The position numbers and the translations under genes are program-made. Below the pieces are notes generated by a model that saw nothing but the letters and a program-made list of their open reading frames with translations, was not told the origin of the DNA and made no database searches. Of a stretch of DNA of 64,000 nt, positions 1 through 64,000 are shown piece after piece (the first letter of the stretch is position 1; every line of letters starts with the position of its first letter). The stretch is taken from positions 2,294,001 to 2,358,000 of the forward strand of contig JBLDXI010000013.1 of assembly GCA_047495785.1 (NCBI GenBank). The letters run 5' to 3'. Source of the stretch: Lepidodermella squamata. Lineage: Eukaryota > Animalia > Gastrotricha.

Positions 1-287
1 TAACATTCATGAGGTAAATTTCAAAGAAAATGTCAGCAGGTGGATTTGTCCTAAATATCACGTTATATATGACTTATTTAGGTCAAATAACGAAGTACAA
101 ACCATTGTCTGAAGCTCTCAGAACTTGGCCTCAGCACTAGAGCATCCGCAAGTTTTGTTCTAACAATGTTGTCCAAGAAGAATATGCTTCCCACTCCGAT
201 TCCAAAAACACAGAGACCGATAAATAACAGTAAATACAAGTACCAAGAAGTGGACAATTGGCTGTTGGGCGAGCCAAAACAGCCCAT
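1..287 (-). CDS. CD36/scavenger receptor class B family protein, 5' part (runs off window start)
   Basis: Exon 287-103 gives MGCFGS...LLLFIGLCVFGIGVGSIFF (TM)...LVLRPSSESFRQW. A 52-bp intron (102-51) joins it to TNPPADIFFEIYLMNV, matching the CD36 N-terminal pattern L.P.S..F..W..PP...Y..NV. Confidence 0.8.
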
Positions 288-1402
288 ATCTGCAAAATGA
301 TAGCGAGAGATAATAAATTTCAATTCGAAATCCTCGAACCAACCTTTCATTTTCGTTTTCATGTCTCAGCTAAAGTAATGTCACCCTCATAATAAAGTTG
401 AGGCGACCTACTAAAACATAAACGTCCCTATCAGTCAGTAAACAAGACGGGTAAATAACACAATACTACTCCAAGAGCATAATCGAAGATAATTTTAAAA
501 TCTTAAAGCAACAAGCATGAAGGATGTCGATAGGTAAGTATGAGAAGTTACAAGATTGCAGCATACTTAATTAGTAAAGAAGTGTTGCTCCTCGCGATTC
601 AAGTAAACGCACTTGGGACTCAGAGAGGGCGGTACGGTATGCGAGCACCGAGTGAAAAGCAGTAACAGGCAATAGAAAACATGTTTGACAATGAAGAGTT
701 GTGATTCCTGACATTCAGAGTACTCCTTACTACCTAGGCGTTAGGACAACACTACAACCTGACAAAAGATCAACAAAAATCTCGGCTGTTTTTGTTCTCG
801 ATTTGAAAATGAATTTGTTATGAATTGTTGCCTTAAACAGCTTATATGACTATTAGCTAAATTTAAAAAGGTCTAATTAGGCTTCCTGGGCATAATAATA
901 AAAAATAGTCTTTTCACGCGACCTTGACGCCAATGATCAAAGTAACGGATTTGTTTTCGGGCCAATTTTTTTCTCTGTTGCAAAAGCCATCCAATTTAGG
1001 CCTGGCTGTGATCATCTGTGATCCGGCATCTGGGCTGTTCAATGTGGAATCTGAGTTTTCAAGTGACAAATATTCTCGCCTTTTCCATTTTTTTGGAGAG
1101 TGATGTTAAAAATAAGCTATCGCTGTTATCTCTGCGATTCCTTTCTCATTTCTCAATCAGCTATTTACCCTTCCACTTTTTCGCCATAAGTCAACTGTGA
1201 AAATCGAGTTACGTCTGCCGTCTGCAGTTATCCACCTTTGTCTATCGTCTACATTAAATCTGCATTGCACGACTAACAGAGCCGCTTTGACTGTATTTAG
1301 TGTGAATGAAATTGTTGATTAGGGATGCTGTCTTTTACGGATGCTTACTCTTTTGCTTCATGTTTGTGTAGGTTGTGATTTTTAGTTGATGAGGGTCGCC
1401 AA

Positions 1403-4400
1403 ATGAAGCCTGCTGCTCTTCCTGACGAGCGCTCTAGAGGTCATCGAGATCTGCTGGTGACTTCGGACGCTGGCTACTTCGGAATAACGATTAGTAACGA
1501 AAGTCCCGCTGTCGTTGACAACGTGAAACCAGGTAATTATCGGTTCTGTGACGGCATTCGTCCACTGTACACTTTTGTCTATTTAGGTGGACCTGCTGAT
1601 AATGCCGGTTTACGAAAAGGAGATAAAATTGTATTGGTGAACAGTATTGACGTGACTGGTCAAAGTCACAAGGCTGTTGTTGAGCTTATTAAATGTAATT
1701 TTGAAAATTCCTCCCCTCTCTATTGGATCTAAATTTTTGTTACTTCAGCACATTCCTCGGTGACTCTGCGGGTGGTCAGCACACTGGCACTAAGCTCAGA
1801 TGGCGTTTTTTCAGAAAAAGCTCCTGAAATTGCATCTATTCAAGTTCCTCCAGTTGCTCAGCCGCATCCCGGTTCGATCAAATCAACAGCTGCTCATTCT
1901 GATCATCCAGAGACAGAAGTAACTGACTCAGCAAGTACCGGTGGTTTGCTAAAGTCAGTCAAACGTTGGGGCACATTTCATGCACCAAGGTATGTATGAA
2001 TTAACACGTCAGTAGAAATCAGTCAATGGTCTTTATCTTATCTGGACATCGATAACTATACTGGAATTCGGTCACGTTTTTATTGACGACTTGCATTTGC
2101 TTTTCAGAAATGATGACAAAAAGCCGCCAAAGAACAAGGGGAAGAAAGATCAACAACGAAATAAGACTCAAGTAGTTGCCGACTTGATTTCGGCACCTGT
2201 TGCATTGGTAAATTTTCAAGAGGAAGCCTATCATACCAAGTTGGCTACCCTCCAGCAATACTACGAGCGGTTAAAATTGTCTAACTCCTCCGACCCTGCC
2301 CACGCGGCAATGCTTCGACAAATTGAAGAGCAAATTAAAATGCACATTCAACACAAAGCAAGCCCCGGTTTTGCTCACAACGGCAATTCTGCCTCGTCAT
2401 CAGCGCTCACTGCTAGCATTCAATCTGAGGACGAAAACCGGCATAGCACCATATCTCTACCCGATTCGGCCGAGGACAGTCATCTTGTTTTTGAATCGGT
2501 TTGAATATAAAAACTAGTAGCTTTTTACTCTTAATGATAGGCGTAATTTCAGATCGAGGGTGCCAGAAGAATGATTAAATCTCATCATGAATTTTCCGAC
2601 TCTGGCAGCGGTCTTGAGACCAGTGGCATCATTTCTTCTGGACAATTTCTCGGACCGGCGAAAGTTCGTGCCTCGGCTTCATTGAACGATTTAATGGAAG
2701 AGCCTAGTTCACTGAGTGAAGAGTCGCAAAAAGCCGACGATGATAAGCTAACGTTAGACGACAACTCTATTCGATCGTCTTCTTCTGGCGTAATTTGCGG
2801 TACTATTGATTCGTCGCAGCACTCTGGCATCGGGTCGCAAAAAGCTCCTTCGATGGCTGACAATTTGAACTCAAAAGCTCGCTTAAATGTCATGAATCGA
2901 ATCAAGGTTTGTTGTTGAGAATCTTGATTGATTGCTAATAATGGTGATTGAAATTGAACGCACTTAATAGGAAGGGTTTATGCGAAGGTTTTCTCTTCCG
3001 GTGGCAACGGTATTTCTTGCTTATAATTTTACGAGCTTTTTCTGAGTGGAGTGTAGCTTTTTCTAACTGAAACATTTGAGTTTACTAGACCTATCTAGCT
3101 ACCTTAGACTAGCGATTTGTTGCTTTTTTGTTTCTTCCTTTATTCCTTACGAATGTTGATTTACTGCATGAGCTTCGTAGAGATTTCAAGTGGATTCACG
3201 CTTTTTTCTATTTTTCAGAAGCGAAGTAATTCCAGTGACGATGTGCATCTGCGAAGCGGTGATCAGGAGAATCATTTCCATGAAAGAAATGACGCGTCCG
3301 ATTCGCATTCAGTGAACAATCAAGAGGAAGATTTGAATGGCTATCATTCAGAAGATGGCGCCAAGCCCGGTCCAAAGCCGGCCGATGAAACATTAGTCGG
3401 AGACGATGAATTTCTTAATAGCCTTATGAACCCAGAAAGCAACGCGCCTGCTGTGGAGGTTAATCGGCCGCCAAACCTGGCTATCATGAATTTTGACGAA
3501 GATCCGAGCGGTCCACAGCCTACTGCGAAATTCCCGACGATTATCGCTATGGAGAGTCCGAATGACCACGAAAATCCGGACATCTTACGCCATCAATCAA
3601 CTTCCAGTTTTGCGAGTCACTCGGCGTTTCAGGACGCCAGCAATTTATCGCGCCACCCAAGCCACTGTCTCATCGTCTTGCGGTTCATGTACTCGCGCGA
3701 CACGCAGTCATCGCTGCTTTTCTTCTTGATATCGAGCAAATATTTGGCGCCGAAAGGGCCGGATAATGGTCGTGAAAAAATGAGCTGGGCCACAGAACTA
3801 CATTCGACGTTCACGGCATTGAATTGCGTAAGTATCCATTTACTATCCTGTTGAACAAATTTTGATGAAACGCCTTAATTTTTAGCCCTGGCCGATTCCT
3901 GGAGTTCCGGATCCGTGTCGTCTTCAAGCTGAGCTGTGTTTCCGCAATGGAAATAGCCACCAACACGTCGACGATTTCTTAAGGCAAGCCCGGCTTGTTT
4001 GTGAACAGAAAATTAACCGAGAGCTCGAACAATTCCGAGAAAGCGTTCGCCAGGGTTTTGGCGACCATTACGGCGTGCATTTGCTGGATGAATCAAACAA
4101 TGTCGACAAAATTATGGACGAGCTGTGGATGAAGCCAATTGAACAACTTCGGTAATTTTATTGAGAAGCTTGCAATATTCAAAAAATAACTTGAACGAAA
4201 AATTAATCAAGACATACCAGCAGAATTTTATTCTTTGATCGGAAAAGGTAGTTTTAGACTTCTTTAATTAAACTGCACCAGTTTTATTATAATGCACAAG
4301 CATGACTACTAAATTGTTTGCTTTGTCACTGTAGCCGAAAAAATGCACAGATTTGACCGATTTTTTCTGTTATTGAACTTGTCTTCCGCGATTTTTCAGC

Positions 4401-7400
4401 CGAGATGAGGCAGAGAAGACTCGTGTTTTACTCTCCGCGATTTGCACGGTTTTCTCAATGTTCAAATGCCGGCCGTCTCTCTACGATCGCTGGGCGGTGA
4501 AGCTGTTCTGTGAGCCTACTCGGAAAATCAAAAAGCTCGAGTCGAAAAAGGCGCGGAACCACTCATGCACTGAGTTCATCTACTACAATTACCCGAACAG
4601 CTGTGCCTACTGCCAAAAAATCTTCTTCGGCCCTAACTGCCAGGCCATGCGTTGCGAGCAGTGCAGTCTCGATTTTCACGAGGCGTGTTTGGCTAATCTT
4701 ACGACGGAATGCGCGCGCAAGAAGCCGAGCAAGGGCATGCCGGCGACCGTCGGCCAGAAATCTGGCTCGAAACTGGCCGGGCAAATGCGCGACGCGCATC
4801 ATTCGACAATTATCGAACCTAGCGACCGGTCGGGTAGCCCCGAGAATGAACAGCCAATGTCGCCGACGATGATTTGGTCGAGCGGGCTCGAATCACTACT
4901 ATCTCCAAGTGATGAAGAGTTGGCCGAGGATGACCAGCAATTGGACCCTGCCACGTGCTATCACAGATCGCATCAACGCGAAATGACCGAACGCGAACAA
5001 CGACGGCAATGCGCTATTCACGGTAAAAATAATTGAATTTAAACAAATTAAGGTGGATTTTTTTAATTTTCTGTTTTTCTTTACCTAAGAATTATGGCGT
5101 GTTCAATTGTGTCATCTATACAAATTGCGGCTACTTCACGACAAAGTGCTACTGCGAGTGCAACAATTTAACGACCCTAACTGGTCCGAATCGATACGAC
5201 AATTATTCCCGAACCTGCCTCGGCTGATTCAGGAACATTCGAACTTGTATAAGATTTTGAAAGAGCGCCACAGTACACAGTGCCCTATCCAGACTATCGG
5301 CGATGTTTTGATGGATTTCGTTTCAAGCGATCGATATCGCGAGTTTGTCAACGTTGTCGCTGAATGCCTCGAGGCGCAGGCCGAGTTTGACAAATTGTGG
5401 CAGAAACTTCGGTCCGAAAAGCGATTCCTTGATTTTATCGGTGAAATCGAGCGAAATCCGTTGATGATTCGGCGGCGGAGGCAGGTCGAGGGGTTGAAAG
5501 TGGCCGAGATGCAATTGATCGCTAGGTATCACCTACTGATCGATGGCATTATAAAGCTGACAGAGGACGAGACTGAGCTGGCGAATCTTCGGGAGGCCAA
5601 AATCCGGTTCACTCAGCTGCCTGATGAAGTCAATACGCGAGTTGGCAAGGCGGAGAAGAGGCAACAAAAGCGCGAGCTCGAGGATAGCCTAGTAATTATG
5701 GACAACCGCCTCATCAAAGCTTTCCCGGTTAGAATTTATTACAAATTATTTCGAGGAAATTCTATGAATTGATAAATAAAAACAAGTATCTGTGCAATTA
5801 TTTCTTGAGAAATGGAGAAAAATTCCACAATTTTCGGATGAGGATTTTAAAATTTTTATTCTCTGTAATTGCTAAACTAACATAATTATCGCATTAAATC
5901 GAAAATAGACTAAATTAGTCAGCATTCAGCTCATTCTATCTTGGTTTAAACCAAAAATGGCAAACATTCGGGGGCAAATTTGCGTTAAAATTTGGAGGTG
6001 GAACCCCAATTTAGACCCTTGAAAAACCGATTTTTGCATATTTTGAGGAGGTTTCGAATTTCTTGAAATGAAGGATTTAATTGAACTTTCAATAACTGTC
6101 TTCTTTATGCTATTTTTATAATTTCAGTTTCTCGAGTCTCCGAAAACGACGTTGGGCGAGTTGATTCACTGTGGCGATTTGAGCTGGAAACTGCCTACCG
6201 TCACAGTCCCGGTTCGTGTATATCTCTTCGCCACCGGTATCGTGCTAATCTGCGGCAAACGAGGCGCGCGAATGGAACTCGATCTCCATAAATTCCAGCC
6301 GAACGCGCCCGATCGCCAGGAGAACACGGCGCCGAACCAGGGCGGCAGTGCGTTCTACCAGGCGCCGCCATCTCAGCTGCAAAAATTCCAAATGGCGCCC
6401 ATTGAATTCTGCCCTGTGATTGAAATCGGCCCGAAAACGGTGATCAACGGAACGCGCGAGGCGTCGTCGCGCGAACGCATCGACATTCAACCGCCGAAAT
6501 CTGAGACGAAACTCGGCGCGTACCTGCCCTACCGGTTTTGCTTCCTGGAATGCGGGCCGAAGGACGCCTATTCGCAATGGGAAGAATGGACGCATTATTT
6601 GAAGCAAATTCAAAACGGCCAGCCGATAACTAGGTTCAAACCAGCGCCGAAGCCCAGCCAACAATTGTCCCATTCTGGGTCAAATGTCAGCTCGGGCAGT
6701 GTTGGATCCGGGTCGACCAACCCTATTTCGCCGCAACCGATGACTTCAACGCTGAGTAGCAGCAATATCAGCTCGTTAGCCGCGACCAGCAGCGACACCC
6801 TAGCGCCACCAGGCGGGTCGGAAACGGTCGATTCAGCCGAGCCTCGCAACTCGACGCCATGTGAAGAACAGCCGGATGAGCTGGTCATAGCCGATCAGCC
6901 CCGTACGAGTGAAGTTTCGGTGACTGATAACGATGTGGTCGATGCTGAGCTGCCGGCTAATGATTCGTTTTTCGCGAGTGGCGACCGCCGCAGTTCGTCG
7001 TCGCCTATTATCAGAGCAGCTTCGCTACCGGTTGGGGGTTCGCCGCATCATCTCGCTAACACGTCGTTTCAATCGAATGCAACAGACCCGTTGCTAACCC
7101 AGGAATTCGTCAGTATGTTCGGCTTCCGCGATGCAAAGGAGATGCTTCAAGTTGGAAATTTCGTAAGTCCAAATTTTCATGTTTACTCTGAAAAATTTAG
7201 ATATAATCAAGTAAATTTTTGGTGGTCATTAATTTTTTGTTTTGAAGATTTTGGGCCTGTACATTTAATTTCGCTGGATTTGAATTCGGTTTTAGGTTGG
7301 CCGCAGAGATAAAATTTATTTATTTTAATTATAATTAATAATCGGTGTTTTTATTTTGGAATTTTCGCAAAAACACCGAATTTAAAGATCAAACCACCAA

Positions 7401-8308
7401 AATTAATGACCACCAAAAATTAATAGATATACTATATAACAGTGAAAAGTGAGTTTTTGCGTGAATTCGAAATTTACAAAAAGTATAATTCAAGAAATTC
7501 GAATGCAAAAATTCGCCAAACCTCAATTTTTCACTCATTTCAAATACGGGTTTCTTGTGGTTAATTAATCTCAATTTTTCGTGATTTTCTGTGTTTTTGT
7601 CGCATTTCAATGATTGGGTAGGTTGATAAATTTCGAAAATATTTTTAACACGGATATGAACTTATCAATTGTTGTGCCGACATCAAACTTGATTTAGCTT
7701 CCGGTGTCACAATATGCATGAGCAAATTTTTTATGCATGAAAATTCACGTGATATTTGTTCCGGTGATTTCAGTCGGTTAAGGTGTATTATGGGACCAGG
7801 GAAACGCCTGATTTTTTATATTGTTACGCCAATAAAAAGTCACATTCTTCAGTTTGGTTTCGGGTTTTGCATGGTTATTCAATATTTTTGTCCATTTTAG
7901 CTTTTGCATAAGCCTTTGCCGGCTCATTCGCCTCTCACACGGACCGCCTCGCCCAAGTTTTCTTTCCCAACCGTTGGTGCTCTGATGTCGCCGAAATCGC
8001 CGACGGAGCTTCACGAACACCTACTCTGCCTAACCCTCGAAATCAACAAACTCGCTTCATTGGCCGTTCAAAGCCAGAATACAAGTCATTACGGCACGCC
8101 GCCGACCAGCGGAAGTCGAGTCTCGTTTTCGGCCGGAACTTCGACCTCGCCGGGCGTCGAACGGCCGCCAGAATCGCCGGACCAGCTCGAACAATCGATC
8201 ACCGCCCTGCGACGCCGGCTCGAAATCGTCGTCCAAATGTCGTCAGCCCGGGCCTCGCGGTCGGCGACGACCACCGAAAACTCCGATACACCGCCGATTC
8301 CTCTTTGA
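1403..8308 (+). CDS. RhoGEF2/ARHGEF11-12-like Rho GEF (PDZ, RGS-like, C1, DH, PH), multi-exon
   Basis: PDZ (YFGITIS...GGPADNAGLRKGDKIVLVN), RGS-like region (~3640-4460), C1 (H..CAYC..C..C..H..C, ~4560-4720), DH (EREQRRQCAIHELW...MQLIARYHLLI...EVN), PH (LIHCGDLSW...VRVYLF). This order matches invertebrate RhoGEF2/RHGF-1. Confidence 0.85.
7214..7421. repeat. Intronic inverted repeats
   Basis: AATTTTTGGTGGTCATTAATTTT (7214-7236) is the reverse complement of 7399-7421. A small hairpin TCGGTGTTTTT/AAAAACACCGA lies inside at 7342-7379. Confidence 0.7.
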
Positions 8309-9327
8309 TAGCCTTGTTTCTCCCGATATTTAATGGAAAAAATGCATATATAAGCGCAGAAATTGTCTTTTCACTTCACTTCAGTTGAACGCAAATTTGT
8401 GCAAGGATAGCCACAATTGTTTCTGCTTCAAGTCGCATGTCTTTTTTCTTCTTTTTGCTGCAGAATCAAATTTTCAGGCTTCCTGTGTTGAAAAAAGCAA
8501 TAATTTAAACACTGCTCCAAAATTGATAGCCTTTTTACTACGCTACGTTCCTTGCAAAGCCTGCCTTTCATCATCAAATTTCGTAAACTTATCCTCTTCG
8601 CCGTTTGGTTGTATAACTCTCTTGATGCAAGGTTGTCAGGAAATCAGGGTCATTTTCTTGTTTTTTTTGTACGCCATATTGACAAACTCCGGGATTTTTA
8701 ATAACAATTTCCAGCAAAATCTATGCAATAATTTTTTACTTATTCCGATACATAGAGAATAAAGTATTTTCTGGAAGCAAGAATCCCGCTGTTATTTTGC
8801 CATGGCCAACGGCACATTACCTGTTCAAGTGCTTTGATGTAGCCTTTTTGCGCGTTGTCCTGATCTGTCCTAATTAATATCTGCTATTCTTTTATTAAAA
8901 AATTCTGATCAATTTAATTCTATATACATTCGATAATTTTTCTCGCGTGTGATCGATCCGAAATTTGCATATTTGATGTGAAATCGAACTGCTATGATAC
9001 AAGTGCTATGGTTGTAAAGATGAAAATAACTACTACAACGACGATTTTTTTGCTGCAAGAACGAAATTAACCATTTAATTGACTTATATATTCAATTTAT
9101 TAAAAATTGATGCTTCAATATTATAATTAATGATGACATATGCATTTTTGTCACGAGTCTTGTTATAGTATGTTTCGAAAAGTCATTTCTTATTAAAAAT
9201 TCAAATTATTATAATATTCTATTATAACTATCAAGAACAATACGCCGTGTCATTGTCTAGTAAAATTTGAAATAATAAAAATCGATTCAAGTGCTACATG
9301 ATGAGGATCTTTTTCCGATAAAATTGT

Positions 9328-11089
9328 TCAACCCCAGTAGTCGTAGTTTCGGTACTGCTGGCCGGGTGGCAGCCCGTCGGCGAGGGTTGTGCAGAAGTTG
9401 CAGCTGACGCCCCACACAGCGAGGCCTATAATGAACACGAAACCGGTGAGCATAGCGGCGATAGCGAGGAAAATTGCTGCGCGGTAAGACGCGCGGGTGC
9501 CGTAGTTTTGGCACGCCAGCGCGACTGCGGGAATGGCGCATATCCAGCCTCCGCATATCAGGGAGGTGAGTGATAGCGGTATGGCGGCTGATCGTAAACA
9601 CTTGGTCTCATGGCCACCTGGTAGCAATACAACACGAAACGTCATAAATTTCTGAAAATCGAATTCTATAGCTGCTGTATATTAATATAGGTAAAAGTCA
9701 AAAAAGGGTTCACTAAAGGTTCACTAAAGGGTTCATCTTTTTCCGTTCGAACTCACAAGGAAACGCACTACCGCCAATTCTTGGTGTGATCTTTTTGCAC
9801 AAATTATGAACCATTACTTTGCAAAAAATGCAGCGATGATACATAATTATTAGCTCTTGTTCACACAAAGTTCAATCAGGATCAGGGTAAAATTCTATTT
9901 TCGACTTTAGTAGCTTGGGCTTATGTACCTTATTCCATATTCCCATTGTAACCAGTGTACAGACTCTTTAAACATTTCCCTCTTGCAATAATAGCAGGGA
10001 GGCTGAATGGCTACCACCGTCATAAGGCTACAATTCCATGTGGAACTTATTGAGAACATCTTTAAAACACGTACCTAAGCGTCCAATTGGACCATCCTTA
10101 AGAAAAAAATAGCTAAGATATTCAGTTATTGAAGATATTTTTCATGATTATAGAAGCTATCGAAAGCACAGTTTGATAGGAATAGATGATGGCTAGATAA
10201 AAATAAGTTTTCTATTTCGCATTCAAGTTTTATTCAGCTTCGTGCGGAATGTGTTGTTAGATACTGCACTACGGATATTCTAATGTTAAGGATGTCATTT
10301 TAGGGTGAAAGCTAAGTCAAATTTGTTATTGGCGATATTCAATCAATCGAAGTTATTCCCAGCCGCCTTAAACATGTAAGAAACATGTAAGAAGAAGACT
10401 GGCGCCTAGAAATTCCCGAATTGACTGCACAATGTCTGTCTATTAAGAGTTGTTTAATAATGGAAGGCTTAGGATCAAGACAATTTATTCATATCCCCGA
10501 AGCTGAATAGAAAATCCCTGAAAGTTTTTTCCCGGGTATTTTTAATCAATTGATCATCTGCGGAGTTGGAGCTTTGAAGCTATAAGGTTCCGATGTAGCT
10601 TTGATGGTCGCATGAGTCGCCTTGAAAATTTAATTTATCAACCCCGTCCACTGAATTCTTTTCTGAATTCTTTTACTCTTAGATGAAATTTTTTGATATT
10701 TTCTAACTGTACCGAAGATTTTCAAAAATAATAAGGAAGAGAGGAACATGACAGGTGAATAACTCGGAAGAATATTTGCGTGATAAATAATGAATGGCCG
10801 CGGTAATAAATTTTACTGGCCCCAATAGCCGTCAATGCGAATAAGAATTAATAGTTCAGGAATTCCGTCAATTTCTCTAACCTGGGATTGGCGAGGGTTC
10901 GTTGCAGCAGCAGTCACATGGATCGTCGTAGTAGTAGTCACGATGCCTCGGCACAGCATAAACAGCACGTCCTCTCGGGTAATACGGTGGCGCCATAGGA
11001 ATGTAAACTGGGACATTAGTGAGGATCGGCGGAACCGGATGTTCGGTGGAAACCACGATACCAGGCTGAGCCTGGATTGGCGAAAACAT
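9328..11089 (-). CDS. Proline-rich transmembrane protein, CD225/dispanin-like (2 exons: 11089-10882, 9617-9328)
   Basis: Pro/Tyr-rich exon ending ...CDCCCNEPSPIP joins in phase 1 (G|gttaga...ctaccag|GT) to GGHETK...LSLTSLICGGWICAIPAVALA...RASYRAAIFLAIAAMLTGFVFII, two hydrophobic segments with CD225-like spacing. Confidence 0.55.
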
Positions 11090-11373
11090 TTTAGGCTCTC
11101 TTTTAGCTGTATGTTGCAGGAAAAAATTACGCGTTATATCCGGGTGAAGTAAGTAGCGACTTGTTTTGCGGCCAAAAACACGCATAGCGTATCTATTATA
11201 GCCGCAAAAACGTCGCGTCAACACGTCGTCCTTAGCGAATAAACAACACTTGGTTCAACAAAAAATGTCTGTTTATTTTTACAATATTATACCGCACATC
11301 GGTAGCTTTTTTTCGCAAATTTTTCATAAATAAAAGAGCGAATAAATAGTTTTCTCAAAAAATGAAATGTACT

Positions 11374-11847
11374 TCAATTTTTCCGCGGCAAGTTCTTGCT
11401 CGTTGACAGGCAATTTTTCACATTGATGTCATCATCGTCAAGTGATAAGCATTCGTCAAGCGTTCTGGAAAAATATCGAATATATAATAATTCAAGATCG
11501 AAATTTAAATTCAAAACGAACAATTTTAATTTTAGGAGATCAACAAGAGGCTCGTCGTCCAGCGAACTTATCGACGAGTTCGATGATCGCATCATCGACA
11601 ATGATGGGTAAAGGTAGTAGTAACATTGCGGTGGGGGTGACAGCTTCATAAGCGACGAGGCAGGGTGAGCCGAGGGTGGCAAGGGCGGTTTTTGAGGCGA
11701 AGGGGCCGTCGACCGTGGCAGTGATTCGTCTTCGTTGCTATTATTGTCGACATCTACCGACTCATTCCTCGAGACTAAAATGCTTTCGTAATAATGTGAC
11801 GAGCTCAAGTCGGCATTCTCCTTGTTTTCAGCCATCTTCCTAGCCAT
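11374..11847 (-). CDS. Hypothetical small acidic/Pro-Ser-rich protein
   Basis: Open frame from MARKMAENKEN with coding-like composition and a possible in-frame 57-bp intron (11521-11465). No recognisable domain. Confidence 0.35.
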   Translation of the reverse strand: MARKMAENKENADLSSSHYYESILVSRNESVDVDNNSNEDESLPRSTAPSPQKPPLPPSAHPASSLMKLSPPPQCYYYLYPSLSMMRSSNSSISSLDDEPLVDLLKLKLFVLNLNFDLELLYIRYFSRTLDECLSLDDDDINVKNCLSTSKNLPRKN

Positions 11848-13675
11848 GGTTAAAATATTAAATGTAACGCAATTAAAAGAACCGCAAATATAGTGGGCCT
11901 TCAAGGTGCGCACAAAAAGTGCAAAGGCAACAACTGGCGCGGCAATAGTTTTTTTGGAACGCAGTTGCACCAGGGACCTAAAGTTTTAGAAAGGTTCATA
12001 CGGCTCAATTCACTAGAAAAGGTTGATGGGCCGTAATTAATGATAATGCGGTATTAATACGTTTTTTTGCCATTAAGGCGTTTAATTGAAGAGAGTGCAC
12101 AAAAATACCAGCTGGACGGAGTGTAAAAAAGAACACTTTTGCGTGAGCAGCCGACTTAAAAGTGTGGGCTGAGCTGATAGTAGCGGCTCAGAGTGTATTT
12201 AATACACTTCCCTGGTTTATTGTGGGCATAGCTATAGGTATATAATATTATTTGTACATTATATGCTGGCCTGCGGGGCCGAGAGCGCGCAAAAAGGCCA
12301 GAGTAAATAAAATAATATTAAGAAAAAGGGTGAAAATGATAATATTATGCCATTTTCTGCCGACTTGATATAATCAAGAGCGAAAGCACGAGAGAGAGCG
12401 AGAGAGGGACGTGGATAGAGGTGAAAATGACATATGCCCATACTCGCCTTATTATATTACAATGAGAGGGATGTTGAAAGAAAGGCACTCGTGACGGGTA
12501 TGGAAATATCATACCCAGTAAGGTACTTGCTCTATTTGATTCGTTGTTACATTTATTGAGATTGGCTGGAGGCAAAACCAATACAGCGTGGCGAGTTCCC
12601 TGATATACAAAAGGTTTGTCCCATAGGGTTCAGACCGGGTACAATTTCTGGCTGACAAAGGATTTCGAACGCTATCGCGCGATTTTGCTTCAAAGATTGG
12701 TGGACCTCGAAGTATGGAGACAAAAACTATCAAATGCGTATAAACAAAACGCGGTTTATCTGCGAAAGCTATAAAATATGTAGAGGAAAATTATGCAAAA
12801 TTTATTTGCAGTAAAACTAGAAGTCTCCGGCAATTTCCGCAAAAAACATAAAATTGGAGTATAAAAATCTCCTAAGCGTAAATAATTCTTTTCCTCGTTG
12901 AATTTTCTATTACAAGTACAGCTTATAAAAGTTGAAAGCTGTATCGCAAAACGTACTAAAATTATTGCCTATACTGGCTGTTATTTTTCCGTGCGTCTCA
13001 AGTATTCCCTAAGGTGAGACATATCACAGGGCTATCAAGGTGACATCAAGTTTTGAGAGGGAAAGTTGACAATTTTCTCGGCAAACACTTCATCACAACA
13101 AACAATAATGCCCAAATGATCGTTGCGCACCAACAGAGTGTAAAGCGAAGTTCCTATTCAAAATACTGACAAAAGCAGATTTCAGTCTCGTGCTATGATA
13201 TGAAAAGAAAACAGATAATTAAGAGAAAAACAAAAGAAATAAAGCTGACTGCTGCTGACGATTAATTTCAAATTATAATCTGCAGGTGCCTAACAACTGC
13301 TGTATTGTTTTATTTCCCGCAAACTCAACAAAAAATCTAGCGCTGATACGTTATTTCAACTGCGAGATCTCTCGGTAGTAAAAATGGTGGCATAACAAAA
13401 AGGTTAAGAAACTCAGATTGTACACGGGGTTAATGAATGTTTTTTTTACAACGCCTTCAGGGGAATACTTTTTACAGCAGCGTGTGTACTACAACAACTA
13501 GTCAAATTTACTACAGAATATTTTTGAGTAAAAACTCATCAGTGTACATACGCCTCGAGTACGTTAAACTTGGCCACCTACTATGAGCAATAAAAATGTA
13601 AGAACAACACAGCGGTGGTGGTGGCCAGAAAACTAGCTACCTATTTGCACGCTCACTTGATTATATCGCGATATT

Positions 13676-13699
13676 ATGATGATGATGATGATGATGATG
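13676..13699. repeat. (ATG/GAT)n microsatellite
   Basis: About 8 perfect trinucleotide units. Confidence 0.9.
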
Positions 13700-13964
13700 T
13701 GCAATTCGCGCTTATGGATTTTTATGCGCCTAGTTTGTCAACTTTTAGTGTTGATGTTGAAGTGTGCCCGCGCTCTCGCTGAATGCTGAATGAGCGTCAT
13801 GCGCTGCATGATATATGCGCTGCTCACCCTTAATAGATATTTTTCTTTCAAAATTCATTTTTATTTGTAAAAAATTGTCATCTCTCGATAAAAAGCTATG
13901 AAGCGGAAAATTAGTGATAAAAATTACCGACTACAAGGAGGTGAAAAGCTGAGCTGTGCGATTT

Positions 13965-16098
13965 TTAATAACACGATAATGTTTTTAGTAAAACCAAATA
14001 TAATAACGGAATGGCTGAAGTATTTAGACGAGCTGCTGAATTGCTTTTCTTTGTCTTAATCGTTGATATTACTTTGTCGAATATTGAAAGATCTGCATCA
14101 AGTAGTTGCTTACTGGTTAGAACGATTCGATCTTTTTCCGAAAATCGCGGCGCTTTTTTCATGGCTGAACACCGATCAGCTTGCGATCGAATCTGGTAGA
14201 CATCGGCCATTTTATCTGATATTGTCTCTATGGCGGCGAGGTGGAAAACAGCGCCTCTCATGCATGCGCTGCCGAGTAGATTTTGCGTTTGTAAAAATTT
14301 GTAGCACGAGTATGAGCAGGCAAAAGCCGGATAGCCGAGTTGAGGGTCGTTACAATACGTCATGAGACCGCCTTGAAGCGAGTTCTCCCAACGAACCAAA
14401 TCGCTCTGAAATTTCTTCCACTGACAGCCGTCAACTTCATCTTCATTCATAGAGCAAATATCAAACTACAGGAGCGGAAATTAGAAAGAAATAGAAGAAA
14501 TAACCAGGGCCTAACCTTTCCTAGGTTGTCGAGTAAGAGACTGTTGAGACCCTGCGGTCTTGGATGGACATTTAAGTTGGCGAGACACATTTCATCGGCC
14601 GTGTTTTTCCCGAAATATGTCCATTCGTCACGGTCCACTGATTTGTAGACGCATTCAATTTCAATGTTATCACCCGGTTCGATAGTTGGGCTGTCGGAAC
14701 TCGACCAAAACACCATTTTCGGCTTATCATAGGTAACATCGTCATCAACTGAAAATCCCCCATTTAGGAATTATTTGATTTTTTTTGTAAAAATTACTCA
14801 GTGTGATGACTCGGCCGTTTCGTTTTTTGATAATCAGCCTAGCATGAACGCCCAATCTATGCATATGGAAGAGAACTGAAGTGATGTTGTACATAGGATG
14901 AGGCGATAGTGTTCTTAAACTGCACTGCGTTGTTTGAAAAGTTCGCCCGATCACGCGGGTGAGTTGCCTCGAATTCGGCGGAATCGCAATATCCACCTGG
15001 CCGACCTCAACGGAACCAATATGGTACTGTCGCTTTTTCGCCGTGTAATAAAGCTTTAATCCAGATGAATCTTTCACGTCTTTTGTTAACATTGGATTGT
15101 TGTAGTGTATTTGTAGAATGACCCGACCGTAAGCTCCTTTTCCCATTAAAAAGCCTGTGTCGTTGTTGTAGCATCGATTAGGAGCCTAAAACTTCCTATT
15201 ACAACGAAAATTAATGAATTTTCACGATTTTACCCCAAAAGCCCAGGTGATTGAGCTCGAGTAACATTCTTTCGGGATCAAGGGACATTCGTCTGGCCTT
15301 TTGTAACTTCCTGATTGATTCAAAGCAGATTCCTGGCTAGGGGAGTCGCAAATAAATAGCACCAAGTGATGCACAACTTCGATATTGGAAAGAAGGGGCT
15401 CGAACTAAAAATTGAATAAAAAATTTTAAAAAAATTATTTGTTAATTAATCATACTGCAATGATGTGATAATCTTGATCGTTGGGTACAGCGAATTGTTG
15501 GCACATGTAGAGCGTTTCGCTATCGGCCGGCAATGTGACTTGATCGAACCTTAATTCGAGGCTCTTCACATTAGCCTCTCGAACTGGCGGGCACCAGTCG
15601 TCAACAGTAGCATTTAATAACGCCGCGCATGCCGGAATTTTCGCAAGGAAACCATTTTTCAAAGCGCAGCTGGTCGAATTGAGTGGTTCGCAAATGCCAG
15701 GATGGGACAAGAATCGAGTTGCGGCCTGAACTGGAGTTTTGGCCTCAGGTACCCATGTGCAGTTAGGATCGCCCAACTCTTGCCCGTTTGTTAAACCATC
15801 CCCATCGCTATCTTTCATACACAGCTCTCTGGTAAATTTTCGACCAGCGGCGAGAAAATCTCGGCCGAACGAATTCAAAGGTCCGGAACCTAACTGAGAT
15901 TCGTGCCCAACGCCTAAAGCCATACTAATTTGAAATAATTCGTGTCGATTGATTCGGCAAACCTTTCCAGATCAAGTTATCGCCGCAGGGAGATGGCACA
16001 ATATTGCCATTAGGAATTTCCAATTGAAATTGGGGAAGAGGGGCGACCAATCGATTTGTTATAAATGTTATTAATCCGATGAGAATTTGCCGTGACAT
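13965..16098 (-). CDS. Temptin-domain copper type II ascorbate-dependent monooxygenase, copy A (signal peptide, GPI-like tail)
   Basis: IPNG..VPSPC..W.GVGH..DSDGDGLTNGQELGDPNC..SHPGICEP; Cu ligands VVHHL, LQIHYNN, FHMH, DEMC; hydrophobic C-terminus; six exons join in frame. Confidence 0.85.
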
Positions 16099-16659
16099 GA
16101 AAAGCCTTGAAAGTTGTTGTAATAAGGCGTCACCTCCTCTCTGTTGGTGTAATGGGCCGTATAATTGCAAGCTACGGTAGGAAATTAAAAACAAAAAAGT
16201 GGCAACAAAGCCGTGTAGACATAGCGCAGTCGCAGTAGAAAATGTTATTCAAAAGGCATAATTTCTTCTGGTCTCGTGTAAAAAGGCCGCCTGTTTACCT
16301 AGCGCGCGCGGTAAAAGAGGCGCCCTACTGGTGGCGGTGACTCAGGTGAGTCTCTTGTTTTGCGTGGCGCGCGCGCAAATACCCACGCACACTCACACAG
16401 CGGGAAAAGCGACTTTTCTCCAGGTAATATAGCGTTGTGATTAAAGTTGATATATTTGCATCATTACTACTACCTGTTACCAACAGCGGGTCAAATTTAC
16501 CGGTACACTGAGCTGGTAACATTGCGTGCTATGAAAGCGGAAAATAAAAAAAAAAGGCGTCGTTTTTTTTCGACATTTTTTTATTTGTTCTTCACTGCAT
16601 CACCGGCCTGATATTACAGGAAGGCAGATATTATTTTTTCCTTAATCGATCCAAGAAAA

Positions 16660-19044
16660 TTAAAAGACTACTGGGCGAAAATAGGTTATCGCTATAAGAA
16701 CTGCCGAAACACTCCTGAACTGGCGATTCGATTCCGCGCCCGAGATGACTGATCGAGTTGTTTCGTAATAGTAAGTTGTAGTTGTTGTATCTTCCGGTTC
16801 TTCCGTGGTTGTAGTTGTCGCTCTTCTTCGAGTCGTCGTGATGTCATAATCATAAGGATCCAAAGCTCGAGCCGTTTGTCTACGAGTCGTCCTACTTGGA
16901 GCAAGTGTTATTCCCGGGCTCACGTCGCATTGAGTTGGGGCGGGTCGAGAAGGTTGAGAACTGCACTGCGCCGCATAAGTTTGGATTGCGTACACGTCGG
17001 CAGGGTTTTGAATCACCCACCAGCGAGTTGCCATGTAGAAAACCGAACCGCCACGCTCGGTTATACACGGACTGCCAAGCAAACCGTAATTTCTCAGGTA
17101 ACTGTGAGATCAAATGAATAGGATTAAATTGAGTTCCAGAATCGAGTTGTGACCTTATAGCCACCTTAAATTTTCGACTTGAAAAATTGGTAGCAAATTA
17201 AGAAAATTAAAAAATTAAAAATTAAAAATAATAATGATAAAATAATTAATTAAAACAATTAAAAATTAGTTTTGAATACTAATTAATAAAAATCTTAATT
17301 ACTCGTAGCATTTTTGCGAACAAGGTGGCGCCGGATTTGATCGACAGGTGCAAGCACCCTGAAGGCCCCCGTCATTTGCTGAGTACATTTGTCGAAGAGT
17401 CGCATAGAATTGCTCAAGATCGCACTGGCCTATCACGCCCGAGTTCCGCTCACAGCTATCGGTGTCTCCGATATTGTCCAGCATTTGAAACATTTGATTT
17501 TTCGGACGCGGCGTTATGTCCTAGGTTGATTGACGAAATACACTAAATTTTCTTCCAACCAAAAAAACTCACCATAAAAGCCATGCACATCTCATCTTGA
17601 GTTGACCCGCCAAAGTAGGTCCATTTGTTTCGAGTCGTCGAGTCATACCGGCACTCAATTTCCCAATTATCTCCCGGCTCAACAACTATAGCTTGGGAAA
17701 GGGGCCAAGTGGTGATTGGCGGGCGGTCGTAGGTGACTGGTTTGTCGAGAAGGGTGATCTTTTGACCCGAATTTCCCTTGGTCAGAACAACCTTGCCGTA
17801 GACACCCAATTTATGCGCGTGGAAAATCATAGAAGTGACGTTGTACGAGGCAGCTGGGCTGAAACTCGACCGGCTGCATTGCGTCGACCGGAAACCACGG
17901 CCATAGACGCTGGTTGATTTAGTCTGAGGTGGAATTCGAATATCTTGCTGGCCAATCGCAAACATGGCGTTGTCATTTTTCCGCTGTCGGGGAATGTAGT
18001 AGATCCTGACGCCAGACGAATCACGAATGCCTGTTCTCAGCATCGGGTTGTTGTAGTGAATCTGCAAAATGACTGTTTGGTAGTAGCTTCTGCCGAATGG
18101 TATCCCGATGGAGGAATCGTAGCAGCGACTTCCGTGACCGAAGGCCCAAACAAGAGCAGCAGAACCACAGGCTGTCAAAAAATTGATAACATTGAACGTT
18201 TTAAATTAAATTTCGAACCTGGGGTTAAGGGGCATTCTTTAACGTTTTGATACCCTCCTTCAGTCTTTAGAGCTTCGAAATCAGTGGCAATATCGCAAAC
18301 GTATAGAATTAGGTGGTGAACGAATTCAATGTTGTCAATAATTGGCTCGAACTGAAATTCGGAAAAGGTAACTCTTTACTGTAAGAAAGGGATTAGAAAC
18401 CTTACCGCGATAATCTGGTAGTCCTTATCATGAGGTACAGTTATTTCCTGGCAGAGGTAAACAGTTTCCTGAGGCGAAAGTGGAGCACTGTTGTATCTTA
18501 TCTCCATTGACTTGACATTTGCACCTCTAATACCGGGGCACCAATTGCTGCCGGCTGGATTAATAGGCCCTGAACCCATAGTCATCCCACTGTCAGAGTT
18601 GTCAGAGTTGTCCATACTAGTACCAGTTTTGCCTTGACATGCCGGAAGCCTCGATAGGAATGCGTTATTCGATTGGCATTTCACTGAATTGATTGGTTCG
18701 CAGACACCAGGGTGCGATAGGCTGGTCGATCGAGGCGGACGGGTGCCTGGCTGCCATGTACAGTTCGGGTCACCCAATTCCTCCCCGTTCGACTTGCCGT
18801 CACCATCGGAGTCAATTTGGCAAAGAGCTACTGTCCAAACATTTCCCTGTGCGTTGAAATCTAACCCGAACTGATTCCGCGGCCCGTTACCAATAGATAA
18901 CTCATGCCCAACCCCCGGCCATGTGGATAGGGGATCGCAGGGGTTTGGTACGTTTCGACCATTCGGGATTTTATCCTGAAAAGCCGGGTAGCCGATAGCT
19001 GGCAATAGCACGGCTGATAAAATCGAAAGTCTAATGGCCAGCAT
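16660..19044 (-). CDS. Temptin-domain copper monooxygenase, copy B (Thr-rich stalk, GPI-like tail)
   Basis: Signal peptide, temptin motifs, FVHHL, LQIHYNN, FHAH, QDEMC, Cys-rich domain, then TTTTTEEPEDTTTTT and a hydrophobic end. Confidence 0.85.
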
Positions 19045-19350
19045 CGCGCAAAACTGCTGGTTTCAGTTCGAATAAAGAGTGGTAGAATGAGTAGGTCCTT
19101 CAGTGCTTTTCGGTTAAAGTCGCGCAAAACACCTACATGTTTGAATAACCTGCCTTTTTTTTATAGTCGCCACGCTGTTTGCGAAGTCGCGCGGAGACGC
19201 GACCTAACAAAGTTACCGAATCGCGAAAATCACGCACCGGCACAACACGAACTCAGAAAAACCCGAGTTTTTCTTAATCATGGTTTATTAAATCATCATA
19301 AATAAGGCCAGATGAATGCTGATTGATGTCTTACATCATTAAAGAACCGC

Positions 19351-21271
19351 TTAGAATAACCTGGCCAGACAAGGAATTAGTGCAAAAGATGCAATCAGCA
19401 CAGAGTCTGCGAATCTCAAACTGGCTGAGCTTTTCGCTCTGAAGCATTTTTCACTTGAAGGAGGTGGGCTAGACCGTTTCATGCATTGCGCCATTTGTGA
19501 ATAGGACCGATGAAGAACTTCGGCATCGTCATACCATGGTCTCATACCAATTTGGAAATATTCGTCCCGTGCAAGGCACGGTTCATTCAACAAATCGTAC
19601 TTCTTAAGAGCTTCGTAGCATGCAGATGTGCAACCCTCCGCCGGGTAGACGTCTTCACAGCCACAGGCGCCGATAAGTTCCTTGGTTCCCGCTGAGGCAA
19701 CGGGCGGTACGCCGAATTCTTGCCCGATCTTCTGATGAAAACTCTGATAGAAGCAATCACCATAACCCCAGGCGCCATTCGACGGTGTGCAAGGATTTAT
19801 GTCACCCGTGCTGGCAAGCATGCTGAAAACTGATTCTCGTGGCCTAGGGTAAACTAAAAATAAAAGGACCAGTGTGATATAACGTCCTATCGTCGCTGAT
19901 AAACTTACTATCGATGAAGTAATAACACATCTCATCCGAAGTTTGAGACCCGAAAAAGCTCCACTTATCCTTGTTCAGTGTGTTGAAGCCGCATGTTACG
20001 CTGATTTCATCACCTGGTTCGATGATAACTCGGTTATTACCTGTCCAAATAGCTGTTTTCGGTCTGTCGTAGGTCAAAGCTTCGTCGACAAGAATCATCG
20101 AATAACCCGCCTTCTTCTTGTTTAACACCAAACGGCCGTAGCTTCCCTGTTTATGTATGTGAATCAGAAGGGACAAAAGGTAGTAGTTTTGGCTCGGCTG
20201 AAGAAGGTTTTGAGTGCATTCAGAGGATAAGGTGCTGGTTACTTCGGTGCTGTATGTTTTCGGCGGAATGCGCAGGAACTGGTCTCCGAGGCCAATGAGA
20301 CCCTTCGCAATGGTACGCTTCTTTTTCTGGTAGTAGATTCTCACCCCAGAGCTGTCGACGAAGCCAGATTTTCTTCCATCGTTGTTGTAGTGATGCTGAA
20401 GTACAACTTGTTTGTAATCAGTGTTCATGCCGAAGGGAATGCTGATATCGGCGGGGTAGCATTGACCGGTTATTCCGTAGGCCCACACAATCATCATGGA
20501 ACCACAGATTAATGGAAGCATACGGCATTTTTGAGCGTTCTTCTTCGCTTCCTCAATTTCAGGAATCGCTTTTAAGAAAGTCACAATAGATCAACATGAA
20601 ATTGACTTAATAAGTATTCACTTACGAGGTACCCAAGTGCAGCCGAATACGATCATGTGATGAAAAATCGCGCGATTGTCAATAATCGGTTCCCACGCAA
20701 TGATTTCATACTCATCGTCCGAAGGCATATCAAAAAATTGGCACATGTATTGAGTTTCTTCGTCCGTCAATGCAACTTTATTGTACTTCATCTCCATAGT
20801 TTTAACACCGTCTTCCGCTGTTGAAGGACACCAGGAAGAGGTGGCTGGGGTAGTTTTACCAAGAGCAGCGCACTGAACCAAGAATGTGTTTTTGGTCGTA
20901 CACTTGGGGTCATTAAGTGGCTCGCAGATTCCTGGGTGAGAAAGCTTGCTAGTGTCTGTTACAGCCGGCTGGGCTCCCGTGGTCCAAACGCAGTCTGGAT
21001 CACCAAGCTCTTCACCGTTCGTTTTGCCATCACCATCACTGTCCTGTTTACATAAAGCTTGCGTCCATTTTCTGCCATTGGCATCGAATGCTGCTCCGAA
21101 AGGATTTCGAGGGCCGCCACCCAGACGGTCCTCATGGCCGACACCTACCCATATAGATTTCCCATCATCGCAAGGATCTGGAACGCTTTTCCCATTAGGA
21201 ATATCATCACGAAAGTTCTCGAAACCGAGTGACGACGTAACAAGCAATGCATGCAGTATTAAAAACTTCAT
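19351..21271 (-). CDS. Temptin-domain copper monooxygenase, copy C
   Basis: MKFLILHALLVTSSLG signal; DSDGDGKTNGEELGDP; IFHHM, LQHHY, IHIH, SDEMC; tail SSASLRFADSVLIASFALIPCLARLF. Confidence 0.87.
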
Positions 21272-22020
21272 TATCGGCTATTTTAACGTACTGCTTAATG
21301 CTATCACTCCTTCTTAGTGTCTCATTTATAACCTCCGCTATCACAGCTGGTATCTCTTTTAACCCGACAAAACCACACAAATGATACGACAAGGACTGGG
21401 CGTATTGCAAGTTGAACGCGTGAATAAGGATCGGCCCACTTCGATGGGCGTGGCAAAGTTATCATTTGAAGTTTTTCGAGCTATCCCTGTCGTCGCTGAA
21501 CTATAAAAGATGGAAGATATCTAATCCGGACTTTGCCTAAAACGGACCATTTTGAATGGCTCCACCCCGAAAACGGAATCGCTAAATCGTACTAGTGCCC
21601 AACACCGGACCTAGTGTGGGTTCTTTTTTAGTCCGGCTGAGGCATGAAATGGTGAATTTTATATTTCGAGAAGGATATATGGATTTTTTATTTGGAGAAA
21701 TGTCTGCCTAAAAGACACACCTTGAAATTTGTATATGCTTGATCCTGGATTTTGTTTGGCGCGACCCGAGTCCGGGGTAAGACAACGTTCACTGTATAGG
21801 TAGGTGGCAGCCTTAAGCTGCTAACTTATCTAATGGTTCCAGCTAATTCTGATGTTTATTCAAATGCTCAATTGATATGTCAAATTTAAATCGGAGAAGA
21901 TATGCAATTAAATAAAAATCAGTATGATTTCACGTAAAGTTTCACAGGCTACCTAATTCTTTTATTTATTGATTTAATCCATTAATCTTGGATTAACAGA
22001 TATTGTTTATTTAGTTTTCT

Positions 22021-23968
22021 TTACGGCATTGCAGTAAAAGCAAAGAGGGTTACGAGCAGAACAGATGCGGGTAGGCTCGCCAATGTGGACGAGACACCAC
22101 CTTTCAGCTGAATGTAACACTTCTCGCTGGGCGAAGGTACAGTCTTCAGCTTCTTACATTGTTCGATCTGCGAGTACGACCGGTGAAGCACTTCAGAATC
22201 GTCGAACCACATTCGTAGACCAGACTGGAAGATAACATCACTCTTTAGACATGGCTCTTGCAGTAGATCCAGCTTTTGTAGCGTAGAGTAGCAAGTAGCG
22301 GAACAACTCTCAGCTGGATACTTTTCGTTGCACGCGCATGCATTCATCAGTTCCAGGGAGGTATTTGAAGCTTTCGGTGGTATGTTGTAGTCTAGATTCA
22401 ATTTTTTATGCAGCTTCTCAAAGCTGCAGTCTCCAAAGCCCCATCCGCCAGTGCTAGAACTCTGGGGTGTACAAGCGTCTATATCGGACATGCTTGCCAG
22501 GTTAGTGAAGACGGAGCTTGAAAAAATTCTGGGATAAACTGGTAAGAGGTCGCCGTTTACAAATTGAAAAATAAAAGAAACCGAAGGACTTACTATCGAC
22601 GAAAAAGTAGCACATTTCATCCGATGTTTGCGAGCCAAAGAAACTCCAATTATTTTTGTTCTGGGTATTATACCCACAGGTCACCGTTAATTCATCACCA
22701 GCTTCCAACAAAACCTGATGATTACCAGTCCATTCCGCGGTTTTCGGCCTGTCGTAGGTCAATGCTTCATCGACTAGGATGATAGAATAACCGGCTTTCT
22801 TCTTGTTGAGAATGATTCGAGAATAAGTGCCCTGTTTGTGCATGTGCACCAACAACGAGATAAGATTGTAGTTTTGATTCGGTCTCAACATTTTCGTCGT
22901 GCATTCCGATGACCAAACGCTGGTGATGTCGGTTTGCAAAGTATTCGGCGGTATCCTTAGGTAATTTTCTCCAAGAAAAATGATCCCCTTGGCGATAGGC
23001 CTTTGCTTCTTCTGGTAGTAGATTTTAACACCGGAATTGTCGATGTAACCAGGTTTCCTAGCGTCATTATTATAGTGATGCTGAAGAACAACTTGAGGGA
23101 ATCCACTTCGCTTTCCAAACGGAATGCTAAGATCGGTAGGATAACATTGGCCATTTATTCCGTACGACCAAACAATCATGGGCGATCCGCAAGTGAACAA
23201 GGTCATTCGACACTTGATCGCTGTTTTCTTCGCCGCCTCAATTACATCAGGCATAGCTAGAAGGAGATTTAATAGGAAGTGCTATCTTAAAAACTGCTGG
23301 CAAAACATACGGGGCAGAGATGACGGGCATCCAAAGACAATCATGTGATGGAAAATTGCTCGGTTATCGATTATGGGCTCCCATGCGATGATTTCATACT
23401 CATCATCAGATGGCAGATCAAACAGTTGGCACATGTATTGAGTTTCATCGGTTGTTAGCGCAACGTTTTTGTACTGCAAGACGATTGACTGCACGCCGGC
23501 GTCCGAGGTCGCTGGACACCATTTAGAAGTCGCTGGGGTTGTTTTACCCAGAGCAGCGCATTGAGTGAGGAAGGTGTTCTTCGGCATGCATTTCGGATCG
23601 TCCAGTGGTTCACATACCCCAGGATGAGATAGTTCTTTCGGGTTAGTGATGGCTGGCTGTGCTCCCTTGACCCAGACACAGTTTGGATCACCAAGCTCCT
23701 GGCCGTTAGTTTTACCATCCCCGTCACTGTCTTGTTTGCAAAGATCAGTGGTCCATTTCTTTCCACTGGCGTAGAAAGCAGATCCGAAAGAGTTGCGAGG
23801 ACCGCCACCCCGAGAATCTTCATGGCCTACACCGGACCACATTGTCTGACCATTATCACAAGGATTCGGAACGTTGTTGCCATTGGGAATGTCATCTTTA
23901 AAATTTTCAAAAGCTTTGGCCTCTTTGACGACCAAAACTAAGGCGGTAAGAAGAAATATGGATTTCAT
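22021..23968 (-). CDS. Temptin-domain copper monooxygenase, copy D (close paralog of C)
   Basis: MKSIFLLTALVLVV signal; IFHHM, LQHHY, VHMH, SDEMC; GPI-like tail; same intron pattern as copy C. Confidence 0.87.
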
Positions 23969-24249
23969 TCTGTGGTTTGTTTCAGCTATACCGTTAAGAT
24001 TACCGCTATACGGCCGAGTTTTATAGCCCTTATCATCTATTTTAATCGCACCGCGTTTGATACCGATATTTTCTTGCCAATATAAATGCATACTCGTGAA
24101 TCAGAATGGGGTCATTATGACGTGAATCACTGTTCTTCCTCGATAATGGCCGCGCCCAAATTTAGTATCATTTCAGACACAAATTGTGAAGAGTTGATCC
24201 TTTTTATTCAAAAATCCTGTGCACTTATTTTGAAGCAATGTGACTCAGT

Positions 24250-26135
24250 CTACATCAGAGAAGCCAGGCTCAAATTAGGGGCAACCATTTTAGCAAGCTC
24301 CTTGATATCGCGCAAAATAGACATAAGGAGTGAATCCGCAGATCGGCTTGGTGGCTGAATACTTCCATCACACATTTGGCCTTCCGGGGGCGGCGATGTA
24401 AGCTTGACACACTGTTCCAGTTGGCCTCTAATCGAATATTGAGTCGGCCAGTCACCAGGGGCGATACCTAAAAGATGGATAATGGATCCCTGTAGGCAGT
24501 TGGTGTGGTTCAAAAAGCCAGCTCGGTTCAAGAAATTGTAACACCTGCTGGAGCAGGCAGGCGATGGGTAACCAGACGAGCAGTAACAGTCCCTCTCGAA
24601 ACTTCCTAAATTATTCACCTTAGTGTAGTTCAAGAGGTTTCGGAACGCGAGTCTCGAGCAATTTTTCAACGTCATAACTTCGCGAGCTGTGCACTGATCG
24701 AATTCGCCGATGTCGGTGGATCCCGCGCCTAGAATGTTATTAACCCATGGTGATATCTCAAAGATGGCCAAGCACATTTCATCCTGAGTGCTCTCTCCGA
24801 ATGTTGTGTACTTGGTTCTTCCCATTGTGTTATAGCGACATTCGATAGACAACGCATCTCCACCTTCAATTTCTACAGTGTTATTGCCGTGATATTGAAC
24901 CAAAGCTGGCATGTCGTATTCGATAGCCCTGTCGAGCAGAGTGATAACTTGACCGGACTTTTTCTTCAAAATCAGCTTGCCGTAGTTGCCAAGCTTATGC
25001 ATGTGGAACAGCATGGATTGCAAATTGTAGGTATTGTTACCGAAAGTTTTAGCACTGCAGCTGCCTTTCACTCCATCACCCTTAACAACGGTCAATTCAG
25101 TCTTTGGTGGCAATATAACGTCCATGTTTCCGACTACGAAACTGCCAATCAGATTTTTGCGTTCCTTCTTCTGATAATACATGACGATTCCAGACGAGTC
25201 GACGTAGTAGTCCTTCATCTCAGGATTGTTGTAGTGAAGCTGGAGAATGGTTTTGTTGTAGTAGTTCTTGCCGAAGGGGATAGCGCGATCCTCATCATAA
25301 CAACGAGGCGGAACTCCGAATGCCCAGACAACAGAGTAACTCGTGCAGGCCGGGGCCATTGGGCAGACAACAGGATCTTTGTACCAGTCCTTGCCCATCG
25401 CCTTGTAACGCATTAGCTCATCGGGGCGGGAACATGTGTACGAAACCAAGTGATGCATGATCTCGACGTTGTCAATAAAAGGTTCCCACTAATAAAAAGA
25501 CAACAAATGCATAACTCTTCAATCTTCAGAAGATAACTTACAGCAATGATTTCATAGTCTTGATCGTCAGGGAAAGTGAACTCCTGACACATGTAGGATG
25601 TATCATTCGCTGGAACCTTTGTCTGCTTGAATCGGAATACCAGCTTTTGAACACCAGGTCGGTTAATAGCCGGGCACCACTCTGTCTTATTGAAATACTC
25701 CGAGCAGTGGTCACTCGACTCCAAAAAGGCATTCTTCTCCTTGCATGCCGGTGTGTCAAGAGGTTCACAAACACCGGGATGGCTGAGCTTGGCGTAATTG
25801 GTGACACTAGGTGCTGCCCCGGGTGTCCAAACACAACCTGGATCTCCAAGCTCCTCACCATTAGTGCGACCATCTCCGTCACTGTCGAGCTTGCAAAGCG
25901 ATTTCGTCCATGCCTTGCCATTCTTCAGGAAATCTCGTCCAAACAGGTTGAAGGGGCCAGCTCCAAACTGGCTTTGATGGCCAACGCCCAGCCATGTCTC
26001 ATTGCGGTTGCAAGGGTGGGGTACTCGTAACCCATTGGGTATTTGTTCAGTAAAAAACTTGTAAGATACTGCAAGATTAACACAGGCCGCGAACACCGCG
26101 ACCTTCAGCAAATTTCTGAGTAAATTACTCTTCAT
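24250..26135 (-). CDS. Temptin-domain copper monooxygenase, copy E (one intron, no hydrophobic tail, many N-X-S/T sites)
   Basis: MKSNLL...AVFAACVNLAVS signal; temptin motifs; IMHHL, LQLHYNN, FHMH, QDEMC; C-terminus LLMSILRDIKELAKMVAPNLSLASLM contains charged residues. Confidence 0.87.
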
Positions 26136-26880
26136 TTCAGACACGTATTCGTTTACTCTGATGATCCATCGAGGATTTACCTGGCTTTTAAGCTCGTTTT
26201 TTTTCTTGCTTGTTTTTTTGTCTTGTCGTGTGCGGATCAAAAAGTTTTTTCTACGCATTCTTCTTGCCCTGGCGATGAACTCGTGCAAGCCGGCTTGAAT
26301 CGCTTTCACGGACTTGGAAGGTAAAACAACCAAGAAGCTTAGAAAACTGCTAAATTCAGTATTCAATCCTCTACACGCGGCCGTGGGCTGCGTTAATAGG
26401 TGTTATTAGCCAGAAACTTCTCGAAGGCCCTTGTCTGTTATGAAAATTTGGCCGTATAAAGAAGACGCAAGGCAGAGCCAATTTTTAATTATTGATACTC
26501 CAAGTAAGACATTACATTTAATAGGTCACCAAATATACCTAATAGAATGTATCCGATGCGTCAGTATAATATGACTTGTTGGCTACTTCCAATTGCTTTT
26601 AATGGTTTTGTGTTCTCTGAATGACACTGAACACTGAGATTCATCAACTGGATTGAATGGTTATAATATCTATACGAGACATACACGGCAGTGCATGTGA
26701 ATCACACGTGAAATTATCTTATCTCCCGCCATTTTTATCAGGCGCTCGCGCTTGAAATGACAGAGGAAGAGGAAACGTATGTCAAAAAAATATTAGACAA
26801 TTTGTCAAACCGGTTAAGGCTCGTATTAGGTCGTGGTTAGTTACAGCCCGTGAACTTCTACCGAAACTAGGACGAACAAA

Positions 26881-28182
26881 ATGCCTCGAGTTCTAATTAT
26901 TGGCGCCGGAGTTTCTGGTCTGCTCACCTTATACACCTTGAAACGCGAGTCAACCAGCCACGAAATCACTTTCAAATGTTACGAAAGGGGTACGCAACTC
27001 GGAGGTGATTGGTTATTCGACGAACGCGTTGGAAACGATGAATACGGCTTGCCTATTCACACGAGTATGTACCGGGGCATGCGGACTAATGCTCCGAAAG
27101 ACATGATGAACCTGCACCCAGACTTCAAATGGCCGAGTGATGTTCCGACTTTCCCAACCCGCGAAATGGTTCTCGACTACATCAACAGCTTCGCAAGCAA
27201 ATTTGGCCTTGAACGATACGTATCTTACAACACACATGTCGAAAATGTTGATTTTGATGATAACAGCCAGACCTTCGTCGTTACATCGAAAGATCTCCCC
27301 AGCGGAGAGATTAGCGTTGAATCATTTGACTACGTGGTTATTTGTGTTGGTCGTCATTCGAAGCCATACATTCCGAAAAATTGCGATTTGACTAAATTTA
27401 CTGGGCAAGTGATGCATTATCATGATCTGAAAGACCCGATGAATATTGCTGGTAAGAAAGTTCTGGTAGTTGGAGCAGCTTTCGGTGCCATAGACATGTG
27501 CCTTCATTTGCGACAATACGCCGCTTCCTTATCAGTTTCTACGAATGGACTAGGCAAACGGATACCATTTTTCATTACTCAGCTCGGTTTGAAAAACTAT
27601 GCATCTATTTCAAGAGGAGACGGTAAAACCGTTGAATTTGCGAGTGGCGAAACTCTGGAAGATGTCGACGTTATCTTATTCGCAACTGGCTTCACCCAAG
27701 AGCAACCTTTAGCCAGTAAGATTCAGCTAGACCTTGATGGTTATTCAAAATTGGTATTCCCCCTCTACAAACACGTTGTACATCCTAAATGTCCGAGGCT
27801 TTTATTTGTTGGTAAAAGTCGAATCACGTTTTTCCTCTACGCAATTCAAGCGGAATTTGTTTCCCGAGTTATAACCGGTGAGATTAAACTGCCGAGTTCT
27901 GAGGAAATGCTTGCGAGTATCGAGGCTTTCAAACAGAAATACGACGGGCCGCATGTTATTGAGCACAACTTTTTCCTGCGCCAGGCGAGGATGGGCTATG
28001 CTCTAGGGGTCGAAATGGCTCAGGCAATGGGCATCGAAGGACCGCCAAGTTACAGCCTAGCTTTGTTTGATGCTTATGTTGACATGATGGGCAAGCATTT
28101 GATTGATTATCACAACTTTACGGTTAAGGTAATACGTGAGCCTGGTAGCGATGTTGAAAAGGTGGAATTTGTGAAACATTGA
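26881..28182 (+). CDS. Flavin-containing monooxygenase (class B FMO), intronless, soluble
   Basis: GAGVSG FAD motif, GGDW...SMYRGMRTNAPK, FTGQVMHYHDL (FMO fingerprint variant), VVGAAFGA, FATG; no C-terminal TM. Confidence 0.92.
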   Translation: MPRVLIIGAGVSGLLTLYTLKRESTSHEITFKCYERGTQLGGDWLFDERVGNDEYGLPIHTSMYRGMRTNAPKDMMNLHPDFKWPSDVPTFPTREMVLDYINSFASKFGLERYVSYNTHVENVDFDDNSQTFVVTSKDLPSGEISVESFDYVVICVGRHSKPYIPKNCDLTKFTGQVMHYHDLKDPMNIAGKKVLVVGAAFGAIDMCLHLRQYAASLSVSTNGLGKRIPFFITQLGLKNYASISRGDGKTVEFASGETLEDVDVILFATGFTQEQPLASKIQLDLDGYSKLVFPLYKHVVHPKCPRLLFVGKSRITFFLYAIQAEFVSRVITGEIKLPSSEEMLASIEAFKQKYDGPHVIEHNFFLRQARMGYALGVEMAQAMGIEGPPSYSLALFDAYVDMMGKHLIDYHNFTVKVIREPGSDVEKVEFVKH

Positions 28183-28381
28183 TTATCCATAATTGTGAGT
28201 AAATATCATTAATCGATTAATTGGAATTTGCCTGCGGGGACAATAAATGAGTACTTCCGTGATGTTCATAAGCTTTTCAGGGAGCCTTTTGTAAACATAA
28301 AAACCGGAAGCAGTGATTATTAGTGCATTTGGAATAGCCAATTGTCCGCTTTTGCAAAATTAGTCTTTATCAACCTTCAGG

Positions 28382-29652
28382 ATGACTATCATTGCTTTTG
28401 TGTTCATCCTATTCGCTTTGAAAATCAGGATCCATGCTGCAGAGATATGCGCCGAAGAAGAGATGTGCAGTTATTTAGTCAGCAATTGTCGCTATCTATC
28501 CAGTCCAAAATCCCGTCCTGTTGTCAACCAAACTCAGTCAGTTCAAGTCACGTTAGAATTAAACCTAAGACGCCTATTGGAAATGAACGATCTTCAGCAA
28601 AAGTGATCAAAGGAATCCAATTCATGTTTGAAAGTTTTATGCATTTTATGTTAAGAATGTCTCTTCAAGCTGTGGTGGGCGTGTATTGGCAACTACCAGA
28701 ATGCGGGCGATGGGGCGTGAACTCCGGGAACAACTTCAGCAACTTGTCAAGCGATGCTCTCTCTGTGGCGTCATGTTCATTTTCGACAAGTGAAATATGG
28801 CATCCTGAAATTTCTGTTTGCAACGCCATATCAGAAGTTTCGACAGCTATTAACTCGTACTCGGGCGACAAATTGACTCTTTATGCGAATGGGTGGGTGC
28901 GACAATTCGCGCCTGGTAGATACGATGTCGTGTGTAACTTCAATTTCAGGGTAGGAATAGTATATATAGCTTACGATATCATACATTTACCATTTCACCT
29001 ATCAAAGGCATTTCCTTTCGATAAACAATCTTGCAATATTGAGTTATGTTCCCCTGCGACGCCTTATGAACTGGCTTTCAATACTACAAGAGTAATTTTC
29101 CTTGAGAACTACCTCAAAGACACAGAATTCATCTCAGATGCCGACGTGTGGGAGCGTATTAACAACGAAGTCGATGCGCCAAGAGCCGTTTATAGCATCG
29201 CTAGATTCTGGTTCCACTTCAAACGCCGGCCGCAACACTTTGTTCTGACTATCTTCATTCCTCTAGGCTTGCTAATGGGGCTACAGTTTGCAGCTCTAAT
29301 TTTGCCACCAACTATGCCGGATAGAGCTGGATATTCAATTACTACAGTACTGGCCTATCAAGTCTCGGAGCAGTTATTCACAGCTAACATTCCTCAAACC
29401 TCACAACCCGTTTATCTATTCTTTTACGTTCAAGCTAACATGGCAATAGGAGTTTTATTGACTATCTACGTCCTGCTCTCATGCACTCTAGCCAGGATGG
29501 ATAGGTTCAAAAAAGCTGGAAAACTATGTGCAAGCATTTCAAACATTCGAATGATGGACTTGATTTTCGGAACCTTCTGTTTTCTGTTGTTAGCATTTCT
29601 TAATATTTTATTCTATAGGCTCATTGCTAATTACGAGAATGTAGAAAATTAA
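28382..29652 (+). CDS. Divergent Cys-loop ligand-gated ion channel subunit (introns 28603-28655, 28951-29007)
   Basis: Signal peptide, RPV.N, IWHPEI. Removing the in-frame 57-bp intron gives the Cys-loop CNFNFRAFPFDKQSC (C-x13-C). FKRRP precedes four TM helices with M2 DRAGYSITTVLA. Confidence 0.9.
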
Positions 29653-29681
29653 TGTTAATCACAACATTTGACTGAAAAAAG

Positions 29682-31612
29682 TTAAAATAGCGAAAGCGAA
29701 GCAAGCAAAGCGATTGTTGGAATAAAATGGAAGCCCGGCATAATCGAGGTGGCCGAATTTCGGAAACCGCATGTTTCGCTCGGCAAGGGTTCAGAACCCA
29801 GCTTCTGGCACACGTCCATTTGTGATTGAGCTCGAATCAATATTTCTGAGTCGTCGTAAAATGTTTGCATTCCCATCATAAAAACGTTGTCACTAGCGAC
29901 GCAAGGATCGCCAAATAAGTTAAACTTTTTCATATTGTTGTAGCATGCCGAAGAGCAGCCTTTGGCAGGATAGGATTCCATGCATCCACAGTCCTGCACG
30001 AGTTTGGCGAGGTCCTCGGGCACTGGTTTTCCAGGCTTTGCCCCAAATTTGCTGTAGAAATCGTTGAAGGTGCACCCACGCGCACCCCATGGTTCAGTTG
30101 GCAGCCCCATTTGTTCGCAGTAATCCAAGTCGCCCAAACTCGCCGGCATCATGTAGTTCAAATTATACGGCCTTGGGTAGACTATCAGACGAATCAAAGT
30201 TTGAGAATAATACGCTGGCGAAAATTAAATGCTTACCATCGATAAAATAGTAACACATCTCATCAGCTGTTTGTGAGCCAAAGAAGGACCAGGTATTTTT
30301 GTTCTCCGTATTGTAGCCGCAAGTGAAGGTCAGCTCATCCCCTGCTTCGAGGATAATTTGATGATCTCCAGTCCAAAGCGCGGTTTTCGGCTTATCATAA
30401 GTGATCGCTTCATCAACGAGAACTATCGAATAACCTGCCTTTTTCTTGTTCAACACCAAACGGCCGAAGCTTCCCTGTTTATGAATGTGCATCAGAAGAG
30501 ACACCATGCGTAAAGGCTGGTTGGGCCTAAGCAATTGTCGCGTGCACTGGGATGACATTTTATTTGTCACGCGGTAGTTCTGCATATTGGGTGGGATTTT
30601 CAGCAACATGTCGCCAAAGGCTATCAAACCCTTGTTTTGAGGCCGTTTCTTCTTCTGATAGTAAAATCTGATGCCAGAAGAATCAACGTACCCGGGCTTG
30701 CGTTGGTCGTTGTTGTAGTGGTGCTGCAATGTCATAGTGGTGTAGTGACCTTTGCCGAAGGGTGCCCCAAATTCGGCAGAATAACACTGACCTGCGATTC
30801 CATAGGCCCAAACGATAATCATCGATGGGCAATATTCAGGAACCATTCGACACTTTTTCGGCTCTTTGAACGGCAGTTCGCTTGGATTTTTAAACGAATA
30901 TTCACAGCCATATAAAATCATATGGTGCAGTATTTCGCGATTATCAATTATCGGTTCCCACTAAGAATTACAAATTGAATACTCACTAATTTTAAGGATA
31001 ATTCTTTCAAGAATGACATACCGCAATGATTTCGTATTCTTCATCGGATGGAATGTCAAAAATTTGGCAGATGTATTGCGTTTCTTCGTCCGAAAGCTTG
31101 GCCTTGTCAAACGTGAAAATTTTCTGATATACTCCCGGCTTGTTAAGATCAGGGCAATTCGCCAAAGGAGCAGGCGTTGTCTTTCCTAAAGCTGCACAGC
31201 TTTGCAGAAACGTGTTTTTCTCCAGGCATTGCGGTGAATCTATTGGCTCGCAGATTCCAGGGTGGCTGATCAGTTTGGGGTCAGTTATTGCTGGGGTTGA
31301 ACCTGTAGTCCAAACGCAATTGGGATCCCCCAGCTCCTGGCCGTTCGTCTTGCCATCGCCATCGCTGTCCAGTTTGCAAAAGTCAGTGGTCCAAACTTTT
31401 CCAGCTTTGAAAAAGTCGGAGCCAAATGGATTCCTGGGACCACCCCCACGAGGATCCTGATGCCCTACGCCCTGCCAAATTGAGGAAGGTTCGCAAGGGT
31501 CGGGAACGTTGTCCCCATTCGGTATAGCTGTCTGAAGTGATTTGAATGCGGCAGAGAACTGCAACACGGGAATTGCCACACATAGAACTGAAAACAGAAT
31601 TTTGGAGAGCAT
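29682..31612 (-). CDS. Temptin-domain copper monooxygenase, copy F
   Basis: Signal peptide, temptin motifs, ILHHM, LQHHY, MHIH, ADEMC, tail NSATSIMPGFHFIPTIALLASLSLF. Confidence 0.87.
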
Positions 31613-32140
31613 GTTGATTTCTGTGGTATATGCTGCTTCTTTTACTTTATCTTCTCTCCTTCCTTATATAGCTTTTATCTCCAGCTTTTAATGTCTGAAT
31701 AAGAAAAAAGAACAGCTTTGTAATTGCAAGGCTCATTTATCTCCACAGTATCAGGTGATACTAACCTGTGTTGTGGTATGCTAAAAGGCGTGTTGCTAGC
31801 GAATAAATCATATTATCAAAGTTGAAAGACGTGGGGCGTGTTTGAGCATCTGTTGCAAGCAATATTCCCGCTCTATTAAGATAGGAAACATTCTAAACAC
31901 CTACACCATGCACTACTGGTTTTTCATGATTCATGAACGAGAATATCTCATTTCAGACCTTCTGCGGTCCGTGACTGATCATCTCTATGGTTGGGTAAAG
32001 CGTCACGATGCATAGACTAGACTGCCAATCCACTCTTTTCGCATGACATTGAAGAATATCAAAGCGGTCCAGGCTAAGTACAAGTGAAGTTTTTTGAATA
32101 CCAGAACTCCAGATCCAACCAGTCGTTTTTCTGCGGAATT

Positions 32141-32186
32141 CATAGAGAACAGAAGTACATTCTGTAATGTACTTCTGTTCTCTATG
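32141..32186. mobile_element. 46-bp minimal MITE (two 21-bp TIRs, 8-bp target-site duplication)
   Basis: CATAGAGAACAGAAGTACATT-ctgt-AATGTACTTCTGTTCTCTATG, flanked by GCGGAATT at 32133-32140 and 32187-32194. Confidence 0.75.
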
Positions 32187-32198
32187 GCGGAATTGAAT

Positions 32199-32507
32199 CG
32201 AATCGAAAGCTGAAGAATCGCAAATCCACGTTTAATGGTGGATCTTTGATTAACCATTTGGACTGCACAGAAACTTTGAAGATTGCTAACCAGTAGACGA
32301 GCCAATGTTCTTCATTAGTCGCATCTAGCTGATTCCGGCCTTGGGACCGGTTCCAAGCAGAGGCTTGGAAGGTCTTTACAATGCATTGCCCTCAGGAAGA
32401 ATGAATCAGCTAGATGCTAGCAATCTTCAAAGTTTCTGTGCAGTCCAAATGGTTGATCAAAGATCCACCATTAAACGTGGATTTGTGATTCTTCAACTTT
32501 CCATTCG
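32199..32507. repeat. Long imperfect inverted repeat (foldback)
   Basis: 32199-32288 pairs with ~32417-32507 with few mismatches; 32321-32335 pairs with 32403-32417. Confidence 0.8.
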
Positions 32508-33230
32508 GTCCAGGCTAGGTTTAATACCACGATAAAACTGTATCGAGGCTAAATTTAAAACGTTGAAAATCGGGAAAAGACTTGCCTGTGCAGAATACAA
32601 AGCTATTTAAAAGCCTCCCTAGCCTCTTCCTGACATTGTACCTGGCAACACGTCGAATCTACGTCCATATGGTGAGTTTTGTTGAGTTCTCGGAATCGCC
32701 GTAAGTTCGGACCCGTCGAGTTGAAGCAGATTCCTCCATTTCCTAGATATTCGGCAACCAACGATGCTATGACGCTCAACTCGAAGTAGTCCGGATCAAT
32801 GTTGAACAGTACCTATGAATGAATCAACTTGCCTCGAGATAGTGGCCTTCACAAGAATAGCAGGAAATTTGAATTTCCTGCGCGACTTTTTGCTTTTGGA
32901 CATTGTTCCTGCAAACCGGAAGCAAGTTGTATTGGTACTTCCGCGCATGGAAATTTCCGCACGTGGTTTTTCCGCGGAGACCTCGCGATAGATTCCAAGA
33001 CATTGAATATAATTCTTAAGATTGAATATACTTGCGCTAATGATCCCTGTGCGGAAATATACACGAGCGGATCTTGCGGCGCAGAAGTACCACAAAATCA
33101 CTTGAGAAAACTCCAAAGATAGGATATATGGCATTTAAATACATTTTTCAAAAATTGTGTCGGGAAAAGAGTTTTACGCAAGCGTTTGTATCAAATTGTC
33201 ACATTTTGCTGGGAGCTCCAGCTAAAAGGG

Positions 33231-35670
33231 TTATGAAGGCTGGAACATTTGATGAATCAAAGCGATTGCTAGGATAACCAAGAAGGCCGGCTTTATATCA
33301 TTTGCGGAATTCAGCGCATAGCAAGTTTGGCTCGGCAACGGTTCCGAAGAAAGTTTTTGGCACGCGGCCATTTGTGATTGAGCGCGTATTACTTCTTCCG
33401 AGTCATCGTAAAACACCTGCATTCCTAACACAAAAACGCTGTCGCTGGCCACGCATGGGTCGCCAAACAGCTGGTACTTCTTCATCGCGTTGTAGCATGT
33501 CGATGAGCAGCCTTTGGCAGGGTACGTTTCCTTACAACCACAACTTTGCAGCAGTGCATCGAGGGTCGCGGGCGCTGGCTTGCCAAACATCGCCCCGAAT
33601 CGGGCGAAGAAACCAATGAAATTGCACCCACGAACGATCCATGGCTGTCCTGGATCGGGAAACTTTTCGCAGTAATCAATGTTACCCAGACTAGTCGAAA
33701 AAATGTAGTTCTGGCCTAGCGGTCTCGGATAAACTGTAAAATGAAATGTAGTATAAATCAATTAAAAATCCGATTTATACTGACCATCAATCAAAAAGTA
33801 GCACATTTCATCGGAAGTTTTGGATCCGAAGAAAGTCCAGTCCTTCTTGTTCTCGGTATTGAAACCACAAGTGAGAGACAGTTCATCGCCAGGCTCGATG
33901 ATTATTTGATGGTCACCAGTCCATTGCGCAGTTTTTGGCTTGTCATACGTTATCGCTTCATCCATGAGAATAATCGAATAACCAGCCCTCTTTTTGCGCA
34001 AAACAAACCGGCCGTAGCTTCCCTGCTTGTGGATATGCATTAACAGCGAAACCATGTGATATGGCTGGTCAGGTACAAGAAATTTTCGGGTGCATTGCGA
34101 CGTCATTCCGCTGGTGACACGATAACTCTGCATATTCGGCGGGATTTTCAGCAACATGTCGCCGAAAGCTAACAAGCCCTTATTTTGCGGCCGTTTCTTT
34201 TTCTGGTAGCAAAACCTGATGCCAGAGGAATCGACCAGTCCTGCTTTACGTTGGTCATTCGTATAGTGATGCTGCATAGTCATTGTTGAGTAGTGTCCTT
34301 TGCCGAAGGGAGCCCCAAATTCGGTAGAATAACATTGACCCTCGATGCCATAGGCCCACACAATAATCATGGATGGGCAGTATTCAGGAACAATACGACA
34401 CGTCTTCGGCTCTTTGAACGGTAGGTCGCTTGGATTTTGAAACGGATATTCGCAGGCATATAAACTCATGTGATGCAGGATTTCTCGATTGTCGATGATC
34501 GGCTCCCACTGTGAAGATCAACATTTGTTTAAATATTGTTTTGCATTCGACGGCTAATTTCGGATTCACACGTCGGAACCTTTGCACACTTCAAAGTTGC
34601 CCTGCTATAATCGGCTAAAATTTGGAATTTACGATGAAAAACGGCCTTGAAACTGCTGCTTTTTATCATTTCTTTTTCAAAGCGAACTTTGAGGACTAGA
34701 AGGGCATGCCGCTTACTCTAACCCTAGGTCTTAACGTAAGTGAGTAGGATGAACATTTCCGTAAGACGGAAGTTTTGCAAAAAACTGTTGCTAATACACT
34801 TGAATTCATATTCATCGAGATCTCTGGCAGTATTCAGCCAATTTCCACCAATACTAAATCCGCAATTTTGTGAATTTTGGTGCGCTACAGTAGCAAAGTT
34901 GACTTATGGGGTCTCCCAAGCTTAACTGGCTGCTCATTAGGATTTCTAATTACGTTTCAATCTTAAGAAGACTCTATTTCAAGTTATATGTCCACCGAGT
35001 CAGCGGCTCGCCGCAAAACAAGTACCAACTCGAGCGGGCATTGCAAGAATCCCTGATCTATGAGCTGATTGGGCATCTTTCCATACTTACCGCAATAATT
35101 TCGTACTCTTCATCGGATGGCACATCGAAAATCTGGCACATGTATTGCGTTTCCTGATCTGTCAACTTGACTTTGTCAAAAGTGAAACTCTGCTGATAAA
35201 TCCCAGGTTCGTTTAGACCTGGGCAACCTGCAAGTGGATTAGGCGTCGTCTTCCCTAGAGCTGCACAGCTTTGCAGGAACGTGTTTTTCTCCAGGCATTG
35301 CGGTGAATCTATTGGCTCACAGATTCCAGGGTGACTGATCAGTTTGGGGTCAGTTATTGCTGGGGTTGAACCAGTAGTCCAAACGCAATTGGGATCCCCC
35401 AGCTCCTGGCCGTTCGTCTTGCCATCGCCATCGCTGTCCAGTTTGCAAAAGTCAGTGGTCCAAACTTTTCCAGCTTTGAAAAAGTCAGAGCCAAACAGGT
35501 TCCTGGGACCACCCCCACGAGGATCCTCGTGTCCTACACCCTGCCAGATCGAGGCAGGTTCGCATGGATCGGGAACATTGTCTCCATTTGGAATAGCTGC
35601 TTATAGAGATTTGAATGCGGCAGAGAACTGCAAGAAACAATAGAGCAATAAATGGTAATTTTGAGAGCAT
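33231..35670 (-). pseudogene. Temptin-domain copper monooxygenase copy G, probable recent pseudogene
   Basis: The ATG at 35670 is out of frame with the temptin domain, and an in-frame TAA at 35603-35601 replaces Gln of copy F (FKSL*AAIPNG vs FKSLQTAIPNG). Downstream exons are open with all Cu ligands. Confidence 0.75.
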
Positions 35671-36177
35671 TCTGCGATGTGGGTCTTCCCCCTTGTCCTC
35701 AGCTTATATAGTATCATAGAAACAGACTTATCTGAAACGTTTGTTTGAATAGTAACTCACATCTGCAACTATGGCGTTTTATCTTTATCTTTCATGTCAT
35801 GTGATTAGGGACTTCAGTGCAGGAAGTATCTCAGCATGAATAACCTTTTTGCTACGATTTATTATCTCCCCGGACAACAGGAGATTACATTCTATAGCTA
35901 GCCAGAGAGAAATGAAATCCTCCTCCCAGATTTGAAACCGTGAGCGAGCTTGGCGAGTTTCTACATATTTTTGCATATTTTACAGATTGTTTTCCTATTT
36001 CTCTCACAATTAACGAAAGAGCAGTCTTTGATACTGGCCATTTAATCGAACAAATTGATTACGCATAGATGAAAACGTAAATATTTGAAGAATGAAGAAA
36101 CATGCAATTTGCAATGGCTTCAGTCCACACCGCAGTAGAACATTTTTTAATCACAAAATTTGAATAATCAAAATGAG

Positions 36178-36460
36178 TTAAAGTAGCGAAGCAAGCAAAG
36201 CAAAACGAAGCAATTGTTGGAATAAAAAGGAAGGCCTGCATCATCGAGGTGGCCGAATTTCGGAAACCACATGTTTCGCTCGGCAAAGGTTCAGAACCCA
36301 GCTTCTGGCACACATTCACTTGGGATTGAGCCCGAATTAATATTTCCGAGTCGTCGTAGAATGGCTGCATTCCCATCATGAAAACATTGTTGCTAAGCGA
36401 CGCAGGGATCACCAAATAAGTTGAACTTTTTCATATTGTTGTAGCACTTCGATGAACACC
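36178..36460 (-). pseudogene. Truncated remnant of the last exon of a copy-F-like monooxygenase
   Basis: Near-identical to ~29682-29960 (FYDDSEILIRAQSQ..CQKLGSEPLPSETCGFRNSATS), with a 1-nt insertion near 36395 and no upstream exons. Confidence 0.85.
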
Positions 36461-36979
36461 CGTTAACGCCCGGACAATGTTAAAGAAGCGAGGCTTTTCA
36501 TCATTTTTTATTTCCTAAGTTGGAGCTGATACAGAAATATATTAGATTAGTTCATCATCCGCTTTGAAGTAAACGTTAATCAATAACGTCGATAACTGAA
36601 AAATATTTAATAGGATAAAACAAGAACCGGTCTGTTTGAATTGAAAATTAAAACAAAAGAATGCCAGCATTAGAATTTGTTTTTAAGGTATTACGCAAGA
36701 TATTTTAAGAAGCGGAATTTTTTTGAAGATTTTTTTCAGAAAAATAACCGGATTTTCCTGAGTATATGGTCAGCCATATTTAAAGCAAATGAATACTATA
36801 GTTATTAGGAAGATCAAGACCTGCTTTTTCCTCTAAACTAATCCTGGTAGATCAATACCAGTTGAATTCTTTCAAAGAATGTATGTAAGTGATAGAAAAT
36901 ATTGCAAAATAGAGTGAGACTGCTTTCAAAGCAGCTTTCAGCTTTCATCGAAATCGGCTCGCGAGACCTGCTCGATTTT

Positions 36980-37622
36980 TCAGTTGTTACGTGCAACGCA
37001 ACGAACATGACGGCGCTTGTTAGCCATTTGGCGGAATCGACGACCGCATTTCTCACATTGGAACGGGTAAACATCCGCATGGATCAGGCCATGCAGGGAC
37101 AAACTTTAAAAAATAACCGCAAATTTACCTTAAAATTCTGAAATATAATAAAATAAATTACTTGTGTTGACGTGTAAATCCTTTCCCGCAAATTTTGCAC
37201 TTGTAAGGTTTTATTGGGTTTCCACGGACCTTGGCCTCTAATTTCGGACTGTTGACAGCTTCGTCAATTGACAGGCAATTGGGACTGCCACTTCCGTCCG
37301 AACGTTGGCCCATACTCGAGTGGAAACACTCGGCTTCTTCCTCCTTTTTAATTTCGACCGAACCCTCGGGTGTCAGACATTTTTCGGCCTCCTGTTGCTG
37401 CCAAGTTGGGACCGAAAAATTCAGCGAGAACATGGCTTGCTGTTGCCATAGCAAAACTCGCTGAATATTGGCCGCCAGCTCATCCGTGTGCTTTTCAATG
37501 CAGTGCTGTAACAGGTGGAAATCATCCCTCAGGTACAGCCCACAGCTTCGGCAAGCGATGTCGCCAACTTTAAAGGCGCCGCTTGAATAAAGATCGACAA
37601 TAAGTTTGTAATAATTGTCCAT
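36980..37622 (-). CDS. C2H2 zinc-finger protein (2 exons)
   Basis: N-terminal finger CRSC...HCIEKH. KPYKCKICGKGFTRQH|NLSLHGLIH-ADVYPFQCEKCGRRFRQ...H is joined across an intron ending at 37104. Confidence 0.8.
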
Positions 37623-38415
37623 TTATGCTGCTAGAAACGTGAAAGTTGAAAAAATAAGTAAATTGCCTTTAGGTGGTTGTTTTTTATTTTTCGGGAGTTT
37701 TAAGACAAAAAGTAACTTTTAAGTCGCAGCCGTTGTGTTTCATGTGGAGCCAGTGGTTTTCATTTGGTATATAGGTATATTATTAATCAGCCTCTGGTTA
37801 CAGAAGCAGGTGGCTGATGAGAACGGCAAATCCGTGGTGTTATTGTAGCAAAAAACCCACCTTCAAATTTCACTCAGAGCGTTTTTGTCGACCTGTTATA
37901 TGCTTTTCTTTGTCTAACGTCTGCTTTATCCCGTGACGCATGTAACGGCAATATAACAAAAAAATATATTTGCCCTAGGTTGAGCGATGTTTGACACTAT
38001 TCACGCGGCAGCTCTTTCGTAATATTATAAGAAATAATAATAAAAAAAGTATATTACACGTGAATTGGCAGGTTTCCGTCTTCAAAGATCACCAGTCAAC
38101 GGGCTGTTGAAAAAAAACTAGGTGAACTCTCGCCGCTAAAAAAACTTCTAGATAATATGGTCATTCTTTCGTCTACTCGTTTAAATTACAAAAGTCGCGT
38201 TGAATTTTTCCCTACTTTTTTTATTTACAATCGGCAGTGACGGCTTTCACATTTAGGAGGAGAAAAAAATCGGGGATGTAAATCAATTTTTATCACACTA
38301 CCGCTTTGAATCGATAGTGGGCTTTTTCGAGAGACAAGAAAAAATGTCGCTAATTACTTTAGTCAATCATGAGTTGTTGAGCTGTTAAGTCTGTTATTTT
38401 GTTACTATTTTTCTA

Positions 38416-38960
38416 CTACTTGGGGCAGCAGCACGTGCAGAAGAAGCTGATGTCGTATTGGCGCTCGCTTGCTTGACGAACGCGGCACTCGTCAGCGTCC
38501 CATAGTGGCGGACCGCCCAGGAAAACCGGGTCGGTGAAGATGGTCGGACCGGTGGGCGCATTGGGCGGGGGCTGGACCGGTTGAGGCTTGGTGCCCTTCG
38601 GAGGAGCCTGGCCAGGGATCCATGGCGGCGGGTTGACAAGGCCTAAAACAGCAAAATTATGAACATCTATTTGTTTAATTTTGAAATTTTCAACAAACCT
38701 GGACGGTTGAAGCAGAAGCACGTGCACTGGCCCTTTTGGCTCCAGGTCGACGGCACGGTGTTGTTGCCAGGCTTGGCGGTGGTGGTTGTCACGACGGAAG
38801 CCTGGAAGCCCTGGCCTGCCTTGGTTGTAGCGGCGCCCGCTTTCTGGGTAGCGGCTGGCGTCGCCTCGGGGTAGTCCTCGTAGCCTTCGTATTCGTCGGA
38901 AGGCGTGGTTGCAGCCATGGCCGCGACGGCCATGAGCGCCAATACGAGGATTCGCAGCAT
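38416..38960 (-). CDS. Orphan secreted protein: acidic Tyr segment, Thr/Ala linker, CTCFC...Pro-rich...CTCCC domain
   Basis: Signal MLRILVLALMAVAAMA; phase-1 intron joins CFNRP to GLVNPPPW; GC-biased codons; TATA-like element near 39061-39066. Confidence 0.75.
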
Positions 38961-40732
38961 AGGACCTACGGTAGTAATCGCGATTGTAGACTATGAAGTC
39001 GTGGCTCTTTAGTAGAACACCTCTTTCGAAATGTGCCTTGCCGACGAGGCGACGCTCGCCTTATAAAGGCCCGGGCAGCCAGTGGCGATGCAGCCTAGAA
39101 GCCGAGGGACACTCATCGCCGGGGTAAACACAACGCCGGCCATCACGTCGGCACTTACGATAATGCTCGTTCCAGGGGCGATTTTAGCATCATTATGACC
39201 GGTAATAACAATAAAACGCAGCGCCAAAAATGCGTGGGCTCGCAGAAAACTACGCGGCGATCACAGCTCAAGGTGGCTGAGCGATAAAAATGACATGAAC
39301 ACGACACTGTCAACTTTATGCTCGGCGCCATTAAATATCATAATCCTCGACATCTCAGAATCGTCGAGTGTTTTTTTTTAAGGCGTCGAGTGAATAATAA
39401 AACTGATGTTCATACACTCAATGCAGGATTAATTACCTTATTTTCGCCTTATTTTTGCATGCCGATTCCGAAAGAGCATTAGACGCGTCAAATTTCACGA
39501 AACCTGGCTAAACGACATAACTAGACGACATGAATAACCCAATGAGTTGTAGTAACGTGACGCCCACGTGGCACGACAGCTGGCCATAAGTTAGCCAGGG
39601 GTCATTTCGACCTTGGGTTCGACAGTTAGATGCTTAACTTAGGGAGCTAACTTTCTGGTAGAATTACTCTGAAACGAATTCTGAAATAATTCATGCGAAA
39701 AATAGGGAATTCTTGGAATTTCAAATTTTCGAAACCCTGGATGGAATTATTTGTATACAACTCATCGTTTTTGAAAATCTGGTTTCATCTTGATACTATA
39801 AAGGCCACCAAATTTAAGAGGACATTTCTTGGATTTTTCCAAAATTTAAAGCCTGAAGAACTGGTTGAGTGCGAAAAGAGCAAGCGAAATAAGAGCTATG
39901 AGCATAGATCACTCCGTTTTCTAGGGCAATGAGATATGAGGAAGTGAAATAAGAGCAAAACGACGAAAGAGCAATTATTATTAAGGACTTGCTTTTTCCT
40001 TAAAACAGACAAGTGATTCTCGGCCCATTAAGTAGCTCGAATTGCTGTTTAACCGCTCCGCTTATCACTTGATTGTGATGAGGAAAAAATATGGCCGCGT
40101 GCCACTATTTTTTCTTGATTTATCATTAATAATTGCTCTTTTGTCGTTCTGCTGCTCTCAAATCGTTGCTCTCTCCACGTTTTGCTCTTATTTCACTTGC
40201 TCTTTTCGCACACAAACGATGGATCGATTTTATTCTTGCTGTTTGCGGATAAGATCAAATTTTTCAACCAATTTCGATCAACTGATTTTGGAAATTTCAT
40301 TCCATTTTTTGTTTCGAAAAATGTCCAGATGACGCCATTAGCCATTTTTTGCAGTCTGTTTGATCATTTGTTTCAAAGACTCCAAGAATCAAAAAGATGC
40401 ATTCAGCTGGCAAATAATTATCTCATAAGAAAGCATACACCGGGAGCGTATTCAAAAAAACGCTTCATTTATATTATATTATTATGTTTTATTACCTTCA
40501 ATAATTTATTCCCACAGAATATTTCAATAGTAAATAATTACGAGTACACCTGGAAAGTATCTACATATAACGGGACATTGACAATCAAAAAAAGAATAAG
40601 AGACTAGAAATACGCAGCACCCTAAAACCTGCCCACCAATTTGAAGAATGAAGCAATCAACAACCTAAATATCATTTTTTTCTTGCACTTTATCGTCAAT
40701 TTTTGCACATTTCAAAGGAAGTAATGTTTTTT

Positions 40733-43700
40733 TCACTTGAGCAAATGGCGGACGCGATCCAGCGAGCCGTCGCTGGGCGGCGCCTTGATGCCGGCAGAGT
40801 GGCAGCACAGCACCGAAATATCAACCTGGTCAATCGGCTGGTCGGCCGGCAGCTCGAGACCCTGCTTGAACGCCGGGCCTGTCGCGATGAAAAACGGCCA
40901 CATGGTCGGCAGGTCGAAGTCATAGCCATGCATGCCCTTCAACGGAAACTCGACGCCGTCACCCAGCGGCGCCCTTAACAAAAAGGCGCCCTCGTCCGGA
41001 ATCGCAATGATAGGCCCGATTCGCCAGTGATTCGCGAAATGATGCGTCGAAGCTTTCGCTAGCAATTCTTCTTTCTTGTACACACGAATATTCGGCATTT
41101 TGCTGAGTTTTTCGTACAGAAAATCGACTGAGCAATTCATTGGCCAGAAAAACGGGTCTTTCTTAACGTAGTACTCCTTGGACACGTAATCTTCGACGTA
41201 GGTGAATTTCGAGTAGTCGATATCGACATGGCCGTGGTCGGAGGTCAGCACCAAATTGACACGGGACCAAACGCCGGCCTCTTCCAATTTTTGCTTTAGA
41301 AGGCCCATCGCAGCATCGACGGCTGAAAAAAATGAAAAATTAATTAAAATTGATAAATTGATAAAAAATTAAATTAAATTAATTCAAATTATTAAACAAA
41401 AAATTAAATTAATAAATTAAAAATTTCAAACAAATTTAAAAAAATTAATTTAAGCTTATATCAAATACCTTGAAGACATTTAAGAGTTTCCGGAGCTGTG
41501 ATGCCATGAACGTGTTCCGACGTGTCCAAATCGCCGATGTACATAGCGACGAAATTAGCCGGTTTTTCGGCTTTAGTCACCCAGCCGACAACAGTGGCGA
41601 TGCGGTCGTTGAGCGACAAATGCGCCGAGTTGTCGCAGTTAGCGTCCGACTGGTAGTGGGGCAGAATGCCGGAGAAGGGCATGTCGCCGAGAGGCCACGC
41701 GTATACGCCACTCGTGCCGCCCTGTTTCTGGTTGGCGGTCCAAACTGGCTCGGCGCCGGGTACGCGGCATCCGACGTTCCACCAACGCGCTGCTTTCACG
41801 GCGTTCAGATGGCATTCAGCTTCAGTAACGTGATCCCAGCTCTATTGTATAAAAATACAATTACACGAAGTTAAACTTGATGTTAAGCTAAAAGGGCAAT
41901 TTAAGTTATAAAAAAACAGAATTTGTTCATCTGACAAAATGATTCATTCAATCCGAAGAAGCAGACAATTGACCAGAATTTTCCGACATTAAATTAATCT
42001 CGGGAGAAAGTTTGCTCCAAAAATGGGAAATAAGATTGGTTCGAAATCGGCTTCCACGACATGGAATGATTTCACCAATAACAATTAGCTTCCGGGACCT
42101 TTCATGAACTAGGGACCCAGGTGTAAAAATTGCTTTGCTCCGGTTTTGCTCCATTCCTCACAGATAATTTGATCCACAAAGGACACCTTAAAGGGTCGCT
42201 TTCCGCTAGCTTTGATGTCTTCTGCTTGGGTGGATAGGATGAACATTGAGGCGAAACGAAGTAAATTTGCACCCATTTAAGCTTAAGAAAGATTCAGGCG
42301 GTTTGAAAATTGTCATTTTTTTGTCAATTCAGCGAACAATTTTTATAAAAATTTTGTTTTCGGAACTATTTATGATGAAAATGTCATCCCGTAGATTCAT
42401 GGAAGCCTTCTCAATGTTTTGGGCTTTTCAAAACTTTGCGATTTTTATATATCTGACGCGAACCGATCGATACCCAAGGTCATTGTTTTCAGAGGAATTA
42501 TTCAGTTGATAAAATGTTTGCGAAATTTTGAAATAAAGCATTTTTTGAGAAATTTAAGGTTTTGAAACTTGGAACCGGTTCCAGGGCTGGAACCCGTCAA
42601 ATTCAATGCAAATTATTACAATATTTCATTAGGACTGTTGATTCTATTGAGTAGCCTATATTTAGTTTGGAAACCTATTCATTTTCTCTCGAAACCAAGC
42701 TCTGTCATTTATTATTCATCGCTCAGCCATAAATTTGTTAACCAGCCAGCAGCAAGAGCCTGTCGCAGTTTTATCGCTACCGTACTTGAACTTGAATATA
42801 ATTACGCCGGTTTTGATTATTGACGCGATTGCTGCACAAATACACCATCTCATTTGCATTTTGCTCCGATGTGATTTATAACGAAGAATTCGACGAGTAG
42901 GCAAGTATTCAAAATCATCGTACGCATTCGGGTACGAAAAACATCGTGCTCAGCCGAGTACGACCGAGTAGTAATAATAATAATCATGTACTACGTATAT
43001 GGATCGTAAAATGTACGCATGTAAATGCGCGCGGAATCCAAAGCTTGCCCGTATACTATTATAGTACGAACTCGCCGCTTTTATATATAGTATTCGCATA
43101 TTACACATCGCATATAGACGTAAAAACTGTGTACTATCAATGCCGTACTGTTGAGTACGATAAGGCAAATACAACGGCGTACTGCACAGTTTGCTCTCAG
43201 TCGTACTTTTTGTTCATAAAAATATAAAAAACCGAGCTATATTTCTATTGCGATTGCCTTCTATACAATAAAAAAGCACCATGTCGTCGCCGAATACAAC
43301 GCCGAATGGAGAGCGTAAGAAATTTTCGCAAAAATCCACCTGAAAAAATAATTCGAAAAATCCTACTAGGTTTGTATACCCTCGAAGAAGCTGAGAAAAT
43401 TTTGAAAATGAGAAAGCATTCGAGTAAGCGACGAGATGCATCGTCCCGCCAGCCCCGTCAGCACAACAATCGCTTCGCCCCAACTAAACCGAACCCGCAA
43501 AAACACAAGGCCGGCTACCGGCTACGGTGCCAGCTATGCTATTCGTCATTTTGCCAACTCGGCGCTCTAAAACAGCACCTGGAAAAGTCATGTAAACGGC
43601 GCGAGAAGCCGCTAACAACCGATGAGGTCGAAGGTCACATTTTATGGGCGAAGGAACGAATCGCAGAGTTGAAACGGGAGAAAAGACTCGCGAAAAAAGG

Positions 43701-44032
43701 CGAAAAAGTCATTGATTTATCGAATAAGCAATAAAACAATTCCATTATTTTTTTAAATGTTGAAATTTTTAAACACTAACCGTCCAGCAATCGTCCATTT
43801 CCGAGTCGAACATGCAGTTGGAGACAAAACCGTGATTTTCAGCGTAAAGGCCCGTCGCGATTGAAACATGATTAGGCAGCGTTAGGGTGTTGAATTGTGG
43901 AATCACGTGACGAGCTCGAACGCCACCCTTCGACAACGCGATCAAGTTCGGAATTAGGTATCGCTCGTAAAATACGTCAAAATCAGCCCGCAAACCGTCG
44001 ATCGATATCAAAATAGTGATCGAATTAGCCAT
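40733..44032 (-). CDS. ENPP/type I phosphodiesterase-nucleotide pyrophosphatase 2, no signal peptide (exons 44032-43781, 41841-41469, 41322-40733)
   Basis: ISIDGLR, TLTLPNH.SIATGLYAENHG, EPVW, DLDTSEH, TSDHG, GMHGYD, FIATGPAFK; all junctions in frame. Confidence 0.9.
42920..43230 (+). promoter_or_regulatory. Putative promoter of the nested gene: GTAC motif cluster plus TATA box
   Basis: 11 GTAC cores in 42920-43206 and TATAAAAA at 43223, about 58 bp before the ATG at 43281. Confidence 0.5.
43281..43734 (+). CDS. Small basic single zinc-finger (C2HC-type) protein nested antisense in the ENPP intron
   Basis: MSSPNTTPNGE|R via a 55-bp intron (43315-43369, gtaag...ctag) into LYTLEEAEK...CQLC.SSFCQLGALKQHLEKSC; upstream TATA. 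Confidence 0.7.
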
Positions 44033-44088
44033 TTTTTTTCTTAGAAAAAACCTACGAAAAAAATCGGTTTTATAAATTTTTTCAGATC

Positions 44089-45117
44089 TCACTCGGCTGA
44101 GTTGTTTTTATCACAGACTAGAGAAAATTCACTCTCGATAAAATAATAGCCATCGCCGCGCATTTTCTTCGGCCACTGCATAGCGAGCAGCTGAAATCGA
44201 TTCCATTGTTGCTCGCCGAATGTGAATTCAGACAGATGCGCATGTGCAGTTCGATCGATTTTTCGAATAGCCTTATCTTTGCTGTTGCTTTTACGAAAAT
44301 TTTTACTCGTCAATTTCGCCAGCGTCACGTGCGGATGGAAATCACGGCGGCTTTGTTTTCGCTTCTTCGGCTCCGGCTCGTCTTCAATCAACGCAGCTGG
44401 GCAGGCCGCCTTAATGCAATCGATCGCTGCTGCTGTAACTCGAATTAGCGCATCTCTGCCGGCATTTTGGTGAAAATCAGCGTAAATTACGCTGTCTCGA
44501 AAATGGCCCACGCCGTGAAGGCGTAGATTAGCCGGCGGTTCGTTGCCTAAAAGCGACGGCCAATCGTGAGAATTCAAGCAATTTTTCACAGATTCGACGT
44601 CTTCCGGCTTTGGCAGGTAGAGAACGCATAGAGTTACGTGAAGTTTCGACGCTGGAATCAACGCGCTTTGAATCTGAGGCAAACGTTCGATGATTTCACC
44701 TTGAGCCCGCGCTGTCGCCTCGGCGATTTCACTCGAATCGATTCGGACGGCGAGAAAATGAGTTGGCCGTGGTTTTTGAGGTTTTGAGAACTTCAATTGT
44801 TTGCGGTCAACCTTTTGATAAGATTTAAAGCCGCCCCCTGGCTTTTGGTCTCCCGAGGCGAAGAGATAAGATCCAGAAAATAGCGAGTCCAAGTTCCATG
44901 TTGAGTCGCTTTGAGAGGATGAAGGTCCTTGTTCGATCAGGACTTCATCACATGAAATTAGGGTGGATGGGCCGGCTGAATCAGCGAATTTTGGATGAAT
45001 ATTTCCTCAGATGGAATTACTCATACCTTCGACTGTCACATCTCCGGTAGTTTCCAAAAGCGCCAGTCGCTCTTCAACTAGGCTGGTTTCGGGTGATGGG
45101 GTTCTACTACGCTTCAT
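44089..45117 (-). CDS. AKAP7-like 2H phosphoesterase (2',5'-phosphodiesterase family)
   Basis: PRPTHFLAVRI, LHVTL and FHPHVTL (both HxT motifs), GVGHFRDSVIYA, FGEQ...LLAM...DGYY. The first exon (45117-45027) joins via a 51-bp intron. Confidence 0.88.
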
Positions 45118-45254
45118 GTGTGGAAGCATAAAGCGAAAACCTCGAATAAACCACAACATCCATAAAATTCATCTAATTTTCGAAAAAATTTAATCAGCAA
45201 AAGGAAAAATCAAGCAAAAAATCAAATAATAAGACTGTTTCGCCGATAAAATAA

Positions 45255-47028
45255 TCAAACCAGCATTTGGTTGATTCGAGCTATGTCGCCGTTGCAAGGA
45301 GCCGGGCGCAAGTTAAGGCAGTGGCATAGCAACAAATAAATATCAGTCTGATCAACTTGATGCGAGATCTTTGAATTAGCTCGTTTGATAGCCGGGCCTG
45401 TTGCAATAAGCGGCGGTCGCATGGCCTGGCATTCAAATGGGTCGTAGCCGTGATTGCCACAGCCGTCCCATTTCAGGGATAACTCGTTTTCGCGAACTAG
45501 CCAAGCTCCAGGCTCCGAAACAACAACAATCGGCGCGATACGGCGATGCCCGGCGTAGTTGAATTTAGCCAACTCGTTCTTCCAATACACTTTCTGATGG
45601 GGGATAGCTTCGAGTTTTGCATGCAAAGCGTCGGCCGAGCCTGGAGAAAATCAATAAAAATTAAGGTGGATTGTGGAATTAATAATTAATCCCAATGAAA
45701 TAAAGCGCAAATACGACTGCAGTAAGGACGGCATGGGCGGCTTTAATACGATAACATGCGGTGGTGTGGTTTTGCTGCGCAAATAAAAGGCAGAAAAACA
45801 CGTCTCCTGACAATTATTCATTGAGATAAGGGCTTAAAAGATGAAAACATTTTGATCTGCCTTTCCTCAATGGAGCTCTAGCTACCGCAATGTGGGGTAA
45901 TTATAGACAGAATAACATTGGACACTTTGCAGGGTGCAAAGCTAGAAAATTGGAATTTACGCAAAAAATTTCGAACTCATCAGCTTTCGTTTGACGTAAA
46001 AATTAAGGCGGTCTGACCACAAATTATCTGCAGCTACACAAGAACATTCTACATGGCCGAAAATCAGGGAAAATGAAAAATTTCTAAAAAATCTGAATGA
46101 AATAGGGAATCATCTGTGCTTCTAATTTTCAGAATGAAAAGCTTATTTTTAACCTAAAAACGTGGATTTTTCCAAATTCACCCCTCGTTGCGATATTCGG
46201 ATAAAATAACTCACATCCAACTGGCCAAAAGTTCAAATCCTTTTGAACATAAAGGTGCTTATCGACATAGCGATCAATCGACATAATTCGCTTCACATCC
46301 ATGTCGATATGACCGTGATCCGAGGTGATAACCAAGTTTGTGACAGACCACAACTGCCTACGTTTGAGTTCTTCAACCAAATAACCAATAGCCCAGTCAA
46401 TGTTTTTCAAGACTTGCTTCGATTTCGCGCCGAAGGGCCCGTCGTAGTGTTCAATGTAGTCCAAATCTTGAAAGTATAGAACGCCGAAGTCGCAAGAATC
46501 GCTGTCATTTTGCGCATCAATCCATGACAGAAACGTGTCAACTCGATCTTTAATAGGCGTGTCGTACAAACCGTCGTTGATTACTAATTTAGTTTCTCGA
46601 TCAACGAGTCCGCAGGCTGCAGGCCACTCGTAGATGCCGACCTTGCCGCCGTTTTTCCTCACGGTTTGCCAAATCGGCTCGCCAGGGTAAGACAGACCGC
46701 TATGCCACCAGCGAGCAATTTTACCCGGCCTTTCGTGATCGTCCGATAACTTTTCATCGTGGTATCGCCAGCTCGACCAGAACTCATCCATTTCAGGGTC
46801 ATACATGCAATTCGCAACGAAACCGTGGTTTTCAGCATACAGCCCAGTAGCAATGGTCATGTGATTAGGCAGCGTGAGCGAGCAAAACTGGTTCATGACG
46901 TTAGGGGCGTAACACCCTTCATTTGCAACTGATTTCAAATTGTGAACGAGCTCATCTTCGTAGACGTCATAAAAATCCCCGCGCAGGCCATCGATAGACA
47001 CCAGGACAGTTCGCTGCTTTTTGGACAT
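45255..47028 (-). CDS. ENPP/type I phosphodiesterase-nucleotide pyrophosphatase 1, no signal peptide (exons 47028-46215, 45640-45255)
   Basis: MSKKQRTVLVSIDGLR, SLTLPNH, EPIW, DLDYIEH, TSDHG, GNHGYD, IATGPAIK. Confidence 0.9.
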
Positions 47029-47514
47029 TTAACACCCTGGTCTAAATTGATTATATCGATAAAAAGTCGTTATTCATGTCTAAACGTGCGAGTCGGGTTT
47101 ATTTTTCGACAATAAGTGAATACTCTTGCGGCACCACAATTCGTTTAAAGACGTGGCACTAAAGTGAATAGCACAAAGCGGTGTGTGAATATAAATAATA
47201 TTTGAAAAAAATCTCTGCCTGGACAATATATCTGGCGTTGGGTTGAAGATTTTATCTCGAGACTATCACGAAATTATCACTCACACACAGGGTGTAACCG
47301 GTTAGGATTAGACGTAGCTAATAAGGCTACAAATGACGAGACCGAAATTATAATTCAAAGAAGGGATAATCAGTGTTTTAACACAGAATGAAAAACTAAA
47401 GCATATGACGACATGCGCTAATACGCATATATTTCAACTTTAACAGTTCTTGATCGGCAGTCTTTCATTTTTTAGCGTCTTTAAAGTCGCTTGGAGGTTA
47501 TATTTGTTGAATAT

Positions 47515-49059
<1,545 letters not shown>

Positions 49060-49597
49060 ATTGGCTAATGTCACAAGGTATCGAGATAACTTAGAAATGC
49101 TTCTGAGTGTGTGCGTAGAAACGAAAAACCACGAAGACCAGCTGACTGACAGACGAAAAAGGAAAACTTCAAAACCTCAAAACAGACAAAAACAAATAAA
49201 AATAAATAATTCGTATTACAATGATCATTATTTGATTCTACTTGTTTATTGTCCCTTTGATAAATTTGGCCTTGACATGTTATGAATGGCGGGTCATTTG
49301 AAATGTTTTCAAATGATGTTTCAAATGAACCAGAATTGCAAGCGTTATGCTGAGGTGAACCATGTTTGTGGAAGTCTGCTACCTGGAACCAGGTGCGTGG
49401 CGTGTGACTCAATACTATATCTCTAAACTTCATGCCATTAGCGGTTTCATTAAATAGAAACACCGGTCACATTTCTACCCGTCACTCAAAGAATCTGGTC
49501 ACCAGTCTTGGGGCACTCTTATTTTGCCCGCTCAATGATGCGCGATCTATGCTTATCAAGCCTTGGTTGATTCCATTTTTGTTATGCTTAGGTTACC

Positions 49598-50378
49598 ATG
49601 GGAAAATCGTCACAAATGACTGTTATGGGAGTCCTGAGCATGATGTTCATGACAAGTCTTGCCGACACTATACTATATTGTAAGCTTTTTGTTCTAATTT
49701 GTCGTTTATGGCCTAGAGCATCTCGATTTTTCGCAGGTGATGACAACTGTCTACCTGCAAATCTGAAGCATGGTCAGTTATTTTGCGTGGTGGGCGATCC
49801 AGCTAAATTCACTCACTGCTCTCGGGGTCAGAGAAACGTTCGTCGGTGTGGTAAGACATTGTTTCTCTCGCGACTTGGCGATAAGAATTTCCGAAATAGG
49901 TAGCCCTCTTGCTTACGATATGAAGTTGAAATCTTGCAATTGGGCAGAAGACGTCGAAAAGCCATGTGTTTGCTCATATTACTCAAATATTTCAACCCCG
50001 ACTCCACCCAGCCGTTCTACCAAACTGTGGTCAATGTTATCAACTACATCGACACCGGCTAACATCGTGAGGACTATTCCCAAATTCAACCCTGCTGTTT
50101 TTATTTTTCCTCCGACGTACGAATCACTTATGTGCGCTTGCAGCAGTAACTCTTCACACCCAAGGTCCGCTCCAGGCAGAACAACACCTATGTTTTCATC
50201 CGTGAAATTAACTACACAAACCCCTCTGAAATGTCCTTGTCCTGCGAATAGCGATCAAATAATTAAAAGCCATACTAATTCGAGATTCATTCAGTCGGTT
50301 CGAAAGAATTCTTCGGCATCAAATTTCACCAAGAAATCATTTCGGCAGCCTCGCTCTGCGTCAGCAGGGCTAAGTTGA
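49598..50378 (+). CDS. Secreted CBM14/peritrophin-like protein with Ser/Thr/Pro tail (3 exons)
   Basis: Signal-like N-terminus; YC|DDNCLP...FCVVGDPAKFTHCS.G...RRC|GSPLAYD...CNW...PCVC. Confidence 0.7.
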
Positions 50379-50577
50379 CAGTTATGAAATGTTTTTTAAT
50401 GTCTCAAATCGTGGCACTTTTTGTGATTGAAATGCATATATTTGTTGTATTGTTATCTTCATTATTTACTCAAATCAGATCTCTCTTTGTGTGTTCTTTT
50501 CTTTTACAATTAATTCTTTGCAATGAAGCTCTAAAATGAAACTGATACCCTCGTTTTTAGACATTTATTCTAACAAA

Positions 50578-51055
50578 ATGATTCTCGCGTCAATTGTTGT
50601 CGTTTTTGTTGCTTGTTGTGCATTTAACCAAGTCGCGGCTGGCGTTTCATATTGTGAGTTAATACAATACTGTTTATAATTTAACATGCATTTGATAAAT
50701 TTACTTCGTGCTTTAGGTGACAACAACTGCCAACCGGCTGGTGCCAAACATGGAGGTTACTTTTGCGTGGAAGGAGACCCTCAAAGTTTCACGCAATGCT
50801 CTTTCGGAACACGATACGTAAAGAAATGCGGTGAGTTTTAACAATTTGCCCTTGTTATCTTTCTATTAATGATTTTCAGGTGCTGGCACGGTATGGGATT
50901 CTGGTATTAACAACTGCAATCATGCAGCTGCAGTTACTACGAAATGTTACTGTTCTGGAACTCTACCCGACCCACCACGTGCTACCACTACCAAGCGGCC
51001 CAAATGGCGTACTACCACGGCCGACATCAAGGATTACGACATAAATCTCCGCTAA
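50578..51055 (+). CDS. Small secreted CBM14/peritrophin-like protein (3 exons)
   Basis: MILASIVVVFVACCAFNQVAAGVSYC|DNNCQP...YFCVEGDPQSFTQCSFGTRYVKKC|GAGTVWDSGINNCNH...CYC...TAA. Confidence 0.8.
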
Positions 51056-51229
51056 TTTTTCATTCCACAGTGACTAATCAACTCGCATTTTTTGTTTTAT
51101 GGCTCAACTGAATGGTCTTTCCTCGCATCTTTGTTGATGATCGTTTTTTTTCATTTTACAACAATAAACTAACAACAACGGATTTCTGACTTGATTTTTA
51201 ACACATTTTTCTGTGTTTGGTAGTAATTT

Positions 51230-52141
<912 letters not shown>

Positions 52142-52512
52142 CGTATTCTCCGACAGAACATTAGGGGCCAAAATCGATTCGACGACAGGAACAAAAAATC
52201 GAAATTTCATTGTTTTGTTAAACCAAATCTCATCCATTATCGGCGTTGTTGATTGCTATATTATTAAAAGCTAAATTCATGCAACTCGACTTTTTTTATC
52301 GCGAACCCATGTTTTCATTGTCCTCACTAAGGTAGTGCTTTAAGGTCGATCGATAGGAGTGGGCGATGAGCAGCGTTCGTGTCTAATGGCGAGCAGCGCT
52401 TTGTTTCCCAAACACATCAAACATTCTAAGCGAAAATCAGCAGCAAAATTTTAACATTTCTAATCGTTTCAAAAAATATTTGAAGGTGACAGCACGCAGC
52501 AGTTTCATCTAA

Positions 52513-55500
52513 ATGGCTTACGTGCAAAACCCGGGCATGTCCCAGGGTTATGGGGGTAGTAATGGTTATCAGCAGAATGGGGGTGGCTATCAACAAAACG
52601 GCTACCAGCAAAACGGGGGAATGAACAGCGGATACGGTGGCGGCGGTGGTGGAGGTTATAACAATCAGGGGTATAATCAAGGTTACGGAGGTGGCCAGGG
52701 AAATAACAACTATGGTGGCCCAACGCAGGCGGGCTATGGTGGTCAAAATATGCAGGGTGGCAATGGGTACGGCGGAGGCTATGGAGGAGCTCCTCCTCAA
52801 GTTGGCGGATTCAACGCTGCGAATAACGGCGAAGTTGGACTGATCGAAGTTCTAGAAGGCAGTGGAGAACGTAAGAATTTTTCAATTCCACCTTACAAAA
52901 ACTAAAGTCATTTTTCTGGACAGCGATTTTGTGCATGGCTGTTAGTGACAATGGCGTGGTCTTAGTGACTGGTCATTCCGATGGGCGAGCTCTTGTTTGG
53001 CGAACTGACCTCGGTGATGGAATTAAGCTCTATTGTGAACTCACGGTACCTAAGTTTTTTCTCAACTGAATTCAAAAATTATTTTTCTTAATTTTTTCCA
53101 GGGCCATGAGCATTACATTCGTGATGTTTTGATTATTTACCCGCAAGTTTTGACGGCTAGTGCGGATGGAACAATTAAAAAGTGGCACCTGCCCACAACG
53201 CAACTGGCTCAGAATTGGGTGGGTCATGACGGCCCGATTGGTCTGATGATCAATCATAACGGCATCATTTTTTCCGCATCGCTGGATGGAACAGCTATAA
53301 TGTGGGATTTCAACACCGGGTCACCCATGATTCGATTTCAGGGCCACGCGGGTCCAGTAGGTTGCATGACCTTAATCCCGGGTGATTCGCTGGTTCCTAA
53401 GGGCCAATACAACCAAATGGGCATGGTGCCAGGGGATATACTGGTTACTGGGTCGGTTGATTGCACCATCCGACTGTGGGACACGCAAAGTGGTCAAATG
53501 GTTAGCATACCCGGGTATTACACGGACGGAATGGGCGGCGGGTATTTGCAGCCGATCGATGATAAAAGCGCCCATCGCGCTGCGATAACCGCGCTGACTT
53601 ACATAAAATCGTCGCAGTTACTCTGCAGCGGCTCGACAGATTGCACGATTCGAGGCTGGGCCGCTCCGAATTGGTCGTGCGTCATCGTCCTTGACACCCA
53701 TACAGGGCCCATCACCCAGTTGGTGTCACCCGATGATACGATGTTGTACTCGGGCGCGGCTGATGGCGTAGTCCACGCCTGGGCATTCGAGCTTCAAGTT
53801 GTTGGCCATCAGAGACAACTCGTGCCTGTTGCGCATCTCCAGGCGAGTTTCAGCCGCTTTGTCGAGTTCAATCAGCCGCAACGAGCTGGCGGACCGATGA
53901 ACCCGGCTAAAGGGCTTATTGCGAACACCTACGGCGGAGAGCCGACTGATGACTTGCAACCGGTTGAAACTATCACAGCGATTTGCAAAATTGGCCGAAA
54001 TGGTGGATTTCTACTAGGTTTAATCGAATTTCTCAAATTTTTCATTCATTTTTAAGTTATTGTGGGCTCGATGGACGGCATGACTAACGGCTATGATGAA
54101 ACTGGAAATTTAATCCGGCGTATGACGGGACATCAAGGCGCCATAACTGCATGCAAGGTTCGTAAAATAGAATAAAACAAAAATCCTCCTTAATTCATAT
54201 TTCCAGGTTTTGATGGACCAATTTGTGTTGACGGCTTCTGTCGATGGCACGGTCCGAGTTTGGAATAGGGGTCTTCTATTTCCGCCAAAGCCTCAGATCA
54301 TTCAACCGCCCCGCCAAATCGCGCCTCTCGGGCCGAAAGTTCCGCAGAGTAACATGATTTTACAAGCCCAACCACCCCCGAAACCAGTAGTTCAACCTCC
54401 CCCGATGCCACCACAGCCGATCATTATCCAAGCCCCGGCTCCCGTTGCGGCTCCAGCTCCGCCCCCACCCCCTCCGCCTCAACCGGTTATCGTCAAGTAC
54501 GAAGCGCCGAAACCCGCGACCCCACCGCCCCCACCACCGCAGTTTCAAATGCCGCAAATCATTCATGTTGGCGGCGGGAGGAAAAACAAGAAGAAGGAGA
54601 AGCCGAAGCCGCAACCGCAACAGCAGCAGGTTGTTGTCGTTCACCATGACAGTAGCAGCGAGGAAGAGGAGGATAGTGGCACTGAAGTTGACTCGCGAAC
54701 AATTTCAACGCAAACCAAGTCGAAGGAGAAGGAAAAGCCGAAGAAAAAGACTATCACAGTGGAACGAGGTAAAAACATTGAAATTTTCAATTAATTAAAC
54801 ACAAAATTTCAAAAATGTATATCAAAATTAAATTGAAAACATTGAAAAATTACACTGCAATTAAAATTGAAATTAATTTTTTTATTTAATCAATAATTTA
54901 GTTAAGTAAAGTTTTAATTTATTTTTTACTGAGTCTACAATAGTGATAAAACTTAATGACATACTGAAATTATCTTAGAACCAGAGCCGAAGAAAAAAGA
55001 GAAGGAGAGGATCATCAAAGTTTACCGAGAACCGAGCCCGCCGCCGAAAGGTAACAACAATTTCAACATAAATTTTCTTATTTTTTCTACGAAGTGCACT
55101 TTCATACATAAATATGTATGACATTTTTACCTTTCATACATATTTATGTATGACAAAATTAACTTTCATACATATTTTTTTTCATAAAATCGTGTTTTTT
55201 AGCCAAACTGTGATTAGGAATTGGGGTTAGGGGTTGGAGTTAGGTACCAGGTTTCGGGTTAGGGTTAGGGTTAGGTTTAGGGTTTGGTTAGGGTTCAGGA
55301 TTAAGGTTATGGTTAGGGGAATTCGAGTTTCGGGTTTCTACAAAGCTCGATTTTTGGGCCCTTGCGCTTCCCCAATAACCATTTTCATGCGGAAAAAAGT
55401 GACTACGCTTTCGGAACTCCGTTTTTCTTTTACATAAACCGAAAACTAGTCATCTGGCATTTCCCTAAGGTTTTCAGCTTGAATTTAATTTAAAAAAATA

Positions 55501-56277
55501 TGTATGAAAGTTAATTTTGTCATACATAAATATGTATGAAAGGTAAAAATGTCATACATATTTATGTATGAAAGTTGGCACCCTTTTTCTATTATTTTCC
55601 AGAGCCAAAGAAAAAGGAGAGAGTGATTAAAATCTACCAAGAGCCACCAAGCCCACCGCCAAAAGGTGAGATCAGTTATTTTAAGGCGACATTTTTTTAA
55701 ATATTTTATTCAATTTTTTTCAAGAGAGTGACGATGAGCGGGATGAGATAATAATTATGCCGAAACGATCGGATCGTGTCCCTAGAATGGCTAAAAAACC
55801 AGTTTCGGTCCAACTTTCCCGTTCTAACCCGGTTCCGCCTACGTCATCTGACGGGAAAAAACTACCACCTGTTATTGACCCCAGTTATATGGCTGTGCGA
55901 GATCACCAACGCGATTTAGCCTTGATGAACTTGGCCGCTGAAGTTGCGGTCGAGCGAGCGATTCGGCGCAACGATGTGGCTCGTCAAACCTCGGATCCTG
56001 ACACGGGCAGGCTATCCTTGCCGCCTGTTATGCCGCCGACGAAATCTAACAACCGCGGCAACAATTACAACTACCCGAGAAATGACAATTCCTGTAACTA
56101 AAATCCGAAATTTTCTAGTTTTATTGTTAATTTTGTAATTTATTTTTAACAGCTCGTGCGTGGTCCTTGCCTAGCGGTCGGGGGCGAGACAGACCGAGTG
56201 AGAACGATTTCGACGAGGACGAGTATTTCCAGGAACTGGACTACGCACCATCAGCTATTCTTCTGAAGAGGAAATAA
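52513..56277 (+). CDS. WD40-repeat protein with G/N/Q/Y-rich N-terminus and Pro/Lys-rich C-terminal half
   Basis: Repeated GH...TAS.DGT...W motifs at ~52900-54270, poly-Pro, two short paralogous exons, and a last exon ending LKRK-TAA. Confidence 0.8.
55090..55583. mobile_element. Non-autonomous TIR element (MITE/foldback) in a WD40 intron
   Basis: Perfect 84-bp inverted repeats at 55098-55181 and 55492-55575; TTTTTCTA on both flanks (55082-55089, 55584-55591). Confidence 0.85.
55214..55319 (+). repeat. Degenerate interstitial (TTAGGG)n tract
   Basis: ...GGGTTAGGGTTAGGGTTAGGTTTAGGGTTTGGTTAGGG... with 6-bp periodicity over ~105 bp. Confidence 0.85.
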
Positions 56278-56490
56278 CTCTCGCAAAATTTCGCTCAGTG
56301 ACGATTTGATTTCGCTTACGTTGTAATTTCCAGCCCCCGTATTAATTTGACAGTATATTCCAATAAAATGCATAATTTATTGTTGTTAAATTGTCGGTCG
56401 ACAATTTTTCGCACTCATAGTGAACAATCGTTTGGCCACTGAGTGATACGAAATACTAAATGCATCACGAATTAAAATGTCGCAAGAATC

Positions 56491-56945
56491 AGGTCAGGGA
56501 CATTGCCCTGGTGACCTGGTTTTCGCAGGTGAATTATTAGTATACAACTACATAGTATTAATGTATTGAAAAAACGTGGGATAAGAAATTATCAGCGGAC
56601 CAATTAGGACTAATTACATAGACCAGTAAATTCCCACGTTTTAGCGAATTAAATATGGTCATGAAATAATTACGAATATTTTCCGCGTCAATTTGGCATT
56701 ATTTTCCACGAGTTCAGGGACATTGCGCGGGTGACCTGGTTTCACAGGTGCTTAATTAGTAAAGTCACGATTTAGGGTTACAAGGGTACCGTTAATTGTG
56801 AGGTGGGGCGTCGCAAGATGAAAAATAGCAAAAATATAACCTTGATTAATTTGTTTCCAGAGTTTTCGCACACCCCAGGTAGTAATGACTGAGCAAACAG
56901 ACGCAGGATAAGGAATTATCAGGACTGAGCTTAATTATATAAACC
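56491..56945 (+). promoter_or_regulatory. Duplicated chitinase promoter with nuclear-receptor half-site arrays, GATA and TATA motifs
   Basis: AGGTCA-GGGACA-t-TGCCCT-gg-TGACCT (56491-56517) with a related copy at 56711-56737; GGATAAG.AATTATCAG at ~56579 and ~56906; TATATAAA at ~56936. Confidence 0.5.
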
Positions 56946-56989
56946 GTGCGAATTATCATAAAATAACGATTTTGAGCAATTAATTACGA

Positions 56990-58864
56990 ATGTTTTTCGA
57001 GTCAGCGTATACAGTTTGCGCATTAATTGCCATTTCAATCGCCGGCAATGTTTCGGCCCAGGACGTTTACTGTCTGTTATTCAAATAAACTTATATTTCG
57101 AAGATTCGAACTTTGTTATTCCAGGCGATAAAAACTGTCAGCCGAAAGCAGAGACGGAGGGAAAGTTCTACTGCGTTCAATCGAATGCTAACAAATTTAC
57201 GCAGTGTTCCAATGGGGTTCGCTACGTCAACACGTGTCCTACTGGGCTAGTTTGGGATACTGCAAGCAATAATTGCAACTGGCCTTCAGCTACTAAACCT
57301 TGCTCATGCAGCGGCACTGCAGCGGCTGCGACGACGAAAAAACCAGCAGCAGCAACTACGAAAGCTGCGGCTGCTACGACGAAAAAGCCAGCAGCGGAAA
57401 CTACGAAAGCCGCGACCAAGGCTACCACAACGACTAAAAAGCCAAGCAGCACTACCAGTGATAAAAAGATTGTCTGCTACTACACGAACTGGTCGCAATA
57501 TCGAACTGGAATAGGAAAATTTTTGCCGTCTAACATCGACGCGACTCTCTGCACCCACATCGTTTACGGTAAATTGTTCGACAAATTCCGTTTGAATTTT
57601 TTCAGAGATTCATAACCGTTTCTGCAGCTTTCTTTGATTTCACTACAACGGAAGTCAAATATAGTCAATATAATGATGATGTCCGGATTAAGGAGGTTCT
57701 AGCGCTGAAAAAGGTCAATTCTAAGTTGAAGGTCATCGCATCGGTTGGAGGGTAAGTCTTGTGAACTGCCTAGTTTTACCAGTTACAAAGACTTCTCAAA
57801 TCTACCTAGCTGGAGTGCTGGTGTTTCTACATTTAGTAAAATCATTTCAAGCGATTCAAATATGGCCACGTTCAACAAAGCGGCCATCAAGTTTTGCCGA
57901 GCCAACAACTTCGATGGTTTCGATGTTGATTTCGAGTATCCGGCCAATCGTGGTAGCCCGACTGGGGATAAGGCTAAATTTGCGAAGTGGATGGCTGGCC
58001 TTGCGAAAGACTTTGATGCGGAGGCAGCTTCCACTGGCAAGCCTCGGCTTATTCTGGCAGCGGCGATCGGCGCTGGGAAATCAACCGTCGACTCTGCTTA
58101 CGATCTTAAGAGCATTGGAGCGTAAGTAACCCACCTTAAATGACTGAAAGACAACCGATTTCTTATTTTTCAGGAGCTTGGATATTATTAGCGTGATGAC
58201 CTACGATTTCCACGGGACTTGGGAATCCGTTACCGGCTACAACGCTCCGTTGAAGCCGAAGTCCGGTTGGACCGGTACTTTAGCTGCTATGACCGTGCAG
58301 TCCGCGATTCAATACCTGAAGAATGGTGGGGTTCCAGCGAAGAAAATGGTCATGGGCATTCCGCTTTATGGTCACTCATTCACCCTTGCCTCGTCATCTT
58401 CAACAGGAGTTGGAGCCAAGGCAACTGGTGCCGGGGCCAAGGGAACATACACCGGTGAAGCCGGTTTCAATGCATACTACGAAACTTGCATGTTGGCAAG
58501 ATGTCCAAGCTATACATATATTTACGACTCCGAGTGCCAAGTTCCGTATATGTTTTCTGGAAAAAATTGGATTTCCACTGAAGACCAAGCCTCTGTGAAA
58601 GCCAAAGCGCAACTCGCTCTGAGTGAAGGCGTAAGTCCCCCTGTTTCCCCCTTTTTCCTCTTTGAAAGATCGTCATTTTACCAGGTTGGAGGTGTCATGT
58701 ATTGGGCCATTGATTTGGACGACTTCGGCGGTGTCTGTCAGAGCAATGTGAAATATCCTCTGATGAAAACTGTCGCCAGCATTCTTCGCAATGACCCAAG
58801 CATCATGCCGAAACTTACCAAAGGCGAAAAGAACAACTCTATGTGCAACGCTGTCGCTGGGTGA
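56990..58864 (+). CDS. GH18 chitinase 1 with N-terminal CBM14-like domain and Thr/Ala linker (6 exons)
   Basis: Signal peptide; [17 protein letters not shown]|[12 protein letters not shown] (DxDxE intact), [15 protein letters not shown]. Confidence 0.93.
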
Positions 58865-60206
58865 GCCACAATTTCCATACCTGGACAAGATCACGAGAAA
58901 GTGACAGCCTTCGGGCTTAATTATTCGCATTTGCAGCTAGTGAAAGCAAAATAATGTTGGTTATTTGCAAAGAGCTTTATTATTCTGGCGAATAGGACTT
59001 GAATATATCGCGACATAAAACAGAAAAATTTGCGACTTCCTTGGCGCAGCAAAACTCGTCCGAAAGCTGGAGGTCAACTCTGAAACTATTGAAACTAGCT
59101 CTCGTCATGCGGAGTTACGGTTAACCGGAATGCTACAACAACTACACTTGCTAGTCCACTATACTAAGACCACATTGACACATTGATACCAAATACCAAA
59201 TAATAAATAGATTACAAGTTTCCTTGACTACCTTTGCTTAATCAACCGGAAAATTTTATCAGTTCATAGGGATTGCTCGCGATGAATTTTGGCTGTGTAG
59301 GTAGTGACGTCGTTCGTAAGGCAAGGGTTGAGCTGGTTCAGCCGAACGTCTAGTTTAACTTTTCGTTTCTTACCTCCAGTAACTTTTCTTTCCTCGGCTG
59401 CTCGGTGTTGGCCCTTCGTTAGCGCTCGATAAAATTGACAAGATCTCGAAAGATATTACCGAACTAAATCGACAAATTATATCCATGGCTCTTTCGAAAA
59501 ATTCCAACTATGAAGTCAGCTATCCACTATGAAGATGGTTAACTGCCGCAATTCCTACCGCCAGTATCACTTTGCTTATTATTACTTTGATGACCAACCC
59601 TGATGACAGATGACTGATTCTGATTTCTACTGAGAAAGTGAAGTAGATCGCAGAATTTCGGATCAGTGACGCGAGAAAAAAATGCGTTTTTATAAATCTG
59701 CGTCATTATTGAGTTGTTTACCAGCCCTCGTGTTGACTATATTCGTTAATTTTTTATAATTCTGGACCTGAAACTTCACCTGCGAAAGCTGTTTGCGTCG
59801 TGTAACATTTGTTTAAACGTCGCAAACGTGCGAAAATACCTCAACAATGTGAAACAAAAAATGGCGTTGTTTATTCAGCAACCAGTGACCTGGCGTTAAC
59901 AAGGGCGTTAAAGCATTGGCAATTAAGAGCGCACTCCTCATTGAACTACGTGTAAAGGTTATGCGGAGACCGTCAACATTCAGAGATATGGCGTCACAAG
60001 AAAAAAAATGGCACGAAAAACCATATAGTGTTTCGTATCCAGATTTTTCGCTTACCTCAGCAGTTGGCGGCTGAACAAACAACAACGGATAAGAAATGGC
60101 GTTTCTACTGGCTTAATTAGCTATAAAAGGTAGATTCCCAGGCCTCACCGAGTAATATCTTGGAATTAAAACTCTTAATATTTTACTTTGGAAAATTCAA
60201 TTACAA

Positions 60207-62133
60207 ATGGCGCCTAAGTCGTCACTTTCTTTCTGCGCAGTCATTGCAATTTTATGCGCCGGCTATGCATCAGCTGAAGATGTTTTTTGTAAGTTTTTGA
60301 ACGTGTTTCATATCTCAGGTTTTATCGTCAATTTTAGGAGACAATAACTGTCAGCCAATGTCGGAAACCGATGGCAAATTCTACTGCGTTGAATCGGATT
60401 CAAACAAATTCACGCAATGTTCCAACGGGTTTCGCTACATCAAAAACTGCCCACCTGGTCTCGTTTGGGACACATCAGCCAACTATTGCAATTGGCCAAC
60501 AGCAGCCAAGCCCTGCACCTGCAATGGTGCCGCTCCGGCTACGACGACCACTCCGAAAGCCGCTACTACAACTACAAAGACTACGACTACTACAACGTCA
60601 AAATCATCGACCACCACAAAGCAAGCGACATCAACAACTTCAACAAAAGCCACGACAACGACTAAATCAGCTGGCACAACTACCAAGTCAAGTGCAACGA
60701 CGACAAAGCAAAGCAGCGGTGGTGATGAGAAAAAGATTGTTTGCTACTACACGAATTGGTCGCAATATCGTAATGGAATCGGCAAATTCTTGCCATCCAA
60801 TATCGACCCGAACTTATGCACCCATATTATCTATGGTATGATCGTATTTTAAGAATTTTAAAAGTAATTTATTATTTTTAAAATTTAGCCTTCCTGAACT
60901 TCAGCTCGACCGAAGTCAAGTACCTTGAATGGAACGATGATGTAAGGATTAAGGAAGTTCTCGCCCTAAAGAACATCAATCCCAACTTGAAAGTCGTCGC
61001 ATCTGTCGGAGGGTAACAAAAACATTTTATTTTCAAAGTAATTCCGTGCAAATATTGGCTATTCTTTCCAGCTGGAATGCCGGTGTCGACAGATTCAGCC
61101 AAATTATTTCAAGCGATTCAAATATCGCGACGTTCAACAAAGCCGCCATCAAGTTTTGCCGAGATAATAAATTCGATGGTTTCGATGTCGATTTCGAGTA
61201 TCCGGCCAACCGAGGTAGCCCAGCAGGAGATAAGGCCAAATTCGCGAAGTGGATGGCCGCCCTCGCTAAAGACTTTGATGCGGAGGCAGCGGCTACTGGC
61301 ATGCCCCGTCTTATTTTGGCCGCTGCAATCGGCGCTGGGAAATCAACCATTGACTCGGCTTACGATCTTCCGAGCATTGGAGCGTGAGTAACCCATCTTA
61401 ATCGAGTTAGGAAAGCTAATTTCCTTTTTCTTAGGAGCTTGGATATCATCAGCGTAATGACCTACGATTTCCACGGAACTTGGGAATCTGTTACCGGCTA
61501 CAACGCCCCGTTGAAGCCGAAGCCTAGCTGGCCTTTGAATGGAGATTTAGCCACTATGACTACTCAATACGCCATTCAGTACCTGAAAAAGAACGGCGTT
61601 CCTGCCAGCAAAATGGTGATGGGTATTCCGCTGTATGGCCACTCCTTCCGACTTGCCTCAACCTCTTCAACCGGGCTTGGAGCCGCAGCTACCGGTGCTG
61701 GAACCCAGGGAACTTACACCGGAGAGGCGGGATTCAATTCCTACTACGAAACCTGCATGTTGGCAAAGTGCCCAACTTACAATTATGTCTACGACGCTGA
61801 TTGCGAGGTTCCTTACCTGTTTTCGGGCAATAACTGGATCTCGACTGAAGATCAAGCGTCCGTCAAAGCCAAGGCGCAGTTTGCCCTCAGCGAAGGAGTT
61901 GGTTTCTGATTTATTTCACCTGAAATCTTACATGTTCATTCGTTTAATTATAGCTTGGAGGTGTCATGTATTGGGCCATTGATCTGGACGATTTCGCTGG
62001 TGTCTGTCAGAGCAATGTGAAATATCCTTTGATGAAAACTGTGGCCAGCATTGTTCGCAATGATCCAAGCATCATGCCAACCATTACTACTGGCGACAAA
62101 AGCAGCTCGATGTGCAGCGCCGTCATCGGTTGA
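60207..62133 (+). CDS. GH18 chitinase 2, paralog of chitinase 1; first junction creates TGA unless a NAGNAG acceptor is used
   Basis: Same six-exon layout with intact catalytic motifs. Exon 1 ends in T (60288) and the acceptor ttttag|GA gives TGA where paralogs have Cys. Confidence 0.8.
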
Positions 62134-62733
62134 GCAGCACTTTTAGTCAAAACTGCTGCCGGTGATAAGGAACGGTGATAATATAACAGCTAAACTTTCG
62201 GGTGCTACGTTTTTGAACATTTTGAACATAGCCGTACACATTTTGGAGCTTGGAAATTATTTATTTTAATAAAAAAATTGGCATTGCACTATAATCTGCC
62301 AGTTCATTTTTTTGTGAGCTCAAGCCTCTCTCAAATGGGTTCACCAATTGCGCACCCTAAATTTAGGGTTTCAAAAAAACGAATTTGCAAAAATTCGTTA
62401 TAAATTCGTTATAAATTCAGTCTTCGACCCCAATTTTCGGCGTGCAAATATTTGGAACCCTAACTGTCAGTATCGAGGCGGTCAACAGTCTGGGAATGAT
62501 TCAACTCACCCCAACGGAAAATACCCATAGCACCATATCCCCACCGCGCTGTTGCGTTCCCCAAGTGGATTATAACAATACACACACGCGCGCACGAACA
62601 CACACAAGGAAACTCGCGCGCGCAGGCAGGCGCCCACACCTGATGACACAGAGTAGAGTAGCCAGGAAAGCACGAGGAATTCGCATTCATCATCAACCTG
62701 CAATCATTTTGATATTTGATATTCGACGTTCTG

Positions 62734-64000
62734 ATGGGTAAACGCAAAGCAATCGTTACCGATTCTCAAGTTACGGCTGATAACGCTGAAGGTACACACT
62801 TTCTTAAGCTGGGTTTTTTTTTTACTAATGGTACCATCCGCATAGCAGCACCTGTAAAGCGTAAACCCGGGCGGCCGCCTGGTTCAAAAAACAAGGCGAA
62901 AGTGTCTGAGCAACCGGCTGTCGATCCACCGCCGGTCAGACAAGCGCAAGCTAAGAAGAAGACGGCACAGCGAGTGGCACCCGCGTCAACACCACCGCCC
63001 GTCTTTAATCCGATTACGTTCTCAACAGCTAAGGCAAGCAGAGCTAATCCAGTCGTTGTGGCCACTCAACCGCCGATACCGCCGCGCGTGGCCTCGCCGC
63101 AACTTAGCGAGGACAGCATGCCGGATCTCGAGAATCAGAGCAACTCGGCTTCAAACGACTTCAGCGACGAAGTGCCGGAACAGCACCCGCCTCAAGTAGC
63201 GGACTCAAGCGATTTCGCCTCGCCGAACACCGTGCGCCTGCTGAAGGCCCGCGTTCGCCAGCTCGAAGAAACAGTTCAGCAGCAAACAGTTCCACAGGCA
63301 ACGAACTTGAGCCTCACCCCTGATCAAATGCAGGCCATGTTGGATTTTCAGCCCGAGAAGCACGCTGTTTACTACAAGTCGTCCAAGGATGGCAAAGTCT
63401 TGTGTCACGCCGGCCATCGGTACCTGTTTGACCGACGCAAAAACGGCGCCGTCTACGTCCGCTGCTACGACCACCGTGGCGAATTGAACTGCCACTGTAC
63501 GTGGACTAGCCCGCTTCCCGAGTGGCCAGAAGGGCATAACAGCGCTTGTTACCGGTTCAACCTAGAAGAGGCGCCGAAACATGGAGGTAATTCGATATTT
63601 CGACTAAAATTGTTTGATTTTGATTTAATTTTGTTGTTAGAGCACAACCACGAACCAGACCGAGTTGGAGTCGAGGTCGAAATCAACATGGCTAAAGTTC
63701 GGTGGCTCATCTCCAACCAGCCGGCCGTCGTTCCCGGTCAACACTACCGTCAAGTGAAAAGCGAGATCTCGGACTTGGAGGTACGCGAGGCGTTCCCGGA
63801 CCTCGACGAGATCGTCTCTGGGCTGTACAAGCGCCGAGGCAAGAAGTACCCGAAAAACCCGACGTCGTTGGACGACTTGTTTGAGCTGCTGCAATCAGCC
63901 ATCGCCAAAGATCTAGACGAGGAAACACAAGCGAAAATTGAAGCCTTCATCTTAACGCATGACAAGAACGAAAAGTTTCTGTATCATCTGGAGAAAGGTG
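62734..64000 (+). mobile_element. Mutator-like (MULE) transposase, 5' part: AT-hook, FLYWCH-type finger (runs off window end)
   Basis: Spliced frame MGKRK...KRKPGRPPGSKNK...GKVLCHAGHRY...VRC...C...HNHEP...LYKRRGKKYPKNPTSLDD...THDKNEKFLYH, typical of the region preceding a MULE DDE domain. Confidence 0.7.

Follow-up and report, generated by a model that had tools for sequence, protein, structure and literature searches.

The animal PHM/DBH copper monooxygenases act, to our knowledge, on only two established classes of substrate, amines and glycine-extended peptides, and MOXD1 and MOXD2 are, as far as we know, still orphan enzymes. DBH, TBH, MOXD1 and MOXD2 share an N-terminal DOMON β-sandwich in front of the two-domain catalytic core, while PHM is the bare core. 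MOXD2 is described as membrane-bound (PMC4125168). The temptin pheromone is a small free secreted protein, and studies cited in PMC10075465 report free temptin as a water-borne attractant in Aplysia and Biomphalaria. Here we analyzed a window of 64,000 nucleotides from the gastrotrich Lepidodermella squamata (contig JBLDXI010000013.1, positions 2,294,001 to 2,358,000), which harbors an array of genes in which a temptin domain precedes a copper monooxygenase core. The array has in common with the DBH, TBH, MOXD1 and MOXD2 proteins (human DBH, 4ZEL) the two-domain core, the six copper ligands and the predicted secretory route, but carries the temptin domain where these enzymes carry DOMON; PHM, as the bare core, lacks the temptin domain of the window copies. 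We consider it likely that these genes are paralogues belonging to one conserved animal branch of PHM/DBH-type copper monooxygenases, forming an old tandem array of surface hydroxylases that dock through the disulfide-rich temptin domain.

In order to delimit the array, the exons of copies C and E were used in a tblastn search of the window, which placed seven related co-oriented genes and one 3′ remnant on the minus strand at positions 13965 to 36464. The preliminary description had counted six intact loci, one damaged locus and one remnant, and this count held, with A–F intact, G damaged and R the remnant. The reading frames of A–F are uninterrupted after removal of GT..AG introns of about 50 nt. 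Copy A (13965–16098) is predicted to encode 628 aa in six exons (16098–15963, 15913–15456, 15404–15234, 15185–14798, 14748–14516 and 14465–13965), five introns being needed for an open frame; all junctions are canonical GT..AG, with introns of 48 to 51 nt. The joined model of copy A is colinear with the database protein P0188 (52% identity over 579 aa) and four of its five junctions are seamless, the fifth, at aa 384, facing extra residues in P0188 that resemble a read-through intron. Copy B (16660–19044), examined by Pfam on its exons, requires four introns and is predicted to encode 676 aa in five exons (19044–18406, 18351–18219, 18171–17573, 17520–17303 and 17101–16660); its 3′ end lies at 16660, beyond a 201-nt intron and a Thr-rich stalk that precedes the hydrophobic tail. 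The three-exon copies C (19351–21271; 21271–20626, 20568–19909 and 19853–19351) and D (22021–23968; 23968–23311, 23256–22594 and 22538–22021, frame checked) encode 602 aa and 612 aa, respectively, and copy E (24250–26135) encodes 610 aa in two exons (26135–25542 and 25488–24250). Copy F (29682–31612) is predicted to encode 604 aa in three exons (31612–31022, 30960–30237 and 30181–29682). Copy G spans 33231–35670, with exons 35600–35091, 34508–33785 and 33733–33231, and the tblastn match of remnant R (36203–36464) corresponds to part of the last F exon with a shifted frame, its DNA showing 89% identity to the F 3′ end as well as indels. Between E and F, an FMO gene and a Cys-loop-receptor-like ORF occupy the plus strand; a search with the FMO gene returned only metagenome relatives at 42% identity and, after these, insect enzymes at about 32%. 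Profile searches were run on single exons, and the joined models served for the alignment, the dN/dS estimates and the tree.

RNA-derived contigs were examined for copies C, D and E and confirmed four introns of about 55 nt, namely 20569–20625 in copy C, 23257–23310 and 22539–22593 in copy D, both seen in two runs, and 25489–25541 in copy E. These three genes are therefore real, spliced and transcribed. The second intron of copy C was predicted from homology to D. A poly(T) loose end in the contigs marks a poly(A) site of copy E near position 24190, and the intergenic interval 21495–21892 has no RNA-derived contig coverage. One contig joint that goes back 2596 positions was considered as a structural variant and rejected, as it is a copy C contig mapping in part onto the similar exon of D.

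Each full copy has the order signal peptide, Temptin_C domain, N- and C-terminal Cu2_monooxygen domains, Cys-rich C-terminal domain and, usually, a hydrophobic tail. On single exons, the Temptin_C model (PF24784) matched with E values from 1.6e-25 to 3.8e-37, the best being that of copy C. In copy D, taken as representative, the temptin domain lies at 23606–23908 on the minus strand and contains the calcium-loop motif DSDGDGKTNGQELGDP. An alignment of 58 sequences showed that the DSDxDG-type calcium-loop residues and two histidines are nearly invariant in this domain. The window copies thus share with the temptins of Aplysia and Biomphalaria both PF24784 and a DSDxD-type calcium-loop motif (PMC10075465), although in the window copies this domain stands at the N-terminus of an enzyme of about 600 aa. 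DOMON (PF03351) gave no Pfam match in any exon of the window or in 57 temptin-bearing relatives, and it was found in all eight proteins tested from the DOMON-bearing clade. The AF2 model of the copy C temptin domain, with a pLDDT of 92, contains hardly any β strands, and neither Foldseek nor VIA-align matched it to any entry of the PDB, which holds DOMON structures. The Pfam matches, the ligands and the models agree with the architecture first proposed, a temptin domain instead of DOMON followed by a two-copper core, a Cys-rich domain and a tail, and no DOMON fold emerged at the N-terminus.

We also considered that the fusion might be an annotation artefact joining adjacent, separate temptin and monooxygenase genes, as in some Mya arenaria entries the region is divided between short "TEMPT-like" and "MOXD1-like" proteins. 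In copies C and D, however, a single open exon encodes the signal peptide, the temptin domain and the catalytic core as far as the HH motif, and since one exon joins temptin to the first part of the catalytic domain, each is one gene rather than two. RNA-derived contigs moreover span introns downstream of the fused exon, and the same domain order recurs in 57 independent cluster representatives, leaving an artefact with next to no probability.

Both PF01082 and PF03712 recognized the catalytic core, exceeding their curated cut-offs in every copy that was tested by exon. Against PF01082 (cut-off 30), copy C reached 39.5 bits with exon 1 and 34.3 bits with exon 2, and PF03712 scored 46.8 to 58.9 bits on the tested exons (cut-off 23). 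PHM (1PHM/1OPM) was the best-scoring solved structure for copy E (E value 4e-12), and in the HMMER alignment the six ligands of this copy align to PHM H107/H108, H172, H242/H244 and M314. In the paralogue alignment, the six ligand columns read HHHHHM in all seven window copies, so that the predicted CuH site (three histidines) and CuM site (His-His-Met) are kept throughout the array. The same alignment bore out the motif subtypes quoted in the preliminary description: LQIHYNNP occurs in A and B, LQLHYNNP in E, LQHHYNND in C, D and F, and MQHHYTND in G, while the HxH motif is HMH in A, D and E, HAH in B, and HIH in C, F and G.

PHM residues R240, N316 and Y318 are those that we take to hold peptidyl-glycine. 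In one pairwise HMMER alignment, both R240 and N316 are replaced by leucine in copy E; the N316 column is tyrosine in C, D, F and G of the paralogue alignment, and Y318, which the HMMER alignment stops just short of, corresponds by position to isoleucine in copy E. Because R240 and N316 are replaced, the substrate is probably not a glycine-extended peptide.

The other established substrate class would make these genes ordinary amine β-hydroxylases of the TBH/DBH type, producing octopamine or noradrenaline. Their catalytic core and ligands are those of TBH and DBH, and several relatives are named "tyramine beta-hydroxylase-like" or "dopamine beta-hydroxylase-like" in databases, but such names are automatic. 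The window genes lack DOMON and fall outside the DOMON-bearing clade, and the scores of copy E are 45 bits with human DBH and 49 bits with PHM, compared with 100 to 330 bits for proteins of the temptin clade. Seven or more surface-tailed paralogues also fit poorly with a single neuronal vesicle enzyme, and amine hydroxylation of this kind appears very improbable.

Conversely, the proteins could be mainly non-catalytic, acting in surface adhesion or signaling or as precursors cleaved to release a temptin-type pheromone. Free temptin does attract in Aplysia and Biomphalaria according to studies cited in PMC10075465, and copper ligands are lost in a few relatives (P0049, P0129, P0177 and P0185), which by sequence are non-catalytic members of the family. 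In the window, however, all six ligands are kept in seven of seven copies despite a paralogue age at which dS is saturated, and inspection of the alignment by eye revealed no evident dibasic cleavage site between the temptin domain and the core. A mainly non-catalytic role is accordingly judged unlikely for the array.

The Cys-rich C-terminal domain, represented by positions 22099–22536 (minus strand) of copy D, was modeled by AF2 with five helices at pLDDT 87. It matched no Pfam family, and comparison with the PDB returned only noise (best Foldseek E value 1.4, best VIA-align Z score 3.0). An iterated HMM detected it in 82 proteins of the relative set, none of which carries DOMON, and within this set it is confined to the temptin clade. 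The C-terminal domain of DBH is different, as the sequence alignment stops at DBH residue 469 and the folds do not match either. Beyond the Cys-rich domain, copies A, B, C, D, F and G end in hydrophobic C-termini, with 12-residue Kyte–Doolittle windows of 2.0 to 3.0 on this hydrophobicity scale, whereas the corresponding window of copy E scores 1.4 and its C-terminus is amphipathic rather than convincingly hydrophobic. A hydrophobic C-terminus is also present in 29 of 44 full-length relatives. GPI-anchored proteins combine an N-terminal signal peptide with a small-residue site, a spacer and a hydrophobic segment at the C-terminus, and of these features the hydrophobicity was scored here. These tails suggest that six of the seven copies are probably GPI-anchored on the outer cell surface and that copy E is probably soluble or peripherally attached.

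To place the array among its relatives, a family set was assembled from the 150 best cluster representatives of an exhaustive search. The temptin-core layout was found in 57 of these best 150 representatives and was confirmed by Pfam in 55, none with DOMON. The named relatives with this layout represent, at a minimum, eight molluscs, an annelid and two sponges, and bear automatic names such as "Temptin" or "DBH-like". The preliminary description had supposed that similar fusions probably exist unannotated in other invertebrates; they do exist, but they are not unannotated, given their automatic database names and the Pfam temptin model. The novelty of the family was therefore overstated, as the fusions were already catalogued, and the window genes add a local expansion of new members to an enzyme family that is catalogued but uncharacterized. 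Our literature search found no paper on a temptin–monooxygenase fusion or its activity, and no described function for the named relatives in the papers searched. A feature search of the ESM Atlas returned generic copper-monooxygenase clusters alone.

Among these relatives, Owenia fusiformis A0A8S4PHA4 ("Temptin"), Littorina saxatilis XP_070205614 ("MOXD1 homolog 1-like"), Mya arenaria XP_052789490 ("dopamine beta-hydroxylase-like") and Sycon ciliatum XP_065180137 ("DBH-like monooxygenase protein 2") show the same order of temptin, Cu2 N and Cu2 C domains as the window, share 26 to 35% core identity with the window copies and fall in the same tree clade. The iterated tail model picked up the Cys-rich tail in the proteins of Owenia, Littorina and Mya but not in that of Sycon; many relatives end in a hydrophobic tail. 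In a quick-search tree of the catalytic core, which included fish MOXD1 and other DOMON proteins and left out characterized DBH, TBH and PHM sequences, the temptin clade separated from the DOMON-bearing clade containing fish MOXD1 with 95 to 99% SH-aLRT support. The temptin proteins therefore do not nest with MOXD1 in this tree, although one of them, P0068, was placed beside the DOMON clade. The window copies form a subclade with 100% support, in which the partner of copy A is a protein of a different organism. This subclade also includes metagenome proteins and differs from the named relatives in its tandem expansion and more divergent tail.

Taken as surface hydroxylases, the products would enter the secretory pathway through their signal peptides, after which six of the seven would be GPI-anchored on the outer surface and E would be soluble or peripheral. 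Two copper ions, together with O2 and an external reductant (ascorbate by analogy), would support C–H hydroxylation of an extracellular substrate, and the most likely role of the temptin domain would be calcium-dependent docking or recognition. The array itself would have arisen by old tandem duplications followed by divergence. Copper-dependent activity, diverged substrate pockets and GPI attachment at the cell surface, all put forward at the outset, are inferred.

A possible substrate is a protein or matrix component, for example of a cuticle, an egg envelope or a shell-like matrix, to which the temptin domain would anchor a catalytically active enzyme. In bivalves, genes that bear the names temptin and DBH-like are either specific to the mantle or associated with shell formation, and temptin marks copper exposure in mussel larvae (PMC9210306, PMC11464482, PMC8696127); the predicted surface attachment and calcium-binding module would also fit. 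However, these papers do not identify their genes as fusion proteins, a comparable matrix may be absent from the source organism, and the window itself says nothing on the substrate, which leaves a matrix substrate rather doubtful. More broadly, and only tentatively, the surface hydroxylases may represent an ancient class common to sponges and bilaterians that acts on a novel type of substrate, for instance a secreted signal or a matrix protein, with temptin doing the job of DOMON as a calcium-dependent docking module or, perhaps, because of its two nearly invariant histidines, as a metal-binding module. If temptin is the docking module of such a class, free temptin pheromones would be relatives of an enzyme module.

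The temptin-bearing proteins constitute a third large clade that is old and widespread, mostly keeps its catalytic ligands and is without a described function in the papers searched; it has temptin rather than DOMON, a C-terminal domain of its own and, in most members, a hydrophobic tail resembling a GPI signal. Many of the genes that expression studies of molluscs list simply as "temptin" or "DBH-like" may therefore be temptin-domain copper monooxygenases. The array also offers several short-intron paralogues, intact and expressed, that would be handy for cloning.

Finally, the 5′ end of F served as the reference for the damage to copy G. Behind its ATG at 35670, copy G has lost 11 nt of the signal-peptide region, and a TAA stands at 35603–35601; the remaining frame is open, and the first intron measures 582 nt. 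A hidden intron rescuing the gene was sought by eye and rejected, as the sole nearby GT..AG pair would delimit about 30 nt, which is below the length of every intron seen here. Saturation of dS precluded an estimate of dN/dS for 20 of the 21 paralogue pairs, and the sole measurable pair, F–G, gave a dN/dS of 0.127 at a dS of 1.05, showing that purifying selection acts on this pair.

The seven paralogous temptin-domain genes (copies A to G) and the 3' remnant (R) add new, tandem-expanded members to a catalogued, uncharacterised copper monooxygenase clade, and both the observation and the domain interpretation of the preliminary description hold. Six-frame ORF analysis and tblastn of the exons of two copies against the window placed seven full loci and one fragment, on the minus strand throughout: copy A at 13965-16098, B at 16660-19044, C at 19351-21271, D at 22021-23968, E at 24250-26135, F at 29682-31612, G at 33231-35670 with a damaged 5' end, and R, located by tblastn, at 36203-36464. 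The DNA of the window is eukaryotic with very short introns, and its GC content is about 44% from end to end. The array is interrupted at 26881-29652, between E and F, by two plus-strand elements, an intact flavin monooxygenase (FMO-like) gene at 26881-28182 (PF00743, E 4e-44) and a Cys-loop-receptor-like ORF at 28342-29652 with a weak match to the ligand-binding domain PF02931 (E 2.4e-07). The FMO-like gene is closest to metagenome proteins (42% identity); insect senecionine N-oxygenase-like enzymes come next, at about 32%.

The window DNA was present in three public runs, two of them RNA-like and one DNA. Contigs from the RNA-like runs splice out four minus-strand GT..AG introns, namely 20569-20625 in copy C, 23257-23310 and 22539-22593 in copy D and 25489-25541 in copy E. 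The poly(T) end of one RNA-derived contig places the poly(A) site of copy E at 24190, and the intergenic stretch 21495-21892 is uncovered in one RNA-like run, whereas the DNA run covers everything. On the basis of these intron-skipping contigs, the poly(A) end and the coverage gap, C, D and E are transcribed and spliced. Removal of the introns seen in RNA yields uninterrupted proteins of 612 residues for D and 610 for E. The RNA-like runs also differ from the window at many single bases across 22327-26128, differences that the DNA run lacks; since the RNA-like runs stem from other studies, these are probably strain differences.

For copies A, B, C, F and G, all GT/GC..AG pairs that keep the frame across each junction were enumerated. 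A canonical intron of 47-61 nt was found at the homology-expected place in each junction, with two exceptions: an intron of 201 nt in B and the first intron of G (34509-35090, minus strand), which measures 582 nt, whereas the corresponding introns of the paralogues have 53-64 nt. The joined models were confined to scripts, and database and folding searches used single exons. The earlier count of six intact copies, one damaged copy and one remnant is borne out, as A to F give open frames once their GT..AG introns are removed, G has lost 11 nt directly behind its start codon and reads TAA in place of the CAG of F, with the remaining frame open, and R repeats the last exon of F, frameshifted and at 89% identity. 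Beyond the end first assigned to it, copy B continues with a Thr-rich stalk and stops at 16660. Copy A requires five introns, and its joined model is colinear with P0188, the metagenome protein nearest to it, at 52% identity over 579 residues with four of the five junctions seamless. P0188 is one continuous 650-residue ORF with about 20 extra residues, at roughly 380-400, that coincide exactly with the position of intron 3 in copy A; these look as though a prokaryote-style gene caller had read in frame through an intron, and the other four introns of copy A seem to be absent from P0188.

In C and D, one exon spans the signal peptide, the temptin domain and the onward sequence into the catalytic HH motif; each is therefore one gene rather than two neighbours. 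Pfam searches of single exons identified Temptin_C (PF24784) with E values from 1.6e-25 to 3.8e-37, Cu2_monooxygen (PF01082), which is divided by the first intron, and Cu2_monoox_C (PF03712), and matched no family in the last ~170 residues. As had been proposed, the N-terminal region is not a DOMON domain. Pfam found no DOMON in the window copies, and an AlphaFold2 model of the copy C temptin region, built from an alignment of 58 temptin-domain sequences (mean pLDDT 91.9, pTM 0.86), is made up of loops and short helices and is almost free of strands. This model had no Foldseek match in the PDB at E <= 10 and no VIA-align match at Z >= 2 among 48,161 representative chains, a structure bank that contains DOMON structures. 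Throughout the 58 sequences the DSDGDGxTNGxELGDP loop is nearly invariant, as are two histidines, in GVGH and SHPG (H29 and H95 of copy C), which could be structural or form a candidate metal site.

Alignment of copy E with rat PHM by HMMER matched all six copper ligands (H107/H108, H172, H242/H244 and M314), and in each of the seven copies these positions read HHHHHM, in line with the reported retention of the ligands; the motif variants quoted in the preliminary description are likewise correct in the paralogue alignment. In the same HMMER alignment, PHM R240 and N316 are both replaced by leucine in copy E. Because these residues, together with Y318, are presumably the ones that hold the peptidyl-glycine in PHM, a glycine-extended peptide appears an unlikely substrate, judging from two positions.

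Every intact copy starts with a hydrophobic signal-like segment. In copies A, B, C, D, F and G the C-terminus is a hydrophobic stretch that follows small residues, resembling GPI signals, and copy E, which is probably soluble, terminates in an amphipathic segment with charged residues. From their sequences, the encoded proteins would most likely be active, secreted, mostly surface-attached hydroxylases acting on a substrate other than a glycine-extended peptide. The Cys-rich tail of copy D was modeled from a 76-sequence alignment as a five-helix, disulfide-rich bundle (pLDDT 86.9), for which nothing in the PDB matched significantly (lowest Foldseek E 1.4, highest Z 3.0). An iterated HMM of this tail, run on the fetched proteins, converged on 82 proteins, 55 with a detected temptin domain and 27 without a detected N-terminal domain, and matched none of the ~80 DOMON-bearing proteins of the set.

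When the long exon of copy E was used as query in a word-based search, a single close relative emerged; the other matches, at 26-29% identity, were MOXD1 proteins with a DOMON domain. Among 1.84 billion cluster representatives, searched exhaustively with HMMER, 1524 proteins scored E <= 0.001; in 57 of the best 150 of these, HMMs from the window copies detected a temptin domain immediately ahead of the core. Pfam confirmed Temptin_C in 55 of the 57 and found DOMON in none. The proteins flagged by a home-made DOMON model do not overlap the temptin-bearing set, and Pfam confirmed DOMON in all eight that were checked (from chytrids, green algae, Trichoplax and Priapulus). The nearest relatives of the window copies are metagenome proteins; named members come from molluscs (Lymnaea, Littorina, Mercenaria, Babylonia, Mya, Liolophura, Batillaria and Mizuhopecten), an annelid (Owenia) and sponges (Sycon and Oscarella), which confirms the earlier guess that similar fusions exist in other invertebrates. 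Of 55 relatives, 43 keep all six ligands, six are truncated sequences, and ligands are clearly lost in a few; a hydrophobic tail ends 29 of 44 full-length relatives. Since the tail domain, the hydrophobic end and the ligands recur in relatives, the three-part layout is a property of the family and not peculiar to this genome.

The fusion is not new to databases, where its relatives are catalogued under automatic names including 'Temptin', 'MOXD1 homolog 1-like', 'tyramine beta-hydroxylase-like' and 'DBH-like monooxygenase protein 2'. The temptin literature, also searched in combination with DBH, MOXD1 and copper in a coverage that excludes most subscription journals, yielded no description of a temptin-monooxygenase fusion or its activity. 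There temptin figures as a pheromone whose DSDxD motif binds calcium (PMC10075465), and 'Temptin' and 'DBH-like' genes are listed separately among mantle, shell-formation or infection-response genes (PMC5685644, PMC11464482, PMC9210306, PMC8696127).

A maximum-likelihood tree of the catalytic core (136 rows, 279 columns, quick search, SH-aLRT support) split 54 DOMON-clade rows from 81 temptin-clade rows with 95-99% support. The DOMON clade includes fish MOXD1, and all window copies fall among the temptin-clade rows; characterised DBH, TBH and PHM sequences are missing from the tree, and copy E is similarly distant from human DBH (45 bits) and PHM (49 bits). One temptin protein, P0068, was placed beside the DOMON clade. 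The window copies and four metagenome proteins form a group of 11 with 100% support, in which copy A pairs with P0188 and not with its array neighbours; at least part of the array therefore predates the split from the organism of P0188.

The duplications are old. Paralogues share 36-78% amino-acid identity, and synonymous sites are saturated in all pairs except F-G (dS 1.05, dN/dS 0.127); G was damaged recently in comparison with its divergence from F. In C and D the first intron follows ...HHMIVFGC (20569-20625 and 23257-23310), about 20 codons downstream of the site after ...EIIA that A, B, E (25489-25541), F (30961-31021) and G use; this shift within the array reflects either intron sliding or loss and gain. 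The flanks (3117-7312, 46129-48600, 53129-54055 and 58178-58864) carry genes of ordinary animal kinds, among them RGS-like and RhoGEF exons, a phosphodiesterase of the ENPP type, an enolase, a WD40 protein and an exon resembling GH18 chitinase.
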